DNA of 64,000 nt from an uncultured Eggerthellaceae bacterium. Its GTDB lineage: Bacteria > Actinomycetota > Coriobacteriia > Coriobacteriales > Eggerthellaceae. How positions within the stretch are numbered: the first letter of the stretch is position 1; every line of letters begins with the position of its first letter. Position numbers and translations under genes: made by a program. Shown here one piece after another: positions 1 through 64,000 of the stretch. The notes beneath the pieces were generated by a model that ran no database searches, had not been told where the DNA came from, and saw only the letters and a program-made list of their open reading frames with translations. The stretch covers positions 2,838-66,837 of the forward strand of contig CAKTXN010000003.1 of assembly GCA_934630905.1 (NCBI GenBank), written 5' to 3'.

Positions 1-130
1 GTGAATGACGTTGAGTTTTGTCCATTGCAAGCAAGCGCTGATAAAATATTAAACTTGGTTGAATTGGCAACAAGGCCAATGATTCAAATATAAATAATCT
101 TTCCCCTGATAGGGGCGTTAAGGAGCTTGC

Positions 131-1279
131 ATGGCGTTTGGAAGAAAACGCAGAGAGCAGGAAGCCGATTATCTTGGCAGCCAGCTTTCCGCCCATACCG
201 ACGATCCCATGAGTCGTTATTCGCGCAACTCGGAAGTGTATGCGCGTAAAAAAGAGGAAATCCTGGAGTCGTATTCCCGCGACAACACGCAGAACTACTC
301 CCACAAGCGTGCGAAAAAAGGTACGCGCGGCAAAAAAGTTGCCCTGGCTATCCTTTCCGTGTTCGTGGTTGCCCTTCTTGGCGTGGGCGCTTACGCCTTC
401 GTGTTTTTCAATGAAGTCAACAGCGACTTGGGCGGCAACCATACTTCGGAAGAAGAGATGGAAATCCAAGAAGCGCTTGCGAAGGGCAACAGCTTCAACG
501 AGGTATTTTACGTGCTGCTGTTAGGTTCGGACTCGCGTGATGCCGATGACTTCACGGGTTCTCGATCCGACACGAACATTTTGACGCGTGTTGACCCGGT
601 GAATAAAGTGGTGACCATGGTGTCCATTCCGCGTGACACGAAGATCGAGCTCAGCGGGTATGGAACGCAGAAGTTCAACGCGGCGCGTTCATACGGCGGT
701 GTTGCAGGAGCAATTCGCGAGGCTTCCAAGCTGTGTGGCGTTGAGATTTCGCACTATGTGGAAATCGGTTTCGATGGCGTAATGGACCTGGTTGATTCTA
801 TTGGCGGCGTGGAAGTTGATGTTCCGTACTACATCAACGACGCCGATGCCTGGGTTGAAATTCAGCCGGGTTATCAGACGCTGAGCGGCTGGGATGCGTT
901 GGGTTTTGCCCGCAGCCGTGCTTATGCCGATGGCGACTTCACGCGTACTTCGAACCAGCGCCTTTTGATTAAGGCAGTGGTGGACAAGGTGCTCGCGCTT
1001 GATCCGGCCGCTATGCAACAGGCCATCCGTTCTGGCGCGAAGTGCGTTGATACTGATATGTCGCTTATGGACATCCTGGGTTTGGCCATGTCGTTCAAGG
1101 ACGGCTTTACCATGTATTCGGCAATGGTGCCTTCGACCACGGCGTACATCGGCGACGTTTCCTATGTTATTTGCGATACTCAAGGCCTGGCGGAAATGAT
1201 GAAGATCGTGGAAGCCGGCGGCGATCCTAGCACGTTGCAGACCACTTCGGGTTCGGTGACAGGAAGCTCTCTGGGATAG
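131..1279 (+). CDS. LytR-CpsA-Psr (LCP) family cell-envelope polymer transferase
   Basis: 382-aa ORF with AAGGAG just upstream of the ATG. It has a basic N-tail and one TM (LAILSVFVVALLGVGAYAFVFF). The LCP core motifs follow: LLLGSDSRD, RSDTNILTRVDP, VSIPRDT. Confidence 0.85.
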   Translation: MAFGRKRREQEADYLGSQLSAHTDDPMSRYSRNSEVYARKKEEILESYSRDNTQNYSHKRAKKGTRGKKVALAILSVFVVALLGVGAYAFVFFNEVNSDLGGNHTSEEEMEIQEALAKGNSFNEVFYVLLLGSDSRDADDFTGSRSDTNILTRVDPVNKVVTMVSIPRDTKIELSGYGTQKFNAARSYGGVAGAIREASKLCGVEISHYVEIGFDGVMDLVDSIGGVEVDVPYYINDADAWVEIQPGYQTLSGWDALGFARSRAYADGDFTRTSNQRLLIKAVVDKVLALDPAAMQQAIRSGAKCVDTDMSLMDILGLAMSFKDGFTMYSAMVPSTTAYIGDVSYVICDTQGLAEMMKIVEAGGDPSTLQTTSGSVTGSSLG

Positions 1280-1765
1280 CAGGAGCGCAGCGGCGAGCGC
1301 CGGCTGCTCGAGTGGGTGGCGCTGCAAGCAATGCCGCGCCATTACAAGCAGTGTCACGCAGCCACAAGCGGCGTTTTGTGGCTTTGACGTGCGCTTCGCC
1401 GATTCCTTCTTGCGCTGGCAGTATCAAGCGAGTAAGATTTATGGGCTAATGTATGTCCATGGTCTTGCTCGCTTTTTTAATGCGCGAACGGTTGGTGTCG
1501 GTAGCGCAACGCGAATGGCAAGCGCGTGCGAGTCAGCCAGCAACAGGTCTGGTTCTGCGGCATGCATTCACTTCTACAGGAAAAAGGAAAGGAACGTACT
1601 TGAAGGTTCGAAAACAGAAACCTCACAGTATGTAATCCTTCGGCTTCCTTCTTTTGGCAGCCGAAGAACGTCGGCTGTGTCACGTCTATGCATATAAGCG
1701 AAATCGCGTCTGGCGGCGCGCTTCGTTGTGGTGTGCCGTGTCGTGCCAAGTAAAGGGGAGGCTCA

Positions 1766-3112
1766 ATGCTTTATCTCTCTCAAATTAAAGGAAAGCCGGT
1801 GGTTGACTCCGAAGGGGAGCGCATCGGTGTTATCTCTGACCTGGCCATTCAGACGGGCGAGGTCTTTCCGCGCGTTACGAGCCTGGCGTTTCAAGGGCCG
1901 GGCCGCGTGCCGTTTATGATTTCATGGCGCAAGTACGTGGATCAGTTCGACGAGGAAGGCATCAAACTTTCCGTTGAAAGTCACGATATCCGCTTCAGCT
2001 ATTTGCAGCCCGATGAAGTGCTGCTGGCGCGCGATTTGATGGACCGTCAGATTGTTGATACGCAGGGCTTGAAGGTTGTGCGCGTAAACGACCTGAAGCT
2101 TTCCGAATCAGGTAGCCAGTTGCGTCTTCTTGGCGCTGAAGTAGGCGTTCGCGGTATCTTGCGCGGGCTCCATCCGCTGCTTGAGCGCGCGGTGGTGTCG
2201 GCGGCAAAGGCCATGAAGCATCCCATTGACGAGCAGATCATCGCCTGGAATTACATGGACCTTTTGGACCGCGACTTGTCCGAAGTGCAGCTTTCCGTGA
2301 CGCACAAGCGTTTGGATGAGTTGCATCCGGCCGACGTTGCGGACATTTTGGAGCAGCTTGACCCGCAGCAGCGTGCGAACGTATTCAAGCACCTGGATAT
2401 GAACCAGGCTTCGGAAGCAATCTCCGAAATGGAAGACGAGTATCAGGCGGAATTCATCGATGATCTGCCTGATGCCCAGGCGTCTGTCATGCTGGCAAAA
2501 ATGGACCCCGACGAAGCGGCCGATATTGTGCGCGATTTGTCGTACGAGAAGGCTGAAACGCTGTTGCGCCTGATGGGCGTAGAGGAAGCAGCAGAGATTC
2601 GCGGACTTTTGGGCTTCAAGGACGGCACGGCTGGCGGCATGATGACCACGCAGTTCGTGCAAGTGCACGAGGAAGATACCGTGCATGATACCATCGAGCT
2701 GCTGCGTGCCCTTCCCGAGGATTATCCGTCCATTCATCACGTGTACGTGTGCGATGAGTACGATAAGTTAGTTGGCGTGGCATCGTTGCGTACGCTGGTG
2801 CTTGCTCCGGAGTCGAAGCACATGCACGATGTCATGTTTGACGAGGTCATTTCGATTACGCCTGACACAACTGAAGACGACGTGGTTGAGACCATCTTCA
2901 AATATAACTTGCCCGCGCTGCCTGTTGTGGACGAAGATGGGTCCATTTTGGGCATTGTTACCACCGATGACGCGTGGGATGCTGTTGAAGATGACGCCAT
3001 TGAAAAGAAGTTCAAACCGATTGTTGTGGTGGGAATCGTGTTGGGCGTGCTGGCGTTTATAGCGCTCTACACGGTTATTCTTTTACAGCTGTTGCACTAC
3101 CCCTGGAGTTAA
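1766..3112 (+). CDS. membrane-tethered PRC-barrel / MgtE-N / tandem-CBS protein (MgtE cytosolic sensor module without the MgtE pore)
   Basis: 448-aa ORF with GGGGAGG upstream of the ATG. The N-terminus is PRC-barrel-like (IKGKPVVDSEGERIGVISDL). An MgtE-N-type helical region follows (LHPADVADILEQLDPQQRANVFKHLD ... MDPDEAADIVRDL), then two CBS-like segments. It ends in a single C-terminal TM (IVVVGIVLGVLAFIALYTVILLQLL). There is no 5-TM pore domain. Confidence 0.75.
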   Translation: MLYLSQIKGKPVVDSEGERIGVISDLAIQTGEVFPRVTSLAFQGPGRVPFMISWRKYVDQFDEEGIKLSVESHDIRFSYLQPDEVLLARDLMDRQIVDTQGLKVVRVNDLKLSESGSQLRLLGAEVGVRGILRGLHPLLERAVVSAAKAMKHPIDEQIIAWNYMDLLDRDLSEVQLSVTHKRLDELHPADVADILEQLDPQQRANVFKHLDMNQASEAISEMEDEYQAEFIDDLPDAQASVMLAKMDPDEAADIVRDLSYEKAETLLRLMGVEEAAEIRGLLGFKDGTAGGMMTTQFVQVHEEDTVHDTIELLRALPEDYPSIHHVYVCDEYDKLVGVASLRTLVLAPESKHMHDVMFDEVISITPDTTEDDVVETIFKYNLPALPVVDEDGSILGIVTTDDAWDAVEDDAIEKKFKPIVVVGIVLGVLAFIALYTVILLQLLHYPWS

Positions 3113-3115
3113 ATC

Positions 3116-4429
3116 ATGGTTATGAAGGAAGAAGAGCTCATTGAGCTGGCTACTTCCACAGGGGAAGAGCTGGCGCCGAGCGAGGAAAAAGGCAAGCTGC
3201 CGAAAAAGTCAAAGCTCATGGTGATTTTGGCGGCTATGGGGCCGGGCATTATCACGGCTATGGCGGGCAACGATGCTGGCGGCATTGCAACGTATTCCCA
3301 GGTTGGCGCGCTGTTTGGGTACAAAACGCTGTGGGCGCTTCCCATTATGTGCATCCTTTTGATGGTTGTCCAGCTTACGGCAAGCCGTATGGGCGCGGTT
3401 ACCGGTAAAGGTTACGCTGCGCTGATTCGCGAGCGCTTCGGCATTCGTTTGACCGCTCTTGCCATGGTTGCGCTGCTTATTGGCAACGTGGCAACGATTA
3501 TTTCGCAGTTCGCGGGCATTGCCGGCGGCATGGAGATGTTCGGCGTTTCCAAGTATGTAACCGTTCCGATTGCGGCGCTGGTGGTGTGGTTGCTGGTTGT
3601 GGGCGGAAATTACAAGCGCGTCGAGCGTATTTTTTTAGCTATTTCGTTGGTATTCATTACGTATGCGATTGCGGCTGTTATGGCGCGGCCCGATTGGGGA
3701 CAGGCTTTGGCCTGCACGTTTACGCCCGTAATCATGAACGACACGAATTATATTTCGCTGATGATTGCTATGGTTGGTACCACGATTGCGCCGTGGATGA
3801 TCTTCAACATGCAAAGCAACATTGTGGAAAAAGGCATGAGCGTAGATGATGCGCTGCCCATGCGCGTCGATGCGATTTCGGGAACGGTGGCGGCGTGCCT
3901 GGTGGCGTGGTTTATTGTGGTAACCACGGGTGCCGTTTTGTATCCCGAAGGCGTGTCGATTGAAAGCGCTGCCGATGCTGCGCGCGCTTTGGAGCCGTTT
4001 GCGGGTCCCTATGCGCAAATGTTGTTCGCCGTTGGTCTGATTGGCGCGTCGTTTTTGGCGGCATGCGTTTTACCGCTGACCACGGCTTTCGTTATCTGCG
4101 AAGCGTTCGGTTGGGAAGCGGGCGTTGACTTCACTTGGAAAGAAGCCCCCATGTTCAAGGGCATCTTGACGTTTGTGATCATATTCTCTGCGCTTATTGT
4201 TTTGATTCCGAATATCAATCTGATGTCCATTATGCTGTTCTCCCAGTTCGTTTGCGGTGTTATTCTGCCGGTACTGCTGGTGTTCATGGCGCTTATCAGT
4301 TCCGATAAACGCATTATGGGAAAGTATGTTTCGGGTCGCATTTCCCGCGTGCTTATCTGGGCGACTGTTGTGGTGGTAACGCTGCTTACGGTGGCGCTTT
4401 TGGTTATGCAGGTGCTAGGACTTGGATAG
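3116..4429 (+). CDS. NRAMP/SLC11-family transporter of the NRMT (NRAMP-related Mg2+ transporter) type
   Basis: 437-aa polytopic ORF starting 3 nt after the previous stop. The TM1 motif reads AGNDAGG, so canonical DPGN is DAGG here. TM6 reads GTTIAPWMIF, so canonical MPH is APW here. These are the substitutions reported for Mg2+-transporting NRAMP relatives. Confidence 0.75.
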   Translation: MVMKEEELIELATSTGEELAPSEEKGKLPKKSKLMVILAAMGPGIITAMAGNDAGGIATYSQVGALFGYKTLWALPIMCILLMVVQLTASRMGAVTGKGYAALIRERFGIRLTALAMVALLIGNVATIISQFAGIAGGMEMFGVSKYVTVPIAALVVWLLVVGGNYKRVERIFLAISLVFITYAIAAVMARPDWGQALACTFTPVIMNDTNYISLMIAMVGTTIAPWMIFNMQSNIVEKGMSVDDALPMRVDAISGTVAACLVAWFIVVTTGAVLYPEGVSIESAADAARALEPFAGPYAQMLFAVGLIGASFLAACVLPLTTAFVICEAFGWEAGVDFTWKEAPMFKGILTFVIIFSALIVLIPNINLMSIMLFSQFVCGVILPVLLVFMALISSDKRIMGKYVSGRISRVLIWATVVVVTLLTVALLVMQVLGLG

Positions 4430-4546
4430 CGTTTGGGATCGCTGGTTGCGGGGCGCGCTGTTGGTTGGAACTCGGGTATGGAGGTCGCCTGCGCCGATGC
4501 AGCCAGTTGGAACTCGGGTAACGTTCAGAGGCGAAAGGATTTTGCG

Positions 4547-5191
4547 ATGGTCACGATTGATGATGCAGACATTTCTCGGGAAAAAGCCGCTTTGCGTAAG
4601 AGCGTTATTGCTCGTCGCAACGAAATGAATCCCGGTGCTCGCGCCCAGAAAAGCGCTGCTATTTGTCGCGAGGTTATAGAGCAGTTAGAGGTAGCTTTTA
4701 AGCAGACGGGGTCTGTGTCGGGAAAACAGCCGCTGGTCGGCCTGTTTTCTGCGCTTGGCAGCGAAGTTGACCTGCGCGATGTTGTTCGCCATGTGCAGCA
4801 TGTGGGTTGGCGTATTGCCCTTCCCGTGATGGTTTTGCAAGAAGAAGCCCCTGGTTACACCATGCTTTTTGTGGATGTTGATTGTAAGACGGCTCTTTTG
4901 CGTCAAGAGGCATTCCTTGCGAAGCCTGCCAAGAATCTTGATCCGAGCGACTTTGACTTTGAGCGCTTCCCCCTTGTTTCCCCTGATGAGCTGGATGCTT
5001 TAGTGATGCCGCTGGTCGCTTTTGACAGCCAAGGCGGTCGCTTGGGTTATGGCGGGGGAAATTACGACCGCTATTTGCCGCAACTGCGTGAAGATTGCTG
5101 GGTGTCGGGCGTTGCTTTCGACGAGCAGTGCGTCCCGCGTGTTCCTCGCGCGGACTTTGATCTGGCAATTCCCCAGGTCATTCACGCGTAG
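4547..5191 (+). CDS. 5-formyltetrahydrofolate cyclo-ligase
   Basis: The track ORF 4433-5191 was trimmed to the ATG at 4547, which has GAAAGGA upstream. Motifs seen: EKAALRKSVIARR, LPV, GYGGGNYDRYL. Confidence 0.8.
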   Translation: MVTIDDADISREKAALRKSVIARRNEMNPGARAQKSAAICREVIEQLEVAFKQTGSVSGKQPLVGLFSALGSEVDLRDVVRHVQHVGWRIALPVMVLQEEAPGYTMLFVDVDCKTALLRQEAFLAKPAKNLDPSDFDFERFPLVSPDELDALVMPLVAFDSQGGRLGYGGGNYDRYLPQLREDCWVSGVAFDEQCVPRVPRADFDLAIPQVIHA

Positions 5192-5271
5192 CTGTTGGAT
5201 TTCGATTCTGCAGCTTGATGGCGACGGTTGGCGGTTGCAACTCGGCGTCCGCCGCTTTCCGTGTGGCTCGT

Positions 5272-5925
5272 TTAGAGCGACAGCAGCTGATCGAATTGCG
5301 AAATCAGGGCATCGGGGTTGGTTTCGCCAATGTTCCCGTTCGTGCCGTATCCGTATTCAACCGCTACCGCGAACGCGCCCGTTGCTTGCGCCACGCGGAC
5401 ATCGCCTGCGGAATCTCCCACATAAGCGGTTTCGTGCGCTAGAACGCCTAATTCTTTCATGGTGTTCAGCAGGCCTTGCGGGTTAGGTTTGCGCGGATAA
5501 TCAGGGCTTTCTCCGTGAACGGCATCGAAGATTCCCGGAAAAAAATGGTTGATGGTCATCTTGGCGTCTTCATCGCGCTTGTTTGAGAGCACCGCTAGTT
5601 TTGCGCCTTGGGCTTTCAGCGCTGTCAGTGTTTCTTTGACGTGCGGATAGAGCTTGGTGTGTTCCAGGCCGTGCTCAGCAAACGTGCCATACCAAGTGCG
5701 ATAGACTTCCTTCCCTTTTTCTTCGGGCAGCTCTTGTCCCAGTTCTTCCTGCAAAAGCACCACGATGCCGCCGCGTTGAAAGCAGTCCAGTATTTCCTTG
5801 CGCGTGTAAGTGCGCTTGCTTCCCATTTGGGCTAATGTCGTGTTGGTCACGGCAACGAAATCATCCATGGTGTCAAGCAGCGTGCCGTCTAGGTCGAAAA
5901 CATATGCGTCAAATCGCGGTGACAT
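5272..5925 (-). CDS. HAD-superfamily hydrolase (phosphoglycolate phosphatase-like)
   Basis: 217-aa ORF. HAD motif I is YVFDLDGTLLDT, motif II is LSN, and motif IV is YVGDSAGDV. Confidence 0.75.
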   Translation of the reverse strand: MSPRFDAYVFDLDGTLLDTMDDFVAVTNTTLAQMGSKRTYTRKEILDCFQRGGIVVLLQEELGQELPEEKGKEVYRTWYGTFAEHGLEHTKLYPHVKETLTALKAQGAKLAVLSNKRDEDAKMTINHFFPGIFDAVHGESPDYPRKPNPQGLLNTMKELGVLAHETAYVGDSAGDVRVAQATGAFAVAVEYGYGTNGNIGETNPDALISQFDQLLSL

Positions 5926-6003
5926 GAAGTGCCTTTCTTTCTAATTTCGCGCAAGAGTAAAACGTCATGGTACAATAACAAAGTTCGCTTTCGCGAGCAA
6001 GTT

Positions 6004-6079
6004 GCCTCCGTAGCTCAGGGGATAGAGCGTCGGTTTCCTAAACCGTGCGTCGGATGTTCGAATCATCTCGGGGGCACCA
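6004..6079 (+). tRNA. tRNA-Arg (anticodon CCU), CCA encoded
   Basis: 76 nt, folded by hand. The acceptor stem is GCCTCCG/CGGGGGC, the D arm is GCTC-AGGGGATA-GAGC, the anticodon arm is TCGGT-TTCCTAA-ACCGT, and the T arm is GGATG-TTCGAAT-CATCT. It ends in a 3' ACCA. Confidence 0.9.
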
Positions 6080-6088
6080 TGAAAAAGC

Positions 6089-6125
6089 CAGGTCAGAGCG
6101 TTATTCGCCCTGACCTGTTTCTTTT
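6089..6125 (+). terminator. rho-independent terminator after the tRNA
   Basis: Stem CAGGTCAG ... CTGACCTG followed by TTTCTTTT. Confidence 0.6.
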
Positions 6126-6328
6126 ACCGGACTTCTGAAAACGGGGAAAAGCGGGTGGAAAAGAGTGGAGAAGTGCACAACTTAGCACCCCTCTCTTGTA
6201 GGGCGACGACCGGTCATTCGCCCAGGCGGTTGTCGCTGTTCCGCGTTCGTGAGCAGTGCAACAAATCCGATTGGCTTTCGGCGAGCCTCGCTCGCTTGAG
6301 ACCCCGCTACTGCATTGCACGCGGCATG

Positions 6329-6871
6329 CTATTTGATGGAGGCGCCCAGCTTGCGGCATTCCTCGATTGCGGGCTTGCCGTTAACGGCGCCTTTCTCGTA
6401 GCTGTTGTTGCACAGCACAATGCCCAGGATTTCCTGGTGAGAGTAATTCATGGCAATTTCAAAGCTTTTCACCAGACCATCGGCGGTGGTAATATCCTTG
6501 TCTTCGAATGGCACGAGCATTGCCGCGCGCTTCATGGCGAATTTGCGTCCGCCTATTGCGCAGAACTGGCGATCCATGAACGCTTTTATTTGTGCGGGGT
6601 AGCTGTAGTAGTAAAGCGGGAATGCGTAAACAACGGTGTCGGCCCACTCCAGGTCGCCATAGAAGTTTTGCATGTCGTCTTTTTGGCAGCACTCGCCACC
6701 ATGGGTAAAGCAATATTCGCAGCCCAAGCAGCCGTTGATTTTTGCGCTGCCTACATGAGCTACGCGAATTTCGTTGTCGGCTTCGCGCGCGCCCTCAATA
6801 AACGCGTCTGCCATAATCTGGCTGTTGCCGCCTTTTCGGGGGCTACCGTGCACTACCAAGATGTTTGCCAT
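6329..6871 (-). CDS. NAD(P)H-dependent FMN reductase / iron-sulfur flavoprotein-like (flavodoxin fold)
   Basis: The start was trimmed to MANILVVHGSPRKGGNS, which has GAGAGGAA upstream. A Cys cluster CLGCEYC...CC is present. Confidence 0.7.
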   Translation of the reverse strand: MANILVVHGSPRKGGNSQIMADAFIEGAREADNEIRVAHVGSAKINGCLGCEYCFTHGGECCQKDDMQNFYGDLEWADTVVYAFPLYYYSYPAQIKAFMDRQFCAIGGRKFAMKRAAMLVPFEDKDITTADGLVKSFEIAMNYSHQEILGIVLCNNSYEKGAVNGKPAIEECRKLGASIK

Positions 6872-7042
6872 GCTGAATTCCTCTCTCAAAAGATTTTCTC
6901 TGACAAGTGCTCATGATGCTTCCATCTTTGCAAGTCGCAAGGCTTTGCTATCGACGTGCGTCTTGCAACTTGTCCGCTCCGACCCGCACGGTTGCGGCGG
7001 GCATGTACTTTTTCGCCCTTCGACCGCAGGTCAAATTCCCTT

Positions 7043-7483
7043 TTACGAAAGTCGAGCGCCTACTTCTTTTGCAGCGGCTGCTTTGTCGAAATTGCCGTCG
7101 GTTGCAGCAGTAAGGGCGCCCATGACTTTGCCCATGTCCTTTTTGGACGAGGCACCCAGCTCAGCAATCTTCTCTTCGATAAGCGCGATCAGCGCATTGC
7201 CCGACAGCTGCTGGGGCAGATATTCTTCCAAAACAGCAACTTGAGCAGCAAGTTTATCGGTGCGCTCTTGGTCGGAACCCTTTTTGGAATCTTCTAGCGT
7301 TTCCTTTGTTTGCTTGATGACGCGCTTAAGCATAGCACCTACGTCGGCTTCGGTAATCTCACGACGCTCGTTTACCTCGATGCTTTTGATTTCGGTTTTC
7401 ACCATGCGCAGAATGTCTCGGCGCAGGCTGTCCTTTGCGCGCATTGCGTTTTTGATCTCTTCGTCAAGGGCTGCATACTCCAT
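7043..7483 (-). CDS. yqeY: GatB/YqeY domain protein
   Basis: The start was trimmed to MEYAALDEEIKNAMRAKD, which has GAAAGGAG upstream. The C-terminus reads MGKVMGALTAATDGNFDKAAAAKEV. Confidence 0.8.
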   Translation of the reverse strand: MEYAALDEEIKNAMRAKDSLRRDILRMVKTEIKSIEVNERREITEADVGAMLKRVIKQTKETLEDSKKGSDQERTDKLAAQVAVLEEYLPQQLSGNALIALIEEKIAELGASSKKDMGKVMGALTAATDGNFDKAAAAKEVGARLS

Positions 7484-7575
7484 AAATGTCTCCTTTCGCT
7501 GCCTTTTCGTGATGCTATTATCGCACTTGCGGGGAGCACGTGTTTCCCAGACCTGCATGTTTATACAGGTTTTCA

Positions 7576-7650
7576 TCTTTTTGGCTTCTTGACTGCGTGC
7601 AGCTTTTCCATAAAGAAAGCGCCCGCTGATTGCGTGATGCGGACAAACAG
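7576..7650. repeat. left copy of a ~75-bp imperfect direct repeat flanking the 8108 locus
   Basis: The 26-bp core CCATAAAGAAAGCGCCCGCTGATTGC at 7608-7633 is identical to 8954-8979. About 30 bp on each side are roughly 70% similar. The second arm of the hairpin is decayed in this copy. Confidence 0.85.
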
Positions 7651-7794
7651 ACGTCTTCCTTGTGGGGTGTGGCAATATTAGAATGTCTGTACGGCCCGGC
7701 TTGCGCTCGGTATCGTTGAGTTAGAAGCGCATATTGTGGATTTAAGCTCTTCGATTGGGAGCCTTTGTTTGCTCTTTTCGGGGTTTTGAAAACT

Positions 7795-8074
7795 AAAATA
7801 GGAGGAAATCAAAATTATTTTGATTTCCTCCTATTTTTAATATGCACTACTTGAGCAAAATAGGAGATTTTGATAAAAAATTGAAATTTCTCCTATTATT
7901 TCTTTCAATTATCAAATGAAATTGCTTGTTTTGACTCATTTTGCACTGCGTGTTGTCTAAATCAAGGTTAAATAATAGGAGGAAAATTAAAAAATTTCAT
8001 TTTTCTCCTATTTTATCAAAGAGGACCGTGCTATAAATAGGAGAAATATAGAAAAAATACGATTCTCTCCTATT
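7795..8074. repeat. four homologous ~40-bp imperfect palindromes (AATAGGAG-N23-CTCCTATT)
   Basis: Copies lie at 7795-7837 (perfect 20-bp stem, 3-nt loop), 7859-7897, 7974-8012 and 8036-8074. They form two pairs, each 62 bp start-to-start, with 115 bp between the pairs. The DNA is AT-rich. Confidence 0.9.
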
Positions 8075-8107
8075 TTAGATGAAAGCAAAGGAATAAGGGG
8101 GTGCGCA

Positions 8108-8914
8108 ATGTTGCTGGATGAGGTCAAATCAGAGCTGGCCGAGCTAAACGATGCAATCGAGTGGGCACAAAAGGGACTTAGCAAGGCGCCTGAGGGCTCT
8201 TTGCTCGTCGATGACTCAAAAAACGGTATTCATTATTATTGGCGCAAGACAGCTACGGATAAAAAAGGTGTTTACCTGGGCAAAGGCGACCAGGAGCAAG
8301 TTCGCGCTCTTGCACAAAAAGATTACGAGGCTCGCTTGCTTAAGGCTGCCGAAAAGGAAAAAGCCTTGCTTGAGCGAATTCAAGTACGCTGCGACAAGGG
8401 AGGCTTGCAGGGCTCAGGGGTCCTCGGGCTGACTTACGAAAACCTGTCTGATGCTCGAAAAGAGCTGGTGGAGCCTTATATTTTGTCAAACGACGAGTAT
8501 GCTCGACGCTGGCAGCTTGAAGAGTATGCAGGTAATTCACATCCGTTTGGATCGTATTCGCTATTCACGCGCGGTGGCGTGCGGGTGCGCTCGAAATCCG
8601 AAGTGCTTATCGCTGACGCTCTAGAGGCGGCGGGCGTGCCGTATAAATACGAGCGCCCTCTCAACCTGGGAGGATACAATCCCGTCTATCCTGACTTTAC
8701 GGTATTGAACAAGCGTACTCGCGCAGAATATTATTGGGAGCATTTTGGGGGCATGGATGATGCTGAGTACCGAGAGGGCATGGTGCACAAGCTAAACAGT
8801 TATGCGTTGGCTGGCATATTTCCCGGTGAGCAGCTTTTGGCTACTTACGAGACATCGGAAACGCCCTTGGATACACGCGTTATCAGGGTACTTATTGAAA
8901 AATACTTGCTTTAG
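8108..8914 (+). CDS. hypothetical protein with C-terminal PD-(D/E)xK (TnsA/Vsr-like) nuclease-fold motifs
   Basis: 268-aa ORF with AAGGGGG upstream of the ATG. The N-terminal half is coiled-coil-like. The C-terminal half reads RSKSEVLIADALEAAGVPYKYERPL ... YPDFTVL ... YYWEHFG. The fold assignment is by motif resemblance only. Confidence 0.55.
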   Translation: MLLDEVKSELAELNDAIEWAQKGLSKAPEGSLLVDDSKNGIHYYWRKTATDKKGVYLGKGDQEQVRALAQKDYEARLLKAAEKEKALLERIQVRCDKGGLQGSGVLGLTYENLSDARKELVEPYILSNDEYARRWQLEEYAGNSHPFGSYSLFTRGGVRVRSKSEVLIADALEAAGVPYKYERPLNLGGYNPVYPDFTVLNKRTRAEYYWEHFGGMDDAEYREGMVHKLNSYALAGIFPGEQLLATYETSETPLDTRVIRVLIEKYLL

Positions 8915-8922
8915 TAAAAGCT

Positions 8923-8996
8923 TCTTTTTGACTTCTTGGCCGCAATCGGCATTCCATAAAGAAAGCGCCCGCTGATTGCATGGGAGCAGACAAGCG
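8923..8996. repeat. right copy of the ~75-bp direct repeat flanking the 8108 locus
   Basis: See 7576-7650. This copy keeps the intact terminator hairpin. Confidence 0.85.
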
Positions 8997-9005
8997 GGCG
9001 CTTTT
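8962..9005. terminator. bidirectional rho-independent terminator between the 8108 ORF (+) and cytX (-)
   Basis: Stem AAAGCGCCCGCT ... AGCGGGCGCTTTT, with an A-run before and a T-run after. Confidence 0.7.
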
Positions 9006-9027
9006 GTGCTTGGTGGCGGAAGTTCGG

Positions 9028-10230
9028 CTATTTGTTGGCAGCAGCTTTGCGCGCAATGAATCCAACTGCGCAGGTTGCAGCAAACACGATAATCATAACG
9101 GGGAATGTGCTTCCCAGTGGTGTATCGATAACCATGAACTGGCGATATAAAATGAAGCCGCAAACCCAAATAATCAGATTTGGCCAGTTGAAGCTTGTGG
9201 CCATATCATCGCGCTTCAACACGAAGTAGTTCGCAATGATGACAGCGATCATGGGGGCAAACACGCTGCCGATCAGGTACAAGAAGTCCGTGATGTCAGC
9301 AAGGGGCAGGGTGATGGCGCCAATGGTGCCCAGGGCCGTTACGATAAGCGCCACAATCTTCCCAGGGACTTTTTTGCCGAACGGCGTGCCGATGGACTCC
9401 GATGAAACGCCGGCGCTGTTTGCGTCCAAGAACGTTGTGGTTACCGTTGAGAAGATGATGATGATAAGGCCCGCAGCGCCCATGCCCGTTTTCAGCATGA
9501 TCTGCGCGATGTCGGACTCGCCTGTGAAGATTGCCATTGACATGCCAATGGCGTACATCCAGCAGCTGACCAGTCCGTATACAATCGAGCTTGCAGCGGT
9601 GGCGGCAACGGGCTTTGCTGCGGTGCGCGTGTAATCGCTTACCAGCGGCAGCCATGAAAGGGGCATGGCAACGGCAAGTTCAACAGCCGCGCCAAACGTC
9701 AGACCGTCGTTTTCCACGCCCAGCGGCACCGCGCCGCTAAACGCGCTCACGCACAGCACTAGCGTAAGAATGAACAGCGCAAGCACGGCAACAATGTTGA
9801 TTTTCTCCAGATTGCGAATGCCAATCAGAATCCATGCAGCAATCAACACGCCAATAACTAGGCACCATATCCATGCGCCGCAATCGAAAAGCGTGCTGGC
9901 GGAAAGCGCGCCGTCATAAATCATGATGCCGGTCCAGCCTACCAGCTGCAAAACGTTAAGCGTGGCGAACAGCACGGCGCCCTTTTGGCCAAAGCTCATG
10001 GCCGCTGTTTCCATGGAGCTACGCTGCGTCTTTGCGCCGATAAGCCCCGCAAGGAAAAGCAGCAGGCAGCCGATGATGTGGCCCACAACAATTGCAGCCA
10101 AGCCGATGGAAAAGCCCAGGCTGGCGAAGTAGGTGCCGGTCAGAATTTCGGCAAGCGAAACGCCCGCGCCGAACCATATCAGGCTGTTTTCGAGCACAGT
10201 TGTCCCGCGCGTTTCAGATGAAGTAGTCAT
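9028..10230 (-). CDS. cytX: cytosine/purine permease-family transporter, putative hydroxymethylpyrimidine transporter
   Basis: 400-aa protein with about 12 TM segments and AAGGGGA upstream of the ATG. It lies 40 bp downstream of thiD in the same operon. The substrate is inferred from that context. Confidence 0.7.
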   Translation of the reverse strand: MTTSSETRGTTVLENSLIWFGAGVSLAEILTGTYFASLGFSIGLAAIVVGHIIGCLLLFLAGLIGAKTQRSSMETAAMSFGQKGAVLFATLNVLQLVGWTGIMIYDGALSASTLFDCGAWIWCLVIGVLIAAWILIGIRNLEKINIVAVLALFILTLVLCVSAFSGAVPLGVENDGLTFGAAVELAVAMPLSWLPLVSDYTRTAAKPVAATAASSIVYGLVSCWMYAIGMSMAIFTGESDIAQIMLKTGMGAAGLIIIIFSTVTTTFLDANSAGVSSESIGTPFGKKVPGKIVALIVTALGTIGAITLPLADITDFLYLIGSVFAPMIAVIIANYFVLKRDDMATSFNWPNLIIWVCGFILYRQFMVIDTPLGSTFPVMIIVFAATCAVGFIARKAAANK

Positions 10231-10270
10231 AGGTTCCCCTTATTTATTTGTTGTTTTGCTCGTTCGCGGC

Positions 10271-11095
10271 TTACGCGAAATAGCTCGCAGAATTATTCGA
10301 TAACGTGAAAGCGTGGTTCATGGGACCGCTTCCTGCACCCAGGTCCAGCATGGCGCCCAGCGCGCCGCTGATGTATTCCTTTGCGCGGAAAACTGCCTGT
10401 TCAAGCGAGTATCCCTTAGCAAGATTGCTGGCAATTGCGCTGGAAAGCGTGCAGCCCGTTCCGTGAGTGTTTGGGTTGTCGATGCGTTTCCCCTCGAACC
10501 AGCGACCCGCGCCCGCGCCGTTGTTGGCGGCGGGGTCAAACAGGTAGTCGTTCGCGTCGTTTAGGTTGTGTCCGCCTTTGCAGAGCACGGCGCATCCGTA
10601 TTGTTGCGCAATGGCGCGCGCGGCGGCCTCCATGTCGGCCTCGCTTTTCACGGATGCGCCCGTGAGCTCTTCGGTCTCAGGGATGTTGGGGGTTATCACG
10701 CACGCCAGGGGAAGTAGTCGTGCTTTAAGCGTTTCAATGGCATCGTCGCAGATGAGCTTCGCGCCGCTTGTGGCCACCATCACGGGATCAACCACAATGT
10801 TGCGCGCCTGATAGTGCTCCAGGCTGTTGGCAATCGTCTCGATCAGCGCACTGGTACTCACCATGCCAATCTTCACGGCATCGGGGAAGATGTCGGTGAA
10901 AACAGCGTCGATTTGCTGCTGAAGAAATTCAGGGGTTACGTCCAAAATGCCTGTTACGCCGGTGGTGTTCTGCGCGGTCAGCGCGGTAATTGCGCTGGTT
11001 GCGAACACGCCATTCATGGTCATCGTTTTGATATCGGCCTGAATTCCGGCGCCTCCGCTGGAGTCTGATCCAGCGATTGTCAATGCGGTTTTCAT
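10271..11095 (-). CDS. thiD: hydroxymethylpyrimidine/phosphomethylpyrimidine kinase
   Basis: The start was trimmed to MKTALTIAGSDSSGGAGIQADIKT, which has GGAAGGAG upstream. GTGCTLSSAIA is present. Confidence 0.9.
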   Translation of the reverse strand: MKTALTIAGSDSSGGAGIQADIKTMTMNGVFATSAITALTAQNTTGVTGILDVTPEFLQQQIDAVFTDIFPDAVKIGMVSTSALIETIANSLEHYQARNIVVDPVMVATSGAKLICDDAIETLKARLLPLACVITPNIPETEELTGASVKSEADMEAAARAIAQQYGCAVLCKGGHNLNDANDYLFDPAANNGAGAGRWFEGKRIDNPNTHGTGCTLSSAIASNLAKGYSLEQAVFRAKEYISGALGAMLDLGAGSGPMNHAFTLSNNSASYFA

Positions 11096-11359
11096 GGTTC
11101 TCCTTCCGGTTTCGCATTGTTTCGTAACGCGTCGCGAAGCGGTGCCCTCGACTCGACGCGGAGTTGATATTCGGTTGCTGCTGGGGCCGTCGGGCAAAAG
11201 CGTGCGGCGAAGGCCCCAGCGGGGTCGGTGCTGTTGTCGTTGCTGGTCGCGTTGGCTGCGGCGGTTGCTGCTGGGCTGGGGCCGTTCGGTCTGCCGCTAC
11301 TGCCAGCGTGAGCGTGCCGACCGTTGGCAGCCGTCCGCCAATAGCGGGGCCGACGGCGA

Positions 11360-12145
11360 TTACGCCGTTGCGCCCACGAGCTGCGAAGTGGCTTCTGCCA
11401 GGTGCGCTGCTGCTGCGGCGATGTCCTTGTGGGCGAAAATGGCGCTGATGACCGCCACGCCCACAATGCCAGAACTCTCAAGCTCGGAAACGTTTTCGCA
11501 GGTAATGCCACCAATAGCAACAACGGGAATGTTCACGGCGTTGCAAATGGCGGTAAGTGTCTCGTGGCTTACTTCGGCGGCATCGTCCTTCGAGCTGGTA
11601 GGGAAGACCGCGCCCACACCCAGGTAATCGGCTCCATCGCGCTCGGCGCGCAACGCCTGTTCCACGGTTTGCGCTGAAACGCCCAAGATCTTGCCGGGGC
11701 CAATGAGTGCGCGTGCTTCTTGCGCGGACATGTCGTCTTGCCCAATGTGGATGCCGTCGGCGTTCATTGCAAGCGCAACGTCCACGGCATCGTTTACCAC
11801 GAACGGCACACCTGCCGTGCGGCAAATTTCCTGTAGCGCGGTTGCTTCGGCAATCATGTCTGTGTGCTCCAAGTGCTTTTCGCGCATCTGGACAAACGTG
11901 GTGCCGCCATCAAGCGCGGCGCGCACCTGATGGCACAGCGCCGCTTGCTTTTCGGCTTCGGTGGCATCTTCGGCAAGATCCAGCCAGTTGCGGTCCGTTA
12001 CCGCGTAAACACGCAGGTCATAAGCAAGTTTTTGCAGGTCAACAGCACTTGCTACGCTAGACGCGCTGTCTGAGCAGCGGCTTGCGCCCGCTTCGCATCC
12101 GCCTGCAACGTTCGCGCTGCCGCCCGAGCGGCAGTACGGTTCCAT
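11360..12145 (-). CDS. thiE: thiamine-phosphate synthase
   Basis: The start was trimmed to the ATG at 12145. Motifs seen: LRVYAVTD, FVQMREK, and GVGAVFPTSSK. Confidence 0.85.
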   Translation of the reverse strand: MEPYCRSGGSANVAGGCEAGASRCSDSASSVASAVDLQKLAYDLRVYAVTDRNWLDLAEDATEAEKQAALCHQVRAALDGGTTFVQMREKHLEHTDMIAEATALQEICRTAGVPFVVNDAVDVALAMNADGIHIGQDDMSAQEARALIGPGKILGVSAQTVEQALRAERDGADYLGVGAVFPTSSKDDAAEVSHETLTAICNAVNIPVVAIGGITCENVSELESSGIVGVAVISAIFAHKDIAAAAAHLAEATSQLVGATA

Positions 12146-12194
12146 GGCGCTTGCTCCTTCTGCAATGCTTGCCGCGCCTAAGCTGCTCGCTTCG

Positions 12195-13016
12195 CTAGAA
12201 CACTTCATAATTCGCTTTCGCCTCGAGCGTTTCGGCATCCATGGTGCAAATGGCATCGATGATGCGGTTGCGATACGTTGCATTTCCTTCGCCCGGCTGC
12301 AGTGCGTCCCAGGCAATCTCGCCGGCAACGCCCATGAGCGCAACGGCTGCGGCGGCTGCCTCGAGCTGCGCGTCGGGGTTGGCCACCAGGTACGCGGTCA
12401 GAATGCCAGCAATCTGGCAGCCCGTTCCCGTGATCTTTTCCATTTCGGGGCGTCCGTTGCGAATGGCAAAGCAGCGCGTGCCGTCGGTCACCAGGTCAAT
12501 AGGACCGGTAATGGCAAGAACGCAGCCCAGTTCAGCGGCGTAGCTCTTTGCGAAAGCCACCTGAGCGGCCAAGTTTTCCTCGGTCACAACGTCGGCAGCG
12601 TTGGCATCAACGCCTTGCGTGGTGGAGCTTCCCAGGGCAAGTGCTTTGATTTCGCTTGCGTTTCCCTTGATGGCGGTCAGCGGCAGCTCTTCCATGAGCG
12701 CGGTTGCGGTAGAAGTGCGCAGCGCGCTGGCACCCGCTCCCACGGGATCAAGAAGAATGACATGTCCCAGTTCAGCGGCGCGTTTTCCTGCCACATGCAT
12801 GGCTTCAATGCTGCGGCTGTTCAGCGTGCCAATGTTGATGTTCAGGCCGCCGCAAATGCTGGTGATGTCCGCCACATCTTCCGGCTCATCGGACATGATG
12901 GGGCTTCCGCCGCAGGCCAAAAGGACGTTGGCAACGTCGTTGACGGTTACGTAGTTGGTAATGTTGTGCACAAGTGGCACCGATGCGCGAACGCGCTGGA
13001 GACAAACTCCAAGCAT
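12195..13016 (-). CDS. thiM: hydroxyethylthiazole kinase
   Basis: The start was trimmed to MLGVCLQRV, which has GGAGGGAG upstream. Motifs seen: VHNITNYVTVNDVAN, and GTGC. The first 50 codons of the track ORF overlap the riboswitch. Confidence 0.9.
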   Translation of the reverse strand: MLGVCLQRVRASVPLVHNITNYVTVNDVANVLLACGGSPIMSDEPEDVADITSICGGLNINIGTLNSRSIEAMHVAGKRAAELGHVILLDPVGAGASALRTSTATALMEELPLTAIKGNASEIKALALGSSTTQGVDANAADVVTEENLAAQVAFAKSYAAELGCVLAITGPIDLVTDGTRCFAIRNGRPEMEKITGTGCQIAGILTAYLVANPDAQLEAAAAAVALMGVAGEIAWDALQPGEGNATYRNRIIDAICTMDAETLEAKANYEVF

Positions 13017-13019
13017 GAT

Positions 13020-13205
13020 TTCTCCCTCCGTTGGCATTATCCAAATCAGGTTTTCGCGGTCGAAGGTCAGCGCGGCTGCAGCGCACAGGCGGCGGTGGCG
13101 CGGCGCAGCATCGATGGCGACACAAGCGCGGCGGTGTTCCTCCGCATGGTGCGGAAGGCGGCGCATCCTTCCTCTCAGCCCGGTTTACGAGCTCCCATTT
13201 CGGCG
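13020..13205 (-). promoter_or_regulatory. TPP (THI-box) riboswitch controlling thiM-thiE-thiD-cytX
   Basis: The minus-strand RNA contains AACCUGAUUUGGAUAAUGCCAACGGAGGGAG (13022-13051). This is a near-exact match to the pyrophosphate-sensor helix of E. coli thiM and overlaps the SD. The GGGAGCUCG-UAAAC-CGGGCUGAGAGG element (CUGAGA at 13173-13178) lies ~120 nt upstream. I could not align the 5' half unambiguously by hand. Confidence 0.65.
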
Positions 13206-13580
13206 CTTATTGTTGCGCTTTGGGTCGAGTTTCGCAAGGGTGAGCGCGAAGAAAACCATTAACGGCGCAGAAAGATTGCGCGAAGAAGTAGGGGAGAGGG
13301 TGGGAAGAAGGAGAGGATGGGAAAAGGTCGGCGGCGGTGGCAATGGCGCCGACGGCGCTAAAGGCGCGGTGCGGTGTCACGGCGCCTAAGGAAATTCCGT
13401 TTGAGGACATAATGATTCCAGAGAACGGTCCGACTGTGCCTGCTTGGTCTCTCCTCGCTCGTTCGCGAATGGACTGCTTCGCGGCATTTTGCGGTGCTGA
13501 CCCGTTGTTTGCAACGTTCGAAAGGCGCATTCCGCCGCTTTCCCCTTGTTGGCTCCGCATGTTGTTGGATTTTGGTGCCT

Positions 13581-13772
13581 GAATTCGAAGTTGATGTAGG
13601 TTGGAAGTAGGTGGGGAGTGGAAAATGGGATGTTTTCTGATGCGGTGACAGACTACAGAAAATAGGTTTTATTAAAGTGCCAGTTCAGAATTATTCTCAA
13701 TTAATATCTATTGCAATATAGAACCAGTTCCAAGAACATGACCTGCTTCCAACCTACTACAACTTCGAATTC
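13581..13772. repeat. 192-bp element bounded by 27-bp terminal inverted repeats (MITE-like or invertible segment)
   Basis: GAATTCGAAGTTGATGTAGGTTGGAAG at 13581-13607 matches the reverse complement of 13746-13772 at 25 of 27 positions. The 138-bp interior is AT-rich. Confidence 0.8.
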
Positions 13773-14156
13773 GAAGGCGTTTTTTCAACAACGTGATGCG
13801 TAGCCGCGTTCCAATCCTTCGAAATCTTTCTATGAACGCGTTAAGAAGAAGGGTGAAAAAGCAATGACGTGGTGCGAATATGATATTGGCGAGGACCCTT
13901 GGAAAAGACATAGTGGGTTAAGGGCACCAAAGGGAAGCTGTCTCTTTTCTCCTCAAAAATGGAGTTGTTGTTGTTTTGCCGCGCAGGCTTCGTGGTGTTT
14001 TCTTTGCAGCTGCCCGCCTTCTCCTTTGATGCGTTAGACTGAGCGCGAAAAGTTGACCTCGGTTAGCGCGAGGCCTTGTTCCACGGGGTTTTGCGGCGTT
14101 GGCTTTGCGCCGGGAGTGCAGCCATGCAACGGGGAAGCGAAAGAAGAAAGGCGCAC

Positions 14157-14810
14157 ATGGACAACACGTGCAAAGCGGTTTTGTTCGATTTGGACGGGAC
14201 GCTTATTGACACCTACCAGCTGATATTGGAATCGTTTCGTCATGCAACGCGCAAGGTGCTGGGTCGTGTTATCCCTGATGAGCAGCTTATGGTGAAAGTG
14301 GGGCAGCCGCTGTCCACGCAAATATGGGACTGGACGGACAACCAGGAAGTCCACGACGAAATCTTGACGGTCTATCGCGAATTCAACCATGCCGTTCACG
14401 ATGACATGGTGTCCACGTTTTCGGGCGTTCCGCAGATTCTGAATGATTTGCGTGAGCAGGGGATTCGCATGGGCGTTGTCACCTCTAAACTTCACTGGCT
14501 GGCTCAGCGCGGGCTGGATCGTACGGGTCTTGCGGATTACATGGAAACGCTTGTTTCTCCGGATGATTACCCGCAGGCGCACAAGCCAGCCCCCGGTCCG
14601 GTTCTGTACGGCTGTGAGCTTTTGGGCGTTGACCCGCAGGAATGTTGGTACGTGGGCGATAGCCCCTTCGACATTGCGGCGGGTAATGCGGCTGGTTGTA
14701 AAACGGCGGCGGTGCTGTGGGGCATGTTTCCGGAAGAGACGCTGCGTGAGCAAAAACCGACTGCGTGCTGCGCAACACCGAATGACCTTATTCAGGAGCT
14801 TTGCGTATAA
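14157..14810 (+). CDS. HAD-superfamily hydrolase (PpaX/Gph-like)
   Basis: The start was trimmed to MDNTCKAVLFDLDGTLIDTY. Motifs seen: VVTSK, and YVGDSPFDIAAGNAAG. Confidence 0.75.
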   Translation: MDNTCKAVLFDLDGTLIDTYQLILESFRHATRKVLGRVIPDEQLMVKVGQPLSTQIWDWTDNQEVHDEILTVYREFNHAVHDDMVSTFSGVPQILNDLREQGIRMGVVTSKLHWLAQRGLDRTGLADYMETLVSPDDYPQAHKPAPGPVLYGCELLGVDPQECWYVGDSPFDIAAGNAAGCKTAAVLWGMFPEETLREQKPTACCATPNDLIQELCV

Positions 14811-14864
14811 GGTTTTGGTGTATGCGCTGTTCAGAAGGTTGTTTTGTTCGCGTGCGGCTGAAAC

Positions 14865-15063
14865 TGGGCAACCAGTGGGCAACTTTGGAATGCGGGATAC
14901 GTTGCAGATTGGGCAACCAGTGGGCAACGAAAAAAAATGGAAAAAGACAACGAACTGGGCAATGACTGGGCAGTAGCAAAATAGAGCGTAAACCGCACGT
15001 GGGCAACTGTTGGGCAATGAAAGCGCAAGGGAACAGCTCGCAAATGGGCAATAAATGGGCAAC
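14865..15063 (+). promoter_or_regulatory. array of five phased direct-repeat dyads TGGGCAAY-N3-TGGGCAAY
   Basis: Dyads start at 14865, 14910, 14956, 15000 and 15045. Half-sites are 11 bp apart and dyads are 44-46 bp apart. The array lies 60 bp upstream of the SanA-like gene. Confidence 0.85.
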
Positions 15064-15123
15064 GATGCGCGGGCAAAGAACGCCTGCCAAGCGAAAAAGC
15101 GGAAAAGGAGAGCGCGGAAAACT

Positions 15124-15807
15124 ATGGCGAAGAAACCGAAAATCAGAGGATGCCTTGGGCGCGCAGGGCGAATTCTGGGCGGGTGCCTTTTTGCCGTGGT
15201 TCTGGTGGTTGCCGGCACGAACGTGTGGGTTCTGCAAACGACGAAAAACAATATTCACACTACACAGGAAGTGGCGGATTTTCAGGCCGATGCCATTGTT
15301 GTTCTGGGTGCGTCTGTGCGCCCCGATGGTTCGTTGTCCCAAATTCTTGCCGATCGCGTGGATGGCGCCATTGTTCTGTACCAGGAAGGCGTTGCCCCGA
15401 AAATCATTATGAGCGGCGATAACGGTCAGGATTCCTACAACGAATGCGCGGCCATGAAGCGCTATGCTGTGGCGCACGGCGTTCCGAGCGAAGACATTTT
15501 CTGCGATCATGCGGGCTTCTCCACCTACGACACCATGCATCGCGCTCAGAACATTTTCGGGTGCAATCGTGTGGTTGTTTCCACGCAGACCTATCACTTG
15601 TATCGTGCTATTTACGCAGGTGAAGGCCTTGGAATGACGGTTGCTGGCGTGCCAACCGATATGCGCGATTACCAAAACCAGTTCTATTATGACTTGCGCG
15701 AAATCCCTGCTCGCACGAAAGATTTCTTCAAGACGCTCACAAAGGCTTCCTCGTCGTTGGGCGGCGAGTACATTAGCCTGAATCAATCGGGCGACGTGAC
15801 CGATTAG
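15124..15807 (+). CDS. SanA/YdcF (DUF218) family envelope protein
   Basis: The start was trimmed to MAKKPKIRG, which has AAAGGAGAG upstream. It has an N-terminal TM. Motifs seen: IVVLGASVRPDGSLS, KIIMSGDNG, FCDHAGFSTYDT. Confidence 0.75.
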   Translation: MAKKPKIRGCLGRAGRILGGCLFAVVLVVAGTNVWVLQTTKNNIHTTQEVADFQADAIVVLGASVRPDGSLSQILADRVDGAIVLYQEGVAPKIIMSGDNGQDSYNECAAMKRYAVAHGVPSEDIFCDHAGFSTYDTMHRAQNIFGCNRVVVSTQTYHLYRAIYAGEGLGMTVAGVPTDMRDYQNQFYYDLREIPARTKDFFKTLTKASSSLGGEYISLNQSGDVTD

Positions 15808-16191
15808 CCTTTTCAGCAATCGGTAACGCAATCAACAACAGCGCATCCGGGCGACAAAACGATTTATGGGCGGTAGGCGGCGTGCCTTCCCGCAATATGG
15901 CCGATTAAATAGGCGCAGCATCTAAAAAATGGTGCGCGTAACAGCATCGACACACTATTTGCGCCAAAATCAACACGAAACAACAAACGCCAAGCGGGTA
16001 AAATACCAAGCAGGCCAAAAGGCTCTGTCCTTGTGGCGGAAGTCCGATGGCATTACGTGGCAAGCAACCAAGCGCCAACGAACAAGCGGAAGAAGCGCAC
16101 GCGTGGCCGGGTGGCGCCACGCAGCGCGCGTGGCAAGATTCCGCGAAAAGCGAAGCGGCGAAAAGACCAAGGGAAGAAGGATTCGATCGAT

Positions 16192-17382
16192 ATGCCTCAA
16201 GATTTGAACGAGAGAATGTACGGGCTGGGTGCCGAGCCGAGCGCAATCCGCGAGCTGTTCGCCTACGGCCTTGAGCGAAAAGCGCAGATAGGCGCCGATA
16301 AAGTGTTCGATTTCAGCATTGGCAACCCGAGCGTTCCCGCTCCCAATGCCGTGAAGCAGGCAATCGTCGAGCTTGCGGAGATGAACCCCGTTGAACTGCA
16401 CGGATACACTCCTGCGCAGGGACTTTACACTACGCGCAAAGCCGTTGCGGATAACATCCGCCGCCGCTTTGGCGTTCCCGCTACGCCGGAAAACGTGTAC
16501 ATGACAGCGGGTGCGGCGGCTTCTCTTGGCATTGCGTTCCAGGCGGTTGCTGTTCCGGGTGAAGAGATTATCACCATTGCGCCTTTTTTCCCTGAGTACC
16601 GCACGTTTGTGGAAAGCGCACAGTGCACGCTGGTGCCCGTTGCCGCGCGCACAAGTGACTTCCAAATTGACATTTCCGCAGTTGAAGCTGCTATCAACGA
16701 AAAAACGCGCGCCGTTTTGATTAACACGCCCAATAATCCCACGGGCGCTGTGTATTCCCGCGAAAACTTGGAAGAGCTGGCCGCCTTGCTCACGCGCAAA
16801 GAGGAAGAGCTTGGCCGTAAGCTGTATCTTATCAGCGACGAGCCGTACCGCGAGATTTCCTATGGCAAGGAAATTCCGTACGTGCCCACGTTGTATCCGC
16901 GAACGATTGTGTGTTACTCCTGGTCAAAAAGCCTTTCTTTGCCGGGTGAGCGCATTGGCTACGTGTATGTTTCCGATTATGCCGATAACGCGCGCGAGGT
17001 TTCCACCGCCATTGCGGGCGCGGGCCGCGCTTTGAGCTACGTGTGTGCGCCGGCGTTGTTCCAACGGGTGATTGAGCGTTGCATTGACGAGCCGTCCGAT
17101 GTTGAGTCGTATCGCGAGAACCGCGAAATTCTGTCCGAAGGCCTGAAAAAGCTTGGGTATGAGTACATCGAGCCTGATGGAGCGTTCTATTTGTGGGTTA
17201 AGGCGCTCGAGCCCGATGCCGAGGCGTTCTGCGAAGCGGCGAAGAAGTTCGAGCTTTTGCTGGTGCCATCGAACAGCTTTGGCTGCGAAGGATGGATGCG
17301 CTTGAGCTATTGCATCTCGAAAGAGACCATTGTCAATTCGCTGCCGGCGTTTGCCGCGTTGAAAGAAAGCTACCAGGGGTAA
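16192..17382 (+). CDS. PLP-dependent aminotransferase, class I/II (AspC/AlaT-like)
   Basis: The start was trimmed to MPQDLNERMYGL. Motifs seen: NTPNNPTGAVY, and YSWSKSLSLPGERIGY, which carries the PLP lysine. Confidence 0.85.
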   Translation: MPQDLNERMYGLGAEPSAIRELFAYGLERKAQIGADKVFDFSIGNPSVPAPNAVKQAIVELAEMNPVELHGYTPAQGLYTTRKAVADNIRRRFGVPATPENVYMTAGAAASLGIAFQAVAVPGEEIITIAPFFPEYRTFVESAQCTLVPVAARTSDFQIDISAVEAAINEKTRAVLINTPNNPTGAVYSRENLEELAALLTRKEEELGRKLYLISDEPYREISYGKEIPYVPTLYPRTIVCYSWSKSLSLPGERIGYVYVSDYADNAREVSTAIAGAGRALSYVCAPALFQRVIERCIDEPSDVESYRENREILSEGLKKLGYEYIEPDGAFYLWVKALEPDAEAFCEAAKKFELLLVPSNSFGCEGWMRLSYCISKETIVNSLPAFAALKESYQG

Positions 17383-17385
17383 GTC

Positions 17386-17946
17386 ATGGCGCAGAAATCG
17401 CAAAAGAAGCCGAAGAAAAAGGGCGATAGCCACGCCGCTAAAGTCCGCGCAGCAAAGGAGCGCGCGGCGAAAAGGAGCGCGCCTCGCGTTATTGTCTACG
17501 GTGTTGAAAAAGAAAGCGAACGTGGTGCCTTGCTGTGGCGTGTTGTTCGCGAGCTCAACTTTGACCTGCGAGAAGTCCGCGCGGAACAGCTTTTTGATCC
17601 TGTGGGCTTGCTTGCGGGTTTAGTGGGGTACCACCCGGCGCTCGCCCCGTTTGACGGCGAAGCTCCCGAAGGCGAATTCTTGCTGTTGTGCAACCTGAAC
17701 AAGCATCAGCTGGACGATTTCCTGATGGCGCTCAAGATTGTGGGTGTTTCGATTCCCCACAAAGCGGTTCTGACCAAGGAAAACAGGAGCTGGAGCTTTA
17801 TCGAGCTCATGGCCCAGGTGGCGCAGGAGCACGAACAGCTGGCTGCTGCGCGTGCCGAGAAAGAGGCAGGGGCGCAGGTGCCGGCTGGAGAGTCCGGTAA
17901 GGCCAACGTCGCCGACAACGACAAAGCCTCTGACGAGCCAAAATAG
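17386..17946 (+). CDS. hypothetical protein, DUF3783-like, with Lys-rich N-tail
   Basis: 186-aa ORF starting 4 nt after the previous stop. The family assignment rests on overall pattern only (FLLLCNL...LDDFLMALK...HKAVLTKENRSW). Confidence 0.5.
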   Translation: MAQKSQKKPKKKGDSHAAKVRAAKERAAKRSAPRVIVYGVEKESERGALLWRVVRELNFDLREVRAEQLFDPVGLLAGLVGYHPALAPFDGEAPEGEFLLLCNLNKHQLDDFLMALKIVGVSIPHKAVLTKENRSWSFIELMAQVAQEHEQLAAARAEKEAGAQVPAGESGKANVADNDKASDEPK

Positions 17947-17964
17947 GAAAGGCAGATCAAAATC

Positions 17965-19136
17965 ATGGAGAACTTTGAATTCGTATCGCCAACACAGTTT
18001 GTATTTGGCAAAGATGCCGAACTTCAGATTGGCACAAAGCTCGCGGCGGCGGGTGCTAAGAAAGCGCTCGTTCACTTCGGCGGCAAAAGCGCGAAGGCCA
18101 GCGGTTTGATTGATCGTGTGTGCGCATCGCTTGATGAGCAAGGGATATCCCATGTTGAACTGGGCGGTGTTCGTCCCAACCCCGAAGTTACGCTTGTGCG
18201 TGAAGGCGTGAAAATCTGCAAAGAGCAGGGCATCGACTGGATTATTGCTGTGGGCGGCGGTTCGGTCATTGACTCTTCCAAGGCAATCGCGAACGGCGCC
18301 TGCATTGATGAAGATGTGTGGACGCTTTTCGAAACAAAGCGCACTGATCACGCGGTTTTGCCGATTGCGGTGGTGCTCACTATTCCGGCGGCGGGCAGCG
18401 AAGCTTCCAAGAACACCGTTATCAGCAACGATGAACTGGGGCGCAAGACGGGGTACGCGAACAATAACCATCGTCCGAAGTTCGCATTCATGAACCCTGA
18501 GCTCACGTTCACGCTGCCCGAATACCAAACGGCTGCGGGCATTACGGACATGTTCGCGCACTTGTTGGAGCGGTTTTTCGATAACGTGGGCGCGGTTCCC
18601 GTGACCGACAATCTGAACTTGGGCCTGATGAAAACCGTGCGCGCCGAAGCTCCGCGCGTTCTGGCAGATCCCGAGAACTACGACGCGCGCGCGAACATCA
18701 TGTGGGCGGGCATGCTGTGCCATCAGGGTCTTGCGGGCATCGGCCGTCACGAGGACTGGGCAACGCACGGCATGGAGCACGAGCTGTCCGCGTTGAACCC
18801 GGCTATCACGCATGGTGCTGGTCTGGCCGTTATGTTTCCGGCATGGATGGAGTACGTCTGCAGCGAAAACCCTGGTCGTTTCGCGTATTATGGCCGCGAA
18901 GTATTCGGTTTGGCTCCCACGGGCGATGCTCTGTCCGATGCGCTTCCGCCGTTGATGAGACACGCGCGCTCTTCTCGTCGCTGGGCATGCCTACTACGTT
19001 GGCCGAGCTTGGCATTGAAGAAGACGACATTGAGAAGATGATCCCTACCCTGCGCGCAAATAAGGGCGAAGTTTTCGGTAGCTTCAAAAAGCTGACCATG
19101 GATGATGCTCGTGCGATATACCGCAGCGCGTTGTAG
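17965..19136 (+). pseudogene. iron-containing alcohol dehydrogenase (BdhA/YqhD-like) with an apparent 1-nt frameshift
   Basis: ORF 17965-19041 carries GGGSVIDSSKAIA and HGMEHELS. The conserved C-terminus (ALFSSLGMPTTLAELGIEEDDIEKM) is in the -1 frame (ORF 18702-19136). The frames switch near 18938-18944. Confidence 0.65.
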
Positions 19137-19217
19137 TTTGCGACATTTGCGCAGGTCGAACGCGCGCTGTGTGTGGATATTAGCGTTCGGAGCACGTTGA
19201 AAAATCAATGACGTATT

Positions 19218-19252
19218 GAAGGGCGTGCCTGGTGCGGGTGCGCCCTTCTTTC
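19218..19252 (+). terminator. rho-independent terminator of the alcohol dehydrogenase gene
   Basis: Stem GAAGGGCG ... CGCCCTTC followed by TTTCG. Confidence 0.7.
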
Positions 19253-19280
19253 GTGCTGCCATCCTTTTTTTAATCATCAC

Positions 19281-19408
19281 ATTGCACCGTTACAGTGCAA
19301 TTTAAGCGAAAAAATGCACCATCACAGTGCAATATACTTTGAAAATTGCACCGCCACGATGCAATTTCTGGTAAAATTTGCACTATCACAGTGCAAATAT
19401 ACTTCTCA
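19281..19408 (+). repeat. 4 x 32-bp tandem units, each containing TTGCAC-N7-GTGCAA
   Basis: TGCAC occurs at 19283, 19315, 19347 and 19379. GTGCAA or ATGCAA occurs at 19295, 19327, 19359 and 19391. The period is exactly 32 bp. The array ends 25 nt before the ATG of the downstream ATPase. Confidence 0.9.
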
Positions 19409-19432
19409 AAAACTGAAAAGGAGTGAGTTAAG

Positions 19433-20599
19433 ATGGAATCGCTTTATGAGTACATGCAGAACCAGCTTAACAACACCGATTTTTCTTTTAAGCGGTATCA
19501 ATACAATCGAATCAATTGGGATAATCGCATGTTGGCCCTGGTTGGCCCACGCGGCGTGGGCAAAACCACGCTCTTCCTACAGCGGATTCGTGATGCCCAT
19601 GCCAATGGTGGGGCATTGTATGTGAGCGCCGATCATTTGTATTTTGCAACGCATACGTTGCTTGAGGTGGCGGACGCGTTTTACAAGCGCGGTGGCGCCT
19701 ATTTCTTCATCGACGAGGTTCATAAGTACCCCGGATGGTCTCGCGAACTCAAAAACATCTATGATGCTTATCCTGACCTGCATGTTTACTTTACCGGTTC
19801 CTCTGTTCTTGATATCGAGAAGGGCGAAGCGGATCTTTCTCGTCGTGCTCCGCGATACCACATGCAGGGGCTTTCGTTTCGCGAGTTCCTTAAAATCCGT
19901 CACGGAATTGACGCGCCGGTGTTCTCGCTCGAACAGATTCTTGACAACAAGGCGGCAATCCCTGGCTTAAAGCATCCTCTTCCTTTGTTTGAAGAGTATC
20001 TTCGCTGCGGATATTATCCTTTTGGGGAAGATGCTGATTTCGATATGGAGCTTCGTCAGGTTATAACGCGAACGCTGGAACAGGATATTCCTGCGTATGC
20101 CCAGATGAACGTGGCAACGGGACGCAAGTTACTGAAACTGATGGTTGTTGTGAGCGAGCTGGTTCCCTTCAAGCCAAACATGAGCAACTTGGCCAAGATG
20201 ATTCAGGTTGGACGTAACAACGTGGAAGAGTATCTTGTCTACATGGAGAAAGCGGGAATGATTTCCCTGCTCAGAACGGGCGCGAGCGGGCTGGGTGCGT
20301 TAGGAAAGGCGGAAAAGGTCTACCTGGATAATCCGAATATCCTTTTCAATTTAAGCAACGAATGCAGCGTTGGTACCGTGCGGGAAACCTTCTTCTTCAA
20401 CCAGATGAGAGTAAATCACCTGGTCACAGCATCGGGGGCTTCGGATTTTATGATAGATGGACGTACATTCGAAATAGGGGGACCTGGTAAGGGGCAATCT
20501 CAAATCAAGGATGTTGACGACGGTTACGTGGTGAAGGACGGAATCGAATACGGTTTCGGGAATGTGATCCCGCTTTGGGCGTTTGGCCTTAATTATTGA
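19433..20599 (+). CDS. AAA+ ATPase (AAA_14/DUF4143, COG1373-type) with C-terminal PD-(D/E)xK-like motifs, paralog A
   Basis: 388-aa ORF with AAAAGGAG upstream. Walker A is LVGPRGVGKTTL and Walker B is FFIDEVHKYPGW. The C-terminus reads RETFFFNQM...SDFMIDGRTFEIGG. It is visibly AT-richer than its flanks. Confidence 0.8.
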   Translation: MESLYEYMQNQLNNTDFSFKRYQYNRINWDNRMLALVGPRGVGKTTLFLQRIRDAHANGGALYVSADHLYFATHTLLEVADAFYKRGGAYFFIDEVHKYPGWSRELKNIYDAYPDLHVYFTGSSVLDIEKGEADLSRRAPRYHMQGLSFREFLKIRHGIDAPVFSLEQILDNKAAIPGLKHPLPLFEEYLRCGYYPFGEDADFDMELRQVITRTLEQDIPAYAQMNVATGRKLLKLMVVVSELVPFKPNMSNLAKMIQVGRNNVEEYLVYMEKAGMISLLRTGASGLGALGKAEKVYLDNPNILFNLSNECSVGTVRETFFFNQMRVNHLVTASGASDFMIDGRTFEIGGPGKGQSQIKDVDDGYVVKDGIEYGFGNVIPLWAFGLNY

Positions 20600-20662
20600 C
20601 GTATGACGATGCTTGCTTGATTCTTCGGAGACAAACTCCAACCTCTTTTGTCTTGGACTTGT

Positions 20663-21652
20663 CTACGAGTCTTCTGCCTCGTAGGTGTGAACGTTGCCGC
20701 GGACGTCAATGAAAATAGCGGAAATGATTTCCGGTTGCGCTTCGCAGAAAGCTAGACCGTTTTCGACGCCCAAGGCAAGTGCTGTGGTGGAGAAGCCTTC
20801 CGCGTCGATTGATTTTTCGCATACGATGGTGGCACCTACGGCATCGGTCACTACAGGAAACCCTGTTTGCGGGTCCAAAATGTGATGCATGAGCACGCCG
20901 TTTTTCTGAAAGCAGCGCTCGTACGTTCCGCTGGTTACCACCGATTCCCCCGTGCATCGCACAACCACATTCTCACTTTGATCGGGGAAGGGGTTCGTGA
21001 TGCCAATGGTCCAGGGCTTGCCCTGCGCATTGTAACCGTGCGCTAAAACATTGCCGCCCAAGTTGATAAGAAAGTTCGCAAAGCCTTCGCGCTGAAGATG
21101 TTTTCCCAGCTCATCGGCAATCCAGCCTTTCGCGATACCGCCCACGTCAAGAGCGGCATCGGAATCGGAAAGCTGCACGTACCAGGTGTCGTTTTCCTGA
21201 AAAACATCCACGGTGCGCCAATCAACATGCTGCACCGCTTGCCGCAACGTTTGCTCTTCGGGAACAATGCCCTGATGAAAATCCCAAAGCCGCGTAAGGC
21301 ACCCTGCGGTTACATCGAACACCCCGCCGCTCTTCTCGCAATACGTTAACGCGCGCGTTACCAGCTGAGCGGTTTCGGCTGCAACGGCAACAGCTTTGCC
21401 TTGTGCGCTATTGATGCGAGAGATATCCGAGGTGGGGATTGTTCGGGAAAACAGGTTTTCGTATCGTTCGCACAGCACGCGCAACTCGTGAAAAGCCTTG
21501 TTGACCTGCGGTGATACGTCTTCTATGGTTGAGGCAACACCTTCGCCACCTTTGATCCCGTTGGTGCGCTCGACCTCTTCACCGCCTTCAAGACACAGCG
21601 AGAACGTAAGCACGGTGTTGAATGCTTCGAATGTATCATCGAACCTGATCAT
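20663..21652 (-). CDS. apbE: FAD:protein FMN transferase
   Basis: 329-aa ORF. Motifs seen: FDVTAG, DVGGIAKGW, and TSGTYERCF. No signal peptide is evident. Confidence 0.85.
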   Translation of the reverse strand: MIRFDDTFEAFNTVLTFSLCLEGGEEVERTNGIKGGEGVASTIEDVSPQVNKAFHELRVLCERYENLFSRTIPTSDISRINSAQGKAVAVAAETAQLVTRALTYCEKSGGVFDVTAGCLTRLWDFHQGIVPEEQTLRQAVQHVDWRTVDVFQENDTWYVQLSDSDAALDVGGIAKGWIADELGKHLQREGFANFLINLGGNVLAHGYNAQGKPWTIGITNPFPDQSENVVVRCTGESVVTSGTYERCFQKNGVLMHHILDPQTGFPVVTDAVGATIVCEKSIDAEGFSTTALALGVENGLAFCEAQPEIISAIFIDVRGNVHTYEAEDS

Positions 21653-21727
21653 TGGCTATTTTCTGTCTGCTCATTTGCGCGCGCGATACGGAAACATGGA
21701 ATCACACGTGCCGCTCTTTGGAGAAGT

Positions 21728-22090
21728 CTAATCCGAAATGAGTGCGTTCGCGATGGCGCTCACAACGCTGATGGTGATACTGCAAAGGAATGCAGTGCCA
21801 AAGTTGGCGAACTCGAGCCCAATGCCGAACAGCCCGCCCGAAAGCGATGCCGCCACGTAGAGCATAATTGTGTTGATGAACAGGTAAAAGATGCCTAGCG
21901 TCAAAAACGAAATAGGGATAGTCAGAATTTTGAAGATGGGTTTGACCACGGTATCGACAAATGCAAGGACCAGCGCAAACGCCGTCAGCGTCCCCCAGCC
22001 GGTTCCGCCGACAAGCACTACGCCGCCAACAAGATTCACCGCAATAGCAACGGCAATGGCGGTAATAATCCAGCGAGCTACGAATTTCAT
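21728..22090 (-). CDS. DUF360/YvlD-type small membrane protein (phage holin family 4-like)
   Basis: The start was trimmed to MKFVARWIITAIAVAIAV, which has GGAGG upstream. It has four hydrophobic segments. Confidence 0.65.
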   Translation of the reverse strand: MKFVARWIITAIAVAIAVNLVGGVVLVGGTGWGTLTAFALVLAFVDTVVKPIFKILTIPISFLTLGIFYLFINTIMLYVAASLSGGLFGIGLEFANFGTAFLCSITISVVSAIANALISD

Positions 22091-22359
22091 AAGGACCTCC
22101 TGCGGGTGCGACCAACAACGCAACGGCGCGTAAAATCAAGCGCGGAATTAAAATAGCATATCGTGCGGTGGTGATATATCGCGCCTTGTACCAAACGCGT
22201 TTCGCCTGCATAATTCTATGCATTGTCTATGGCGCTCTTTTGCGAAAGATTCTGCTAAAGAAAAACTATACAATAAAAAGTCAACGAAAAAATGCCAACG
22301 AAATGCTGTGGGCAAATCGTAAGGAAGAATAACCAAAAGCGAGACATTACGGAGGAAAC

Positions 22360-24669
22360 ATGCCACGCGATGCTGCTTCGAAAAAACCGCATAAGACCAG
22401 CAGGCCGCCGAAAGCCCAGCGCGAAGCCCAGAAGGCCGCGCAGAGAAATGCCAAAAAGGCTGCTCAAACGGAAGTTTCGCGCGATATTGCCGCCAAGCTG
22501 AAGGCTCGGCTTGATGGTCCGCGCGCAAAATCGGAGAAAAACGACGCAAGAGGTTCGCAGACGTCGTACGCGAAGGGCACCGCAAAGAATGGCGCCGCAA
22601 GGCCGACTAAGCCTGAGCAGAGGGGCAAGTCCGCGAGCGCGGGAAGGTTCGCGGGTGCCGGAAAACCTGCCGGTGCAGGGAAATCTTTTGGCGCTGGAAA
22701 ATCGTCCAAGTCCGAATATCGCGGGAAGCCCGCCGGTGCGGGCAAGCCGGCCGGTATGAGAAGGTCGGGCAAGTCGGGTGCTTCGGAGGCGTTAAGGAAG
22801 TCTGCGAAGTTTGACGAGGGAAGGAAATCGTCCTCGTTCGACAAAAAGTACGAAAAGCGAAGCGACAAGAAGTTCGACAAGGCAGATAACTCTCGAGGCG
22901 GCTTCAAGGGTGAAACCAGGGGTGGCTACAAAGCTGTCGCAAAGGGCGGCTTCAAGGGCGATTACAAAAACGACAAGGCTGATGGCCGCAAACGCGAGAG
23001 AGATTTCGACAAGAAGCAAAATCGCAGCTCAAAGTCTTTTGGCCCCGCTTCCAGCAAACCTGTTCGCGCGGATCGCTCCGGACGCTCCGACCGTCCTGCG
23101 CATGCTGAGCGCGCGGATCGCTCTGCGCGCGATGGACGCCCTGCGCGCATTGATCACCCCGTCCGCACGCAGCGCGCAGCACGCCCGGCATCTGCTGCGC
23201 CCGCAAAGCCATCGGTGTTCTCCGCTGCTGTTGCGCGCGCCCGCAAGACAATGAAATCCCCGTGCCCTGTGGACGTCCAATGTGGCGGTTGCGAAGCTAT
23301 CGCACTGCCTTACGAGCAGCAACTTTTGCTGAAAAACGCGCTGGTAGCCGACCTTTTCGAGGGCGTGGGTGGCGATTTCGAGCTGCGTCCGATTTTGGGC
23401 ATGCAGGACCCCTTCCGCTACCGCAACAAAATTATCAGCCCGTTTGCGCCGGGAAAGAAAATCGAGCAGTCGAAAGCTTCCGCTGGCGCCGACAAGGGCG
23501 ATGACCAGAAAAAGAAGCGCCGCCAGCGCGGCCTGACCTGCGAAATTTTGACGGGCATGTACGAACAGGGCACGCACCGCCTTGTTCCTACCACCAGCTG
23601 CCTGATTGAAAACGAAGTGGGCCAGCAGGTTGTTTCCGCCATCAAGGCCATCATGCAGCGCCATGCAATCGAGCCGTACAACGAGGACACGGGCGAGGGC
23701 TTCATGCGCCACGTGGTAGTGCGCGTGGGCCACGAAAGCGGCGAAGTGCTGGTGACCATTGTCACGAACGAAGAGGAATTCCCGGCAGGCAAGTCGTTCG
23801 CAAAGGAGCTTATCGCGCGCGTGCCGCAGGTCACAACGGTGGTGCAAAATGTGAACATGCGCCAGACGAACGTGATTCTGGGCGAGCAGGAAACGGTGCT
23901 CTATGGCCCGGGCTTCATTCTGGATACGCTCTGCGGGTTGAGTTTCCGCATTTCTTCTACGTCTTTTTACCAGGTCAACGCAACGCAGACGGAAGTTTTA
24001 TACAATACTGCCGTTGAGCTTGCGGGGTTGACCGGCGCGCAGACCGTCATTGATGCGTACTGCGGTACGGGCACGATTGGCTTGGTGGCGGCAACGCGCG
24101 GCGCACAGCGCGTCATTGGCGTTGAGAGTAATGCTGCGGCGGTGCGCGACGCATGGGAAAACGCGCGCCACAACGGTGTGGAGAACGCAACGTTCATTGC
24201 GGCAGATGCAACTCAGTTCATGCGCGAGTTCGCCCAGAAAGATACGGACGAGTTCATGGAAGAAGCCAGGATGAATGCCGCAGCCGAGCTGGGGGAAGAG
24301 GTAGAAGACGCAGCTGCGCGCGCCGCTGGATTCGATGGTGCTGCGCCTGAAACTGACCGCAAAGCCGATACGGCTGCCACTGCCGATTCCGACGCCTTCG
24401 CAACTGCCGCCAGCGCCAACGAAAACGCAGGTCAAGAGCTGGTTCTTCTTATGGATCCGCCGCGTGCGGGCTCTACGCCGGAGTTTCTGCAGGCGGCAGC
24501 AGACCTGGCTCCCCAGCGCATTGTGTACGTCTCGTGCAACCCTGAAACGCAGGTGCGTGACATTGAGCTGCTGCAAAAACGCGGCTACGAACTTCAGATT
24601 GTGCAGCCGGTGGACATGTTCCCCCACACGGCTCATGTAGAGACGGTAGCGCTTCTGTCTCGGAAATAA
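22360..24669 (+). CDS. 23S rRNA (uracil-C5)-methyltransferase RlmD/RumA family with a ~295-aa basic low-complexity N-terminal extension
   Basis: The core carries CPVDVQCGGCE, FYQVN, DAYCGTGTIG, MDPPRAG and VSCNP. The N-terminus is Lys/Arg/Gly/Ala-rich with internal repeats. Confidence 0.8.
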   Translation: MPRDAASKKPHKTSRPPKAQREAQKAAQRNAKKAAQTEVSRDIAAKLKARLDGPRAKSEKNDARGSQTSYAKGTAKNGAARPTKPEQRGKSASAGRFAGAGKPAGAGKSFGAGKSSKSEYRGKPAGAGKPAGMRRSGKSGASEALRKSAKFDEGRKSSSFDKKYEKRSDKKFDKADNSRGGFKGETRGGYKAVAKGGFKGDYKNDKADGRKRERDFDKKQNRSSKSFGPASSKPVRADRSGRSDRPAHAERADRSARDGRPARIDHPVRTQRAARPASAAPAKPSVFSAAVARARKTMKSPCPVDVQCGGCEAIALPYEQQLLLKNALVADLFEGVGGDFELRPILGMQDPFRYRNKIISPFAPGKKIEQSKASAGADKGDDQKKKRRQRGLTCEILTGMYEQGTHRLVPTTSCLIENEVGQQVVSAIKAIMQRHAIEPYNEDTGEGFMRHVVVRVGHESGEVLVTIVTNEEEFPAGKSFAKELIARVPQVTTVVQNVNMRQTNVILGEQETVLYGPGFILDTLCGLSFRISSTSFYQVNATQTEVLYNTAVELAGLTGAQTVIDAYCGTGTIGLVAATRGAQRVIGVESNAAAVRDAWENARHNGVENATFIAADATQFMREFAQKDTDEFMEEARMNAAAELGEEVEDAAARAAGFDGAAPETDRKADTAATADSDAFATAASANENAGQELVLLMDPPRAGSTPEFLQAAADLAPQRIVYVSCNPETQVRDIELLQKRGYELQIVQPVDMFPHTAHVETVALLSRK

Positions 24670-24802
24670 ACTTACGACCGCTTTTCCCGCACAAGTGCTG
24701 AACCGAAAAGGGGAAGACGGTCTTTCTTTGCCGAAAGAGAGTTTCAAAAAAAACGCGAAATGGCGCGCGGCTGGGAGCAAAAGCGCAAAAGAAGGTGTTG
24801 AA

Positions 24803-26169
24803 ATGAATGACGTACTGATTGTGGGCGCAGGGCCCGGAGGAATCTTTACCGCTTATGAGCTGCTGGAGAAGCGGCCCGACCTGAGTATTGCTCTTTTCGA
24901 AATGGGTAATGAGCTGGAGAAACGTCATTGCCCCATTGATGGCGATAAGATCAAATCTTGCATTCGCTGCAAACACTGCTCGATCATGAGTGGTTTTGGC
25001 GGCGCGGGCGCCTTCTCCGATGGCAAATACAATATTACGAACGATTTCGGCGGAACGCTGTACGAATACATTGGGAAAAAGCCTGCGCTTGAGCTCATGG
25101 AGTACGTTGACAAGATCAATCTGGCATTCGGCGGCGAAGGCACCAAGTTGTACTCGACCGCCGGTTCCAGCTTGAAAACCAGTTGCATGCAAAACGGGTT
25201 GCACTTGCTGGACGCTTCCGTTCGCCATTTGGGAACCGATATCAACTACATTGTTTTGAAGCACCTGTACGACCACTTGAAGAACAAGGTCGAATTCCAT
25301 TTCAATTGCTTTATCGATCGCGTGGAAAAGCTGGACAACGGGTATCGCATTTATCACGAAGGCACTGCCTACGAAGGGAAAAATGCGTTATTTCCGCAGG
25401 TCGAAGTGGCAGCAAGTGGATGGAGCAGGTGTGTCGCGACCTGAATATCAACACGAACTCCAATCGTGTGGACATTGGCGTGCGCGTGGAGCTGCCGGCG
25501 GGAATCTTCGCCCATCTTACCGATGAGCTGTACGAAAGCAAGATAGTGTACCGCACCTCGAAATACGAAGACCTGGTGCGCACCTTCTGCATGAATCCCA
25601 AAGGCGAAGTGGTCAACGAGAATACGAACGGCATTGTTACCGTCAACGGACACAGCTACGAGGACCCAGCGAAGCAAACCGAGAACACGAACTTTGCGCT
25701 GTTGGTTGCGAAGCATTTTTCCGAACCGTTCAAAGATTCCAATGGCTATGGCGAAAGCATTGCGAAGCTGAGCAACATGTTGGGCGGCGGCGTGATCATC
25801 CAACGTTTTGGCGACCTGATCAGAGGACGCAGAAGCACCGAAGAGCGCATCGCCGAATCCTTCACCATTCCCACGCTGAATGCTGCGGCGGGCGATTTGA
25901 GCCTGGTGTTGCCGAAGCGAATTCTAGATGGCATTATCGAGATGATTTACGCGCTGGATAAAATTGCACCCGGCACCGCAAGCGACGATACGTTGCTCTA
26001 TGGCGTGGAAGTGAAGTTCTACAATATGGAAGTGCAGCTTGACCATAACCTTATGATGTGCCACGAGGGGCTGTACATCATTGGCGACGGAAGCGGCATT
26101 ACGCATTCGCTTTCGCATGCGTCGGCCAGCGGCGTGTATGTGGCGCGCCAAATTGCCGACAAGATATAG
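24803..26169 (+). pseudogene. FAD-dependent oxidoreductase (COG2509-like) with a 1-nt frameshift at an A5 run
   Basis: The N-terminal part reads MNDVLIVGAGPGGIF and runs 24803-25444. The continuation KCVISAGRSGSKWMEQVCRDLNI is in the -1 frame (ORF 25183-26169). The frames switch in AAAAA at 25379-25383. An A6 run would give EGKKCVISAGRSG. Confidence 0.65.
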
Positions 26170-26275
26170 CGGAGTGACGCGGCGGGTTCTTATCGGTAAT
26201 ATGCGATTTTGGGTAGACGCCGAGCTGTTTGCCGCCGCCGATTGACCTTTCTTTTCCGTGTTGCTCCCAAGACTG

Positions 26276-26803
26276 CTACGTCGAGTATCGAGCGCGATAA
26301 CGGCGAGAAATCCAAAGCCCAGCGGCACTTATGGCAAGTCCTAAAACAAGGCCACCCAGAATGTCGCTGGGGAAATGGACGTACAAATACATGCGCGAGA
26401 ACGCAATGAGCACGGCAAGCGGGATTACTACCAGGCCAAACTTTCGATTTGCGGCGGTAAGGACGGTAGCGCCAATAACGGAAGCCATGGTGTGTCCCGA
26501 AGGAAACGAGTAATCGCCCGGTGTTGCAATGAGCATTGCAACACTTTCGTCAAGCCAGCAGGGGCGTGGCCTCATGACAAAATTCTTGAGGAACCCATTT
26601 CCGATAAGCGCCCCAACAGCCAGGCATCCCAAAAGAACAACGCCATATACGCGATACTTCTTGCTGCAAAGCAAAGCAATTGCGGCAACGATCCAGATTG
26701 CGCCGATGTTTCCCAGCGCCGTGATGATGGGCATGACAACATCCAAGAACGTGCAGGTCACGTAATCCTGGATTGCCTGCAAAATCCCCCAATCAAAGCC
26801 CAT
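26276..26803 (-). CDS. PAP2-family phosphatase (undecaprenyl-diphosphatase-like)
   Basis: 175-aa membrane protein. Motifs seen: RPRP, SFPSGHT, and SRMYLYVHFPSD. Confidence 0.85.
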   Translation of the reverse strand: MGFDWGILQAIQDYVTCTFLDVVMPIITALGNIGAIWIVAAIALLCSKKYRVYGVVLLGCLAVGALIGNGFLKNFVMRPRPCWLDESVAMLIATPGDYSFPSGHTMASVIGATVLTAANRKFGLVVIPLAVLIAFSRMYLYVHFPSDILGGLVLGLAISAAGLWISRRYRARYST

Positions 26804-26832
26804 GTCCCACTCCCTTCATCCGCGTATCGTGC

Positions 26833-26937
26833 GATGTTGACAAATTACCCCACCTTTTGTCAACAATTGCCCGCTAAATCCACGGGACGAACGAAGCTGT
26901 TTGTACGCTTGAGGCTGGAGGCGAATTGTTACGCGCG
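26833..26937. repeat. left copy of a ~105-bp direct repeat flanking ATPase B (contains a REP-like palindrome)
   Basis: The 59-bp stretch 26841-26899 is identical to 28557-28615. The flanks are similar as far as TTACGCGCG. The copy contains TTGACAAATTACCCCACCTTTTGTCAACAA (26837-26866). Confidence 0.9.
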
Positions 26938-27050
26938 ATCAAGCTATCGCCACAATGCCCGAGAAGAGCCGCCGTTCTCGTTGCTGTGCTTTGCAGAAAG
27001 CGCTGCTCCTATCATCGCGTTTAATTGCGGTTCTGGCTTCAAAATGATAT

Positions 27051-27168
27051 CTATTCCAAATTTATGTAACATGTTAAGTTTTTTCGGAATAGATTGACTT
27101 TGTTTCATCGCCCTTGTATCGTCTTTCTATTCCAGATTTATGTAACATGTTAAGTTTTTTCGGAATAG
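27051..27168 (+). repeat. two copies of a 42-bp palindromic unit CTATTCC-N28-GGAATAG with inner TAACATGTTA
   Basis: Copies at 27051-27092 and 27127-27168 match at 41 of 42 positions and start 76 bp apart. The second ends 10 nt before the ATPase B start codon. Confidence 0.9.
27094..27122 (+). promoter_or_regulatory. candidate sigma70-type promoter between the two palindromes
   Basis: TTGACT (27094-27099), a 17-nt spacer, then TATCGT (27117-27122). Confidence 0.4.
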
Positions 27169-27178
27169 AGGAACGAGC

Positions 27179-28435
27179 ATGCAGTCGAAAAGGGAAGAGT
27201 ATCTTGCAAAACTTGCGAAGAAGCGTTTGAGTCCGTACATTAAAGTTATTACAGGTATTCGTCGTTGCGGAAAAAGCTATCTGCTTAAGACGCTCTATCG
27301 CGACTATCTTCGTTCTGCTGGTGTTGATAATCGGCAGATTGTTTCCGTAGAGCTTGATGATGACAGGTTTGAAGAGCTGCGCGATAAGAACGCCCTTCGA
27401 AGCTATATCGAGAATAAATGTTCCGATGACAGTCTGCAGTACTATGTATTCATAGATGAAGTGCAGATGGCTGCGGGGTTTGAGGGCGCGATTATCTCGC
27501 TCAATAATCATCCTAACTACGATATGTACATTACCGGCAGTAACTCCGAGTTCCTGTCCAGGGATATATCTTCAAAGTTTCGGGATCGTGGAGACGAAAT
27601 CAGAATACATCCGCTCTCGTATAAAGAATTCTACGACGTATACCAAGGTGATAAGCGCTTCGCTTTGACGGATTACTTGACCTTTGGCGGTATGCCTCGC
27701 CTTATAAATGAGTCGGACGCTGTGGAGAAGATGGCCTATTTGGTCAACCTGGTTGAAAACACCTACCTGGCAGACGTGGTTGAACGCAATCACGTCCGCT
27801 TGCCCGAGGAAATGGGGGCACTTTTTGACGTTCTGTGTTCTACAACGGGCTCGCTGGTGAATCCCAGCAGCCTGGCGGGGACATTGCTTTCGGAAAAACA
27901 CGTCAAGATAGATGGGAAGACTGTCTTTTCCTATATGGAGCACTTTGAGAGAGCATATCTATTAGAGATAGTTAAAAGATTCAACATCAAAGGCAAAAGT
28001 TATTTGAAAAGCAGCTTCAAGTGCTATCCAGAAGATGTTGGACTCCGGAATGCTCGACTCAACTTTCGCCAGCTTGATCAAGGGTTTGGTATTGAGACGG
28101 TTGTTTATAACGAGCTTCGTCGCAGGGGGTATCGTGTTGATGTTGGCATGATTGAAACAAGGGAGCGCGACAAGGAGGGTAAGCAGGTTTACAAGCAGAA
28201 TGAGGTTGATTTTGTCGCTCGGCTTGCCAGCAAGGAATATTACATCCAAGTCATGGATAAATCTCCTTTGGGTCAACATGGTGCAAACGAGTACGGCAAT
28301 CTCTTGAAGGTTCCAGGGTCCTTCAAGAAGATTGCTGTAGTAAACGAGCCGTTTCGGGCATACACCAACAGCGACGGCATACTTGTGGTTTCTCTGGAGG
28401 AGCTCTTGCTTGAACGCGATTCTCTTGATTGGTGA
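27179..28435 (+). CDS. AAA+ ATPase (AAA_14/DUF4143 type) with C-terminal PD-(D/E)xK-like motifs, paralog B
   Basis: 418-aa ORF with GAGGAA upstream. Walker A is ITGIRRCGKSYLL and Walker B is VFIDEVQ. The C-terminus reads VVYNELRRRGYRVDVG...EVDFVARLASKEYYIQV. It is AT-richer than its flanks. Confidence 0.8.
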   Translation: MQSKREEYLAKLAKKRLSPYIKVITGIRRCGKSYLLKTLYRDYLRSAGVDNRQIVSVELDDDRFEELRDKNALRSYIENKCSDDSLQYYVFIDEVQMAAGFEGAIISLNNHPNYDMYITGSNSEFLSRDISSKFRDRGDEIRIHPLSYKEFYDVYQGDKRFALTDYLTFGGMPRLINESDAVEKMAYLVNLVENTYLADVVERNHVRLPEEMGALFDVLCSTTGSLVNPSSLAGTLLSEKHVKIDGKTVFSYMEHFERAYLLEIVKRFNIKGKSYLKSSFKCYPEDVGLRNARLNFRQLDQGFGIETVVYNELRRRGYRVDVGMIETRERDKEGKQVYKQNEVDFVARLASKEYYIQVMDKSPLGQHGANEYGNLLKVPGSFKKIAVVNEPFRAYTNSDGILVVSLEELLLERDSLDW

Positions 28436-28536
28436 TTTTCTCATCGCTTGGTGCTTTCGACAGGAGGTCGTGCGGTCGTTGTTTCTCAGGGCTGAAAATG
28501 GCAATGGAGGATACGGCTGGCGTTGTACGGGAGCGT

Positions 28537-28649
28537 CGATGTTGTCAAATTGTTGTCAAATTACCCCACCTTTTGTCAACAATTGCCCGCTAAATCCACG
28601 GGACGAACGAAGCTGCGTGCTTGAGGCTAGAGGCGAGTTGTTACGCGCG
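28537..28649. repeat. right copy of the ~105-bp direct repeat flanking ATPase B
   Basis: See 26833-26937. It has an extra internal duplication (TTGTCAAATTGTTGTCAAATT). It overlaps the last 3 codons (stop included) of the 28641 gene. Confidence 0.9.
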
Positions 28650-29153
28650 TTTCGGGAGTTTCTTCAGCAGCGCCCAAGCCTTTTGCTTCAAATCGGGTTT
28701 GGCAAGCATCGCCTCAAACGAGGAAAACGTTACCGCATCGCGTCCCAAGATGCGCGTATATGCGTTCGGCGAAAGCTGAAAACGATGCAGTTCTTTTGCG
28801 TCTTGACCGCGATAAATCGCTTCTTGCGCGACGCGATAGGCCTGTTCCAGCGCGCGTACCGCATCTTTATCGGCAGCGACAAGTGCAAGAGGATCAATTC
28901 CTTCGATGAGCGAAAAAAGCTGCTTGGCGTTCAGCGCGTCACGGCCACGAGGCTCAATCACAACGAAGGAGCAGTTTTGCGCGCCGTATCCGAGCGCTTG
29001 GGCAGAGCTCGCAAGCGCTTTCTTCGCATTTTCGCCCAAAGGCGCTTGCGAAACAACGCAAAACAGGGGCGTGAAGGCATCGGCGCTGCCGCCCGCGAGC
29101 TCCACATGGCGCGCGTAACGGTCGAGCACGGTATCGCGAGCGACGGAATACAT
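28641..29153 (-). CDS. hypothetical protein
   Basis: The track ORF runs 28641-29435. The N-terminal 94 codons look non-coding. I provisionally trimmed to MYSVARDTVLDRY, but no SD is present, so the start is uncertain. No family was recognised. Confidence 0.4.
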   Translation of the reverse strand: MYSVARDTVLDRYARHVELAGGSADAFTPLFCVVSQAPLGENAKKALASSAQALGYGAQNCSFVVIEPRGRDALNAKQLFSLIEGIDPLALVAADKDAVRALEQAYRVAQEAIYRGQDAKELHRFQLSPNAYTRILGRDAVTFSSFEAMLAKPDLKQKAWALLKKLPKRA

Positions 29154-29412
29154 ATTACTTTTAGCGGAAAAATTCACACCGACCCCTGATAAACCTGTTG
29201 CAAATTCAAATGTATGATTAATAATAGCACCAGATAGGAATGGCAAGGTCAAGAGCGCAAAACCACGGATTTTCTCCTGCGCTTGGACCGCGCGTTTCCT
29301 TTGCGCAATAAAAGAACGGTACAATGCGAAATTGCGCATTACCGCGCTAGGTGTGAAAAGGGCCGCGGAGGCGCAGGCTCCGGCGGCGTTCGCAAAAAGA
29401 AAGAGGGTTCCC

Positions 29413-29667
29413 ATGTGCACAAACGGTGTAAACATCGGTCAATTCGATCAGATGATTGAGCAAATCAGCGATCACATTAAGCTGGAGCGTCGTTGGACGC
29501 ATAGGCTTGCCCATCAGGCAGAAGATACCGGTTTCGAGAAAGCGCATCGCAAGATGCACGAAGCACAGGCGCTGCTTGACGAGGCTCTGGCCATGCTTGA
29601 CGAGGCAAAGGACCTGCTGGAAGAAGACGCAGAAGACGCCAGCGGTGTGAAAGTGAGCCTGGTCTAA
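29413..29667 (+). CDS. small helical protein (84 aa) abutting nikR
   Basis: AAGAGGG lies upstream of the ATG. The TAA stop is immediately followed by the nikR ATG. The sequence is rich in His, Glu and Ala with heptad-like spacing (HRKMHEAQALLDEALAMLDEAKDLLEE). Confidence 0.45.
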   Translation: MCTNGVNIGQFDQMIEQISDHIKLERRWTHRLAHQAEDTGFEKAHRKMHEAQALLDEALAMLDEAKDLLEEDAEDASGVKVSLV

Positions 29668-30090
29668 ATGGCGCCCGAGCTTGCGCGTTTTTCGGTGGCA
29701 ATGCCGGTCGACTTGCTTGAACGTTTCGATGACCTGGTGGAACGTCGCGGCGTGGCGAAAAACCGTAGCGAAGCCGTGCGCGACTTGGTACGCGATGCCC
29801 TTATTGAAGAGGAGTGCGCGACACCCGATTCCATGGTTTTTGGGTCGCTGACCATCGCTTACGATCATCATGCGAATGACCTGCAGGAAAAACTGCACAG
29901 CATTCAGCACCATCACTGCGATGCCGTTATTTCTACGATGCATGTGCATTTGGATGCCCATTTTTGCTTGGAAGTCATCATTCTGAAAGGGAAGATGGCG
30001 CTGGTCCAAGAGATTGCCGACATGATTTTAGGCTGCAAGGGCGTGAAAAACGGCCGATTGGTTGTCACGAAAATCGACGAGCACATGTAG
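29668..30090 (+). CDS. nikR: nickel-responsive transcriptional regulator NikR
   Basis: The N-terminus is ribbon-helix-helix (RFSVAMPVDLLERFDDLVERRGVAKNRSEAVRDLVRDAL). The C-terminal metal-binding domain carries HHAND...HHHCDAV...HVHL. Confidence 0.85.
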   Translation: MAPELARFSVAMPVDLLERFDDLVERRGVAKNRSEAVRDLVRDALIEEECATPDSMVFGSLTIAYDHHANDLQEKLHSIQHHHCDAVISTMHVHLDAHFCLEVIILKGKMALVQEIADMILGCKGVKNGRLVVTKIDEHM

Positions 30091-30422
30091 CGCCGGATGC
30101 GTCTGCGTCTGCGGCTGCGGGTGCGTCTGCGGTTTCGTCCGCGGGTTCGGTCTACGGGTGCGGTTTCGCCCGCGGGCGCGTGTGCTAAAGGCAGCCGGAT
30201 GCCGCACCGCTTGCGCTGCCTGCGCCGCCTTCGCTAATACGCTGGCTTTTGGCTGGCGCCCGCCGCGCCTCCTGCACCTGTTACAGTATGTTCGCGGCGC
30301 CCGTTGCGCCTACGGTGTATCATGCTGACCTGCCAGTATTCTGGCGGGTGCATTCAAGTGCGTATTTTAGCTTGGCGATCCGCGAATAAAGCCTGCGAGT
30401 CTGCAGGTAAAAGGAGTTTTCT

Positions 30423-31442
30423 ATGGACGAGAAAGTCATGCTGGGCCACGGAAGCGGCGGCTCCATGATGAAACGCATCATTGACGAGGTGTTTTTCCGG
30501 GCATATGCTGGAGAAGAACTGCTCACGGGAAACGATGCCGCAGTGCTGAGTGTGCCCGAAGGTAGCCGTCTTTCCTTCTCTACCGATAGTTTCGTGGTCA
30601 CCCCCCATTTCTTCCCCGGCGGCGATATTGGCCGCTTGGCGGTGTGCGGAACGGTAAATGACGTAGCAACAAGTGGCGCCACGCCTCTTTATCTGAGCTG
30701 CGGTTTCATTCTTGAAGAGGGGTATCCCATTGCCGATTTGAAGCGCATTTGCGCCTCTATGGCACAAGCCGCGAAAGAAGCCGGCGTGCGCATTGTCACG
30801 GGCGATACGAAGGTGGTCAACCGCGGTCACGGCGATGGCGTATTCATCAACACGAGTGGCGTGGGCGTGCTGCGCGAAGGCGTGAACCTGGGCGGCCAAT
30901 ACTGCCAGCCAGGCGACAAGGTCCTGGTCACGGGCACTATGGGCGATCACGGCATCACTATTATGAGCCAGCGCGAATCTCTGAGCTTCTTTGCCGATGT
31001 GAAAAGCGATGCGGCACCGCTGAACCACCTTATTGCAAACGTGGTTGAAGCGGCCCCCGATGTGCGCTGCTTCCGCGATCCTACGCGCGGCGGTCTGGCT
31101 TCCACGCTCAATGAGCTGGCGGCGCAGGCAAACGTGGACATAACCATTGATGAGTCCGCCGTGCCCGTGCTTGATGCCGTGCGTGGCGCGTGCGAGATGC
31201 TGGGCTACGATGTGATGCAGGTCGCCAACGAGGGCAAGATGGTGTGCGTTGTTCCCGCAGATCAGGCGCAAGCGGCCCTGGATGCCATGCATGCCAGCAC
31301 ATATGGCGAAAATGCTGCCATCATCGGCGAGGTCACGCCGTCAACGGAAGGCCGCGGCAACAAGGTTTTCCTGCGCACCGCGTTTGGCAGCACCCGCGTT
31401 CTTGACATGTTGGTGGGCGAACAGCTTCCTCGCATTTGCTAA
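30423..31442 (+). CDS. hypE: hydrogenase maturation protein HypE
   Basis: 339-aa ORF with AAAGGAG upstream. Motifs seen: MLGHGSGG, TGDTKVV, and the C-terminal PRIC motif. Confidence 0.9.
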   Translation: MDEKVMLGHGSGGSMMKRIIDEVFFRAYAGEELLTGNDAAVLSVPEGSRLSFSTDSFVVTPHFFPGGDIGRLAVCGTVNDVATSGATPLYLSCGFILEEGYPIADLKRICASMAQAAKEAGVRIVTGDTKVVNRGHGDGVFINTSGVGVLREGVNLGGQYCQPGDKVLVTGTMGDHGITIMSQRESLSFFADVKSDAAPLNHLIANVVEAAPDVRCFRDPTRGGLASTLNELAAQANVDITIDESAVPVLDAVRGACEMLGYDVMQVANEGKMVCVVPADQAQAALDAMHASTYGENAAIIGEVTPSTEGRGNKVFLRTAFGSTRVLDMLVGEQLPRIC

Positions 31443-31581
31443 AAGTAACCGTTCCTCTGAAACTTTGCATAAATGCCGCGATATGCTTGCAAAAAAGGGC
31501 GTGTTTGGTATTTTGTGCAGCATTGCGGTTTTGCCCCGAAGAAGTTTTTAACATGGATGGATTTATGAGAGAGAGGTCTTC

Positions 31582-31770
31582 ATGGCACATCCTATTATTG
31601 ATGCTGATGAGTGCATTGGATGCGGTATTTGCGTTGACGCATGCCCGAATGGCGTTCTTGAAGTAACGGGCGGTACGGTTGAGGTTGAAAACGAAGACGC
31701 TTGCGTTGCCTGCGGCGATTGCGTAGAAGAGTGCCCCATGGGCGCTATCACCGACGTAGCCGAGGATTAA
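31582..31770 (+). CDS. 2x[4Fe-4S] ferredoxin
   Basis: 62-aa ORF carrying CIGCGICVDACP and CVACGDCVEECP. Confidence 0.85.
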   Translation: MAHPIIDADECIGCGICVDACPNGVLEVTGGTVEVENEDACVACGDCVEECPMGAITDVAED

Positions 31771-31877
31771 TTCCCGCGCTGTCGGCATTGATGCATGAGA
31801 AGCAGAAGACGCCGATGAAACGCCGGCCGGCTTCGTGCATATGCCATCAACAACAACGAGCAAAGCTCAAAACAATG

Positions 31878-31909
31878 AATCCCCTGACAAGCTCAGGGGA
31901 TTTTCTTTT
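31878..31909 (+). terminator. rho-independent terminator after the ferredoxin gene
   Basis: Stem AATCCCCTGA ... TCAGGGGATT followed by TTTCTTTT. Confidence 0.75.
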
Positions 31910-31974
31910 CCGTGGTGCTTTCGCAGCGCTTCTGCGGTGACCGATCGCTCGCTTGATGGGCCGCTGCCAGTTGC

Positions 31975-33294
31975 CTATCTTTGCGTAAGAAGAAATGCCA
32001 GGTAATGCGGCAGTGTTAGTATTTCTCCTGTACGGCCGATATTCAGGTCGGCAAGCTTTATGGCTGATTCCACGTGATATTTCTCGGGATGCTTGAGGAT
32101 GGTTTTTATGCTTTTTGCATTACCATCGTTGGCTTTTACTTCAACTGGCACACACTTTCCTTTGTAGCGAATCACAAAGTCAAGCTCAAGACCAGAATCC
32201 TTTCTGAAGTAATAAAGCTTCCTGCCCATTTTTGAGAAGATGTCTGCGATAAGGTTCTCGTAGATGCCGCCTTTATAACTAAAAAGATTGCCGTTAAGAA
32301 TATCGAACTGGGTTCCATCTTCAAGCATGCTCACGAACAGACCAGTGTCCGCCATGTATATCTTGAACTGGTCGTCTATTGCGTTGCCGTCCAAGGGAAG
32401 CTCAGTAATGGACAGATTGTTGCATCGGGTGATTATGCCCGCATCCTCAATCCATTGAAGGCTGCCTGCGAAGCGAGCGGCGGTTGACCCTTTTTTTGCC
32501 AGCGAATACTGGAATTTCTTGTTTTCTTTGGCCAACTGCCTTGGGATTGACTGGAAGCATTGTTTGATGAGCGACTTGTCTGCTGCTGGGGCGTATTTCA
32601 CCATGTCGTCTTCGTAGGCACGTACGATATCGCGCTGAATGCGCAACACGCTTGCCATATCGCGATTGTCCACGAATGACTGAACGGCGTCGGGCATGCC
32701 GCCTACCACGGTATATTCCAGTAGCAGCGAGCGCATACGGGAATGCAAAGCCGGCGGAACCGGCGTTTCGGCTTCGAGATGGGAACGAAGCATCTCAATC
32801 ATTGAATCGGATATATCGTTTGCCCAGCAAAACTCTTCAAAGTCCAGCGGATGCATGCTTATAAGTGTTTCATAGCCCACGGGAACAGAGGCTGGCTCTT
32901 TACCGTAGCCAGCCACTCCAAGGAGCGATCCCGTGCCAATGACATCATAGCGTCCATCAAGGCTGAAGAACTTAAGAGCCGTGCGCGCTTGCGGGCATTC
33001 TTGTATTTCATCAAGAATCAGGACCGTTTCCCCTGGCACGAAGCGCGTTGAGGCACCAAGATACGCAGAGGCCATCATGGTGATTTGGTCTACGTCCAGC
33101 GACCCTGCGAAGATATCTTTTGCACCTGGGTTTTCAAAGAAATTGATGTAAACAACATTACGGTAATTTTCCTGAGCGAAGTGCAATGCAGCAAACGTCT
33201 TTCCGCATTGCCTGCACCCCTTGATAATTACTGGCTTGTGGTTGGGTTCGACTTTCCATGCCAAGAGTTGATCTATGATTTTTCTCTTTAACAT
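31975..33294 (-). CDS. AAA+ ATPase (AAA_14/DUF4143 type) with C-terminal PD-(D/E)xK motifs, paralog C
   Basis: 439-aa ORF. Walker A is IKGCRQCGKTF and Walker B is LILDEIQECPQA. The C-terminus reads IYENLIADIF...LELDFVIRYKGKCVPVEVKA. It is AT-richer than its flanks. Confidence 0.8.
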   Translation of the reverse strand: MLKRKIIDQLLAWKVEPNHKPVIIKGCRQCGKTFAALHFAQENYRNVVYINFFENPGAKDIFAGSLDVDQITMMASAYLGASTRFVPGETVLILDEIQECPQARTALKFFSLDGRYDVIGTGSLLGVAGYGKEPASVPVGYETLISMHPLDFEEFCWANDISDSMIEMLRSHLEAETPVPPALHSRMRSLLLEYTVVGGMPDAVQSFVDNRDMASVLRIQRDIVRAYEDDMVKYAPAADKSLIKQCFQSIPRQLAKENKKFQYSLAKKGSTAARFAGSLQWIEDAGIITRCNNLSITELPLDGNAIDDQFKIYMADTGLFVSMLEDGTQFDILNGNLFSYKGGIYENLIADIFSKMGRKLYYFRKDSGLELDFVIRYKGKCVPVEVKANDGNAKSIKTILKHPEKYHVESAIKLADLNIGRTGEILTLPHYLAFLLTQR

Positions 33295-33320
33295 ATCATT
33301 AGCTTTCTACCTGGGACGAT

Positions 33321-33448
33321 AAACTTTTTCAAGCGACTTTTTCGTAAATTATAAACTTTTTCAAGCGACTTTTTTGGAAATCTGCAACTTTTACAAGGGA
33401 CTTTTTCGCGTTTCAGCAATTTTTCCAAGGGACTTTCGGGTGCACTTC
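33321..33448 (-). repeat. 4 x 32-bp tandem units directly upstream of ATPase C
   Basis: Plus-strand units start at 33321, 33353, 33385 and 33417: AAACTTTTTCAAGCGACTTTTT twice, then CAACTTTTACAAGGGACTTTTT and CAATTTTTCCAAGGGACTTTC. The period is exactly 32 bp. Each unit has an ACTTTTTC sub-repeat 11 bp apart. Confidence 0.9.
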
Positions 33449-33577
33449 TTCCTGAGTTCGATCCGCTGTGTCTCTCGGACTCTTCTCCTGCGGCGATTTT
33501 GTTCGTTTCCGATTTGCCTTGAACGAACATTTTATAAACCGAAAGTAACAGAATTTAAACGCGATAAAGAAACAAAC

Positions 33578-33606
33578 TTGACAGTACATGACTAAGATTT
33601 TATATT
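33578..33606 (+). promoter_or_regulatory. candidate dnaK operon promoter
   Basis: TTGACA (33578-33583), a 17-nt spacer, then TATATT (33601-33606), 67 nt upstream of the dnaK ATG. Confidence 0.55.
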
Positions 33607-33672
33607 GACGCTAACAAAAAAAGAACTGTGCCTTTACGGTACAGAAAATCATCAGTGAAAGGACTGATAACA

Positions 33673-35577
33673 ATGGCAAAGATTCTCGGTATTGACTTGG
33701 GCACTACCAATTCCGCGATGGCAGTTATGGAAGGCACCACGCCTGAAATCCTGGTCAATGCGGAAGGCGATCGTACCACCCCTTCTGTTGAGGGCTTCCG
33801 TAAAGACGGTGAGCGTGTGGTAGGTAAGGCTGCAAAGAACCAGGCAGTTACCAATCCCCACAACACGGTTTCTTCTGTAAAGCGTTTCATTGGTCGTTCC
33901 TACAACGAAACTCAGGAAGAGCAGAAGACCGTTTCCTACAAGGTTGTTTCCGGTAAGGGCGGTCGTGCGGTTATCGACATTGACGGCAAGGAATATACGC
34001 CCGAAGAGATTTCCGCAATGGTGCTTCAGAAGATGAAGAACGATGCTGAAAAGCGTTTGGGCGAGACCATCACCCAGGCTGTCATCACCGTTCCTGCTTA
34101 CTTCAACGACGCTCAGCGTCAGGCAACAAAGGACGCTGGCAAGATTGCTGGCCTGGAAGTTCTGCGTATTGTGAACGAGCCGACGGCTGCTGCTTTGGCT
34201 TACGGCCTTGACAAGGTGAACAAGGACGAAAAGATTCTTGTCTTCGACTTGGGCGGCGGTACGTTCGACGTTTCCATTCTTGAGTTGGGCGATGGCGTTT
34301 TCGAAGTTGCAGCTACCAATGGCGACAACCACTTGGGCGGCGACGACTGGGATCAGCGCATCATCGATTGGCTTGCTGACAAGTTCCAAAGCGATCAGGG
34401 CGTTGACCTGCGTAAGGATCCCATGGCTCTGCAGCGTTTGAAGGAAGCATCCGAGCGCGCGAAGATGGAGCTTTCCGCAACCAGCCAGACCAACATCAAC
34501 CTGCCTTACATCACCATGGATGCAACGGGCCCGAAGCACTTGGACTACACGCTGACCCGCATTGAGTTCGAGCGCATTACCAAGGATCTGCTGGAGCGCT
34601 GCAAGGTTCCGGTAGAGAAGGCCTTGAAGGATGCCGGTATGCGTGCTGGCGAGCTGGACGAAGTCATTCTGGTTGGCGGCTCCACGCGTATGCCCGCTGT
34701 TCAGGAGCTTGTTGAGCGCTTGACTGGCAAGAAGCCGAACATGTCCGTGAACCCCGATGAGGTTGTTGCAATGGGCGCAGCTGTTCAGGGCGGCGTTTTG
34801 TCTGGCGACGTTGAAGGCATTGTCCTTCTGGATGTTACCCCGCTTTCCTTGGGCGTTGAGACTTTGGGCGGCGTCATGACCAAGATGATTGATCGTAACA
34901 CCACCATTCCTGCACGTAAGACGGAGATTTACTCCACCGCGGCCGATAACCAGACCGCTGTTGAGATTCACGTTCTGCAGGGTGAGCGTCCTATGGCGGC
35001 CGACAACAAGACGCTGGGTCGTTTCCAGCTGACCGGCATTCCTGCTGCTCGTCGTGGTGTTCCTCAGATTGAGGTCACGTTCAACATTGACTCCAACGGC
35101 ATTGTGAACGTTTCCGCTAAGGATTTGGGCACGGGCAAGGAACAGCAGATCACCATTAGTGGCTCCACGGCTTTGTCCGACGATGAAGTTGATCGCATGG
35201 TGAAGGACGCCGAGGCTAACGCTGAAGCCGATGCAAAGCGCAAGGAAGAAGTTGAGGTTCGCAACAACTGCGACAGCTTGGCTAACGCAACCGAGCAGAC
35301 TATCAGCGAAATCGGCGACAAGCTTCCTGAAGACATCAAGAAGGATGCTCAGGATGCTATTGCCGAGGCACGCAAGGCTCTGGAAGGTACCGACCTTGAT
35401 GAGATCAAGGCTGCTCAGGAGAAACTGCAGCAGGCTGGTTACAAGCTGGCTGAAGTTGCTTACTCCACCGAGCAGGCACAGGGTGGCGCTGCAGGTGCTG
35501 CAGGTGCGGCTCAGGGCGGCAATGATGACGGTCCCATTGAAGCTGACTACGAAGTTGTTGACGACGACGAGAAATAA
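33673..35577 (+). CDS. dnaK: molecular chaperone DnaK (Hsp70)
   Basis: The start was trimmed to [24 protein letters not shown] is present and the full length is Hsp70-like. Confidence 0.97.
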
Positions 35578-35603
35578 GAGCTTGTACGGTAGGTGTATGG
35601 ATT

Positions 35604-36251
35604 ATGACTGAAAAAGTTGAAAATACCGATCAGCGTGATGCTGGATTCCCTCCTAACCCCAGCACCGCTGCCGCTCAGGAAACTTCCGAGCCGCAAGGCT
35701 CGGAGGCGGCGGCAACCGACAATGCTGCAACCGATGAGGAAGCCGTTTTGGAAGAGGCAGAAGAGGTTCTTTCCGCAGTTTCCGAGCTTGAAGCTGCAAA
35801 GGCCGAGATTGAAGAGCTGAAGGAAAAGTACCTGCGCCTTCATGCCGAATGGGATACGTATCGTCGCCGTATGAATGAACAGCGCGAAGAGGATCGCAAG
35901 CGTGCCACCGAAAAGCTGGTGGAGAACATGATTCCGATCCTTGACGACTTTGAGCGCACCATTGATTACGGCACGAATAACGGCGAAGCGGGCATGCTCG
36001 AGGGCACCAAGGCCGTGCTGAACAAGCTGATTGACGCTTTGGGCAAGAGCGGCGTTGAGGTTTTGAACCCCGAAAGTCAGGCGTTTAACGCGCTTGAGGC
36101 TCAGGCGGTTCAGATGATTCCCGACCCGAGCGTTCCCGATGAAACGGTTGCGCAGGTATTCCAAAAGGGATACCGCATGGGTACGAAGGTGCTGCGTCCT
36201 GCTATGGTGGTTGTCACCAGTGGCGGACCGAAGCGCGAGGCAGAAGAGTAA
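35604..36251 (+). CDS. grpE: nucleotide exchange factor GrpE
   Basis: 215-aa ORF with an acidic N-terminus. Motifs seen: LRLHAEWDTYRRR, and GYRMGTKVLRPAMVVV. Its position is between dnaK and dnaJ. Confidence 0.9.
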   Translation: MTEKVENTDQRDAGFPPNPSTAAAQETSEPQGSEAAATDNAATDEEAVLEEAEEVLSAVSELEAAKAEIEELKEKYLRLHAEWDTYRRRMNEQREEDRKRATEKLVENMIPILDDFERTIDYGTNNGEAGMLEGTKAVLNKLIDALGKSGVEVLNPESQAFNALEAQAVQMIPDPSVPDETVAQVFQKGYRMGTKVLRPAMVVVTSGGPKREAEE

Positions 36252-36350
36252 TGGTCTATCAGGGCTTTTGCCCCGAAAGCACTACGAATAAACGTAAACT
36301 TACGGGGCGAGCGGTGTATGCTCGCCCCTGTTATTAGGAGATTGGATAAC

Positions 36351-37376
36351 ATGGCCGCAACTCCCGACTATTATAAGATGCTGGGTGTGGCGCGCGATGC
36401 CACGCCTGAGCAGATCAAAAAGGCGTATCGCAAGCTTGCGCGAGAGTATCATCCCGACGCGGGCGGCGATGAAGAGAAATTCAAAGATGTAAACGAAGCG
36501 TACGAGGTTCTAAGCGACGAGAAGAAGCGTAAGCTGTACGACCAGTACGGAACCGCGAACGAGAATCAGATTCCGGGCGCTGGTTTTAGCGGATTCGGCG
36601 GCGTGGGCGATGCTTTCAGTGGCTTTGGCAGCTGGGCTGAGATTCTGGACAGCATCCGCAAAGGCGAAGGTGCCTTTGGGACGAACTGGGACTTTGGCCA
36701 AGGTGGTCGCTCGGGCGGCGGAAACGCGTATTCCGGCTTCAGCGGATTCGGTGGCTTCGGCGGATTCGGCGGCGCTGCGCAACAGCAAGGCGGTTGCGGT
36801 GGCGGATGCGGCGGTGGATCGTGTGCCCCCGAGAAGGGCAAGGACATTGCCGTTACGCTGAAAATCAGCTTTGACGAGGCATTTTCTGGTGCCGAGAAGA
36901 AAGTGACGCTACGCACCTCGGTTTCGCAAGAGAAGCAAACGATGGTCGTGAAAGTCCCCGCCGGTGTAACCGACGGCAAACGCTTGCGTTACCGCGGCAA
37001 GGGAATGCCGGGGCCGGGCGGCAACGGCGATTTGCTGGTGACGCTGGCCATTCAGCCGCATCCGTACTTCGAGCGTGATGGCGCGGACGTGATTGTGAAC
37101 ACGCCCATTTCGCCGGCCGAAGCGGCATTGGGTGCAAGCATTGTGGTGCCCACGCCGGGCGGTGCAAAGGTGCGTGTGAGGGTTCCCGCCGGTTCGCAAT
37201 CGGGGCAGGAGCTGTTGGTGAAAGGCAAGGGCGCGCCGCATATGAAGGGCGATGGCTCGGGCGATTTGCGCATTCACTTGATTATTACGCTGCCGGAAAA
37301 ACTGAACGACGAGCAGCGTAAGGCGATGGAAGATTATTTGGCAGCAACGAAGGAAGATGTACGAGTATGGCAGTAA
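36351..37376 (+). CDS. dnaJ: J-domain co-chaperone (DnaJ/CbpA-like, no CxxCxGxG zinc-finger repeats seen)
   Basis: The start was trimmed to [13 protein letters not shown]. The J domain carries YHPD. A G/F-rich linker follows, then C-terminal beta domains. Confidence 0.85.
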
Positions 37377-37747
37377 ACGACAGAAATAGACCGGTCTACA
37401 TGATTGGCGTTGCCGCTGAGCTTGCTGGCGTGCATCCTCAAACGTTGCGTACGTACGAGCAAAAAGGCCTGGTTACGCCCCAGCGTACGAGTGGCAACAC
37501 GCGCATGTATTCTCAGGCAGACATTGAGCGCTTGGAATTCATCAACGAGCTTACCAGCGAAGGCATCAACTTGGCGGGCGTCATTCGCATCCTTGACTTG
37601 CAAGGACGTTTAGATGACCGCGATACGGAAATTGATGACTTGCATCGCCGTGTTCGCCGCCTGGCTGACCGCGTGCATGAGCTGGAAACGCGCGAGTCCG
37701 TGAGCACGCTGGTGTCCGACACGGCTATCATTCGTTATTTGCCTTAG
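37367..37747 (+). CDS. hspR: MerR-family heat-shock repressor HspR
   Basis: 126-aa ORF overlapping the dnaJ stop by 10 nt. The HTH reads [26 protein letters not shown]. The operon position is typical of Actinobacteria. Confidence 0.85.
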
Positions 37748-37861
37748 AACCATACGCGGGCATAGCGGGTTTGATGGCCGGATGGTCTTTTTGCGAACCC
37801 ACAGCCCGCGCAACTGAAGTTTTATGGAGCATTTCGTTTTCCCTGATAGAAGGATAGCTTT

Positions 37862-40546
37862 ATGAACATGGGTAATTTGCAGAAACTGGCTCTAACGGCG
37901 CAGGAGGCGTTGCAGGAGACCATGGGCATTGCTTCGGACGCGGAAAGCGCCCAGGCAGAGCCGATTCATATGCTCAAAGCGCTTCTGACGCGCGGCGAGA
38001 ACAACATTACGGCCATCATCAAGCGCATTGGCGCCGATCCGTCCTCGCTTTTGGTGAACGTAGACGACGAGATCATCCGCATGCCTAAGCAGTCTGGCGG
38101 TTACATGGGCATGCAGGGCGTGCCTGGTCAGGCGCTTATGACGGTGCTGGACAACGCGGTGAAGGCCGCCGAAAAGCTGGGCGACAGCTACGCGACCACC
38201 GAGCATCTGCTCATCGCGCTTTCCGAAGATAAAACGGCAGCGGGCCGCTTGCTTACCGCGGCAGGCGTAACGCGCAAGAACATCGAGGCCGCTTACGAGG
38301 AGCTTCGCGGCGACACGCGTGTTACCGATCAAACGGAGAAAGCCGAGTTCGAGGCGCTGGAGAAGTACGGCCAGAACCTTACGCAGCAGGCGCGCGAAGG
38401 CAAGCTTGACCCGGTAATCGGCCGTTCTGAAGAGATTCGCCGTACCATTCAGGTGCTTTCGCGCCGTACCAAGAACAACCCAGTGCTTATCGGCGAGCCG
38501 GGCACGGGCAAGACGGCAATTGTCGAGGGTCTGGCACAGCGTATTGTGGCGGGCGATGTTCCCACCACGTTGCGCGACAAGGATATCATCTCGCTTGACC
38601 TGGGCGCAATGATGGCAGGCGCAAAGTATCGTGGCGAATTCGAGGATCGTTTGAAGGGCGTTTTGCGCGAAGTGAAGCAGTCCGAAGGCCGTATCATCCT
38701 GTTCATCGATGAGTTGCACACCATTGTTGGCGCAGGCGCAGGCGGCGACAGCTCCTTGGATGCGGGCAACATGCTTAAACCGGCGCTGGCGCGTGGCGAA
38801 CTGCATGCCATTGGTGCCACAACGCTTGACGAGTACCGAAAGTACATTGAGAAAGATGCTGCGTTGGAGCGTCGTTTCCAGAAGGTATACATCAGCGAGC
38901 CTACCGTGGAAGATACCATCGCCATTTTGCGTGGTCTGAAAGAGAAGTACGAAATCCATCACGGCGTGCGCATCAAGGATAGCGCGATTGTGGCTGCTGC
39001 TGAGCTTTCGAATCGTTACATTACCGACCGCTTCCTTCCCGATAAGGCAATTGACCTGATGGATGAGGCGGCAAGTCGCTTGCGTATTGAGATTGACAGC
39101 ATGCCGGAAGAGGTTGACCTGGCTGAACGCAAGCTCACGCAGATGCAAATCGAAGAGCAGGCGCTTATGAAGGAAACCGACGAGGCGTCCAAGGAGCGTT
39201 TGGAGAACCTGCGTCGCGAGATTGCAACCGCAAAGGACCTGCTGGATGCGCGCAAGGCGGAATGGAAGAACGAGAAGGACGTTATCGAGAACGTTGCGTC
39301 TATCAAGGCAGATTTGGAGGCGGCGCAAAACGAAGAGGAGAAGGCCATGCGCGAGGGCGACTTGTCGCTGGCTTCCGAGATTCGCTATGCGCGCATCCCT
39401 GGCTTGAAGAAGCAGCTGGCCGATGCCGAGAGCGTTTTGAACGAGCGCCAGAAAGACGGCGCCATCCTGAAAGAGGAAGTGTCCGAGGACGAAATTGCCG
39501 AGGTCGTTTCCGCGTGGACGGGCATTCCCGTGCAGAAGATGATGCAGGGCGAAATGCAGAAGCTTGCCGACTTGGAAGACAAGCTGCATGAGCGCGTTGT
39601 TGGTCAAGACGAAGCTGTTTGTGCAGTTGCAGGCGCAATTCGCCGTAGTCGTGCGGGACTTTCCGACCCGAACAAGCCCATTGGCAGCTTCTTGTTCTTG
39701 GGCCCCACGGGCGTGGGCAAAACCGAGCTTGCAAAGGCGCTGGCCGAGTACTTGTTCGACAGCGAGCGCAATATGGTGCGTATCGATATGTCCGAGTACA
39801 TGGAGAAGTTCAGCGTGCAGCGTTTGATTGGTGCGCCTCCGGGATACGTGGGATACGACGAAGGCGGCCAGCTTACCGAGGCCGTGCGTCGCAAGCCGTA
39901 TTCGGTGATTTTGCTGGACGAGATCGAGAAGGCGCATCCGGATGTGTTTAACATCTTGCTGCAGGTGCTTGACGATGGCCGCCTGACCGACGGCCAGGGC
40001 CGCGTGGTGAGCTTCAAGAACGCGGTTATTATCATGACCAGCAACATTGGCAGCCAGTTCATGCATTCCGAGGAGAAGGAAGGCGAGACGCTGGAGGATT
40101 TGGCAAAGCTGAGCCCCGATGCCATGGCGAAGCGCATGGCGGAGTTCCAGCGCAAGGTGGAAGATGCGCTGCGTGGAACGTTCCGTCCTGAGTTCTTGAA
40201 CCGTATCGATGAAGTGATCACGTTCCACGAGTTGAGCATTTCCAACATGGAGCCTATCGTTGACCTGCAGCTTAACGCCGTGCGCAAGCGCTTGGTGGAT
40301 CGCCGCATTACGCTGGATGTCACGCCGGCCGTGTTGCAGCAACTGGCAATCGACGGCTTCGACCCCATGTATGGTGCACGTCCGCTGAAGCGCCTGGTCC
40401 AGAAGGAGATTGTGGACCGCATTGCCGCGAAAGCGGTTACGGGCGAGCTGCGTGATGGGTCTCATGTGTTCTTCGACATTGATGACACGGGCGATTACCA
40501 GTGCCGCGTTGAAGAGCCCATCGACTACGATAGCTTGCTGTCGTAG
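37862..40546 (+). CDS. clpB: ATP-dependent chaperone ClpB
   Basis: 894-aa ORF. The two Walker A motifs are GEPGTGKT and GPTGVGKT, separated by a coiled-coil middle domain. Confidence 0.95.
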
Positions 40547-40651
40547 GAGTGTGACGGCTGCGCCATGGTGCAACGGGCACGATTCCACTGATGGTGGCGT
40601 GATGCTGCTGACGTGATGCGGTGTTGCCGGCGGTACGATGCAACATGCAAT

Positions 40652-40694
40652 AAGGGCGCGTGCTGGGGAGCAATCCCCGGTGCGCGCCTTTTTC
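40652..40694 (+). terminator. rho-independent terminator of clpB
   Basis: Stem AAGGGCGCGTGCTGGGGA ... TCCCCGGTGCGCGCCTT followed by TTT. Confidence 0.7.
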
Positions 40695-40697
40695 ATG

Positions 40698-40953
40698 TTG
40701 ACAAATTACCCCACCTTTTGTCAACAAGGTGAAAAAGTGGCGGGGTCTTTTTTCACCTTTTTTCATGATGGTCTCCTTCGATCCGTAACTTCGTAAATCC
40801 AAGTTTTGCCTGATAACCTGTCATTGGGAAGTTTTGCTTGGTCTTTGCTGCAGGTTTATCCGCACTTTGCAGGGGAAAATCTGTCTTGACCCGTTGTGTT
40901 TGCGGGGTTTGCGGGCGCGATTGTTGACAAAAGGTGGGATAATTTGACAACAA
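40698..40953. repeat. inverted pair of the REP-like palindrome enclosing ~195 bp (MITE-like)
   Basis: TTGACAAATTACCCCACCTTTTGTCAACAA lies at 40698-40727. Its reverse complement, with 2-3 mismatches, lies at 40921-40953. The interior has a second hairpin: GGTGAAAAAG ... CTTTTTTCACC plus a T6 run (40728-40763). Confidence 0.8.
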
Positions 40954-41223
40954 TTTTTGGTGCGGATGGCGCTGGCGGTGCTGACCATCTGCGCCTTCTG
41001 CGTCATTTACTGGTTCTGTCTGCGTATTTGCAGGTGCAACGCTTATAATACGTGCCATGAAAAGAAGAGCTCGACATACTATGGCCGTTGAACGCATCAA
41101 GCCTGCTGAAGGGGTGTGCATTGTCATGCTGTTTTTGGCGGCGCTTTTAGTGGTGCTATGGGTTGTCTTTATTGCCGTGCGCTTGGTGTTGGTGTAAGCG
41201 CAGATGGTTGAGGCGAAATAAGT

Positions 41224-42744
41224 ATGTGGCAGCGATTCTCTCTGCAAGACGTTCGCATCATTGGGCATTATTTGGGCGTGCTCATCATGGTGTCATCGGT
41301 TATGTATTTCATTCCGTTTCTTATGGCGCTTGTGCTGCAAGAATGGGAGCCTGCTTCGCGCTATCTGTTCACTGGCGGCCTGAGCTTGGTCATTGGCGGG
41401 GCGCTGCGTATGCTCTATTTGAACCCGCGCCGTTTGTCTCGTCAGCAGGCATTGGCGGTAACGGGCCTGGTTTGGATTGTGCTGGCGTTCATTGCCACCA
41501 TTCCCCTGTATTATTCGGGACATTTTGCTTCGTATGCCGATGCGCTTTTCGATGCGGTATCGGGTCTGACCACCACGGGTGCGTCTATCATCTGCGACCT
41601 GGATCACCTGTCGTACACCGATAATATGTTCCGCTTCCTTATGCATTTCGTGGGCGGTTTGGGCTTGATTGTGGTGGCGCTTTCGCTGGGCATTTTCGGC
41701 AAGGGCGGCGGTGCAAGCCTGTATTCGGCTGAGGCGCGCTCGGAGCACATGGTTCCGAACATTGTGCAAACCGCGCGTCTTATTACAAAAGTGACCTTGG
41801 TGTTTGTGCTTATCGGAACGGCAATCATCACGGTTCTCGATATTTTTCTGGGCATGGAGCCGCTGCGCGCGCTTCTGCATGCGTTCTGGATTTCGCTTTC
41901 CGGCTTCGTGACCGGCGGCTTCACCCCCACCAGCGAAAGCATCTATTATTACCACTCATTCATTCTTGAGTGCGTGCTCATGCTACTCATGTTGTGTGGC
42001 GCTATCAATTTCACGCTTCACCTGGAAGTTTGGAATGGGCACGTGAAGAGCTTCTTCAAAGACGTGGAAATCCGAACGATGGTTCTGTGGCTGGTGGTGC
42101 TGGTGGCGGTGTTTGCGGCATCCATGGCGGCAAGCACGAATTTCTCGAATTTGCCCACGATGCTGCGTCGCGGTCTGTTCATGATTGTCTCGTCGTTTAC
42201 CACAACGGGCTTCCAAAACGTCACGTCGAACGAGATTCTTACGGTGTTCACGTCGGGTTGCTTCCTGCTGTTGGCCATTGCCATGGCGGTAGGCGGCGGT
42301 ACGGGAAGCACCGCCGGCGGTATCAAGCTCAGCCGTATCGGTTTCATTTTCAAAGCCATTGTGGTACGCGTGAAGGAAACGCTGTCGCCCGATAGCGCAC
42401 GCGTGATTGTGGATTACTACCACCTGGGGCGCCAGCGTTTGACCTCGGAAAACGCCGAGGAAGCCATGACGATTTTCATGTTATATGCTGTGACGTACAC
42501 GATTGGCGCGCTTGCGGGTATTGCGGCGGGTTATGACGCACTGCAGGCCATTTACGAATCGGTTTGCATGGCTAGTAACGGCGGCGTAATTGTGGGAATT
42601 GCTGGGCCAGGTATGCCAACGTGGTTGGAAATGGTCTATATTCTGGAAATGTGGGCGGGCCGTCTTGAATTCATCACACTGATTGCCTTGGTGGTAAAGA
42701 TTGCGGTTTCGGTTGTTCCTCACCGTCGAAGGGTTCGTGCGTAA
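41224..42744 (+). CDS. trkH: TrkH/KtrB-family K+ uptake membrane subunit
   Basis: 506-aa polytopic ORF. It has four P-loop-like segments: SGLTTTGAS, SGFVTGGFT, SSFTTTGFQ and MASNGGVIVG. Confidence 0.85.
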   Translation: MWQRFSLQDVRIIGHYLGVLIMVSSVMYFIPFLMALVLQEWEPASRYLFTGGLSLVIGGALRMLYLNPRRLSRQQALAVTGLVWIVLAFIATIPLYYSGHFASYADALFDAVSGLTTTGASIICDLDHLSYTDNMFRFLMHFVGGLGLIVVALSLGIFGKGGGASLYSAEARSEHMVPNIVQTARLITKVTLVFVLIGTAIITVLDIFLGMEPLRALLHAFWISLSGFVTGGFTPTSESIYYYHSFILECVLMLLMLCGAINFTLHLEVWNGHVKSFFKDVEIRTMVLWLVVLVAVFAASMAASTNFSNLPTMLRRGLFMIVSSFTTTGFQNVTSNEILTVFTSGCFLLLAIAMAVGGGTGSTAGGIKLSRIGFIFKAIVVRVKETLSPDSARVIVDYYHLGRQRLTSENAEEAMTIFMLYAVTYTIGALAGIAAGYDALQAIYESVCMASNGGVIVGIAGPGMPTWLEMVYILEMWAGRLEFITLIALVVKIAVSVVPHRRRVRA

Positions 42745-43454
42745 TGGGTATGCGAGGGACAAACTGCTGCGTGCGCCAGGGCGCTGGTCGGGGCGTGGCA
42801 ACGGTAGATAATCGGGGTTGGGAAAGGACTGCAGGTTTGGAAAAACTTGCAAAATACCTGGTAGCAGCTGCGGTTTCGCTTGCGCTTGCGCTCACGTTTC
42901 CCCTGTGCGCGTTGGCAGAAGACCTGGGCGAAGGCGACAATCCCGAATCGCATAATTACGTTGACGAGCGCCAGATTCCCGATGGCTCGTTTTTGTATGA
43001 TACGTCCATTGAAGCCCTGGCGACCGCCGATGTCTTCTACGACAACGCTACCGTGGTGGTAACGGGCGAGGTCGTGGGCGACCGCAGAAGCGCCGGCGTT
43101 GGATCGGATAGCAGCTGGATTACGCTGTATTCGCTGAAGAAGGGCGCCGCGGAGCAATACAATCCTTCCTCGATTGAAGTTTGCGTCTCCAATTCTCTGG
43201 CAGATACGATTGATACGTATGGCCGCTACAACGTGCGTGGAACATATGTCCAGGTGAGTGGCACGTATCATTTGGCGTGTGCCGATCATGATGGTTTGAG
43301 CGACGTCCATGCCGATTCGCTCTCTATTGTCCGAAAGGGCGCGCAGTTGAACGAGCCCTTCGACATCACAATGTTCCTGCCGGGCGTTGTTGCCGTTCTT
43401 GCCGGGCTTTTGATCATTTTCGTGCACAAGCGCATAACGGATAAGGCGCGCTAG
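42744..43454 (+). CDS. hypothetical exported protein with C-terminal membrane anchor
   Basis: The ATG overlaps the trkH stop (TAATG). A signal-like segment is present (LVAAAVSLALALTFPLCALA). The central domain is beta-rich. The C-terminal TM reads FLPGVVAVLAGLLIIFV. No family was recognised. Confidence 0.5.
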   Translation: MGMRGTNCCVRQGAGRGVATVDNRGWERTAGLEKLAKYLVAAAVSLALALTFPLCALAEDLGEGDNPESHNYVDERQIPDGSFLYDTSIEALATADVFYDNATVVVTGEVVGDRRSAGVGSDSSWITLYSLKKGAAEQYNPSSIEVCVSNSLADTIDTYGRYNVRGTYVQVSGTYHLACADHDGLSDVHADSLSIVRKGAQLNEPFDITMFLPGVVAVLAGLLIIFVHKRITDKAR

Positions 43455-44486
43455 ATGACGGGTGGAGAAGAACGGGCGATGATGAATCGGACTGAGCGCG
43501 ATACCGAAGGTGCCGCCGAAGCGCGTGGCCGCGTGGTGAAGCTCGATCGCGGTTTCCCTTTAGTTCAACTTGAAAGTGGCGCGCGGGTGCGCTGCGAACA
43601 TGCAACTGAGCTGGTGAAAGAGAGCGACCTGCGCGCCGTAATCGGCGATTACGTGCGTGTGGTATGGCCCGATACCCATGATAAAGCCATCATCGCGGAG
43701 ATTCTTCCGCGTCGGAATGCGTTCGTTCGGCGCGATCCCGCCGAGCGCACCATTTCGCAAACACTTGCTGCGAACTTCGAAGTGATTATTGTTGCGCAGC
43801 CGCTTCCCGAGCTTAATAGGAAGCGCCTTGAGCGCGAGTTGGTGCTGGCGCACGATACGGGTGCGCGCGTGGTGGTTGCGCTCACGAAGGCCGATATGGC
43901 GCAGGATGAGCAGGAAGTCAACCGCGTTTGCCAGGATGTTGCGCTTTGCGCGGGAGAATCGGTGCAGGTCATTGCGTTATCGTGCGTGGACGGCAGCGGG
44001 TTTTCCCAGCTGCGGGCGCTTATTGCCCCAGGGACAACTGCCGTGCTTATTGGCAAGAGCGGCGCGGGGAAGTCGAGCCTGGTCAACACGCTGGCGGGAA
44101 GTGACGTGCAGGAAACGGGTGCCGTGCGCGAAAACGACCGACGTGGACGACACACCACGGTGTCGCGCGAAATCATCGCATTGCCGGGCGCGGGCTTTAT
44201 TGTGGACATGCCGGGAGTGCGCGGGTTGGGCATGTGGGAGGCCGAGGAAGGCATTGGCGCGGCGTTCCCTGACATTGAGCAGCTGGCGGCGCAGTGCAAA
44301 TTCGCTGATTGCAAGCACGAAAGCGAACCGGGCTGCGCGGTGTTGCAGGCGGTTGAGCAGGGCGCGGTGTCTGCTCAGCGCTTGAAATCGTATAAGTTCC
44401 TGCGAGACGAAAGCCAATCGGCGCGCGATCGCAAAGAGCGCGCTCGCTGGCAAAAGCATATCAAAGGTCGAAAAAAGGGCAGATAG
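43455..44486 (+). CDS. rsgA: ribosome small-subunit-dependent GTPase A
   Basis: Motifs seen: GKSGAGKSSLVNTL, RGRHTT, and DMPG. The zinc knuckle reads CKFADCKHESEPGCAV. Confidence 0.9.
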   Translation: MTGGEERAMMNRTERDTEGAAEARGRVVKLDRGFPLVQLESGARVRCEHATELVKESDLRAVIGDYVRVVWPDTHDKAIIAEILPRRNAFVRRDPAERTISQTLAANFEVIIVAQPLPELNRKRLERELVLAHDTGARVVVALTKADMAQDEQEVNRVCQDVALCAGESVQVIALSCVDGSGFSQLRALIAPGTTAVLIGKSGAGKSSLVNTLAGSDVQETGAVRENDRRGRHTTVSREIIALPGAGFIVDMPGVRGLGMWEAEEGIGAAFPDIEQLAAQCKFADCKHESEPGCAVLQAVEQGAVSAQRLKSYKFLRDESQSARDRKERARWQKHIKGRKKGR

Positions 44487-44573
44487 GCGTTACAATAATT
44501 GTTTGTGGTTTCGCGAGTTTCCGCAGACGAAAACAGCATAAACGCAGTACGAATAGACATAAAAAGAGGGCAC

Positions 44574-45947
44574 ATGAATCCGGTAATCGTTATTCCCACC
44601 TATATTGCATCGCGCAGACAGAAGGAAAACCCCAGCTTAATGGCAATATACGATCACGCTACGCCCATTTCGGGGCAGGGTGAATTGGGTCGCTGCCTGG
44701 AATCGATCGAAAAAGCGCAGGGGAATGTTCCCGTTATTATTCTGGTTGCAAGCGATCGCTCGGTGGAAAAGCAGGCGGCCGACAAGGTGCAGGCGGTTGC
44801 ATCGAAGTACCCGGGCGTGCAGAGCCTGGTTATCGGCGCGCCCGAGCAGGCGTTGGTGCACCAGCGCATGGAGCAGCTGGGCCTGACCGAGTACAACGAA
44901 GGCATTGGCCTGGTGGGGTATAGCGCCATTCGCAATTTGGGATTGGTGGTTGCCGCTGTCTTCGGTTTCGATGCTGTGGTCTTTGTTGACGATGACGAGA
45001 TTGTCGAAGACCCCGATTTCATGAAGAAAGCCGTATATGGCCTGGGAAAACTCACGAAAAAGGGCATTCCCATTGTTGCGAAAACGGGTTATTTCTTGGA
45101 CAAGAACGGCTCGTACAAGGCGTCCGAAAAAGCGCGCTGGTACGATCATTTCTGGGATCAAAGCAAGCGCTTCAACGAGTGGATTACGTCCGCAATGGAA
45201 GGTCCGCGTTTATCACGCGCGAACAGCGTTTGCGGCGGATGCCTTGCGTTGCATAAAGAGGCGTTTTCGCGTTTGGCATTTGACCCCTGGATTACGCGCG
45301 GCGAGGATTTGGACTACTTGCTGAATTTGCGCATGTACGGTTCTGAGCTGTGGTTTGACAACAAATGGTGCGTGCGCCATTTGCCGCCGAAGACAACAAG
45401 CGAAGGAATGCGCTTTCATCAGGATATTTATCGCTGGCTCTACGAAATGCGCAAGCTGGAATACAGTCGCACGCAAATCGATCTTTTGCAGGTGAAGCCG
45501 GCGTCGCTTAATCCGTATCCTGGCCCGTTCTTGGACCACGGCGTTCGCCGTCGCATTTCATGGACGGCGCGTTTGCGCAGCTTGGCGCGCCCCGATCATC
45601 GGGCGTATTTCAAGGCGGCAAGTGCGGCGAAGCGCGAGGCCGATGCGTATGCTGCCACGAACTGCTCGAAGTACTTCGAGTTCCAATACGTTTGGCCAGA
45701 ACTTATGGCGCGCATGGAGAACGATGCGTTGTTGCGTACCATGCTGGTGCAGTCCACGGCGCTGCGCCGCGGCATCGATTTGAGCGCCCAGCTTCCCCTT
45801 GCTCAAGCGACCGAAGAGGCGGGGGCTGCTGCGACAGGTGCGGCTGCGGCTGCCGGCGCGGCTGGCGCTGCGGGTGCGGGGGACTTCGTGCCGGTAAGCT
45901 ACGACCCTGGTCTGACCTGCGAAATTCGTCTGAACATGGAAGACTAG
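44574..45947 (+). CDS. putative GT-A-fold glycosyltransferase-like protein
   Basis: The start was trimmed to MNPVIVIPTY, which has AAGAGGG upstream. A DxD-like motif is present (VFVDDDEIVED), as is RGEDLDY. The C-terminal tail is Ala/Gly-rich. The family call is tentative. Confidence 0.5.
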   Translation: MNPVIVIPTYIASRRQKENPSLMAIYDHATPISGQGELGRCLESIEKAQGNVPVIILVASDRSVEKQAADKVQAVASKYPGVQSLVIGAPEQALVHQRMEQLGLTEYNEGIGLVGYSAIRNLGLVVAAVFGFDAVVFVDDDEIVEDPDFMKKAVYGLGKLTKKGIPIVAKTGYFLDKNGSYKASEKARWYDHFWDQSKRFNEWITSAMEGPRLSRANSVCGGCLALHKEAFSRLAFDPWITRGEDLDYLLNLRMYGSELWFDNKWCVRHLPPKTTSEGMRFHQDIYRWLYEMRKLEYSRTQIDLLQVKPASLNPYPGPFLDHGVRRRISWTARLRSLARPDHRAYFKAASAAKREADAYAATNCSKYFEFQYVWPELMARMENDALLRTMLVQSTALRRGIDLSAQLPLAQATEEAGAAATGAAAAAGAAGAAGAGDFVPVSYDPGLTCEIRLNMED

Positions 45948-45956
45948 AGGCGCATT

Positions 45957-46937
45957 TTGGATTTGCTGTTTCTTATTCCCGCGTCGCTTGCTTTGGGCTT
46001 GGCCGTGGGAATGCTCTCGGGTCTTCTGGGAATCGGCGGCGGTACCGTTATGGTTCCGGCGTTTCGCTTGATTTACGACATGAGCGCCCTTGCCGCAACG
46101 GCAACGTCCATGCTGACTATTGTGCCTACTTCGGTTTCGGGCATGATTGCGCACGTCCGCAACAAGACGTGTGTTCTAAAGGTGGGCCTTGCCGCGGGTT
46201 TGGGCGGCGCGTGCTCTTCGTGGATTGGCGTGATTCTGGCGGAGTGGTCGCCCGGATGGTGCGTTATGGCGGCTGCAGCTGCGGTTATTGTCTACAGCGC
46301 TACCACCATGCTGAAAAAAGCGCTTGCGATGAAGCCTGCAAAGGCGGCGGGCGAAGATGCAGGTGCCAGTGAAGGTGCCGGTGAAGGTGCCGGTGAAGGT
46401 GCGGCTGGGGATGCGCAGGTTGCTGGCGCGGGCGCGAGCGTTGGTGCCGGCTCGAAGGCTGCTCGCGAAGCAGCCGCTGACGGCGCATCGGTGGGCGGCG
46501 CCTCGAGTGCTTCTGCTTCCACTGCAGCTGCGAAACCTCGGGAAGCCGATGTCCCGGTAACGAAAAACATGCTGGTCAAATCGGCAATCATCGGCCTTTC
46601 GGCAGGTGTTTTATCAGGATATGTAGGTGTTGGCGGCGGCTTCATTATGGTACCGCTCTTCTTGAGCAAGTTGAACCTTCCCATGAAAAAAGCTTCGGGA
46701 ACGTCGCTTGTTGCCGTGGGCATTCTGGTGTTGCCCGCCTTGGTGACGCAGGTCGTTTTGGGCAATGTCAATTGGGCAGCCGGCCTTGCCTGCATTGTGG
46801 GATCGATTCCTGGCGCTGTGTTGGGTGCGAAGCTGCAGGCGCGCATTCCCGAACGTGCGCTTCGGTTCTGCTTCGCGGGCATTTTGGGCGTTGCCGCGGT
46901 GCTTTTGATTGTGAACGAGCTGGGCTTTTTGGGGTAA
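45957..46937 (+). CDS. TauE/SafE-family anion exporter with a ~75-aa Ala/Gly/Glu-rich central insertion
   Basis: The start codon is TTG. LSGLLGIGGGTVMVP is present in the N-terminal half and GYVGVGGGFIMVP in the C-terminal half. Confidence 0.75.
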   Translation: MDLLFLIPASLALGLAVGMLSGLLGIGGGTVMVPAFRLIYDMSALAATATSMLTIVPTSVSGMIAHVRNKTCVLKVGLAAGLGGACSSWIGVILAEWSPGWCVMAAAAAVIVYSATTMLKKALAMKPAKAAGEDAGASEGAGEGAGEGAAGDAQVAGAGASVGAGSKAAREAAADGASVGGASSASASTAAAKPREADVPVTKNMLVKSAIIGLSAGVLSGYVGVGGGFIMVPLFLSKLNLPMKKASGTSLVAVGILVLPALVTQVVLGNVNWAAGLACIVGSIPGAVLGAKLQARIPERALRFCFAGILGVAAVLLIVNELGFLG

Positions 46938-47158
46938 CGCCGCCAAGTACGTGCGTGGCGCCAATCGTCTTTTATCCCGCTGATTGGAATGTGCGTTGGA
47001 GTACGGTAGGCTCGGGAAACAGGAGCAGATTTAATCGAACAAGCCGCCCGAAGGCTATTGAGCTAAAAATAAACACTTTGCAGTGTCTTTACTGCGAAAA
47101 CGAGCAGGTCGCGCGGTAAAATGATGCAATAAAAAAGCAAGGATACAAGGAACGCCCT

Positions 47159-48505
47159 ATGAACTCGATGCAAGCAGATACTAATGGAAAACAGCAATGG
47201 ATGGTGCCTTTCGGCGCGCGTCCTTCGAACCTCATGTGGTTTTTAGTGCTGGTTGTTGTCCTATCGGGCGTGGTGCTGGGCTGGCAGCTTTCCAGCGGCA
47301 GCATCTCAACGCCTATCATTGCCAGCGCGGGTTTGATGTTCACCATTTCTTTGGTGCTGGTTATGCGCAGCATGGCAAACCCCGATTCCGTTCGCGCACG
47401 TCAAACGGGTGATATGCTCAAGCTCTCCCGTCAAACGCTGGCGTGCTTGAAGGGCGGGCTGGATGAGAAATCGGCGCAAAAGCTGTGTTCGCTTCTCTTT
47501 CCTAATACCGATGCCGTGTCCGTTTGCATTACCGATAAAGAATCGGTTTTGGGCTACGAAGGCTTGGGTCATTCCAGCTATAAGCCGGGCGACCCCATTT
47601 TCGCCACCACGATTGCAGCGACCGCCGAAGACGGCGAGCCGCGTACATTGCTCAGCCACGATGAAATTGGTTTCAAGGAGCCGCTTTACGGCGTAGAGGC
47701 AGCAATTGTTATGCCGCTGCGCGTGGGTAAACGCATTGAAGGCACGTTGACGTTCTTCTTCCATTCACCGCGCAAGATTTCGTCCACGCAAAAGACCATT
47801 GCGGAAAGCTTTGCCCAGCTTGTTTCCACGCAGCTTGCAGCAGAGGCGCTGGAAGGTCAGCAGAAACTTGCCACCAGCATGGAGCTGAAAGCTCTGCAAA
47901 GCCAGATCAACCCGCATTTTCTGTTCAACACTATTAATACTATCGCATCGCTTGTGCGCACCGATCCCAACAAAGCGCGCGTTTTGCTGCGTGAGTTTGC
48001 GGTGTTCTACCGCCGCACGTTGGACGATTCGTCTGATTTGATTCCGCTGTCGCGCGAGGTTGAGCAGACTATGCGTTACTTCTCGTTCGAGATGGCGCGT
48101 TTCGGCGAAGACCGCGTGGGCATTGAGCTGGATATTGAACCCGAGGTAGAAGACCTGATGGTTCCGCCGTTTTTGATTCAGCCGCTGGTTGAAAATTCGG
48201 TGCAGCACGCTATGCCCGCCGAAGGTAAGCTCACGGTGACCATTGGCGCACGCCCCGATGGCGACGACAACGTGATTATCTGGGTTGCCGATAACGGCGT
48301 GGGCATGACCGAGGAAGCATGCCAGAACATTTTGCATCCCGAAAGCGCACGCGGCATTGGCATTGCGGTGAAGAACGTGCACGACCGCATGTGCGGCTAC
48401 TTCGGTCCGGGCACCCATATGGAAGTTGCCAGCGAGCTGGGGTCGGGCACCACGGTGCGCCTGGTTTTGAACCGCGCCGCGCTTGAAGAATTCCTGCCAG
48501 AATAG
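47159..48505 (+). CDS. LytS/YehU-type sensor histidine kinase
   Basis: 448-aa ORF with N-terminal TMs and a GAF-like region. The His_kinase motif is QINPHFLFNTINTI. The HATPase region carries DNGVGM and GIGIAVKNV. Confidence 0.8.
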   Translation: MNSMQADTNGKQQWMVPFGARPSNLMWFLVLVVVLSGVVLGWQLSSGSISTPIIASAGLMFTISLVLVMRSMANPDSVRARQTGDMLKLSRQTLACLKGGLDEKSAQKLCSLLFPNTDAVSVCITDKESVLGYEGLGHSSYKPGDPIFATTIAATAEDGEPRTLLSHDEIGFKEPLYGVEAAIVMPLRVGKRIEGTLTFFFHSPRKISSTQKTIAESFAQLVSTQLAAEALEGQQKLATSMELKALQSQINPHFLFNTINTIASLVRTDPNKARVLLREFAVFYRRTLDDSSDLIPLSREVEQTMRYFSFEMARFGEDRVGIELDIEPEVEDLMVPPFLIQPLVENSVQHAMPAEGKLTVTIGARPDGDDNVIIWVADNGVGMTEEACQNILHPESARGIGIAVKNVHDRMCGYFGPGTHMEVASELGSGTTVRLVLNRAALEEFLPE

Positions 48506-48690
48506 CTGTTGAGCTCGAATGATTCTTCCCGAAGCAACGGCATTACGCAATTGCGCCGTAAACGTTACAAATCGGTGTAAAAACCATAGTTGCAGCGGTG
48601 TTTCGGTTGCCTACGGTCATAATTGGAACTTCAATGGTAGAATTGGCAGAATGGTTTAATGCAACGGAAGCGTTCTCGAAAGGCGTTGTG

Positions 48691-49245
48691 ATGCACGAAG
48701 ACATAAAAGAGGTTCTGTATACCGAAGAGCAAATTCAGCAGCGAATCAGAGAAATTGGCGCTGCTTTGACCGAAGAGTACGCTCCGCTGGCTGCTCGCGG
48801 CGAAAAGATTGTGCTGCTTTCGGTTTTGCGTGGCGCTGCGATTTTCATGTGCGACTTGGCGCGCGAGATAAAACTGCCGCTTGAAATGGACTTTATGGCT
48901 GTTTCTTCCTATGGCAACGGCGTGAAAAGCTCGGGCGTGGTAAGCATTATCAAAGACGTTTCTACCGACTTGAACGGCAAGCACGTAATTATTGCCGAGG
49001 ATATTTTGGACTCGGGTCTGACGCTTTCCTATCTGCTGAAAAACTTGAGCTCGCGTAATCCTGCATCGCTTTCCGTGGTTACGTTCCTGCGCAAGAAGGT
49101 AGAGCCGCAAGCTGATATTGAGTGCAAGCATGTGGGCTTCACCTGCAAAAACGAGTTCATTGTGGGCTACGGCCTTGACTATGCCGAGCGTTATCGCAAT
49201 TTGCCGTACGTAGGCATCTTGAAGCCCGAGGTGTACTCTGCATAA
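48691..49245 (+). CDS. hpt: hypoxanthine phosphoribosyltransferase
   Basis: The start was trimmed to MHEDIKEVLYTEEQI. The PRPP motif is VIIAEDILDSGLTLSYL. Confidence 0.9.
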   Translation: MHEDIKEVLYTEEQIQQRIREIGAALTEEYAPLAARGEKIVLLSVLRGAAIFMCDLAREIKLPLEMDFMAVSSYGNGVKSSGVVSIIKDVSTDLNGKHVIIAEDILDSGLTLSYLLKNLSSRNPASLSVVTFLRKKVEPQADIECKHVGFTCKNEFIVGYGLDYAERYRNLPYVGILKPEVYSA

Positions 49246-49422
49246 GTTTTGGTTTGCTTCGACGCACCCGCAAGAGGCGCTGGCGATTTTGCCGGTTTGA
49301 TTGTTGGATTGCGCGGAAGCGAATATGCAATAACGGGAGGCCCTCCGAAACGCTGGCGAAGAAGCAGGTCAAAGGCGCGAACGACAGAAAGTGCCACCCA
49401 AAACGAATAAGAAAGTTGTAGC

Positions 49423-51876
49423 ATGTCTAATCAGAAGAAAAACGAAAATCCGCGCGTAAACTTCTTCCTTGTGCTTATCCTTTGCTTCGCCTTCTTCTTT
49501 TTGGCGCAGCAGCTGTTTATGAATAAGGACTCGGAAACGGTCGATACGCTTATCACCTCGGATTTTGTGCAGGCGGTCAACGAAGATCGCGTGGTTTCGG
49601 TGGTGTACAACGCGGGCGAGTATTCCGTGTCCGGCAAGTATTACGTTGCCAGCACGGCGGGAAGCGAAGGCGCCGATGCCTTCAACAAGGGCTTTGAGGC
49701 GCTGAATTCCGCAGCGGGCGCGGGCGCAACTGACATTGTGGCGACCGAGGGCGTTGACGAAGCGAACTTGGGAACGTTGCATTCGTACACGTCTACCTAT
49801 ATTGGGCAAGACTCTCTGATGGAGCTTTTGAGCGAGCATCCGAATATCACGTATGAAGTAAAGCTTCCGTCGGCTTGGCTTGAGACGCTGGGCAGCATTC
49901 TGCCTATTCTGCTGCTGGCGGGCTTGATGATTTTCTTCTTCGTTCAGATGAATCGTTCCACAAATTCCCAGATGAACTTCGGTAAGACGAAGGCGCGCAA
50001 GGCGCAGGAAGAGCGCCCCGATGTGACGTTTGACGATGTTGCCGGCGTAGATGAAGCCGTGGAGGAAATGCGCGAGATCAAGGATTTCTTAGCTAATCCC
50101 AACAAATATAAGGCCATGGGCGCAAAGATTCCGCGCGGCTGCCTTTTGGTGGGCCCTCCGGGTACCGGTAAAACGTTGCTCGCGCGTGCCGTTGCGGGTG
50201 AAGCGGGCGTGCCGTTCTTCAGCATTTCGGGTTCGGACTTTGTGGAAATGTTCGTGGGCGTGGGTGCTTCCCGTGTGCGCGACCTGTTCAACCAGGCCAA
50301 AGAGGCAAGTCCAGCCATTATCTTCATCGACGAAATTGATGCCGTTGGTCGTCAGCGTGGTGCCGGTGTGGGTGGCGGCCACGATGAACGCGAGCAAACG
50401 CTGAATCAGCTGCTTGTTGAGATGGACGGCTTTGACAAGAACGACGCCGTGGTGCTTATTGCTGCTACGAACCGCGTGGATATTTTGGATCCCGCGTTGC
50501 TGCGCCCGGGCCGTTTTGACCGCCAGATTGTGGTGGACGCGCCTGACGTAAAGGGCCGCAAGCGCATTCTGGAAGTGCACGCCAAGAATAAACCGCTGGG
50601 TTCGGACGTGAATCTGGAGCGCGTGGCTTCGCTCACACCGGGCTTTACGGGCGCCGACCTTGCGAACCTCATGAACGAAAGCGCGCTGTTGGCGGCTCGT
50701 CGCAATAAGAAAATTATCACGCAGGCCGAGGTCTCCGAGTCCATGGAGCGCGTTATGGCTGGTCCCGAGCGCAAGGGCTTTGTTATGGATGAGCATACGA
50801 AGAAGACTATCGCGTACCACGAAAGCGGCCATGCGCTGGTTGGCCACCTGCTTGAGCATGCGGACCCCGTCCACAAGATTTCGATTATCTCGCGCGGCCG
50901 TGCGTTGGGCTACACGCTGTCCATTCCGCAGGAAGATAAGGTGCTGAACACGCTGGGAGAGATGCTTGACCAGCTGGCGGTGTTTATGGGCGGCCGCGTT
51001 GCGGAAGAGATTTTCTGCGACGACATTACCACGGGTGCCAGCAACGACCTGGAGCGCGCCACCAAGATTGCGCGTTCGATTGTGACGCAGTACGGCATGA
51101 GCGCCCAGCTGGGAACCCAGGTCTTTGGCCAGCCGAACCATGAAGTGTTCTTGGGTCGCGATTACGGCAACACGCAGGATTACTCCGATGAGACAGCGCG
51201 TCGTATTGACGCGGAAGTAGCGCGCCTGATGAAAGAAGCTCACGACCGTGCTCATGAAGTGCTTATTGCCAACGAGCAGCAAATGCACACCATGGCGGCT
51301 GTGCTTCTTGAGCGCGAGACCGTGGAAGGCGAGGCATGCGATGCTTTGCTGAACAACACGTGGGACGATTATCTGGTGCACGAGGTTGACCTGATTGCCC
51401 AGCGCGAGAAGGAAGAAGCCGAAGCGCGCACGCATGACGATGAGATTCTGGAGCGCATGCATGCTCAGCAGCAGGCCGAGGCCGCGCAGCATGAGCACGA
51501 TGGTAAGGGCGGTTCTGGTCCGCACCTTCCCGAGCCGTTCTTCGGACATGTTGATCCGTTCAAGCTGGAACGTCCGCAGGAGCAGGAAGTTTCCCGGGAA
51601 ACGTTGCCGCGCGCAGATCAGCAGGGTTCGGCGTCGCAGGCACAGGGTGCTCACGTGGCGGGTGCCGGTGCTGCTGGTGCTGCAGCTGCTGACGCTGCGC
51701 ACGAGAAGCCGCAGGAATGCCGCGGCCCATACCAGTGCGCGCCGCAAGTTCAGGGCGAGCCCGCTGTTTCGGGTGAAGCCGCTGGTGCTTCCGTGAGTGT
51801 GCCGGCTGGTGTTCAGAGCGGCGCGGCAGATGCTTCTCAGACGAACGAAAACCCTACGTCTGAACAGGAAAAATAA
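49423..51876 (+). CDS. ftsH: ATP-dependent zinc metalloprotease FtsH with a long low-complexity C-tail
   Basis: Motifs seen: [20 protein letters not shown], and HESGHAL. It has two N-terminal TMs. Confidence 0.95.
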
Positions 51877-51893
51877 GAAAGGAAACCTTCTTC

Positions 51894-53210
51894 ATGCAGT
51901 GGAAATGCGGTTCCTATTCCTTCGACACCAAGATGCCCATTATTATGGGCATCTTAAACCTTACGCCCGATTCTTTCTCGGACGGTGGCTTGTATAACGA
52001 GACGCAAGTGGCGCTTGCCCATGCGCGCGAAATGATTGAGCAAGGCGCTCACATGGTTGACGTGGGCGGCGAGTCTACGCGTCCGGGTTCTGCCCCCGTG
52101 ACCGAAGAAGAAGAGCTCGCGCGTGTTATTGATGTAGTGCGTACGTTGTCTGAACAGGGAATTTGCGTGAGCATTGATACGCGTCATGCATCGGTTGCGC
52201 AGGCGTGCGTTGAAGCGGGCGCAAGCATTATCAACGATATTTCGGGTTTTCGCGACCCTGCGATGATCCAGGTTGCCGCAAACTGCGATGCAGGTTTGGT
52301 CGTCATGCACATGAAGGGCGACGAGCCGGCGACTATGCAGCAATGTGCGGTGTACGATGATGTTGTTGCGGAAGTGCGCGATTACCTGCGCGATCAGGCG
52401 CGCATGCTTGAAGAAGCGGGCGTTGATCACGATCGCATTTGCATTGATCCGGGTCCTGGCTTTGGCAAGACCGCCCAGCAAACGCTTGACCTGGTGCGTA
52501 ACTTCCAGGAGTTCGTCCACTTGGGATACCCTGTGATGGCGGCCGTTTCGCGTAAGAGCTACATTGGCGCGAAATATCAGATCGAAGAAGCGTCTCAGCG
52601 TGATATTGCCAGTGCTGCCGAAGCGCTTTTGGCCTGCGAGCAGGGCGCGCATGTCTTCCGCGTTCATAACGTGGGTGTTCATGTGGAGGCGCTGAAGGAT
52701 TTGCGTCCGTATGCGCTGATTGCGCTGGGCTGCAACGTGGCGCTTGTTGCCGAACCTGGTGAAGAGCGTGAAGCAAAGATTGCCCAGCTCAACATGGCGA
52801 TTGGTGATTTGTGCGCGCTTCCCGATACCCAGATTATCGATGTCTCCAGCTTCTACGAGAGCGAGCCGGCGTATTACGAGGACCAGGATGTTTTCGTGAA
52901 CGCCGTGGTGTTGCTGCGTACGGGCATTCCGCCCAAGGAACTGCTGGATTATCTGCACGTTATTGAGAACAAGCTGGGGCGCGTGCGTACGATTGCGAAT
53001 GGCCCACGTACGTGTGACCTGGATATTCTTGATTATCAGATGTATGTGTGCGATACCGATATCCTGACGCTGCCGCATCCGCGCATTGCTGAGCGTGATT
53101 TCGTGGTGAAGCCGCTTTTGGAGATTTTGCCCGGCCATATCCTGGCCGACGGCTCTGCGGTGGATACCGTGTCCGAAGAGCAGCGCATTGGTCGTTCGTT
53201 CAAGCTGTAA
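51894..53210 (+). CDS. folP: bifunctional dihydropteroate synthase / HPPK (FolP-FolK fusion)
   Basis: The N-terminal half carries GILNLTPDSFSDGG. The C-terminal half carries GPRTCDLDIL and LTLPHPRIAERDFV. Confidence 0.9.
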   Translation: MQWKCGSYSFDTKMPIIMGILNLTPDSFSDGGLYNETQVALAHAREMIEQGAHMVDVGGESTRPGSAPVTEEEELARVIDVVRTLSEQGICVSIDTRHASVAQACVEAGASIINDISGFRDPAMIQVAANCDAGLVVMHMKGDEPATMQQCAVYDDVVAEVRDYLRDQARMLEEAGVDHDRICIDPGPGFGKTAQQTLDLVRNFQEFVHLGYPVMAAVSRKSYIGAKYQIEEASQRDIASAAEALLACEQGAHVFRVHNVGVHVEALKDLRPYALIALGCNVALVAEPGEEREAKIAQLNMAIGDLCALPDTQIIDVSSFYESEPAYYEDQDVFVNAVVLLRTGIPPKELLDYLHVIENKLGRVRTIANGPRTCDLDILDYQMYVCDTDILTLPHPRIAERDFVVKPLLEILPGHILADGSAVDTVSEEQRIGRSFKL

Positions 53211-53252
53211 GCGCTCGGGATTTCGTGGAGGGTTAAAGGTAGAAGGCGCAGC

Positions 53253-54035
53253 ATGGAATTCTATCGTGAGATAAGCTCGACGAACGATGTGGTGAAAGCT
53301 GCTCTGAAGCAAGGTTGTGAACAGGGATTTTGTGCTGCATCGCTGAAACAGACGGCAGGATACGGTCGTCAGGGGCGCTCGTGGTCAAGCCCTTTGGGTG
53401 GCTTATACTTCTCGGTGGCGCTTCGTCCGCAGGCGGATTTGGAGAAAATTCCCACGCTTGCGCTTCTGGCAGCGTTGGCTATTCGTCAGGGTATTGTCCG
53501 GCTGGATTTAGTGCGCAAGGGTGACGATCTGCTTATCAAGTGGCCCAACGACGTGGTTTTAGCGCAGCCTGATGGGACGTTTCGCAAGGTGTGCGGCATT
53601 TCGTGCGAATACTGCGAAGGCGGCGTGTGCGTGGGAATGGGCATTAACGTTTTGCGCCAAGCTGCTGTTCAAACGGATGGGCGCTATCTTCCTGGTTACC
53701 TGAGCGATGTTGCGGGGGCGCGCTTTCCCGAGCTTGCGGGCTTCGATGAAACAGGTGCGTTGAAAGAGTCGGGCGCGCAGCTAATAGCTCAAACCATTGT
53801 TGATATTTTAGTTGGTTTTATGCCGCAGTGGCAAGCGGAAGGTTTCGCGCCGTTCGCGGATAAATATAACAGCTGCTCCTATCTTTTCCGAAAGCGCGTT
53901 GCCGTGGCGAATATTATGGGCGACGTGCAAACGGAAGGTGTCGTTTGTGGCATAGATGCTTTGGGGCGACTTCTTGTGGAAACGCGCCAAGGCGAAATAG
54001 TACCGGTAATTGCGGGGGAGGCCCATCTTGTCTGA
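53253..54035 (+). CDS. birA: biotin--[acetyl-CoA-carboxylase] ligase (no N-terminal HTH)
   Basis: GRQGRSWSSPLGGLYFS and KWPNDV are present. Confidence 0.85.
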   Translation: MEFYREISSTNDVVKAALKQGCEQGFCAASLKQTAGYGRQGRSWSSPLGGLYFSVALRPQADLEKIPTLALLAALAIRQGIVRLDLVRKGDDLLIKWPNDVVLAQPDGTFRKVCGISCEYCEGGVCVGMGINVLRQAAVQTDGRYLPGYLSDVAGARFPELAGFDETGALKESGAQLIAQTIVDILVGFMPQWQAEGFAPFADKYNSCSYLFRKRVAVANIMGDVQTEGVVCGIDALGRLLVETRQGEIVPVIAGEAHLV

Positions 54036-54612
54036 GAAAGTCAAAAACACATCGCGCGCTCAAAGCATTGTGCGTATTGCATTAACCATTGCCATTATGG
54101 CGGTTTCTGCGTGGATCTCCATTCCTATTGGCCCGGTGCCGTTCACGCTGCAGTGCTTTGCGGTGGCATTTGCGATTTGTGTTCTTCCCGCAAAGGAATG
54201 CTTGGCTTCCGTTGGCGGGTATTTGGTTTTGGGCGCATTCGGCGTTCCTGTTTTTTCGAGCATGCGCGGTGGCATTTCCATTCTTGCAGGCGTGACAGGT
54301 GGCTTTTTGTGGGGCTACTTCATTGGCGCGCTTGCGGGTCTGGCTATTTTGGCGGCCTTCAAGAAAATGGGGAAGGATCGCACGTTTGTTGCGTGCCTGT
54401 GCGCGTGCGTTGCGTACCTACTGTGTACGTACTTCTGCGGAACCGTTCAGTTCATGGGCGTTGCGGGTGCTTCCGTTCAGGCGGCGCTGGCGGCGTGCGT
54501 GATTCCGTTTGTTGCGGTTGATGTTGCGAAGTTGGTTGCGGCCTCTTTAGTGGCGCGCGCCGTTGATCGCGCGGTGGGCATCAATCGCATTCAAGGCGTG
54601 CCGCAGAAATAA
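54010..54612 (+). CDS. bioY: biotin transporter BioY
   Basis: Protein with about 6 TM segments that overlaps the birA 3' end. VPFTLQ resembles the BioY P(I/F)TLQ motif. The start is uncertain; a TTG at 54028 is also possible. Confidence 0.8.
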   Translation: MRGRPILSEKVKNTSRAQSIVRIALTIAIMAVSAWISIPIGPVPFTLQCFAVAFAICVLPAKECLASVGGYLVLGAFGVPVFSSMRGGISILAGVTGGFLWGYFIGALAGLAILAAFKKMGKDRTFVACLCACVAYLLCTYFCGTVQFMGVAGASVQAALAACVIPFVAVDVAKLVAASLVARAVDRAVGINRIQGVPQK

Positions 54613-54634
54613 CCAGCGGACGATAGATGATGTT

Positions 54635-54672
54635 AAGGAGCCAGGCTCTGGTGGAGCTTGGCTCCTTTTTTG
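54635..54672 (+). terminator. rho-independent terminator of bioY
   Basis: Stem AAGGAGCCAGGCTC ... GAGCTTGGCTCCTT followed by a T-run. Confidence 0.75.
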
Positions 54673-54742
54673 TTTCTAGGCTCGTGAGCCTGCCCGGCGC
54701 GCGCAGCGCATCGGTCAATAAACCACCCGCTATGTGGGTGCG

Positions 54743-56032
54743 CTATCTTGGCAGGCTCTTCTCGTCGAGCAGGAAATCGAGAACGGACATGGTTAGGATT
54801 CCGCTGTCGTCATAGGTCGGCTTCACCACATCACGCACAAGCACGATCTTGCTGAAGCTATCGGGCACCTCGCGAAGCGGGGCCTTCTCTTGGCGTTCCT
54901 TCTCCTCGTCCGGCAGGTGCAGCGCCGACTGTATGTAGTAGCGCCGTGAGCCCAGGTTCGCCACGAAGTCCACCTCGAGCTGCTTGCGCACGACCCTGCC
55001 GTCGATGCGCGCAGCCTTCTCGACGGAGCCGACATCGACCGAAAAGCCCCTTGAGCGCAGCTCGTTGTACACGATGTTCTCCATGATGTGGGTCTGCTCG
55101 ACCTGTCTGAAGCCAAGCCTGGCGTTACGCAGACCGACGTCCTCGAAGTAGTACTTCTTGGGGCTGCCGATGTACGTGCGCCCCTTGACGTCGTACCGGC
55201 GGGCCTCTTCGATGAGGAAGGACTCCTCAAGATAGCCGATGTAGGTCGAGATGGTGCTCGCGGTGATCTTCGAGCCCAGAACGCTTTTGAAGGTCGCCTC
55301 GATCTTGGGAGGGTTGGTGAGCGAGCCGATGGATGAGGCTAAAACGTCCACCAGGTCCTCGAGCTCCTGGGTCTTTGCCACCTTGTTTCTGGCCACCACG
55401 TCTTTCAGGTAGGTCTCGGAGAACAACCGTTCCAGATAGCGGGACTTCTGCTCATCGGTGCGCATGCCCAAAAGAAGCGGCATGCCGCCGAAGACGACGT
55501 ACTCGGCCCATCCCTGGTACCTATCCCCCTCGAATCCCTGCATGAACTCGGAGAAGGAGAGCGGGCGTACGCGGACCTCGTCGCCCCTTCCGCGAAACTG
55601 CGTCATGACATCGGTGGACAGCAGCTTGGAGTTGCTGCCAGTCACGTAGACGTCGACGTTTCGCATGCGCAGCAGGCCGTTGAGCACGCCGTAAAGGCGT
55701 GGCGGCTCGTCTTTACGCAGCTCCCCATCGGAGATCGCGTACTGCACCTCGTCGAGCATGACGTAGTACTGCGAGGTCTTATCGGCGATCTTTGCGCGCA
55801 GATAGGCGTCAAGCGCGCCTGGGTCCCGCAGGCCCCTGTTCGCCTCCTCGTCCAGCGAGACCTCGATGATATGGTCGTCGTCGATGCCGAGCTCGCCTCT
55901 GAGGTAGCCGCCGAAAAGTTCGAACAGCAAGTACGTCTTGCCGCAGCGTCTGATTCCCGTGATTACCTTGATCATCCCGTTGTGCATCCTGTCTACCAGG
56001 CTGTCAAGGTATCTGTCCCTGCGCACTTCCAT
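54743..56032 (-). CDS. AAA+ ATPase (AAA_14/DUF4143 type) with C-terminal PD-(D/E)xK-like motifs, paralog D
   Basis: 429-aa ORF with AAGGAGA upstream. Walker A is ITGIRRCGKTYLL and Walker B is VMLDEVQ. The C-terminus reads IVYNELRSRGFSVDVG...EVDFVANLGSRRYYIQS. It is the closest paralog of B. Confidence 0.8.
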   Translation of the reverse strand: MEVRRDRYLDSLVDRMHNGMIKVITGIRRCGKTYLLFELFGGYLRGELGIDDDHIIEVSLDEEANRGLRDPGALDAYLRAKIADKTSQYYVMLDEVQYAISDGELRKDEPPRLYGVLNGLLRMRNVDVYVTGSNSKLLSTDVMTQFRGRGDEVRVRPLSFSEFMQGFEGDRYQGWAEYVVFGGMPLLLGMRTDEQKSRYLERLFSETYLKDVVARNKVAKTQELEDLVDVLASSIGSLTNPPKIEATFKSVLGSKITASTISTYIGYLEESFLIEEARRYDVKGRTYIGSPKKYYFEDVGLRNARLGFRQVEQTHIMENIVYNELRSRGFSVDVGSVEKAARIDGRVVRKQLEVDFVANLGSRRYYIQSALHLPDEEKERQEKAPLREVPDSFSKIVLVRDVVKPTYDDSGILTMSVLDFLLDEKSLPR

Positions 56033-56061
56033 GTCCGTCTCCTTCTTAGTTTCATTTAGTG

Positions 56062-56090
56062 ATTATGTCACATGTTGCATTTTCGCTCAA
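56062..56090 (-). promoter_or_regulatory. candidate promoter of ATPase D
   Basis: Read on the minus strand: TTGAGC (56090-56085), a 17-nt spacer, then CATAAT (56067-56062). The -35 and spacer are identical to 57249-57270. Confidence 0.5.
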
Positions 56091-56139
56091 TGAAAATCTT
56101 AGAGCAGCGTGGGTAGGAAAGCGTCTTCGTCGCGGTAGA

Positions 56140-57039
56140 TCACTCTGGATCGTATGAGATTCGGAAGTAGTCGAGCATCGCCTTGAACCGATCCTGCGCG
56201 GCCAGGCAGGTATCCGTAAGGAACCCTTGCTCGTAATCCCATTCCGAGAGCCCCCGGTAGTAGAAGGCCTTCATGTCGTCGGCGATGACGAACGGCACCA
56301 CGCGGCTGGCGAGGCATTCTTTGAACATGACGAGCCTGCCCACACGGCCGTTGCCGTCTTGGAAGGGGTGAATGCGCTCGAAGGCCACATGGAAACCCAG
56401 GATGCTGGCGAAGGAGTGCTTTTTTCGGGGATCGTACTCCTTCAAAAGGGCGCTTACCTCCCGGTCGACGTCTTCGGGCTGCGTTGTCTTACGGCCTGCC
56501 ACCTCGTTGGGTAGGCGCTTGTAGTCGCCGACGGCGAACCAGTCCTTGGCCGAGTCGGTCGTGCCCGCCTTCAAGATGCGGTGCAGCTCCTTTACCATCC
56601 CCTCAGACAGGGGTTGTTGCGCATGGTCGATGACGTAGTCGACGGCGCGGAAGTGGTTCTGGGTCTCCAGGATGTCGTCTATCCGGACGGGCCCGTTGCC
56701 GGCGCCGATCGTAGCCGTCTCGAAGATGAGCCTGGTCTGGTCAAGCGACAGCCTGCTTCCCTCGATGCGGTTGGAGTTGTAGGCGAGCTCGACCTGGATC
56801 TTGTGGTATATGCCGCCCTTGGTCCTGGACGCTTTCTCTTCCCGAAGGCGCGAGAGCAGGGGGCTGTCCGCTTGTCTCTTCGCGTTCGAGCGGGCGGGCT
56901 TTTCCGCGTCCGCGGGTATGTTCCAGGTCTTCCCCGTGAGAAAAGCGCCGGGCACGCGGCCTTGGGCGCAATAGTTTCGCACGCTCCTCTCGGAAACGCC
57001 CCAGATTTCAGCTATCTCGGCTGCGGAAAGAAACCCCAT
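56140..57039 (-). CDS. HTH-Fic protein (AMPylase family) with an intramolecular inhibitory motif
   Basis: The Fic motif is HPFQDGNGRVGR. SNRIEG fits the inhibitory [ST]xxxE[GN] motif. The N-terminal HTH reads LSAAEIAEIWGVSERSVRNYCAQGRV. The start was trimmed to MGFLS (57039). The track ORF starts at 57066. Confidence 0.85.
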   Translation of the reverse strand: MGFLSAAEIAEIWGVSERSVRNYCAQGRVPGAFLTGKTWNIPADAEKPARSNAKRQADSPLLSRLREEKASRTKGGIYHKIQVELAYNSNRIEGSRLSLDQTRLIFETATIGAGNGPVRIDDILETQNHFRAVDYVIDHAQQPLSEGMVKELHRILKAGTTDSAKDWFAVGDYKRLPNEVAGRKTTQPEDVDREVSALLKEYDPRKKHSFASILGFHVAFERIHPFQDGNGRVGRLVMFKECLASRVVPFVIADDMKAFYYRGLSEWDYEQGFLTDTCLAAQDRFKAMLDYFRISYDPE

Positions 57040-57241
57040 AGGGTTGTACCCCCCCCTTATCGGCAAAAAACATCGTGGGTTTATTATAGCAAATAGCGTT
57101 ATTTATTGCCGTTATCGGCAAAATTCTTTATTTCTACCTGTTCAGTCGGTATTCGCGGGAAAATGCTTCCAAGTCGCGTTCCCTTCCGCACATCCCTTGT
57201 GCAGCCAAAGGCGACCTACGAACAGGGGCTCGCGATTTTTG

Positions 57242-57270
57242 TAATATCCACATGTTGCATTTTCGCTCAA
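57242..57270 (-). promoter_or_regulatory. candidate promoter of the Fic gene (duplicate of the ATPase D module)
   Basis: Read on the minus strand: TTGAGC (57270-57265), a 17-nt spacer, then ATATTA (57247-57242). Confidence 0.4.
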
Positions 57271-57432
57271 CGATAAACGCGAAACCATGTGAATCGATAT
57301 GAGTGCGATTGTCAATCGGGAGACGATTGTGATGCAACGGATTGGGTTGAGAGAAAAGAAGGAATCTCGCGCCAGGCAGAAAAGGAATCTGCCGCGCGAA
57401 GGTAAACATCGGGTGCTATGCGCCCGTTTGCT

Positions 57433-57843
57433 TTATTGCCATGAATAATCGAAGTCGTCGGCGTCGTCTTGCCAGGGGTTAATCTGTGAAGGCGCGCCAA
57501 CAAGCGACTTGCCTTCCTTGTGGACGGCATACCATAAGTCGAGTGCTTCGCGCACCACTTTGCTTGCGCTTTCTTCAGGAGCCGATGCGGCAATTTCATC
57601 GAGCCATTCTTTTTGTTTTGTTTCGATGGTCACGCTTATATTTACGGTAGACCCCTTCGCAAAACTGCGGGGTCTGCCGCGTTTCTTTTTCTGATCCTGC
57701 TCTTTTGTTGTTTGCTCGGCCGGTGCTTGTCCGTGCTCGGGTTGCAGGTGCTCGGGTTGCGCGTTTGCGAATTGCATGCGTTCGGCTTGCTCTTGCCCTT
57801 CCTGGGCGCGTCCCAACGACCCCGTTTCCATGGATTCCAGCAT
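57433..57843 (-). CDS. ribbon-helix-helix (CopG/Arc-type) DNA-binding protein with a disordered Gln/Glu-rich N-terminus
   Basis: 136-aa ORF. The RHH-like segment reads TVNISVTIETKQKEWLDEIA...SASKVVREALDLWY. Confidence 0.6.
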   Translation of the reverse strand: MLESMETGSLGRAQEGQEQAERMQFANAQPEHLQPEHGQAPAEQTTKEQDQKKKRGRPRSFAKGSTVNISVTIETKQKEWLDEIAASAPEESASKVVREALDLWYAVHKEGKSLVGAPSQINPWQDDADDFDYSWQ

Positions 57844-58009
57844 AAGAATACCTCTATCTTTTCTTTTGGGGGCGTGATATGGTACATATAGTACCTTGAA
57901 TTAAGTATTAAAAAATACGAATTAAATAAAAAACTAAAAAATACCTGATTGAGCCCTTCTCCGGCACGGTTATTTTGCATGATAGACAGAGTCGAAGGAG
58001 GGATTCTCA

Positions 58010-59176
58010 GTGCAAACCACCCTACAGAAAAACACTCAACAGAAAATCGTTTTGCGATGCAAGCCGCAAAACTTCGATCAGTGGGCGGCTGCGCTTTCTT
58101 TTTACAGCGTTTCGCTCTGCGCGCCGGAGCGCCCTCTTGAAAAAGAACTTGCGCGGGCGGCGTTGAATCAAACCGATTTGTTCGTGATTATCGATGACGT
58201 GCAATCCTCGGATGAATCGCTTGTCAATTCGCTGCGCACGTACTTGGAAACCGAACAGCGCGCAACAACGCGCATGCGCATTGTGTTTGTGGCTGATCGT
58301 CGGCGCGAACTCCCTTCTTCTCTCTTTCGCATTCTGGCGAACTACGACATTTACGACATTATTGTTCCACCGAAAGATAATCTGCTTGATTTCAATCCCT
58401 ACGTCGAGGTTGCTCAAGTTCTGTCGCGGCCTAAGAGTTACAGCGAAATTGTGCCCTATCTTGCAGGCGAAATCGTGAACCCGAAGCTTGTTGGCTTGAC
58501 TTCCGCCGAAGCGCTGCGCGAGCGCACGCGTGCTCAAGTGCGCATTGCGGTGGCGCAAATCGATCAGCGACGCGGCGGTTCAACGCATACGTCGCTTCTG
58601 TTTGCCCGCGTGCTGGTTCTTCTGGGATATAAGGTGGCGCTTTTCATTGATGATCGCACATGGAAAAACATGCGGCGTTGCTATCCGCGTGCGCGGTGCA
58701 ATGTGGAAAACGGCATGATGACATTGGCGGGCATTGACTTCTACCGCAACGAAGGATTTGCGGGCGCAAACGGATACGACTACGTTTTGGCGGATTTCGG
58801 GTGTGCGCGGTGGATTGACTTGGAGCCCGATCAGCGCGCTCAAACGCTGGGCGAGAGTTTTCGTTCGGCGTCGCTTGCGGTGCTCACCTCGGTAGTGTCC
58901 CCGTGGGGCGACCACGCATCGTTCGAGCGCGTGCTGAAAATCTGGCAAAAGAAGGGCGAACTGCAGAATTTAGGCGGCGTGAAGTTCGCGTTTTTCGGCA
59001 TTTCGCATGACGCCGTCTACGAAAACTGGCAGGAAGCAGCACAGCGCTTGAACCCCAAGGCGGAGCTTTATCGCATTCCGTATTTGCCCGACCCCTTGCA
59101 TTACGAGGCAAAAGAACATCATTGCCCTGAATTGATTGACATTCTATCGCCTATTTTGCGCGCGAAAGATCGGTAA
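58010..59176 (+). CDS. ParA/MinD/TadZ-like SIMIBI protein with a degenerate P-loop and an N-terminal receiver-like domain
   Basis: The start codon is GTG with GGAGG upstream. The N-terminal part reads LFVIIDDVQ...RIVFVADRR...YDIYDIIV. The C-terminal half reads IAVAQIDQRRGGSTHTSLLFARVLVLLGYKVALFIDD, which corresponds to KGGxGKT with the Lys lost, and also carries DYVLADFG. The assignment is by pattern only. Confidence 0.45.
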   Translation: MQTTLQKNTQQKIVLRCKPQNFDQWAAALSFYSVSLCAPERPLEKELARAALNQTDLFVIIDDVQSSDESLVNSLRTYLETEQRATTRMRIVFVADRRRELPSSLFRILANYDIYDIIVPPKDNLLDFNPYVEVAQVLSRPKSYSEIVPYLAGEIVNPKLVGLTSAEALRERTRAQVRIAVAQIDQRRGGSTHTSLLFARVLVLLGYKVALFIDDRTWKNMRRCYPRARCNVENGMMTLAGIDFYRNEGFAGANGYDYVLADFGCARWIDLEPDQRAQTLGESFRSASLAVLTSVVSPWGDHASFERVLKIWQKKGELQNLGGVKFAFFGISHDAVYENWQEAAQRLNPKAELYRIPYLPDPLHYEAKEHHCPELIDILSPILRAKDR

Positions 59177-59222
59177 GTTGGACTTTCGCAGGTTGGGCGA
59201 TAGGAATGGCTGAGGGGTTTCG

Positions 59223-59693
59223 ATGATGTTTTCGCAGGAGCAGATGGAGGAATGGGAAGCGCGCGCAGTGCCGCTTGATGAGCGCGGCGAAAGCGAGGCG
59301 TATTTTCCGCTGTGGGGCATTGTCGATGTGGACGATTACCTGCAGAAAAGCGATGCATCGCGCGCTGAACGGCAACGGGTGGCGGCATTGGAGGACGCCG
59401 GTGCTGAAGCTGAGGCCGGGACGTCGGACGCGTGCGCGGAAGATGCAGTGGGCGCTGCGGCGGGTGGTACAGCCGCGGCGGCAAGTGTTGCGGCGGCGGT
59501 GCGGCCCTCGGCGGGTGCGCGTGTTGCGTGGGGCGCGTGGTTCTGGGTGAAGCGTGTGGTGATTGCGCTGGTGGTATGCGTTGTTGGTTCGATGCTGGTG
59601 ACCATGGCGCTGAATCCCGCCATGACGTTTTTCGATGCGGCAAACGCTTTGTTTGGTGGCATTGCGGGTTTGATTGAGAAGGTGCTCGGATAG
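59223..59693 (+). CDS. hypothetical protein with an Ala-rich linker and a C-terminal TM
   Basis: 156-aa ORF with GAGGGG upstream. The TM reads VVIALVVCVVGSMLVTMAL. Confidence 0.5.
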   Translation: MMFSQEQMEEWEARAVPLDERGESEAYFPLWGIVDVDDYLQKSDASRAERQRVAALEDAGAEAEAGTSDACAEDAVGAAAGGTAAAASVAAAVRPSAGARVAWGAWFWVKRVVIALVVCVVGSMLVTMALNPAMTFFDAANALFGGIAGLIEKVLG

Positions 59694-59765
59694 CTTGGGT
59701 TTCAAACGGTTAATACGTGCGTGGAGGTGCGCGTGTTGACCGAGAGGGTTTGAAGATAGGGGTTT

Positions 59766-62700
59766 ATGGTGGGCGTTTTCAAGAAAAGGGGAAACTTTGC
59801 AGCGCGTATTGTTGCAGCGGCTCTGGCGGCGGTGCTTTGCGTTTCGTCGGTGCCGTGTGCTGCCTTCGCGCAGGTGGTGAGTGATACCGACGCGCAGAGT
59901 GCTTCGGGTGCTTTGCAGGAGGCGCGTGTGGCGGAAGAGGCCGGGGAAGATGTTGGCGCCGTTGCGGCCGCTGGTGCTGTTTTCGATGTTGGTGTCGGAG
60001 AAGGCGCCGGCACTGCTGGTATCGGTGCCACTGGCGCAGAGCCGAGCGGCGAAGCAGTGGATGATGCCGGCTGTATCGACGCTGGCGTTGCATCCGGTGG
60101 CGCGGACGAGTGCGACGCGGGCGCGGATGCCGCCGCTGTTGCGGTCGAAACCTCCGCATTTGCGGCATCGGCGGAACTCCAGCCGCTGAGCAGTGCGAGC
60201 GCGGGTTCGAGTGAAATCCAGGACGTTTCGACGCAGGCGCTTGAAGCGCGGACAAATGCCGCTGTGCAGTGTCGCGACGATCGCATTGCTCTTGCGTCTG
60301 CAAACTACGATTATTCCGGAATGGCGCATTGCTGGTTTCGCAATGATCGTCCGACTGACTATGTGTTCACCGTCGAAATCGACGGTGTGTCGTATGAAGC
60401 GTATTGCTTGGATCCCGCTTTGCCTGCTCCAGCGAATGGTTGGTATACGTTCTATGCCACCTGGGATGACGACGAAAAAGCATACGATATCGTGCTGGAT
60501 ACCAAAGATGCCGAAGTTCATTGGAGCCAGGTTGACATAGGTCTAGGATGCCAAAGCGTGGGCGGTTTCCGCATCTACGCAAAAGGCGATTTCACGCTGA
60601 CGAAGTCCAGCTCGAACTTGGAAGTGTCGGGAATCTATAACGTTGCTGGCGCGGTTTACGGCCTGTACTGGTATTACGCCGATGCGCAAGCGAAAAACGA
60701 GCCTGATTATCGTTTGGTGATTGGCGATGATGGCTCAAGCGATACGCTTACGGGACTTACGCCTGATGAGCGTTGGTATGTGCGCGAGCTTGAGGCGCCT
60801 ACGGGTTTTGCGCTTGATCCGACGATTTATACGGTGCCCATTCGTCCGAATCAGGATAATTCTTATCACGTGACAGATGAGCCTGTCATGGACCCTAACA
60901 ATGTTCTGCTCAAGAAGGTGACCGCGGATGGCCAAGAGTATTTAGGTGAGCACCTGTCTTTGGCAATGGCGGAATACCAGTTTGATTATTATGCGGGATA
61001 TTACGATACCGTCGAGCAGGCGCGTGCATCGGGTGATCCTACGCGCAGCTGGGTGCTGAGGACGAACAATAATGGATATACAGGAGTTCGGTATGCTGAT
61101 AAAACGTTTACTCATGATGGCGTTGAGTATCCCTACCTTGTAAGCGGAGAAGTCTATCGTGCGCCTTCGGGAAAGCCGAGTATGCCACTTGGTACGCTAG
61201 TGATCCATGAAACGAATCCTCCGTTTGGATACAAGGTGTCTTCTTCGATTTTTATTGCGCAATTAAAACAAGCAGATAATGAATTTGGTTACGAATGGGC
61301 TTTTGGAGGGGAAGGCTTCGCTGATGGCAACGTCGCGCTCGATAAAGAATCCGTTGATGTAGGCTCCCTCACTATTCTTAAGAAGAGCGCAAATCCCCAG
61401 CTTACAACGGACGTCAATGGCTATTCTCTGGCAGGCGCGCGCTTCGACGTCTACGATAATGCTGCCTGCCAAGGCGAACCTAAATATACGTTGGTTACAA
61501 AAGAAGATGGCACGACCGATACCATTGAAGAATTACCTCCCGGATTGCACTTGTACATCAAAGAAGCGATTCCGCCCCAGGGCTTCAAGGAATCTTCGGA
61601 TGTGTACGAAGTTGTTATCAAGCCAGGAAAAATTTCGGTAACTACGGTAGTCATCGAGAATGTGCCCGTCTATGCAGCGCCTTCCGTTTCTCTTGTCAAG
61701 AAAGACAGCAATGGTGACCGGGCTTTTAAGGGCGATGCAACGCTCGCGGGAGCGGAATACACGTTTGCATTCTATGCAGGTAAAAGCTCGGCGCAGGGAA
61801 CCCCCGATGCTATGTGGGTGGGCGTGACAAACGAAGAGGGAAGAACTTCGCTTAATCAGGCAACATTAGTGTCTGGGTCGGAATGGCTGGTCGAAGGCCA
61901 GTGCGTGTTGCCGCTTGGATTCTTGACAGTAGAAGAAACGAAAGCGCCGCAAGGCTACCAGAAATCCAACGAAGTATTTTCTGCTCAGGTTGTTTACGAC
62001 GAGCAAACGCGCTCGGCGAAATGGATAAAAGGAGATGCGCTTTCGGACGATGCTCTTTTCTGCGATTCAGTTGAATTTGAGGCAGCCGAAGACATCAAGC
62101 TGTTCGGCATAAGCGTCTATAAGAAAATTCAGGGTGCACAAACAGAGATTTCCCCTGAAGGCATTCAATTCGAAATTGTGTATAAGCCCACGGGTGAAGT
62201 GGTGAAAACAATTACGATTGGCGCAGATGGAACGGCAACAACGGGTGAGCACGCCTTGCCGTGCGGTAGTTACGAGGTGCGTGAAGTTGAAGAAAGCGTT
62301 CCGGCGGGCTTGCAGCCGTATAGCGCTACTTCGAAAACAGGAAGCAATATCATCGACACGATCGACGCTCCCGATGATGGATCTTTTCCTTTGTATCAAG
62401 TGATCAAAACAGAGTGTACCGATTACACGAGCGACACACCACGCGGCGAAAAGAAAGATCATGCAACGGGGCAGCCAATCGCTGGTACGGAGTTTACACT
62501 CTACCGCTATACGGGAGACGTGGCGATTGACGATGGTGCCGTGGATGCTACCGCTGCAGCTTTTGATCCGTATCAGGATTATTGGGCTCAGCTAGAGACG
62601 GTGATAACCGATGCTCATGGCAAGTTTGCGTTCGATGCGCAGCCGTATGGCGTCTATATGATGGTTGAGACGAATCCCGAATGGCATTATCTGAGTACGT

Positions 62701-64000
62701 CGGAAGGCGAATACGATGGTGCAAGCAAGGATCCTCTTGCCACGGCGCGTGCGTTCGTTATCGACAAAGACCATCCGTGCGAAATGCAGCTTTGGGAGGA
62801 TATCGCTATCCAACTTGAATGCGCCGTTGATAAATCGACGATTTCGGTGACGTCTTTGGGTCTGATTTCTAAAGAAAGTTCCGATGCGGAAGATACCGTT
62901 TCAAACGTAGGCATTGAGGAATATCGTTACGATGTTGCGTTTGACAACGGGAATACGAATACGTACGCCGATGAATATTGGGTGATTGACCAGCTGAATA
63001 TGGTTTGCGCTCCGTTTGATCTTCGCGTAACTACGATTGTGCTGCCTACGGTTGAAAACGACTCTACACCCACCGTTGCGCTTTTGATTAAAACGAATAA
63101 AGGCACCGGCGAATCATGGGCTCCCGCAGTTGAGACTGCTTGTCACGAGTCAACGCTGTGCGACGGTTCTTCCCGTTTCAACGGAGCTGGCTGGCGATCT
63201 GCGGGAACGTATTCCTCCGATACGCCCGCGATGATTTCTGTGGAGAGCTTGGGGCTGGCTCAAGATGAATATCTCACGGGTTTGTGCTTGTACTACGGCG
63301 CCGTTGAAAAGGACTTTTCAACGTTGAGTCCCTTGTCGTATATGGTGGTTGCAACGCATGAGCTGGCCGAAGGCGTTGTGATTCCCAACACGGCAACCAG
63401 TCACATTACGCGCAATTGGGCGCAGCGTGATGATTCGGTGAATGGGTTGTCCGACGATGATATCGACAGTGTTGCTACCACGGTTTTAGGTACGTTTGAG
63501 CAGCATTTCGATCGCGGGTACTCGCCGACTTCGAGCGGGCGTTTGGGCTCTTGGAAGCCGACGTTGCCTCAAACGGGAGATGCAATGTTGTCATTTGGGT
63601 TTTTAGCACTTGCTGGTGCGTTGACATGCGCTGCTGCGAGCGTGTATATTTTTGCAAGGAATCGACGCGTGCGTGTTCAGCTTGCAGGGAAGGGGTCTGC
63701 TGTGGGTAAAACTGCTGGTAAGATGATGGGGATTATCGTGGCGCTGCTTTTAGTCGCGCTTCCCCTGGCGGGGTGCTCATGCAGCAGGCAGGGCGCTGAG
63801 TCCGCCTCATCGCAGGCATCTTCGGCAAGTGTGGGCGCGTCTTCCGCTTCGGCTTCTTCCGATGCCGCGGCTAGCGCTTCTTCCGATGACGTTGATGCTG
63901 AGGAGGGTTCTGGCGAATCTATTGAGGAGGCTCCCTCATCGGATGATTCTTCCGCATCGAACCAGGTTGGAGGCTCGGATTCCTCTTGGGCTGAAGTTCC
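59766..64000 (+). CDS. large LPXTG-type surface adhesin with multiple SpaA/Cna-B-type domains (open to the window end)
   Basis: This ORF is not in the supplied track. I translated the frame codon by codon from the ATG at 59766 to 64000 and found no stop.
- Signal peptide: KKRGNFAARIVAAALAAVLCVSSVPCAAFA.
- At least 5 prealbumin-fold repeats: AGAVYGLY...WYVRELEAPTGFALD; AGARFDVY...LYIKEAIPPQGF; AGAEYTFAF...LTVEETKAPQGY; YEVREVEESVPAGLQPY; AGTEFTLYRY...YMMVETNPEWHY.
- DUF11-like segment: EEYRYDVAFDNGNTNTYADEYWVIDQL.
- LPQTG at 63564-63578, followed by a hydrophobic stretch and RNRR. Confidence 0.85.
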   Translation, partial: MVGVFKKRGNFAARIVAAALAAVLCVSSVPCAAFAQVVSDTDAQSASGALQEARVAEEAGEDVGAVAAAGAVFDVGVGEGAGTAGIGATGAEPSGEAVDDAGCIDAGVASGGADECDAGADAAAVAVETSAFAASAELQPLSSASAGSSEIQDVSTQALEARTNAAVQCRDDRIALASANYDYSGMAHCWFRNDRPTDYVFTVEIDGVSYEAYCLDPALPAPANGWYTFYATWDDDEKAYDIVLDTKDAEVHWSQVDIGLGCQSVGGFRIYAKGDFTLTKSSSNLEVSGIYNVAGAVYGLYWYYADAQAKNEPDYRLVIGDDGSSDTLTGLTPDERWYVRELEAPTGFALDPTIYTVPIRPNQDNSYHVTDEPVMDPNNVLLKKVTADGQEYLGEHLSLAMAEYQFDYYAGYYDTVEQARASGDPTRSWVLRTNNNGYTGVRYADKTFTHDGVEYPYLVSGEVYRAPSGKPSMPLGTLVIHETNPPFGYKVSSSIFIAQLKQADNEFGYEWAFGGEGFADGNVALDKESVDVGSLTILKKSANPQLTTDVNGYSLAGARFDVYDNAACQGEPKYTLVTKEDGTTDTIEELPPGLHLYIKEAIPPQGFKESSDVYEVVIKPGKISVTTVVIENVPVYAAPSVSLVKKDSNGDRAFKGDATLAGAEYTFAFYAGKSSAQGTPDAMWVGVTNEEGRTSLNQATLVSGSEWLVEGQCVLPLGFLTVEETKAPQGYQKSNEVFSAQVVYDEQTRSAKWIKGDALSDDALFCDSVEFEAAEDIKLFGISVYKKIQGAQTEISPEGIQFEIVYKPTGEVVKTITIGADGTATTGEHALPCGSYEVREVEESVPAGLQPYSATSKTGSNIIDTIDAPDDGSFPLYQVIKTECTDYTSDTPRGEKKDHATGQPIAGTEFTLYRYTGDVAIDDGAVDATAAAFDPYQDYWAQLETVITDAHGKFAFDAQPYGVYMMVETNPEWHYLSTSEGEYDGASKDPLATARAFVIDKDHPCEMQLWEDIAIQLECAVDKSTISVTSLGLISKESSDAEDTVSNVGIEEYRYDVAFDNGNTNTYADEYWVIDQLNMVCAPFDLRVTTIVLPTVENDSTPTVALLIKTNKGTGESWAPAVETACHESTLCDGSSRFNGAGWRSAGTYSSDTPAMISVESLGLAQDEYLTGLCLYYGAVEKDFSTLSPLSYMVVATHELAEGVVIPNTATSHITRNWAQRDDSVNGLSDDDIDSVATTVLGTFEQHFDRGYSPTSSGRLGSWKPTLPQTGDAMLSFGFLALAGALTCAAASVYIFARNRRVRVQLAGKGSAVGKTAGKMMGIIVALLLVALPLAGCSCSRQGAESASSQASSASVGASSASASSDAAASASSDDVDAEEGSGESIEEAPSSDDSSASNQVGGSDSSWAEV
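63702..64000 (+). CDS. putative lipoprotein N-terminus (partial), in the same frame as the adhesin with no stop between them
   Basis: GGGAAGGGG lies 6 nt upstream of the GTG at 63702. The lipobox is KTAGKMMGIIVALLLVALPLAGC. A Ser/Ala/Asp-rich region follows the Cys. Confidence 0.35.
   Translation, partial: MGKTAGKMMGIIVALLLVALPLAGCSCSRQGAESASSQASSASVGASSASASSDAAASASSDDVDAEEGSGESIEEAPSSDDSSASNQVGGSDSSWAEV

Follow-up and report, generated by a model that had tools for sequence, protein, structure and literature searches.

Private operator-like repeats at the promoters of single-gene AAA_14/DUF4143 cassettes in an Eggerthellaceae genome

In a window of 64,000 nucleotides from an uncultured Eggerthellaceae bacterium, four single genes of the AAA_14/DUF4143 type (A to D) are preceded by internally repeated sites, and these genes are probably horizontally acquired cassettes whose products repress their own promoters through private repeats. 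The proposed layout is operator, promoter, operator and open reading frame, with one compact gene per cassette; in some subfamilies the operators would form a phased array of ~32-bp units over the promoter. All four AAA_14/DUF4143 proteins would begin with an Orc1/STAND-like NTPase, continue through a helical lid and a winged helix, and end in a PD-(D/E)xK domain. The winged helix would read private, usually palindromic sites around the gene's own promoter, and ATPase-mediated self-association could bridge these sites, which at distances of ~75 bp or ~32 bp would lie on the same helix face. Negative autoregulation of this kind would keep a candidate anti-phage effector that may be toxic (PADLOC PDC-S01) low and buffered. 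An unrelated nuclease family, represented here by the gene at 8108, and an HTH-Fic gene would follow the same design with DNA-binding parts of their own. We infer that the repeats are bound by the product of their own gene, that repression results and that the product acts in defence. Three roles had been offered for the arrays on first reading of the sequence (autorepression, an origin-like loading site or a self mark), and autorepression fits best among them, given that the promoter is either flanked or overlapped by the repeats.

Repeats and predicted promoters in the window

The repeats at these loci are real and far beyond chance. Those of A, B and C score 16-35 SD over dinucleotide shuffles, and each repeat motif is confined to its own upstream region in the 64-kb window searched. 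The AT-richness that had been estimated by eye was borne out, with an array GC of 0.26-0.37 vs 0.544 for the window.

Upstream of gene A (19433-20599, forward strand), the array described earlier as 4 x 32 bp was found at 19281-19404 of the forward strand, where it also reads as 2 x 64 bp; every unit holds the palindrome TTGCAC-N7-GTGCAA (at 19282, 19314, 19346 and 19378), and units 2 and 4 are each followed by a TATACT hexamer resembling a -10. The palindrome pair before gene B (27179-28435, forward strand) was likewise found, at 44 bp each where 42 bp had been given, and the two copies are 98% identical to each other. They constitute a putative distal operator (27050-27093) and a putative proximal operator (27126-27169), the latter ending 9 nt before the ATG, and the predicted promoter (TTGACT-17-TATCGT, 27094-27122) lies exactly between both, all on the forward strand. 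For gene C (31975-33294, reverse strand), the array of 4 x 32 bp is located at 33322-33437 of the reverse strand with the core AAAAGTCsCTTGrAAAAGTT, and a series of alternating GAAAAAGT half-sites describes it better; unit 3 contains a conserved TATAAT, and 3-4 copies are present depending on lineage.

The module said to occur twice upstream of gene D (54743-56032, reverse strand) does exist in two copies of 28 nt, but just one of them adjoins D. This copy (56069-56096, containing GAAAATGCAACATGTG) is overlapped by the D promoter (TTGAGC-17-CATAAT, 56062-56096, reverse strand), and the other (57249-57276, reverse strand) lies 1.18 kb off, past a Fic gene, so that D is without a phased array. 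The two module copies exactly bracket the Fic unit, consisting of an HTH-Fic gene (PADLOC PDC-S04; 56140-57039, reverse strand) and its own putative operator pair (57054-57123, reverse strand), in which TTTTGCCGATAA occurs 55 nt apart and brackets TGCTATAAT.

Additionally, the unrelated gene at 8108-8914 (forward strand) follows an array at 7797-8077 (forward strand) in which the four expected palindromes were found, each of 42 nt (AATAGGAG-N~24-CTCCTATT) and starting at 7797, 7859, 7974 and 8036, with spacings of 62, 115 and 62 nt. The array is kept in orthologues of 92% and 72% identity, and 4/4 independent lineages of the family have private inverted-repeat arrays. The 8108 family and the Fic gene beside D share the operator-promoter-operator design, with the promoter position poorly defined for 8108 as it is for A and C.

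Protein families and predicted folds

Assignment to AAA_14/DUF4143 stood for the ATPase part of all four proteins and for the C-terminal part of three. AAA_14 (PF13173) scores of 99.7, 105.9, 79.7 and 97.9 bits for A, B, C and D all pass the Pfam gathering threshold of 27 bits. B, C and D also pass for DUF4143 (PF13635; 59.1, 105.7 and 60.0 bits, threshold 28.1), whereas A, whose C-terminal domain is short and divergent, reached 21.9 bits in a partial match to positions 1-117 of the 160 in the profile. The PADLOC PDC-S01 profiles gave PDLC04786 for C at 1e-152 and PDLC04787 for B and D at 1e-105, with a weak match of A to PDLC04789 (1e-23). B and D are indeed the closest pair, at 44% identity and with the common core ACATGT.

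The nuclease-like motifs reported for all four proteins held as a canonical D...ExK motif only in C (ELDFV...EVK) and did not hold in the B/D subfamily, where an invariant YIQ[SV] is without an acidic residue or Lys at that position and the nuclease-type residues are E306, D344 and an invariant Q357; the equivalent motif of A is SDFM...FEIG. A PD-(D/E)xK fold is predicted with confidence, and the nuclease activity is putative. In the AlphaFold2 model of protein B (pLDDT 88.8), an AAA+ domain (1-155) is followed by a helical lid, a winged helix (209-284) and a PD-(D/E)xK-like domain (301-418), and the best Foldseek matches were SSO1545, MalT, DNA-bound Orc1/Cdc6 and NLR/Apaf-1, with a probability of 1.00 for the Orc1/Cdc6 structures 2qby, 2v1u and 1w5t. 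As modelled, B has an AAA+ plus winged-helix fold of the Orc1/Cdc6 type. The winged helix of STAND and NB-ARC modules is often structural and not DNA-binding. The most variable segments are the recognition helix and the turn before it (1.9-2.2 bits vs 1.44 overall), and the basic wing of the winged helix is conserved.

The 8108 gene encodes a 268-aa protein without a Pfam family, composed of an N-terminal coiled-coil, a small beta domain and a C-terminal PD-(D/E)xK domain. It had been called TnsA/Vsr-like, an identity that we rejected, as neither its sequence nor its fold specifically matched TnsA or Vsr; Pfam and NCBIfam gave no match, and the best Foldseek matches were instead Bax1, MunI and DrdV, all at E > 0.01. 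The predicted fold is of a generic restriction-endonuclease-like type. Its PADLOC matches, to PDC-S68 and HEAT_CxxC_PD-DEXK, were restricted to their C-terminal domain.

Genes A-D stand singly between housekeeping operons in the window and not in defence islands, and the neighbours of the window loci are genes for PAP2, NikR, HypE, ferredoxin, DnaK, Fe-ADH, ApbE, YqeY, a permease, BirA and BioY. The defence role that had been raised for these loci finds support in the PADLOC matches (PDC-S01, PDC-S04 and PDC-S68-like), candidates that are themselves unvalidated in the literature.

Upstream repeats and cassette limits among relatives

For a survey across the family, 66 non-redundant homologues from other genomes were compared with 61 control upstream regions. 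At a cut-off of z >= 4, a direct repeat was present upstream of 33 of the 66 homologues and of 7 of the 61 controls, an approximately 8-fold enrichment (Fisher p = 2.9e-6), and upstream repeats are common in the family, a point that the sequence-only reading had put up for checking; two of the strongest control matches were a CRISPR array and ToxI repeats. A repeat or palindrome was detectable in 42 of the 66 homologues, with about a third having neither, and none of either kind was detected upstream of the gene on R. albus pRUMAL01. The B/D subfamily has its private palindrome twice, 73-77 bp apart, and 20 of 37 significant repeat offsets fell at 73-77 bp, in homologues with an identity to B of 42% or more. 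Offsets of 32-34 or 39-40 bp are typical of relatives further removed, together with A and C of the window.

The position of the repeats relative to the promoter was the most consistent with autorepression. The proximal repeat typically ends 7-30 nt before the ATG, and the best sigma-70-like promoter lay between both copies of the B/D-type palindrome at 17 of 23 loci vs ~21% by chance (binomial p ~1e-7). In a phylogenetic footprint of 14 related loci, conservation coincided exactly with the two operators (distal and proximal), the -35 and -10 between them and the RBS. The best match of the distal copy was its own proximal copy in 28 of 29 loci, a figure that is partly circular because the test took in only loci preselected for a significant repeat. 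The same layout was found in a finished Phocaeicola plasmid and is thus not an assembly artefact.

Furthermore, the expectation that the repeats covary with the protein was supported, as the operator sequence shifts along with the protein. The core GTAACATGTTAA is kept in a homologue 87% identical, reads CTGTCCATGTCCAG in a homologue at 72% identity and GCAACATGTG in D at 44% identity, and a C-like gene of 56% identity has retained AAAAGTCGG with ~33-nt phasing. The correlation between operator and protein distance was modest (Mantel r = 0.32, p ~0.001); by segment it was highest for the winged helix and absent for the lid, and with the ATPase domain nearly as high (r = 0.27) it may reflect co-inheritance rather than co-adaptation.

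The arrays could also be loading, sequestration or self-mark sites, on which the ATPase nucleates to assemble or park the nuclease, any effect on transcription being incidental. Such initiators as Orc1/Cdc6, whose fold the proteins resemble, bind inverted repeats beside their own gene, arrays of up to 4-6 sites exceed what simple repression requires, and three loci (L077, L084 and L025) have an additional operator copy 3' of the stop codon. The conserved feature, however, is position relative to -35/-10 and RBS, and the commonest form has two sites, which suits operators better than a storage platform; we regard this reading, which is compatible with autoregulation, as rather unlikely to be the primary explanation. 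With a little less confidence still, we mention a dual use, in which the product represses its own promoter and also cuts incoming DNA with cognate sites, amounting to a methylase-free, self-limiting, restriction-like defence. On the chromosome, cognate sites would be found only in the protein's own promoter, and the ATPase-nuclease would assemble on incoming DNA carrying such sites and then cut it. If this were true, the rapid co-diversification of recognition helix and operator would represent a specificity arms race.

The limits of the cassettes bear on a further reading. Between homologues in unrelated contexts, the stretch of similarity was limited to the distal repeat, the stop codon and what lies between, in agreement with the proposal of self-contained cassettes. 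Long direct repeats, noted previously around two loci, were found at ~103 nt for cassette B and 31 nt for the 8108 unit. The B insert (26938-28550, forward strand) was absent from 7 of 10 sister-lineage contigs; its left repeat (26835-26937) spans the PAP2 promoter region and includes the last 9 nt of a neighbouring 178/232-aa gene, and its right repeat (28551-28649) is preceded by an 11-nt tandem duplication (28540-28562). The empty sites with one repeat copy that had been predicted were seen for cassette B, those sister lineages that lack the insert holding a single copy of the ~100-nt flanking repeat. At the 8108 unit, the left repeat (7606-7636) equals half of the permease terminator and was not found at the matching position in sister lineage L134, and the right repeat (8952-8982) lies within that terminator. 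Presence across relatives was accordingly polymorphic for B and not for C and 8108: gene C was present in all 10 sister-lineage contigs, and in the sister lineages both cassette C and the 8108 gene reside in syntenic positions, so that not every locus is mobile now. Array C is conserved over 11 lineages, and its neighbouring spacer is hypervariable.

These observations can be read to mean that the repeats serve mobility or recombination in cis, or bind a host factor, and mark the cassette end, being acted upon by the cassette's own nuclease or by a recombinase in trans. Homology between loci begins at or inside the distal repeat and stops at the stop codon, on the left this homology breaks off raggedly near the distal operator, ~10 of 88 loci have duplicated local sequence of 17-214 nt on both flanks, and the empty sites of cassette B are clean. 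Nevertheless, the repeats occur at a single end, duplication length varies widely, and outside its conserved unit cassette B has unrelated flanks of 112 nt and 115 nt, indicating that its ends are not precise. Moreover, no recombinase or integrase gene was found in the neighbourhood of the loci, and the syntenic C and 8108 loci, immobile since speciation, have nevertheless retained their arrays under purifying selection. We therefore hold a mobility function of the repeats to be distinctly unlikely. Akin to the dual use described above, the nuclease might act at its own operator and thereby give rise to the ragged left ends and the flanking duplications of 17-214 nt; the cassette would then be helping itself to move.

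It is very improbable that the repeats encode a structured RNA, either an antitoxin cut out of a tandem array, like those of type III toxin-antitoxin systems, or translation hairpins of the 5'-UTR. Tandem 32-bp units right before a nuclease-type gene do recall ToxI/ToxN, a true ToxIN locus with 36-nt repeats was among the control genes, and the proximal palindromes lie between -10 and RBS, would be transcribed and could form RNA hairpins. On the other hand, the distal copy of B/D lies 5' of the -35 and would escape transcription, the conserved TATAAT of C is in unit 3 of 4, no terminator was found between array and gene, Rfam gave no matching family, and the proteins are of the DNA-type AAA+/winged-helix/PD-(D/E)xK class and not ToxN-like RNases. 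The type III toxin-antitoxin class was rejected on the promoter between or inside the repeats and the absence of a terminator and of a ToxN domain.

The proposal of an origin-like loading site, with iterons or origin-recognition boxes and with the ATPases as replication initiators of integrated elements, is scarcely credible in spite of the initiator-like fold and the AT-rich, phased repeats adjoining the gene, and fails since cumulative GC skew climbs steadily without a turn, four arrays lie within 50 kb of chromosome given over to housekeeping genes, and C homologues occur on just 59 of 72,556 plasmids (all plasmids among the 25 matches listed being >= 36 kb), to which may be added that the cassettes measure ~1.5 kb, that other replication genes were not found and that the repeats flank a promoter. 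A CRISPR array was dismissed (only 2 copies, a "spacer" that is a conserved promoter common to homologues, and no cas genes found nearby), as was an integron gene cassette (palindromes upstream with an own promoter, nothing conserved 3' of the stop codon and no integrase nearby).

Proposed autoregulated cassettes compared with known systems

The AAA_14/DUF4143 family (PDC-S01, COG1373) is reported to rank fourth among defence-type loci of prokaryotes and first among single loci of rumen genomes, and it is among the most abundant unvalidated defence candidates. Like PDC-S01, the window genes each encode an ATPase-PD-(D/E)xK fusion in a single gene and are widely transferred. The papers found on PDC-S01 contain no functional validation and no mention of a cis element, winged-helix DNA recognition or autoregulation, and the private-operator layout, held across much of the family, appears to be undescribed so far. 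Under autoregulation, the operator pair gives every member of the family a predicted sequence-specific DNA ligand and its winged helix a predicted role, and makes the family open to EMSA, reporter assays and specificity swaps. Private operators would also account for PDC-S01-type genes breaking metagenome assemblies, and cloning such genes apart from their control region is probably difficult.

Archaeal Orc1/Cdc6 proteins likewise combine an AAA+ module with a winged helix and have inverted repeats directly before their own gene. Unlike them, the window proteins add a PD-(D/E)xK domain and occur in several copies per 50 kb, and their loci show no skew switch and have sites that bracket the promoter; the likeness may say how the proteins work and not to which family they belong. 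The core of nucleotide-binding domain, helical domain and winged helix is shared with STAND NTPases, as reflected in the MalT, Apaf-1, CED-4 and NLR matches. The promoter sites bound by MalT are repeated boxes, and the effectors of Avs proteins include nucleases. The window proteins, at only ~420 aa, differ in being without C-terminal sensor repeats or a separate HTH, and membership of the STAND class was rejected because, despite the core-like fold, only a nuclease-type domain of ~120 aa follows the winged helix. ToxIN, of which a real example was located in L123, also has short tandem repeats directly before a toxic enzyme gene, and the window loci depart from it in promoter position, terminator absence, palindromic DNA-type sites and protein class.

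C-protein restriction-modification circuits, autoregulated toxin-antitoxin systems and BrxR/CapW-type regulators use palindromic operator pairs, with feedback that limits expression. The window loci resemble these systems in that such pairs accompany the promoter of a nuclease gene that is mobile and may be toxic. A C-protein-controlled restriction-modification system was itself rejected, as the neighbours are housekeeping genes and a separate C gene and a methyltransferase were not found; near the window loci, no methyltransferase, antitoxin or separate regulator gene was found. The difference is that here the putative DNA-binding function is fused to the effector. An unnamed nuclease family and an HTH-Fic gene repeat this design, which suggests that toxic cassettes of one gene follow a general rule, by which the effector would carry its own repressor function and the gene would be safe wherever it lands.

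Repeat arrays and promoters of the solo genes

All of the upstream arrays that the sequence-only reading reported for four AAA_14/DUF4143 ATPase genes (A, 19433-20599, +; B, 27179-28435, +; C, 31975-33294, -; D, 54743-56032, -) and for an unrelated PD-(D/E)xK-type ORF (8108-8914, +, the 8108 gene) are present in the window. Array A (19281-19404) holds four 32-bp units, each with TTGCAC-N7-GTGCAA; array B consists of two 44-bp palindromes (27050-27093 and 27126-27169); array C (33322-33437) comprises four 32-bp units, named by GAAAAAGT, with the core AAAAGTCsCTTGrAAAAGTT; and the 8108 array (7797-8077) has four palindromes of the form AATAGGAG-N24-CTCCTATT. The promoter module said to be present twice at D does occur in two copies, but it is 28 nt long and only one copy lies by D (56069-56096), the other being 1,180 bp away (57249-57276). 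Each repeat motif was confined to the upstream region of its own gene in a scan of the 64-kb window, with the A, B and C repeats scoring 16-35 SD over dinucleotide shuffles. The AT-richness estimated by eye is borne out by a GC content of 26-37% in the arrays vs 54% in the window; among the genes themselves, GC is 46-51% for A, B, C and 8108 and 60% for D and the adjacent Fic gene.

Repeat copies near a promoter are here termed operators, distal copies lying farther from the ATG and proximal copies nearer. Promoter prediction in B placed the sole sigma-70-like site (TTGACT-17-TATCGT) exactly in the 32-bp gap between the palindromes, while the 28-nt module of D overlaps a predicted promoter, TTGAGC-17-CATAAT, and a TATAAT in unit 3 of 4 of array C is conserved across 11 lineages; for A and 8108, promoter position is poorly defined. 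Within the C-dnaK intergenic region (33440-33640), the dnaK-proximal half, including a HAIR-like CTTAGTC...GTCAAG, is nearly invariant in 11 lineages, and the ~90 nt adjoining array C are hypervariable.

An HTH-Fic gene (56140-57039, -; PDC-S04, a PADLOC phage defence candidate), absent from the sequence-only reading, separates D from the second D module. Its true start is the ATG at 57039 and the unit spans 56140-57123 (-), with TTTTGCCGATAA occurring twice, 55 nt apart, on either side of the extended -10 TGCTATAAT; the operator pair (-) consists of a palindrome, TTGCCGATAACGGCAA, at 57106-57121 and a half copy at 57054-57068. Fic is the sixth solo gene of the window with an operator-promoter-operator design. 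The unit is bracketed exactly by the two 28-nt D modules, whose duplication may serve co-regulation of Fic and D or may be a flanking repeat left when the Fic cassette inserted into the D promoter; if an insertion scar, the pair would be akin to the flanking repeats around B and 8108. Exact-protein look-ups with D and with Fic returned no match elsewhere.

Upstream regions across the family

Homologue loci were drawn from GTDB genomes (24), from metagenomes (80) and, in several cases, from exact-protein look-ups, and clustering at 80% identity left 66 upstream regions. The proposed test of whether upstream repeats are the rule among DUF4143 homologues showed them to be enriched, with a direct repeat at z of at least 4 in 33 of 66 homologue upstream regions vs 7 of 61 control upstream regions from the same loci (odds ratio 7.7, Fisher p = 2.9e-6). 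Two of the strongest control matches are a CRISPR array and a ToxI/ToxN locus, and the true background is therefore below 7/61. Once single palindromes are also counted, 42 of the 66 regions pass.

The repeat offsets across homologues are non-random: of the 37 significant cases, 20 lie at 73-77 bp, all of them at least 42% identical to B, and two more lie at 147-148 bp. Remoter homologues, like A and C in the window, have offsets of 32-34 or 39-40 bp, or multiples of these. Between the end of the proximal copy and the ATG there are typically 7-30 nt, and the best promoter match of the whole 260-nt region sits between the copies in 17 of 23 two-copy loci (chance ~21%; binomial p ~1e-7). Conservation in a 14-locus footprint coincides exactly with the distal operator, -35, -10, proximal operator and RBS. 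This layout is not an assembly artefact, since it is equally present, around a Bacteroidetes-type promoter, in a finished Phocaeicola plasmid. One hybrid operator, with the inter-copy promoter missing, was found at homologue loci L005 and L064 (also L031/L001 for B); such variants may be real OFF deletions through recombination between the repeats, or assembly collapse. That many homologues lie on contigs of merely 1.3-3 kb suggests that the AAA_14 cassettes break assemblies.

At locus L123 (~4400-5148) the AAA_14 gene has as its neighbour a ToxN gene carrying 36-nt ToxI-type repeats, and at L109 (5160-5460) a CRISPR array with a 47-nt repeat and 76-nt period; these neighbours indicate defence-island contexts. 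Loci L128-L131 (e.g. L128 3001-5579) carry two different AAA_14/DUF4143 genes tail to tail, with a palindrome each (that of the second gene being TTTCGCAAA-N17-TTTGCGAAA), and with NERD, NTP_transf_8 and DUF6788 genes as neighbours.

Protein architecture and operator co-variation

The description of A-D as four paralogous AAA+ ATPases holds for AAA_14, the Pfam threshold of which all four pass, whereas the DUF4143 assignment holds for B, C and D but not for A (21.9 bits vs a cut-off of 28.1). In the accessible literature, DUF4143 is described merely as a PD-(D/E)xK domain of unknown function, and PDC-S01 as a very abundant, unvalidated candidate. PDC-S01 has ~40,000 hits in complete genomes, and its PADLOC profiles match C (1e-152), B and D (1e-105) and, weakly, A. 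The nuclease-like C-terminal motifs ascribed to all four are canonical (D...ExK) in C only; in the B/D subfamily Gln is invariant and Lys absent at the corresponding motif position, so that this subfamily may or may not be catalytically competent.

The AlphaFold2 model of B (pLDDT 88.8, pTM 0.88) comprises an AAA+ domain (residues 1-155), a helical lid (159-204), a winged helix (209-284) and a nuclease-type alpha-beta-beta-beta-alpha domain (301-418). Its closest solved structures are the archaeal ATPase SSO1545, MalT, DNA-bound Orc1/Cdc6, NLR, Apaf-1 and CED-4; no sequence-related solved structure was found. The most variable segments in the B/D subfamily are the recognition helix and the turn preceding it, and the basic wing is conserved. 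The 8108 ORF has no family in Pfam or NCBIfam, and its C-terminal 115 residues match the PDC-S68 terminal domain and a PD-(D/E)xK profile in PADLOC. Its own family numbers over 1,300 proteins. The proposed TnsA/Vsr-like character of the 8108 protein was rejected, structure comparison giving no support for it; in the model (pLDDT 90), the N-terminal part forms a long coiled coil and the C terminus a restriction-endonuclease-like domain. Matches of the 8108 family on viral contigs cover the nuclease domain only.

In 28 of 29 loci the distal copy had its closest match in the proximal copy of the same locus, a partly circular count as the loci were preselected for repeats. Operator sequence shifts with protein divergence in the B lineage: the core GTAACATGTTAA is as in B at 87% identity, and becomes CTGTCCATGTCCAG at 72% (an L128-type protein) and GCAACATGTG at 44% (gene D). 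A C-like gene at 56% identity retains AAAAGTCGG with ~33-nt phasing. The proposed check on whether repeats covary with the protein gave a positive answer, operator similarity correlating with protein identity over 27 proteins (Mantel r = 0.32, p ~0.001; by segment, winged helix 0.32, ATPase 0.27 and lid 0.07). This correlation supports a link between operator and protein, with which co-adaptation and co-inheritance are alike compatible.

The best-supported reading is negative autoregulation, in which the product represses its own gene through the winged helix, and we regard it as moderately probable. First among its rivals ranks a non-regulatory role of the repeats as a loading or self-mark site. 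No description of upstream operators, DNA recognition or autoregulation in the AAA_14/DUF4143 family was found in the accessible literature, outside which most subscription journals lie, and an earlier description of such operators elsewhere is possible.

Cassette mobility and competing readings of the repeats

With the neighbouring ferredoxin as query, 10 sister contigs were obtained at 92-95% nucleotide identity. Empty sites with a single repeat copy, which the sequence-only reading had proposed to look for, exist at cassette B (26938-28550, flanked by a ~103-nt direct repeat): seven of the contigs lack the cassette and hold a single copy of its ~100-nt flanking sequence, one has B with both flanking copies, and two have B with just ~17 nt duplicated on the right. 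Cassette C occurs in 10/10 contigs, with a conserved array of 3 or 4 units. The YqeY/permease site of the 8108 gene is unchanged in relatives (proteins 92% and 72% identical), with half-sites conserved. The 31-nt repeat flanking 8108 is found in the window lineage only and is identical with one half of the permease terminator. Precisely where cassette B meets its right-hand flanking repeat, an 11-nt tandem duplication, TGTTGTCAAAT, is present (28540-28562). In a related species (L142, 5029-5317), the interval from the 8108 orthologue to the permease gene holds ~8 GC-rich tandem repeats of 36-37 nt, with no counterpart in the window.

The window genome is that of an uncultured Eggerthellaceae gut bacterium, matched across gene B at 99% identity by a Hadza MAG contig. 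Proteins up to 97% identical occur in unrelated contexts, with homology limited to about -86 to the stop codon, and B has in common with an 87%-identical relative only the stretch from distal operator to stop. Duplicated local sequence of 17-214 nt brackets ~10 of 88 loci. Judged from these alignments, the conserved unit is operator-promoter-operator-ORF, and this unit moves between genomes. Close B homologues (P0051, P0055 and P0115; 68% identical) are annotated in Erysipelotrichaceae and in the archaeon Methanocorpusculum, indicating recent transfer across domains of life. Few homologues occur on viral contigs or plasmids, and a phage-borne gene was rejected on finding just four among 2.9 M viral contigs; look-ups of the PAP2 and holin-like proteins matched in the window's own lineage only. 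A precise transposon was rejected as well, the B insert including unrelated flanks of 112 nt and 115 nt and the duplications ranging over 17-214 nt, and the imprecise cassette ends argue against a dedicated transposase. That the repeats serve in cis for mobility, or for a host factor, ranks second among the rivals.

An RNA element, ranked third, is at odds with the promoter position of the repeats and with the Rfam search, in which none of the arrays matched a family; a type III antitoxin RNA was likewise rejected on promoter position. The sole Rfam match in the window is a tRNA gene at 6004-6076. The origin or iteron reading comes last; the origin-like loading site put forward earlier failed on GC skew, copy number, plasmid distribution and promoter geometry. 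A CRISPR mini-array (44-bp repeat plus 32-bp spacer, a 76-bp period) was rejected, the would-be spacer being a conserved promoter and the copies only two; the 76-nt period itself is common to the B layout and to a real CRISPR array among the controls.

Follow-up and report, generated by a model that had tools for sequence, protein, structure and literature searches.

The stretch of DNA analysed here (64,000 nucleotides; hereafter the window) comes from the metagenome-assembled genome of an Eggerthellaceae bacterium (Coriobacteriia). At positions 19433-20599 of its plus strand lies a gene for a 388-amino acid protein with an AAA_14 domain, a predicted winged helix and a possible DUF4143 domain, referred to below as paralog A and proposed to bind the array upstream of it; a GGAG ribosome-binding site (19420-19423, plus strand) can be read from the sequence nine nucleotides before the ATG. 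The locus is chromosomal, with convergent housekeeping genes on both sides, and the cumulative GC skew climbs steadily across it without a turning point. At 17965-19136, the ORF of an iron-type alcohol dehydrogenase ends at 19041, while the conserved C-terminus of this protein (...MDDARAIYRSAL) is found in another frame, ending at 19136 as in a related species; a frameshift, or a mistake in the assembly of this genome, is the probable cause of the break.

Between these two genes are four TTGCAC-N7-GTGCAA palindromes at a spacing of exactly 32 bp (19282-19396). A first-pass annotation of this DNA had placed an exactly phased 4 x 32-bp array at 19281-19408, and we verified both its sequence and its positions: TGCAC-N7-GTGCA starts at 19283, 19315, 19347 and 19379 and, together with the flanking T and A, makes each unit a 19-bp palindrome. 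Unit 1 (TTGCACCGTTACAGTGCAA, 19282-19300) and unit 2 (ATGCACCATCACAGTGCAA, 19314-19332), 32 bp further on, match TGCAC-N7-GTGCA exactly, the left arm of the latter being ATGCAC; unit 3 (TTGCACCGCCACGATGCAA, 19346-19364) has one mismatch in its right arm (GATGCA). Unit 4 (TTGCACTATCACAGTGCAA, 19378-19396) begins directly after the predicted -10 element and ends 36 nt before the ATG, the 25 nt reported earlier having been counted from the end of the trailing linker. Tandem Repeats Finder (TRF) described the array with a period of 32 (3.8 copies, 68% matches) and, at a higher score, with a period of 64 bp (1.9 copies, 80% matches). Given this higher score, and given that units 1 and 3 have a linker sequence in common, as do units 2 and 4, the four-unit array is suggestive of a duplicated two-unit block.

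Paralog A matches AAA_14 (PF13173) with an E value of 1.6e-28 (99.7 bits against a cut-off of 27). Its match to DUF4143 (PF13635) is weak (21.9 bits, below the cut-off of 28.1); a precomputed PF13635 match is present in many of its close orthologs. Its likeness to PDC-S01/COG1373 proteins consists in AAA_14 and in matches to the PADLOC PDC-S01 models PDLC04789 (9.9e-24) and PDLC04787 (2.7e-21). Members of the PDC-S01 family are described as ATPases fused to a PD-(D/E)XK nuclease (PMC12988326, PMC3424549), DUF4143 being a PD-(D/E)XK domain of unknown function (PMC3424549), and the family was ranked fourth among the most common defence candidates in prokaryotes, as yet unvalidated (PMC12988326). 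The one representative assayed, in E. coli B, did not protect the cells from T4, T5 or T7 (10.1101/2024.09.26.614923). In the searchable papers on PDC-S01, DUF4143, COG1373 and AAA_14, we found no upstream repeat arrays, DNA-sequence specificity or autoregulation.

The Walker A (G38-K44) and Walker B (D94-E95) motifs of paralog A are invariant across 81 orthologs, as are D338, E347 and K353 in the C-terminal domain, whose spacing differs from that of the classical E-x-K motif. An AlphaFold2 model built from the 81 orthologs (pLDDT 89.7, pTM 0.89) predicts a P-loop ATPase followed by a helical lid, a winged helix and a small alpha/beta C-terminal domain. The modelled winged helix is canonical, with helices at residues 227-242, 250-257 and 261-273 and a beta-hairpin wing at 277-298. 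Foldseek matches of the model comprise RuvB, Apaf-1/CED-4, ORC-Cdc6 (7jgr_G, E value 8e-6), clamp loaders, Avs4, MalT (8bob_C, 9e-5) and MuB. These lid-bearing ATPases, which in many cases also have a winged helix, form assemblies on DNA or on ligands. A sequence search for a solved structure of the PDC-S01 family returned matches at the P-loop level only, and an NCBIfam search with paralog A matched no family.

Conservation of the array with gene A and its promoter

The first-pass annotation had proposed a survey of the upstream regions of orthologs for a 32-bp periodicity. Across the 80 further loci that we sampled (55-99% protein identity, Coriobacteriia and Bacteroidota; related to one another, so not independent), a spacing of 32-33 bp recurs, successive sites being 32 bp apart in 51 cases and 33 bp apart in 20; six spacings remain, multiples of the period (63-65 and 96 bp) plus one of 82 bp. 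All four units are kept in three congeneric species, where the arms, among them those of the exactly matching unit 1, are intact and the spacers and linkers vary. Two to four sites (at most one mismatch) are present in 53 of the 81 upstream regions, most orthologs having two only. Altogether, 133 sites lie within 260 nt upstream of the gene (80 loci), compared to seven in 264 kb of flanking DNA and five inside the genes; shuffled upstream regions yielded 0.004 sites per region. The ortholog consensus reads AAAAwTGCACt-N5-aGTGCAwTTTT, with nearly invariant arms, a free centre and conserved A/T tracts on the flanks of every site, and the motif accompanies the gene across phyla, including at least one inter-phylum transfer. 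Conservation with the gene upholds the notion of a phased, functional-looking protein-binding array; the binding itself we infer from these sequences.

The whole assembly (2.36 Mb, 54% GC, 293 contigs) contains nine copies of TTGCAC-N7-GTGCAA with at most one mismatch, four at the A locus and five single and scattered, and five exact matches to the 17-mer, three of which are at the A locus. A reversed control pattern also occurs five times genome-wide. Since it is as frequent as the true 17-mer, the motif is clustered at one place without global enrichment. Whole-genome searches of this genome and three relatives revealed no second cluster. We accordingly discarded the idea of a global regulon, the motif clustering at the A locus alone in all four genomes.

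Clustering of the ORFs that flank the 80 loci placed no family at more than eight of them, which argues against a partner regulator gene travelling with the array. In two congeneric species the site is empty, the convergent flanking genes being about 20 nt apart, and such empty sites in related species indicate that array and gene (approximately 19137-20662) would have been gained or lost as a single block. The surroundings of A contain no flanking direct or inverted repeats, and mobile-element ends were ruled out on this basis. At two gene-less loci of congeneric species (L147, G008:C2 ~48064-48300; L148, G005:C291 ~1290-1440), gene A, the -10 element and unit 4 have been lost by one shared deletion, leaving units 1-3 at their 32-bp spacing with perfect arms and with spacers that are unlike between the two species. 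There may have been too little time for these orphan units to decay, or they may still be bound by something else.

A predicted extended -10 element (TGGTAAAAT, 19369-19377, plus strand) occupies the linker between units 3 and 4. TGnTAAAAT is conserved at this place in congeneric species, and a -10-like element, mostly TGnTAnAAT, is found in the 13-16 nt last linker of 29 of 31 Coriobacteriia-type loci. With the -10 between the two units, the -35 region would fall within unit 3 and the predicted transcription start within unit 4. It is this element that is conserved, rather than the promoter put forward earlier (TTTGCA-N15-TATACT), which is absent from two of three congeneric orthologs (L008 and L009) and which we rejected as not conserved even among congeneric species. 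A simple sigma-70 scan of the plus strand returned nothing useful.

In Bacteroidota, the -7 promoter element has the consensus TAnnTTTG. This sequence follows the last palindrome at 33 of the 34 Bacteroidota-type loci, at a distance of 7-8 nt in 32 of them and of 18 nt in one, which would place the palindrome between the -33 and -7 elements. Coriobacteriia-type and Bacteroidota-type loci have different promoter types, and in both the sites overlap the predicted core promoter. One Bacteroidales clade, which branches inside the Coriobacteriia clade (support 100/100), shows the Bacteroidota register, suggestive of an overlap between operator and core promoter that was kept or re-made after transfer between phyla.

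Words and periods among the paralogs

The 2.4-Mb genome encodes at least nine paralogs, and nearly every one examined has a repeated word of its own. One of these is paralog C (31975-33294, minus strand), a 439-amino acid protein with AAA_14 and DUF4143 domains (Pfam 2.5e-22 and 2.6e-30) that matches the PDC-S01 model PDLC04786 at 1.1e-152 and, weakly, a TnsC model. The array of four 32-bp units with an unrelated sequence that had been reported in front of it is real: TRF finds a period of 32 (33319-33408, 2.8 copies), beyond which comes a fourth, degenerate unit, so that the array, of the GAAAAAGTCGCTTGAAAAAGTT type with half-sites 13 and 19 bp apart, extends over 33319-33446 (minus strand). 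It is conserved in five congeneric species, where a TATAAT in the linker between units 3 and 4 recalls the promoter register of A. We examined 30 C-type paralogs (31-97% identity) drawn from 60 related genomes. Repeats upstream of the gene are significant in 24 of them, and in 23 of these 24 the best lag is 32, 33, 64 or 65. Their words are unrelated and often consist of two half-sites, direct or inverted, 13+19, 15+17 or 14+18 bp apart. By comparison, such repeats occur in 43 of 525 intergenic regions of this genome, with scattered lags; seven of the 43 have a lag of 31-34 or 63-66, and two of the seven are the A and C loci themselves.

At the locus of an 82%-identical ortholog of paralog A (L010:1790-1880), the A-type array is immediately preceded by three units of the C-type word (AACTTTTTCCAGGGACTTTTT). 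These units adjoin no C-type gene, the gene upstream encoding an EngB-like GTPase, and would represent either a second orphan array or cross-talk between paralogs.

The word has also changed within the A-type subfamily, in three clades characterized by an N8 palindrome (11 loci), CCCTCATTGAGGGA (four loci) and GCTCTC...GAGAGC (one locus), in all of which the spacing is still 32-33 bp. In place of SRNN at the start of the recognition helix, SKNN or SKNS stands in each of the four CCCTCATTGAGGGA (CCCTCA) loci, all of which have R261K, and SRNSLDDYF in the N8 clade. These associations are suggestive of a link between residue and word. The N8 and CCCTCATTGAGGGA variants each form a single, well-supported clade, and the link is anecdotal because each word change is a single evolutionary event.

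Upstream spacing varies among the other paralogs. Two 44-bp palindromes (TCTATTCC...TAACATGTTA...GGAATAGA), 76 bp apart, are located at 27050-27169 upstream of paralog B (27179-28435), and their spacing is 75-77 bp in its orthologs; B/D-type paralogs in general show either palindromes of 40-44 bp with a spacing of 75-77 or 39-40 bp, or one palindrome alone. Spacings are 33 and 33 bp at the paralog on contig C36, and 33, 18 and 33 bp at the one at the end of contig C3; upstream of the contig C69 paralog are two copies only, 151 bp apart, and the contig C286 paralog has no obvious upstream repeat, the start codons of distant paralogs being placed by alignment only. The first reading had taken the geometry for a functional property of the protein family. 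This extends to A orthologs, to the changed-word clades and to 23 of 24 repeat-bearing C-type paralogs, and it fails for the B/D-type paralogs and for a paralog with a 22-bp period on contig C5. As these deviate, we assigned the period to the A-type and C-type subfamilies rather than to the whole family, and rejected a universal 32-bp period.

The contig C5 paralog, a distant AAA_14 protein, is preceded by seven copies of TTTGCGAGGTT at exactly 22 bp (G000 contig C5 ~28443-28620, minus strand), a true direct-repeat, iteron-like geometry unlike that of the paralog A array. Paralog B and its palindromes are enclosed by two direct repeats of about 100 bp (26835-26937 and 28551-28649), 1716 bp apart, that are 98% identical over 65 nt and then 94% identical over 31 nt; the arrangement looks like an insertion with target duplication or a recombination scar.

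Probable autorepression and alternative roles of the array

Taken together, these features make it probable that the array is a set of tandem operators bound by the product of the gene that follows, with cooperative autorepression as the outcome. Binding by the gene's own product is suggested by the winged helix, by the private word of nearly every paralog examined, by a word that moves with its gene and changes with the protein clade, and by the lack of a partner gene. Because the predicted core promoter is taken up by the sites in both phyla, occupancy should repress, and the strict three-turn period, with dimers on one face of the helix, is suggestive of lateral contacts between ATPase domains. 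On each 19-bp palindrome, two winged-helix domains would sit as one dimer. Since 32-33 bp correspond to about three helical turns, successive dimers would line up on the same face of the DNA, where contacts between the ATPase domains of neighbours could make binding cooperative and possibly ATP-dependent. With the last two sites bracketing the extended -10 element, an occupied array would block RNA polymerase and thereby hold expression of the gene low. From this arrangement we infer binding by the gene's own product, the dimer stoichiometry, cooperativity and the sign of regulation, it being the position of the sites that would speak for repression over activation. Two observations count on the other side: a simple autorepressor needs one or two sites, so that up to four to seven of them with a strict period suggest an additional role, and orphan units 1-3 have intact arms in two gene-less congeneric species.

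Several known systems resemble this arrangement in part. DnaA is a P-loop AAA+ protein with a DNA-binding domain of the helix-turn-helix type that oligomerises on arrays of short words in its ATP form and represses its own promoter through DnaA boxes. The likeness lies in the combination of an AAA+ domain and a helix-turn-helix-type domain with a short-word array on the protein's own promoter. DnaA boxes, however, are asymmetric 9-mers at irregular spacing, in contrast to palindromes at a strict 32-33 bp, and DnaA is a single essential initiator, whereas here there are many paralogs with private words and a putative nuclease domain. Archaeal Orc1/Cdc6, with its origin recognition boxes, and STAND proteins such as MalT occupy multiple sites in front of genes in the form of ATP-dependent oligomers, and the ATPase-lid-winged-helix architecture that they appear to have in common with the paralog A model is a likeness at the fold level. 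Paralog A differs from them in lacking sequence-level membership, an origin context and a separate sensor domain, and in possessing a putative C-terminal nuclease-fold domain.

Plasmid replication proteins offer a third comparison. In pPS10, F and R6K, a winged-helix Rep protein binds phased repeats beside its own gene, and dimers bound to an inverted repeat in the promoter bring about autorepression. A winged-helix protein and phased repeats adjoining its gene are likewise found here, and the array had initially been called iteron-like, a description that suits it poorly. Iterons, however, are direct repeats of about 17-22 bp with a spacing of about 22 bp, or some two turns, at a plasmid origin with an AT-rich unwinding element beside a Rep gene. 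The A array consists of 19-bp inverted repeats at 32 bp, or three turns, over a chromosomal core promoter; its gene encodes a putative AAA+-nuclease and not a Rep, and relatives have an empty site. This is operator anatomy, and as in tandem operators the sites overlap the core promoter of their own gene, as judged from predicted promoter elements. The exception in this genome is the contig C5 paralog with its seven direct repeats.

Alternatively, the phased sites may serve as an assembly or docking platform for ATP-dependent oligomers of the ATPase-nuclease in a resting, sequestered or sensing state, with autoregulation as a by-product. Such a role, which overlaps with autorepression and adds a second function to it, seems to us unlikely. 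It would account for a period that stays strict at 32-33 bp even where the word has changed, for more units than repression needs (up to four here, seven in a paralog), for the A/T tracts conserved beside every site, and for an ATPase-lid-winged-helix architecture recalling that of ORC/Cdc6, RuvB, MuB and STAND proteins, whose oligomers form on DNA or on ligands. Speaking against it, most orthologs have two sites that exactly bracket or fill the core promoter, as simple repression predicts; nothing observed points to a sensing role; and the PDC-S01 representative assayed in E. coli B protected against none of T4, T5 and T7 (10.1101/2024.09.26.614923). On a speculative note, to which we likewise attach little probability, the private word could go beyond an operator's role and serve the ATPase-nuclease as its specific DNA ligand; an ATP-dependent oligomer would nucleate on phased copies, and the many paralogs of a genome would make up a repertoire of sequence-specific DNA sensors or effectors. 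If this were true, the recognition word of each paralog could be read from its own promoter, which would predict what each member of the family recognises.

Autorepression by the gene's own product also has to be set against the action of a separate host transcription factor on the palindromes, which we consider very unlikely. The perfect arms of orphan units 1-3 in two gene-less species and a palindrome size typical of many dimeric regulators would fit such a factor. They are outweighed by a motif that stays with the gene in different phyla, at least one transfer between phyla included, by the absence of a conserved neighbouring gene, by four whole genomes devoid of any other cluster of the motif, and by the different private word at nearly every paralog examined.

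Still less probable is a set of replication-origin iterons, or of end sites of a mobile element, with the ORC-like ATPase as initiator or transposition helper. Phased repeats do adjoin an ORC/Cdc6-like ATPase with a winged helix, array and gene come and go as a block, repeats of about 100 bp flank paralog B, and paralog C weakly matches a TnsC model. Against this, the repeats are inverted rather than direct, are confined to one side of the gene and keep a fixed register with promoter elements; A has no flanking repeats; the locus is chromosomal and surrounded by convergent housekeeping genes; the GC skew continues steadily through it; and a 2.4-Mb genome harbours at least nine such paralogs. 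Finally, RNA hairpins in the 5' leader, acting as attenuators or stability elements, are scarcely credible: every unit can fold, a terminator scan picks unit 2 and some orthologs have symmetric arm changes (CGCAC...GTGCG), but with the -10 between units 3 and 4 transcription would take in the last unit alone, the arms hardly vary at all instead of covarying, C-type arrays of the same period are direct repeats unable to form such hairpins, and we rejected an RNA element in that no Rfam family reached its gathering score, the search returning miRNA-hairpin matches only, at 20-23 bits against thresholds of 50-100.

If every gene bears on its promoter a private, strictly phased array of the word that its product recognises, these proteins would be sequence-specific DNA binders whose specificity is legible in the genome, in what is reported to be one of the commonest candidate defence families of bacteria and archaea, without a known mechanism (PMC12988326). 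The arrays would then be ready for use as substrates in studies of binding, structure and regulation, for which the A-type subfamily is favourable, with its clean palindromes, a minimal version of two sites, two phyla with different promoter types, and natural word variants suggestively tied to changes in the recognition helix. For this subfamily, the present analysis contributes the palindromes themselves, the register between sites and promoter in two phyla, the loci with an empty site or an orphan array, and the limits of the 32-bp rule.

Private phased arrays may extend beyond the AAA_14/DUF4143 family. On contig C12 of G000, about six ATTGCCCAAAGCTAACA-like words at a spacing of about 20 bp are found upstream of position 25881 (plus strand), and the gene behind them encodes a different P-loop ATPase, of 390 amino acids, with a C-terminal helix-turn-helix-like tail. 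In the window itself, palindromes built on the word AATAGGAGGAA/TTCCTCCTATT occupy positions 7795-8074 before a nuclease-like ORF (8108-8914), and this word recurs throughout a divergent intergenic region of contig C24 of G000 (~16560-16960), beside a YacP/NYN-like gene.

Follow-up and report, generated by a model that had tools for sequence, protein, structure and literature searches.

Restriction-modification units have been described that are inserted with long target duplications of variable length and without any other mobile element (Furuta, Abe & Kobayashi 2010, PMC2853133, where Nobusato et al. 2000 is cited as the source for this kind of insertion). They were recognized by repeats of more than 30 bp, a single copy of the repeat in a relative lacking the insert, an insert of less than 20 kb and no mobility gene; the repeat was to be neither a multi-copy element nor a tRNA-type att site. 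The duplications range from more than 30 bp up to ~400 bp and often overlap the 3' end of a gene slightly, with 2 and 15 bp as reported values (PMC2853133). Variable direct repeats of 8-514 bp, for which there is no mechanistic model, also accompany IS1634 and IS1549 of the IS1634 family (PMC2266710). Among single genes thought to act in defence, PDC-S01 (COG1373; Pfam AAA_14 + DUF4143) is the fourth most common prokaryotic defence candidate, with validation pending (PMC12988326), and the "guilt-by-embedding" paper leaves the origin of the embedding unexplained. The PDC-S01 literature that we found makes no mention of flanking duplications or of gene movement, and we found in it no demonstrated defence function for any PDC-S01 member.

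Here, we describe a locus in a 64,000-nt stretch of DNA (the window) from an uncultured Eggerthellaceae bacterium, where one such gene lies between two imperfect repeats. We consider it likely that these ~105-nt copies are a target duplication, left by one insertion of a foreign cassette of ~1.6 kb. The features of the locus are listed below; G000 is the source genome, and other G numbers are genomes compared with it.

26276..26803, minus strand: PAP2-family phosphatase, left flank (PF01569, E 5.5e-25); start codon 28 nt from the left copy
26832..26937, no strand: left copy of the putative duplicated target, 106 nt; its variant is that of the single copy at the empty site (TGTTTGTACG)
26835..26865, plus strand: REP hairpin of the left copy, 10-bp stem and 11-nt loop; member of a 98-copy genome-wide family
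26938..27049, plus strand: 5' part of the insert; GC like that of the host, no conserved counterpart in the 77%-identical G004 cassette
27050..27093, no strand: operator-type palindrome 1, outer arms TCTATTCC/GGAATAGA, centre AACATGTT
27094..27122, plus strand: promoter-like TTGACT-17-TATCGT, between the two palindromes
27126..27169, no strand: operator-type palindrome 2, 43/44 identical to palindrome 1; ends 9 nt before the ATG
27179..28435, plus strand: cargo gene for a protein of 418 aa, with AAA_14 ATPase, winged-helix and DUF4143 (PD-(D/E)XK-fold) domains
28436..28536, plus strand: 3' tail of the insert, without conservation in the G004 cassette
28537..28649, no strand: right copy of the putative duplicated target, 113 nt; 4-nt-deleted variant common to G000, G008 and G009
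28551..28581, plus strand: REP hairpin of the right copy
28641..29435, minus strand: 264-aa protein, right flank, no family match; stop and last two codons within the repeat

The repeats are built around a perfect 59-nt core (26841-26899 and 28557-28615, offset by 1716 bp), as an earlier note on this DNA had stated; in the window, the core is found at these two places only. The gap-free match spans 65 nt with one mismatch (26835-26899/28551-28615) and resumes past a 4-nt indel with 29 of 31 identical positions (26907-26937/28619-28649). With indels included, 26832-26937 and 28537-28649 are identical in 99 of 118 alignment columns, and this gapped alignment of 106 against 113 nt confirms the proposed repeat unit of ~105 bp. 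Both copies share the terminus TTACGCGCG, which in the right copy encodes Arg-Ala-stop of the minus-strand ORF 28641-29435. In the source genome, the right copy lacks 4 nt and contains an additional 11-nt tandem copy of TGTTGTCAAAT; the tandem duplication is private to this genome, while the 4-nt deletion is common to the right copies of G000, G008 and G009, together with 2-3 substitutions, and is absent from the empty site described below. Residues 3-36 of the repeat (34 nt) are dispersed genome-wide, and the remaining ~70 nt are found only in these two copies. The suspicion that the whole ~105-bp unit might be a frequent dispersed repeat thus fails, as the dispersed part is only the 34-nt hairpin. 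Rfam and tRNA searches gave no match across 26000-29600. The same 65 nt are nearly invariant in every copy across five species-level genomes, and between species, cassette and flanks have diverged to the same extent; for both reasons, the perfection of the core is a matter of conservation, and neither a sign of a recent event nor an att core.

The earlier note had suggested looking in related strains for an empty site with one copy, and such a presence/absence polymorphism is indeed seen. In the congener G003 (G003:C32), PAP2 and the 264-aa gene are separated by a single ~103-nt copy and no cassette; in the alignment, the left flank covers 949-2275 and the right flank 2173-3726, and their overlap is one 103-nt copy. 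A look-up of PAP2 for further empty sites returned only an occupied contig. The sites of G008 and G009, like that of an independent ENA contig, are occupied, with both copies and identical junctions, and G001 contains a rearranged remnant of the cassette that keeps palindrome 2 and the first 9 nt of the ORF. G000, G008 and G009 are equally diverged in cassette and flanks (94-95% over the whole 4.5 kb), and in G008 gene conversion between the two copies is seen. Unrooted trees of the flanks split {G001, G003} from {G000, G008, G009}, while a rooted NikR+AIRS tree has 52-59% support and mosaic identities. Given the remnant in G001, G003 could have lost the cassette precisely at a later time, and its single-copy site would then not be ancestral. 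Likewise, the right copy could have arrived with the element, as the variant of the three genomes is missing from the empty site. The neighbours of the cassette are PAP2, the 264-aa protein and NikR, with no mobility genes, and the synteny of the 264-aa gene with NikR and an AIR-synthase-related gene is retained in other genera. A homologous cassette in G004 (77% identical) occupies a different site, beside a RelE-like gene, and its element ends are not conserved.

The cargo protein matches PF13173 (105.9 bits) and PF13635 (59.1 bits), both above cut-offs, and the PADLOC model for PDC-S01 over its full length (PDLC04787, E 9.5e-105, 348.8 bits); searches of solved-structure sequences and NCBIfam gave no match. 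Its AlphaFold2 model (pLDDT 89) retrieves SSO1545, Orc1/Cdc6 and CED-4/Apaf-1 with Foldseek, and the predicted fold is Orc1/Cdc6- or STAND-like. Across 25 homologues, G26, G31 and K32 of Walker A and D93-E94 of Walker B are invariant. The putative nuclease motif includes E342 and D344, but the position of the usual (D/E)xK lysine is uncertain in this subfamily. The AAA_14+DUF4143 cargo is a stand-alone gene with no accompanying methylase, and we regard it as a candidate anti-phage ATPase-nuclease of the widespread defence candidate PDC-S01. Its protein identities in Erysipelotrichaceae and Ca. Avigastranaerophilus are 70-72%; for the housekeeping neighbour ApbE, relatives outside the genus do not exceed 41%. 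Judged by these comparisons and by its GC content, the gene is foreign and spread across phyla.

With its single gene, the 1.6-kb insert has a GC content of 0.459 against 0.544 for the window. The earlier note was right about an AT-richer ATPase gene between the copies, but it counted a ~240-bp spacer and the palindromes as separate parts: the 241 nt from the left copy to the ATG already include both 44-nt palindromes (27050-27093, 27126-27169). It also missed the ~100-nt tail (28436-28536) between the stop codon and the right copy. The same palindrome architecture is found upstream of the homologues in Erysipelotrichaceae and Ca. Avigastranaerophilus, and homologues have TTGACT/TTGACA-N17-TATAAT at the corresponding position. 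For the 5' spacer and the 3' tail, no donor match was found in the source genome or in 150 genomes of the family. There is no recombinase gene in the cassette according to Pfam annotation of its ORFs, and no terminal inverted repeats; in this cassette, as in seven others, the best end-to-end alignment does not surpass that of shuffled sequences. Nor does the genome contain further near-identical copies of the cassette; the nearest paralogs are 39-43% identical.

As had been noted, each repeat copy contains a REP-like palindrome, TGTTG(A/T)CAAATTACCCCACCTTTTGTCAACA. As a single strand, it forms a hairpin whose stem has 10 bp and whose loop has 11 nt (-8.2 kcal/mol, z = -4.9). The genome has 98 copies of this family, 15 convergent pairs among them; the other 96 copies are not associated with cassettes. 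REP copies are frequently located at contig ends. There is one Y1_Tnp gene in the genome (G000:C7:9844-10197), with a REP 240 nt away (9573-9603). Between the hairpin foot and the left border of the repeat there are 2-5 nt. The hairpin is a resident REP and probably a bystander rather than the cause, since comparable cassettes duplicate targets without hairpins, including the coding ends of genes. We know of no gene insertion or duplication formation by REP/RAYT activity.

Similar footprints recur elsewhere. In other phyla, locus-specific repeats of 24-190 nt flank 14 of 68 loci of the subfamily of paralog D, compared to ~4 of 76 loci with Fic genes and, in the source genome, 8 of 573 ORFs, four of these eight being such cassettes; the rate for ordinary ORFs is ~1%. 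An orthologue of paralog D is also present in a cultured relative, Ellagibacter isourolithinifaciens DSM 104140. At one locus (L049), a 60-nt repeat spans the RBS and the first 13 codons of the downstream gene; at another (L116), 66 nt cover the last ~20 codons of a radical-SAM gene. The repeat-flanked units consist of promoter, gene and short tail, with 36-514 nt upstream and 15-384 nt downstream. Some repeats flanking homologues are dispersed repeats or operator hairpins and not target duplications. In the source genome, the same footprint surrounds DUF559-like genes, and the window itself holds a second case, an HTH-Fic cassette (56097-57248) with a 28-nt duplication and an empty site in G001:C30. 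A genome-wide check of DUF4143 loci, which the earlier note had proposed, revealed such repeats at one of nine; the remaining loci have none. Attempts to find empty sites elsewhere gave none: the relatives of the Erysipelotrichaceae genome and of Bifidobacterium colobi are too diverged or non-syntenic, and for the Ruthenibacterium locus, a look-up of the exact protein yielded no contig other than its own. A circular record of 2,630 bp from Prevotella nigrescens, labelled 'plasmid' and carrying a homologue, was considered as a free circular form and rejected; it is uninformative, because a chromosomal segment that is not bounded by direct repeats has the identical sequence.

All this supports the central idea of the earlier note, a recombinase-less one-gene cassette flanked by a duplicated, hairpin-containing intergenic target, against which it had weighed a dispersed repeat unit and a lack of presence/absence differences; neither holds. 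We envisage that two housekeeping genes, PAP2 and the 264-aa gene, were separated by a spacer of ~135 bp, and that the cassette entered this spacer once, with no recombinase or transposase in cis, in a common ancestor from which at least three species-level lineages of the Eggerthellaceae genus descend. The target strands may have been broken ~105 nt apart, or else a replication fork may have switched templates and returned ~105 nt upstream; the incoming DNA would then have been joined and the single-stranded stretches filled in. The duplicated stretch would be bounded by the foot of the resident REP hairpin at one end and by the stop codon of the 264-aa gene at the other, so that each flanking gene would keep a complete spacer copy after the insertion. 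The cassette would import its own regulatory unit, a promoter bracketed by the two 44-nt operator palindromes. The two copies could now recombine with each other, resulting in gene conversion, as seen in G008, and possibly in precise loss.

It is rather unlikely that the cargo itself is the mobilising enzyme, with the PD-(D/E)XK domains of a DNA-bound oligomer nicking the strands some tens to ~200 nt apart and the operator-promoter-gene unit being joined there. The combination of a predicted Orc/STAND-like fold with a nuclease-fold domain would suit such a role, the inserted unit is always just promoter, gene and short tail, and repeats are commoner around this family (14/68) than around Fic homologues (~4/76) or ordinary ORFs. 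Double-strand breakage by the cargo was also proposed by Furuta et al. as a common property of such restriction-modification units. However, HTH-Fic and DUF559-like cassettes leave the same footprint in the source genome, the element ends differ between the 77%-identical cassettes of G000 and G004, a hydrolytic nuclease cannot join DNA, and the (D/E)xK lysine is not confidently placed in the subfamily. Moreover, the paralogs within the genome are old (~40% identity), so there are no recent copies. Unlikely, too, is the broader proposition that PDC-S01 genes are one-gene selfish elements without a recombinase, and not (only) defence genes, whose protein would bind its own palindromes and make staggered breaks; these would yield duplications of 25-200 bp, preferably at hairpin-rich intergenic sites (REPs, terminators, palindromic repeats). 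If this were true, the abundance of PDC-S01 and its 'embedding' in other loci would be self-propagation.

Campbell-type integration, in which a circle of the cassette and one spacer copy from an occupied site in another strain enters a single-copy site by a single homologous crossover and thereby restores two copies, appears quite improbable: it requires a pre-existing duplicated site elsewhere, would explain the spread within the genus and not the first event, and is at odds with the cases from other phyla, which duplicate unrelated targets. It would account for the two variants, that of the empty site along the whole left copy and the other in the right copies of three genomes, and it agrees with gene conversion between the copies in G008 and with the mosaic pattern of the flanking genes among lineages, a sign of frequent homologous exchange; yet the equal divergence of cassette and flanks in G000, G008 and G009 is what one old event with subsequent vertical descent would produce. 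We judge it very improbable that the REP hairpin or the 59-nt core served as an att-like site for a recombinase in trans, be it the REP-associated Y1 transposase, Xer or an integrase. The combination of a perfect core and imperfect arms does resemble an att site, but conservation of the core extends to all copies in all genomes, and its perfection is therefore uninformative on a crossover. Similarly, the border of the repeat is close to the hairpin foot and the one Y1_Tnp gene has a REP 240 nt away, but the repeat runs 70 nt past the REP into locus-unique sequence, the 96 other REP copies are without cassettes, and the repeats of other cassettes are unrelated, some of them coding and some hairpin-less. 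To our knowledge, Y1 transposases (IS200/IS605 family) also do not make target duplications. That there was no event at all, but a chance or dispersed repeat or an assembly artefact, can practically be discounted: although the genome is a 293-contig MAG with 5.8% contamination, whose REP copies often lie at contig ends, the identical structure is found in three independent MAGs and one ENA contig, the 59-nt perfect match is beyond chance, and ~70 nt of the repeat occur nowhere else in the genome.

Insertion with target duplication, our preferred reading, bears on the question of how single-gene defence systems enter chromosomes without a mobility gene. The locus provides a clean pair of occupied and empty sites, with a full spacer copy kept by each neighbour, and the presence of repeats at about one-fifth of related genes, in several phyla, suggests a general route of gene gain. 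Some "defensome" counts might, moreover, be selfish insertions.

Several known systems resemble the locus in part. Integron cassettes, pdif modules and integrase islets are likewise recombinase-less one-gene units between repeats, but they depend on one common site (attC, dif or att) and a recombinase that is either dedicated or the host's, whereas here the insert's own local target is copied. An integron cassette or pdif module was rejected because the repeats differ at every locus and have no common site, and an integrase/att islet because there is no recombinase and the homologous G004 cassette is at another site. The likeness to REP/RAYT systems, namely a multi-copy hairpin (98 copies) and a Y1_Tnp gene with an adjoining REP, applies to the hairpin and not to the cassette; here, the duplicated target includes the REP, which does not form a cassette end, and this also speaks against a composite REP transposon. 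With IS1634 and IS1549, the locus shares a target duplication of variable, unusual length, but those elements have a DDE transposase, inverted ends and several identical copies; an element of this type was rejected, as there is no transposase, no inverted ends and a single copy.

The closest parallel is provided by the restriction-modification units. Like these, the locus comprises a small defence-type unit of deviating GC between long, locus-specific repeats, with no transposase, integrase or inverted ends, a 3'-end overlap with a flanking gene (here 9 nt) and a related empty site with one copy. Measured as Furuta et al. did, the repeats exceed 30 bp, G003 has a single copy, the insert is 1.6 kb and mobility genes are absent; as for multi-copy elements, the first 34 nt of the repeat are a 98-copy REP and the other ~70 nt are unique. 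The differences lie in the cargo, PDC-S01, one ATPase-nuclease gene that has an operator-flanked promoter of its own, in the host, a gut Eggerthellaceae (Actinomycetota), and in the age of the event, which is old and common to three species-level lineages. By analogy, the locus probably belongs to the same class of insertions with long target duplication, with a different cargo. The class has so far been described for restriction-modification genes; here, its cargo would be PDC-S01.

The gene for paralog B, one of the four AAA_14/DUF4143 ATPases encoded in the window, is bracketed by a direct repeat with 59 identical nucleotides (26841-26899 and 28557-28615, offset by 1716 bp), a core that occurs only twice within the window. 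The gap-free match covers 65 nt with one mismatch and, beyond a 4-nt indel, extends for another 31 nt (29 identical), ending in TTACGCGCG on both sides. This bears out the repeats of about 105 bp with a 59-bp perfect core described in an earlier note, as well as the overlap of the right copy with the stop and last two codons of the adjoining gene: there, TTACGCGCG encodes Arg-Ala-stop. The right copy in this genome (G000) additionally carries an 11-nt tandem copy of TGTTGTCAAAT and lacks 4 nt. The features of the locus and of its hairpin family are:

26832-26937, left repeat copy (106 nt, indels allowed)
28537-28649, right repeat copy (113 nt, indels allowed)
27050-27169, operator-promoter-operator unit
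27179-28435 (+), paralog B
28641-29435 (-), ORF of 264 aa on the right flank
26835-26865, 28551-28581, 40695-40727 and 40921-40953, copies of the dispersed hairpin (REP) in the window
G000:C7:9844-10197, sole Y1_Tnp (RAYT-like) gene of the genome, with a REP copy 240 nt off (9573-9603)

Each repeat copy contains a hairpin whose 10-bp stem closes a loop of 11 nt (z = -4.9 vs shuffles). A pattern search of the 2.36-Mb genome with at most 4 substitutions yielded 98 copies of this family (TGTTGACAAATTACCCCACCTTTTGTCAACA), which is conserved across the genus; they include 15 convergent pairs spaced by 36-583 nt, and several copies lie at contig ends. Given this copy number, the convergent pairs and the copy beside the only Y1-transposase gene, the palindrome, earlier termed REP-like, is indeed a REP. 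The repeat as a whole is not merely dispersed, a possibility that the earlier note had raised against itself: a search of the whole assembly (293 contigs) with 108 nt of the left copy gave full-length matches at these two sites only, and about 48 further matches limited to positions 3-36, the 34-nt hairpin. The remaining ~70 nt are unique to this locus.

Between the copies lie a 112-nt spacer, two 44-nt palindromes bracketing a promoter-like TTGACT-17-TATCGT, a single 418-aa ORF with AAA_14 and DUF4143 domains, and a tail of ~100 nt, with a GC content of 0.459, compared with 0.544 for window and genome alike. Each of the four AAA_14/DUF4143 genes in the window matches PADLOC candidate PDC-S01 (paralog B with E 9.5e-105), reportedly the fourth most common, experimentally unvalidated defence candidate among prokaryotes (PMC12988326). 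DUF4143, of unknown function, has been placed in the PD-(D/E)XK fold class (PMC3424549), and COG1373 ranks among the genes most frequently co-shared by gut genera (PMC10782964). The AlphaFold2 model of paralog B (pLDDT 89) resembles the archaeal AAA+ protein SSO1545, Orc1/Cdc6 initiators and STAND ATPases (CED-4, Apaf-1, plant resistosomes), with weaker matches to CARF-nuclease proteins. Among 25 homologues, the Walker A and Walker B residues are invariant, and likewise the acidic residues E312, D321, E342 and D344 of the C-terminal domain.

Paralog B has relatives of 70-72% identity in Erysipelotrichaceae and Ca. Avigastranaerophilus; for a housekeeping neighbour protein, no relative above 41% identity was found outside the genus. 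An operator-promoter-operator unit, CGGAA..GTAACATGTTA..TTCCGAATAG on either side of TTGAC-N17-TATAAT, is kept 5' of ATPase genes with 70-87% identity from Eggerthellaceae, Erysipelotrichaceae and Ca. Avigastranaerophilus (loci L048, L049 and L045), and the window's ATPase paralogs each have a different, private upstream array. The unit moves between phyla together with the ATPase gene, which would be compatible with autoregulation via the winged helix of the cargo. At L262 (ENA contig k141_185078), on an otherwise 100% identical contig, only one 44-nt palindrome is present and the intervening promoter is absent (a 76-bp difference), reflecting either recombination between the palindromes or assembly collapse.

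The source organism, an uncultured member of the Eggerthellaceae, comes from gut metagenomes of humans (Hadza), and its congeners display the site in several states. Two of them (G008 and G009) have the entire structure (94-95% identity) and identical junctions, and the occupied form also appears in an independent ENA contig. The empty site that the earlier note had proposed to look for exists in G003, where the PAP2-family phosphatase gene, a single 103-nt copy and the 264-aa gene follow one another and the alignments of the two flanks have exactly that copy in common; the cassette is thus polymorphic for presence and absence. In G001, the site is rearranged: a truncated left copy is followed by a 4-kb ABC-transporter operon, after which come one palindrome with the RBS and 9 nt from the start of the ATPase ORF, a 9-nt filler and the right flank. 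The products of this operon (L021, G001:C11:22500-33500, positions 3291-7224 in window orientation), which lies between the truncated copy and the operator palindrome that survives, are a SAM methyltransferase, an ABC ATPase, a FecCD-type permease and a substrate-binding protein; as the operon occupies the same PAP2/264-aa spacer, this spacer is a repeatedly used insertion site. ATPase ORFs have also been lost elsewhere while their upstream arrays persist (window 19281-20669, 31983-33350, 55980-56096; L021): G008 and G005 have no paralog A, yet retain three of the four TTGCAC-N7-GTGCAA units belonging to it; G009 has no paralog C, yet retains its 32-nt array and RBS region; and G001 keeps, besides the operator and first 3 codons of paralog B, the upstream region and first 7 codons of paralog D. 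Apart from the short filler at paralog B, 76-97 nt of unrelated sequence replace the lost ORFs.

The single copy in G003 is either the ancestral state or the product of a precise loss through recombination between the copies. It carries the left-copy variant throughout the informative part, and a 4-nt deletion together with 2-3 substitutions unites the right copies in the three genomes with the cassette. In G008, conversion has given the left copy the right-copy variant, so the two copies do recombine. The flanks split {G001, G003} from {G000, G008, G009}; as rooting with other family members gives no resolution and gene identities are mosaic, they do not decide between the two readings. Cassette and flanks are equally diverged among G000, G008 and G009, and the event is therefore old and inherited. 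The perfect core is neither a sign of recency nor an att core: the first 65 nt of the repeat are almost invariant across all eight aligned copies, which points to conservation or conversion.

The earlier view of a target duplicated around a one-gene cassette without recombinase is supported by the locus-specific part of the repeat, the empty site and the lack of a recombinase gene. The locus has no tRNA or Rfam element either. No terminal inverted repeats were found in eight cassettes, and 150 family genomes gave no second copy of the 5' spacer or the 3' tail. A 77%-identical cassette in G004 sits at another site and matches only over the segment that begins at the palindromes and ends at the stop codon, so the element ends are not conserved. 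No two loci share a repeat, which excludes a common att, attC or dif site.

Comparable footprints occur elsewhere, with repeats scored in the frequency comparison at ≥40 bits:

56069-56096 / 57249-57276, 28-nt duplication around a 1.15-kb insert with an HTH-Fic gene (56140-57066, -; PADLOC PDC-S04, E 3.6e-106); empty one-copy site in G001:C30
7606-8982, nuclease-like gene 8108-8914 bracketed by a 31-nt repeat, a copy of the 5' half of a terminator hairpin; present in 5/5 congeners checked
L049, paralog B homologue in another phylum, 60-nt repeat taking in the downstream gene's RBS and first 13 codons
L054, likewise, ~50-nt repeat
L048, likewise, composite 44+90-nt repeat
Paralog-D subfamily loci with enough flank, repeat at 14/68 (24-189 nt, each different)
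Fic loci, repeat at about 4/76
300-500-aa ORFs of this genome, repeat at 8/573

Paralog B, the Fic gene and two DUF559-like genes make up half of these eight ORFs; of the other four, one lies between two REP copies and two have tandem paralogous or duplicated sequence at their flanks. At L116, of the paralog-D set, the repeat takes in ~20 codons at the end of a radical-SAM gene. At some homologues, the repeat proved to be an operator hairpin or a dispersed repeat, and no empty sites were found for the repeat-flanked cases in other phyla. Flanking repeats at DUF4143 loci genome-wide, as the earlier note had envisaged, were confirmed for paralog B and absent from the other eight of nine.

Several further observations concern these gene families. 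An 88%-identical Fic gene lies elsewhere in G001 (C25). The C-terminal part of 8108-8914 resembles the PD-(D/E)XK end of PADLOC PDC-S68; four 42-nt palindromes lie 5' of this gene, and the palindrome pair is itself dispersed in the genus (75-79% identity). The DUF559-like (Vsr-type nuclease fold) single genes (G000:C23:17664-18904 and G000:C35:5588-7578) lie between direct repeats of 77 nt (97% identical) and 213 nt (91% identical), which, unlike the paralog B repeat, are whole members of dispersed palindromic families with 4-12 further, diverged genomic copies; either duplication of a whole element or a different kind of cassette may lie behind them. The Ca. Avigastranaerophilus genome that holds L048 (G043) has 22 matches to paralog B (32-71% identical, a few being fragments of a single broken gene), several of them clustered in tandem and many between copies of one dispersed repeat (…CATCCGCCCTAATCCTGTTATCCGTTGC…), and the Bifidobacterium genomes checked have 11-15 DUF4143 genes each. 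A 2,630-bp circular-plasmid record of Prevotella nigrescens (L260/L261; NZ_CP133466.1, NZ_CP082843.1) with a 40%-identical ATPase gene and a partial Eco57I-like restriction-modification gene is identical to a chromosomal segment adjoining an Mpi-type invertase, where the ATPase gene lies between two Eco57I-like gene parts.

The sequence shows the duplication, its borders and the absence of recombinase features. We infer the breaks and the joining of incoming DNA: it would have been inserted at two single-strand breaks ~105 nt apart, and fill-in synthesis would have duplicated the stretch between them; alternatively, a replication template switch could have returned ~105 nt upstream. Since the foot of the REP hairpin marks the left border, and terminators or palindromic repeats form several of the other targets, structure-prone DNA may promote the event, or such sites may merely tolerate insertions. 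Both neighbours retain a full spacer, so such insertions should be nearly neutral, and this alone may enrich them. That the ATPase-nuclease itself makes the breaks seems to us improbable.

Similar insertions of restriction-modification genes were described by Furuta, Abe and Kobayashi (2010), with repeats of ~46 to ~420 bp, which in Haemophilus overlap a gene 3' end by 2 or 15 bp, and with inserts of deviating GC; double-strand breakage by the cargo was suspected, and the mechanism was not demonstrated there (PMC2853133). The present locus shares with those cases direct repeats of more than 30 bp that align with one copy in a relative, and an insert below 20 kb with no mobility gene in or beside it; its repeat is part 98-copy REP and part unique sequence, and its cargo is a PDC-S01 gene, for which the published papers searchable do not describe this footprint. 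IS1634 and IS1549 also generate duplications of 8-514 bp, for which no model is known (PMC2266710), but in contrast to the present cassette they are classical insertion sequences carrying a transposase. The locus is a further case of a known, yet unexplained kind of event.
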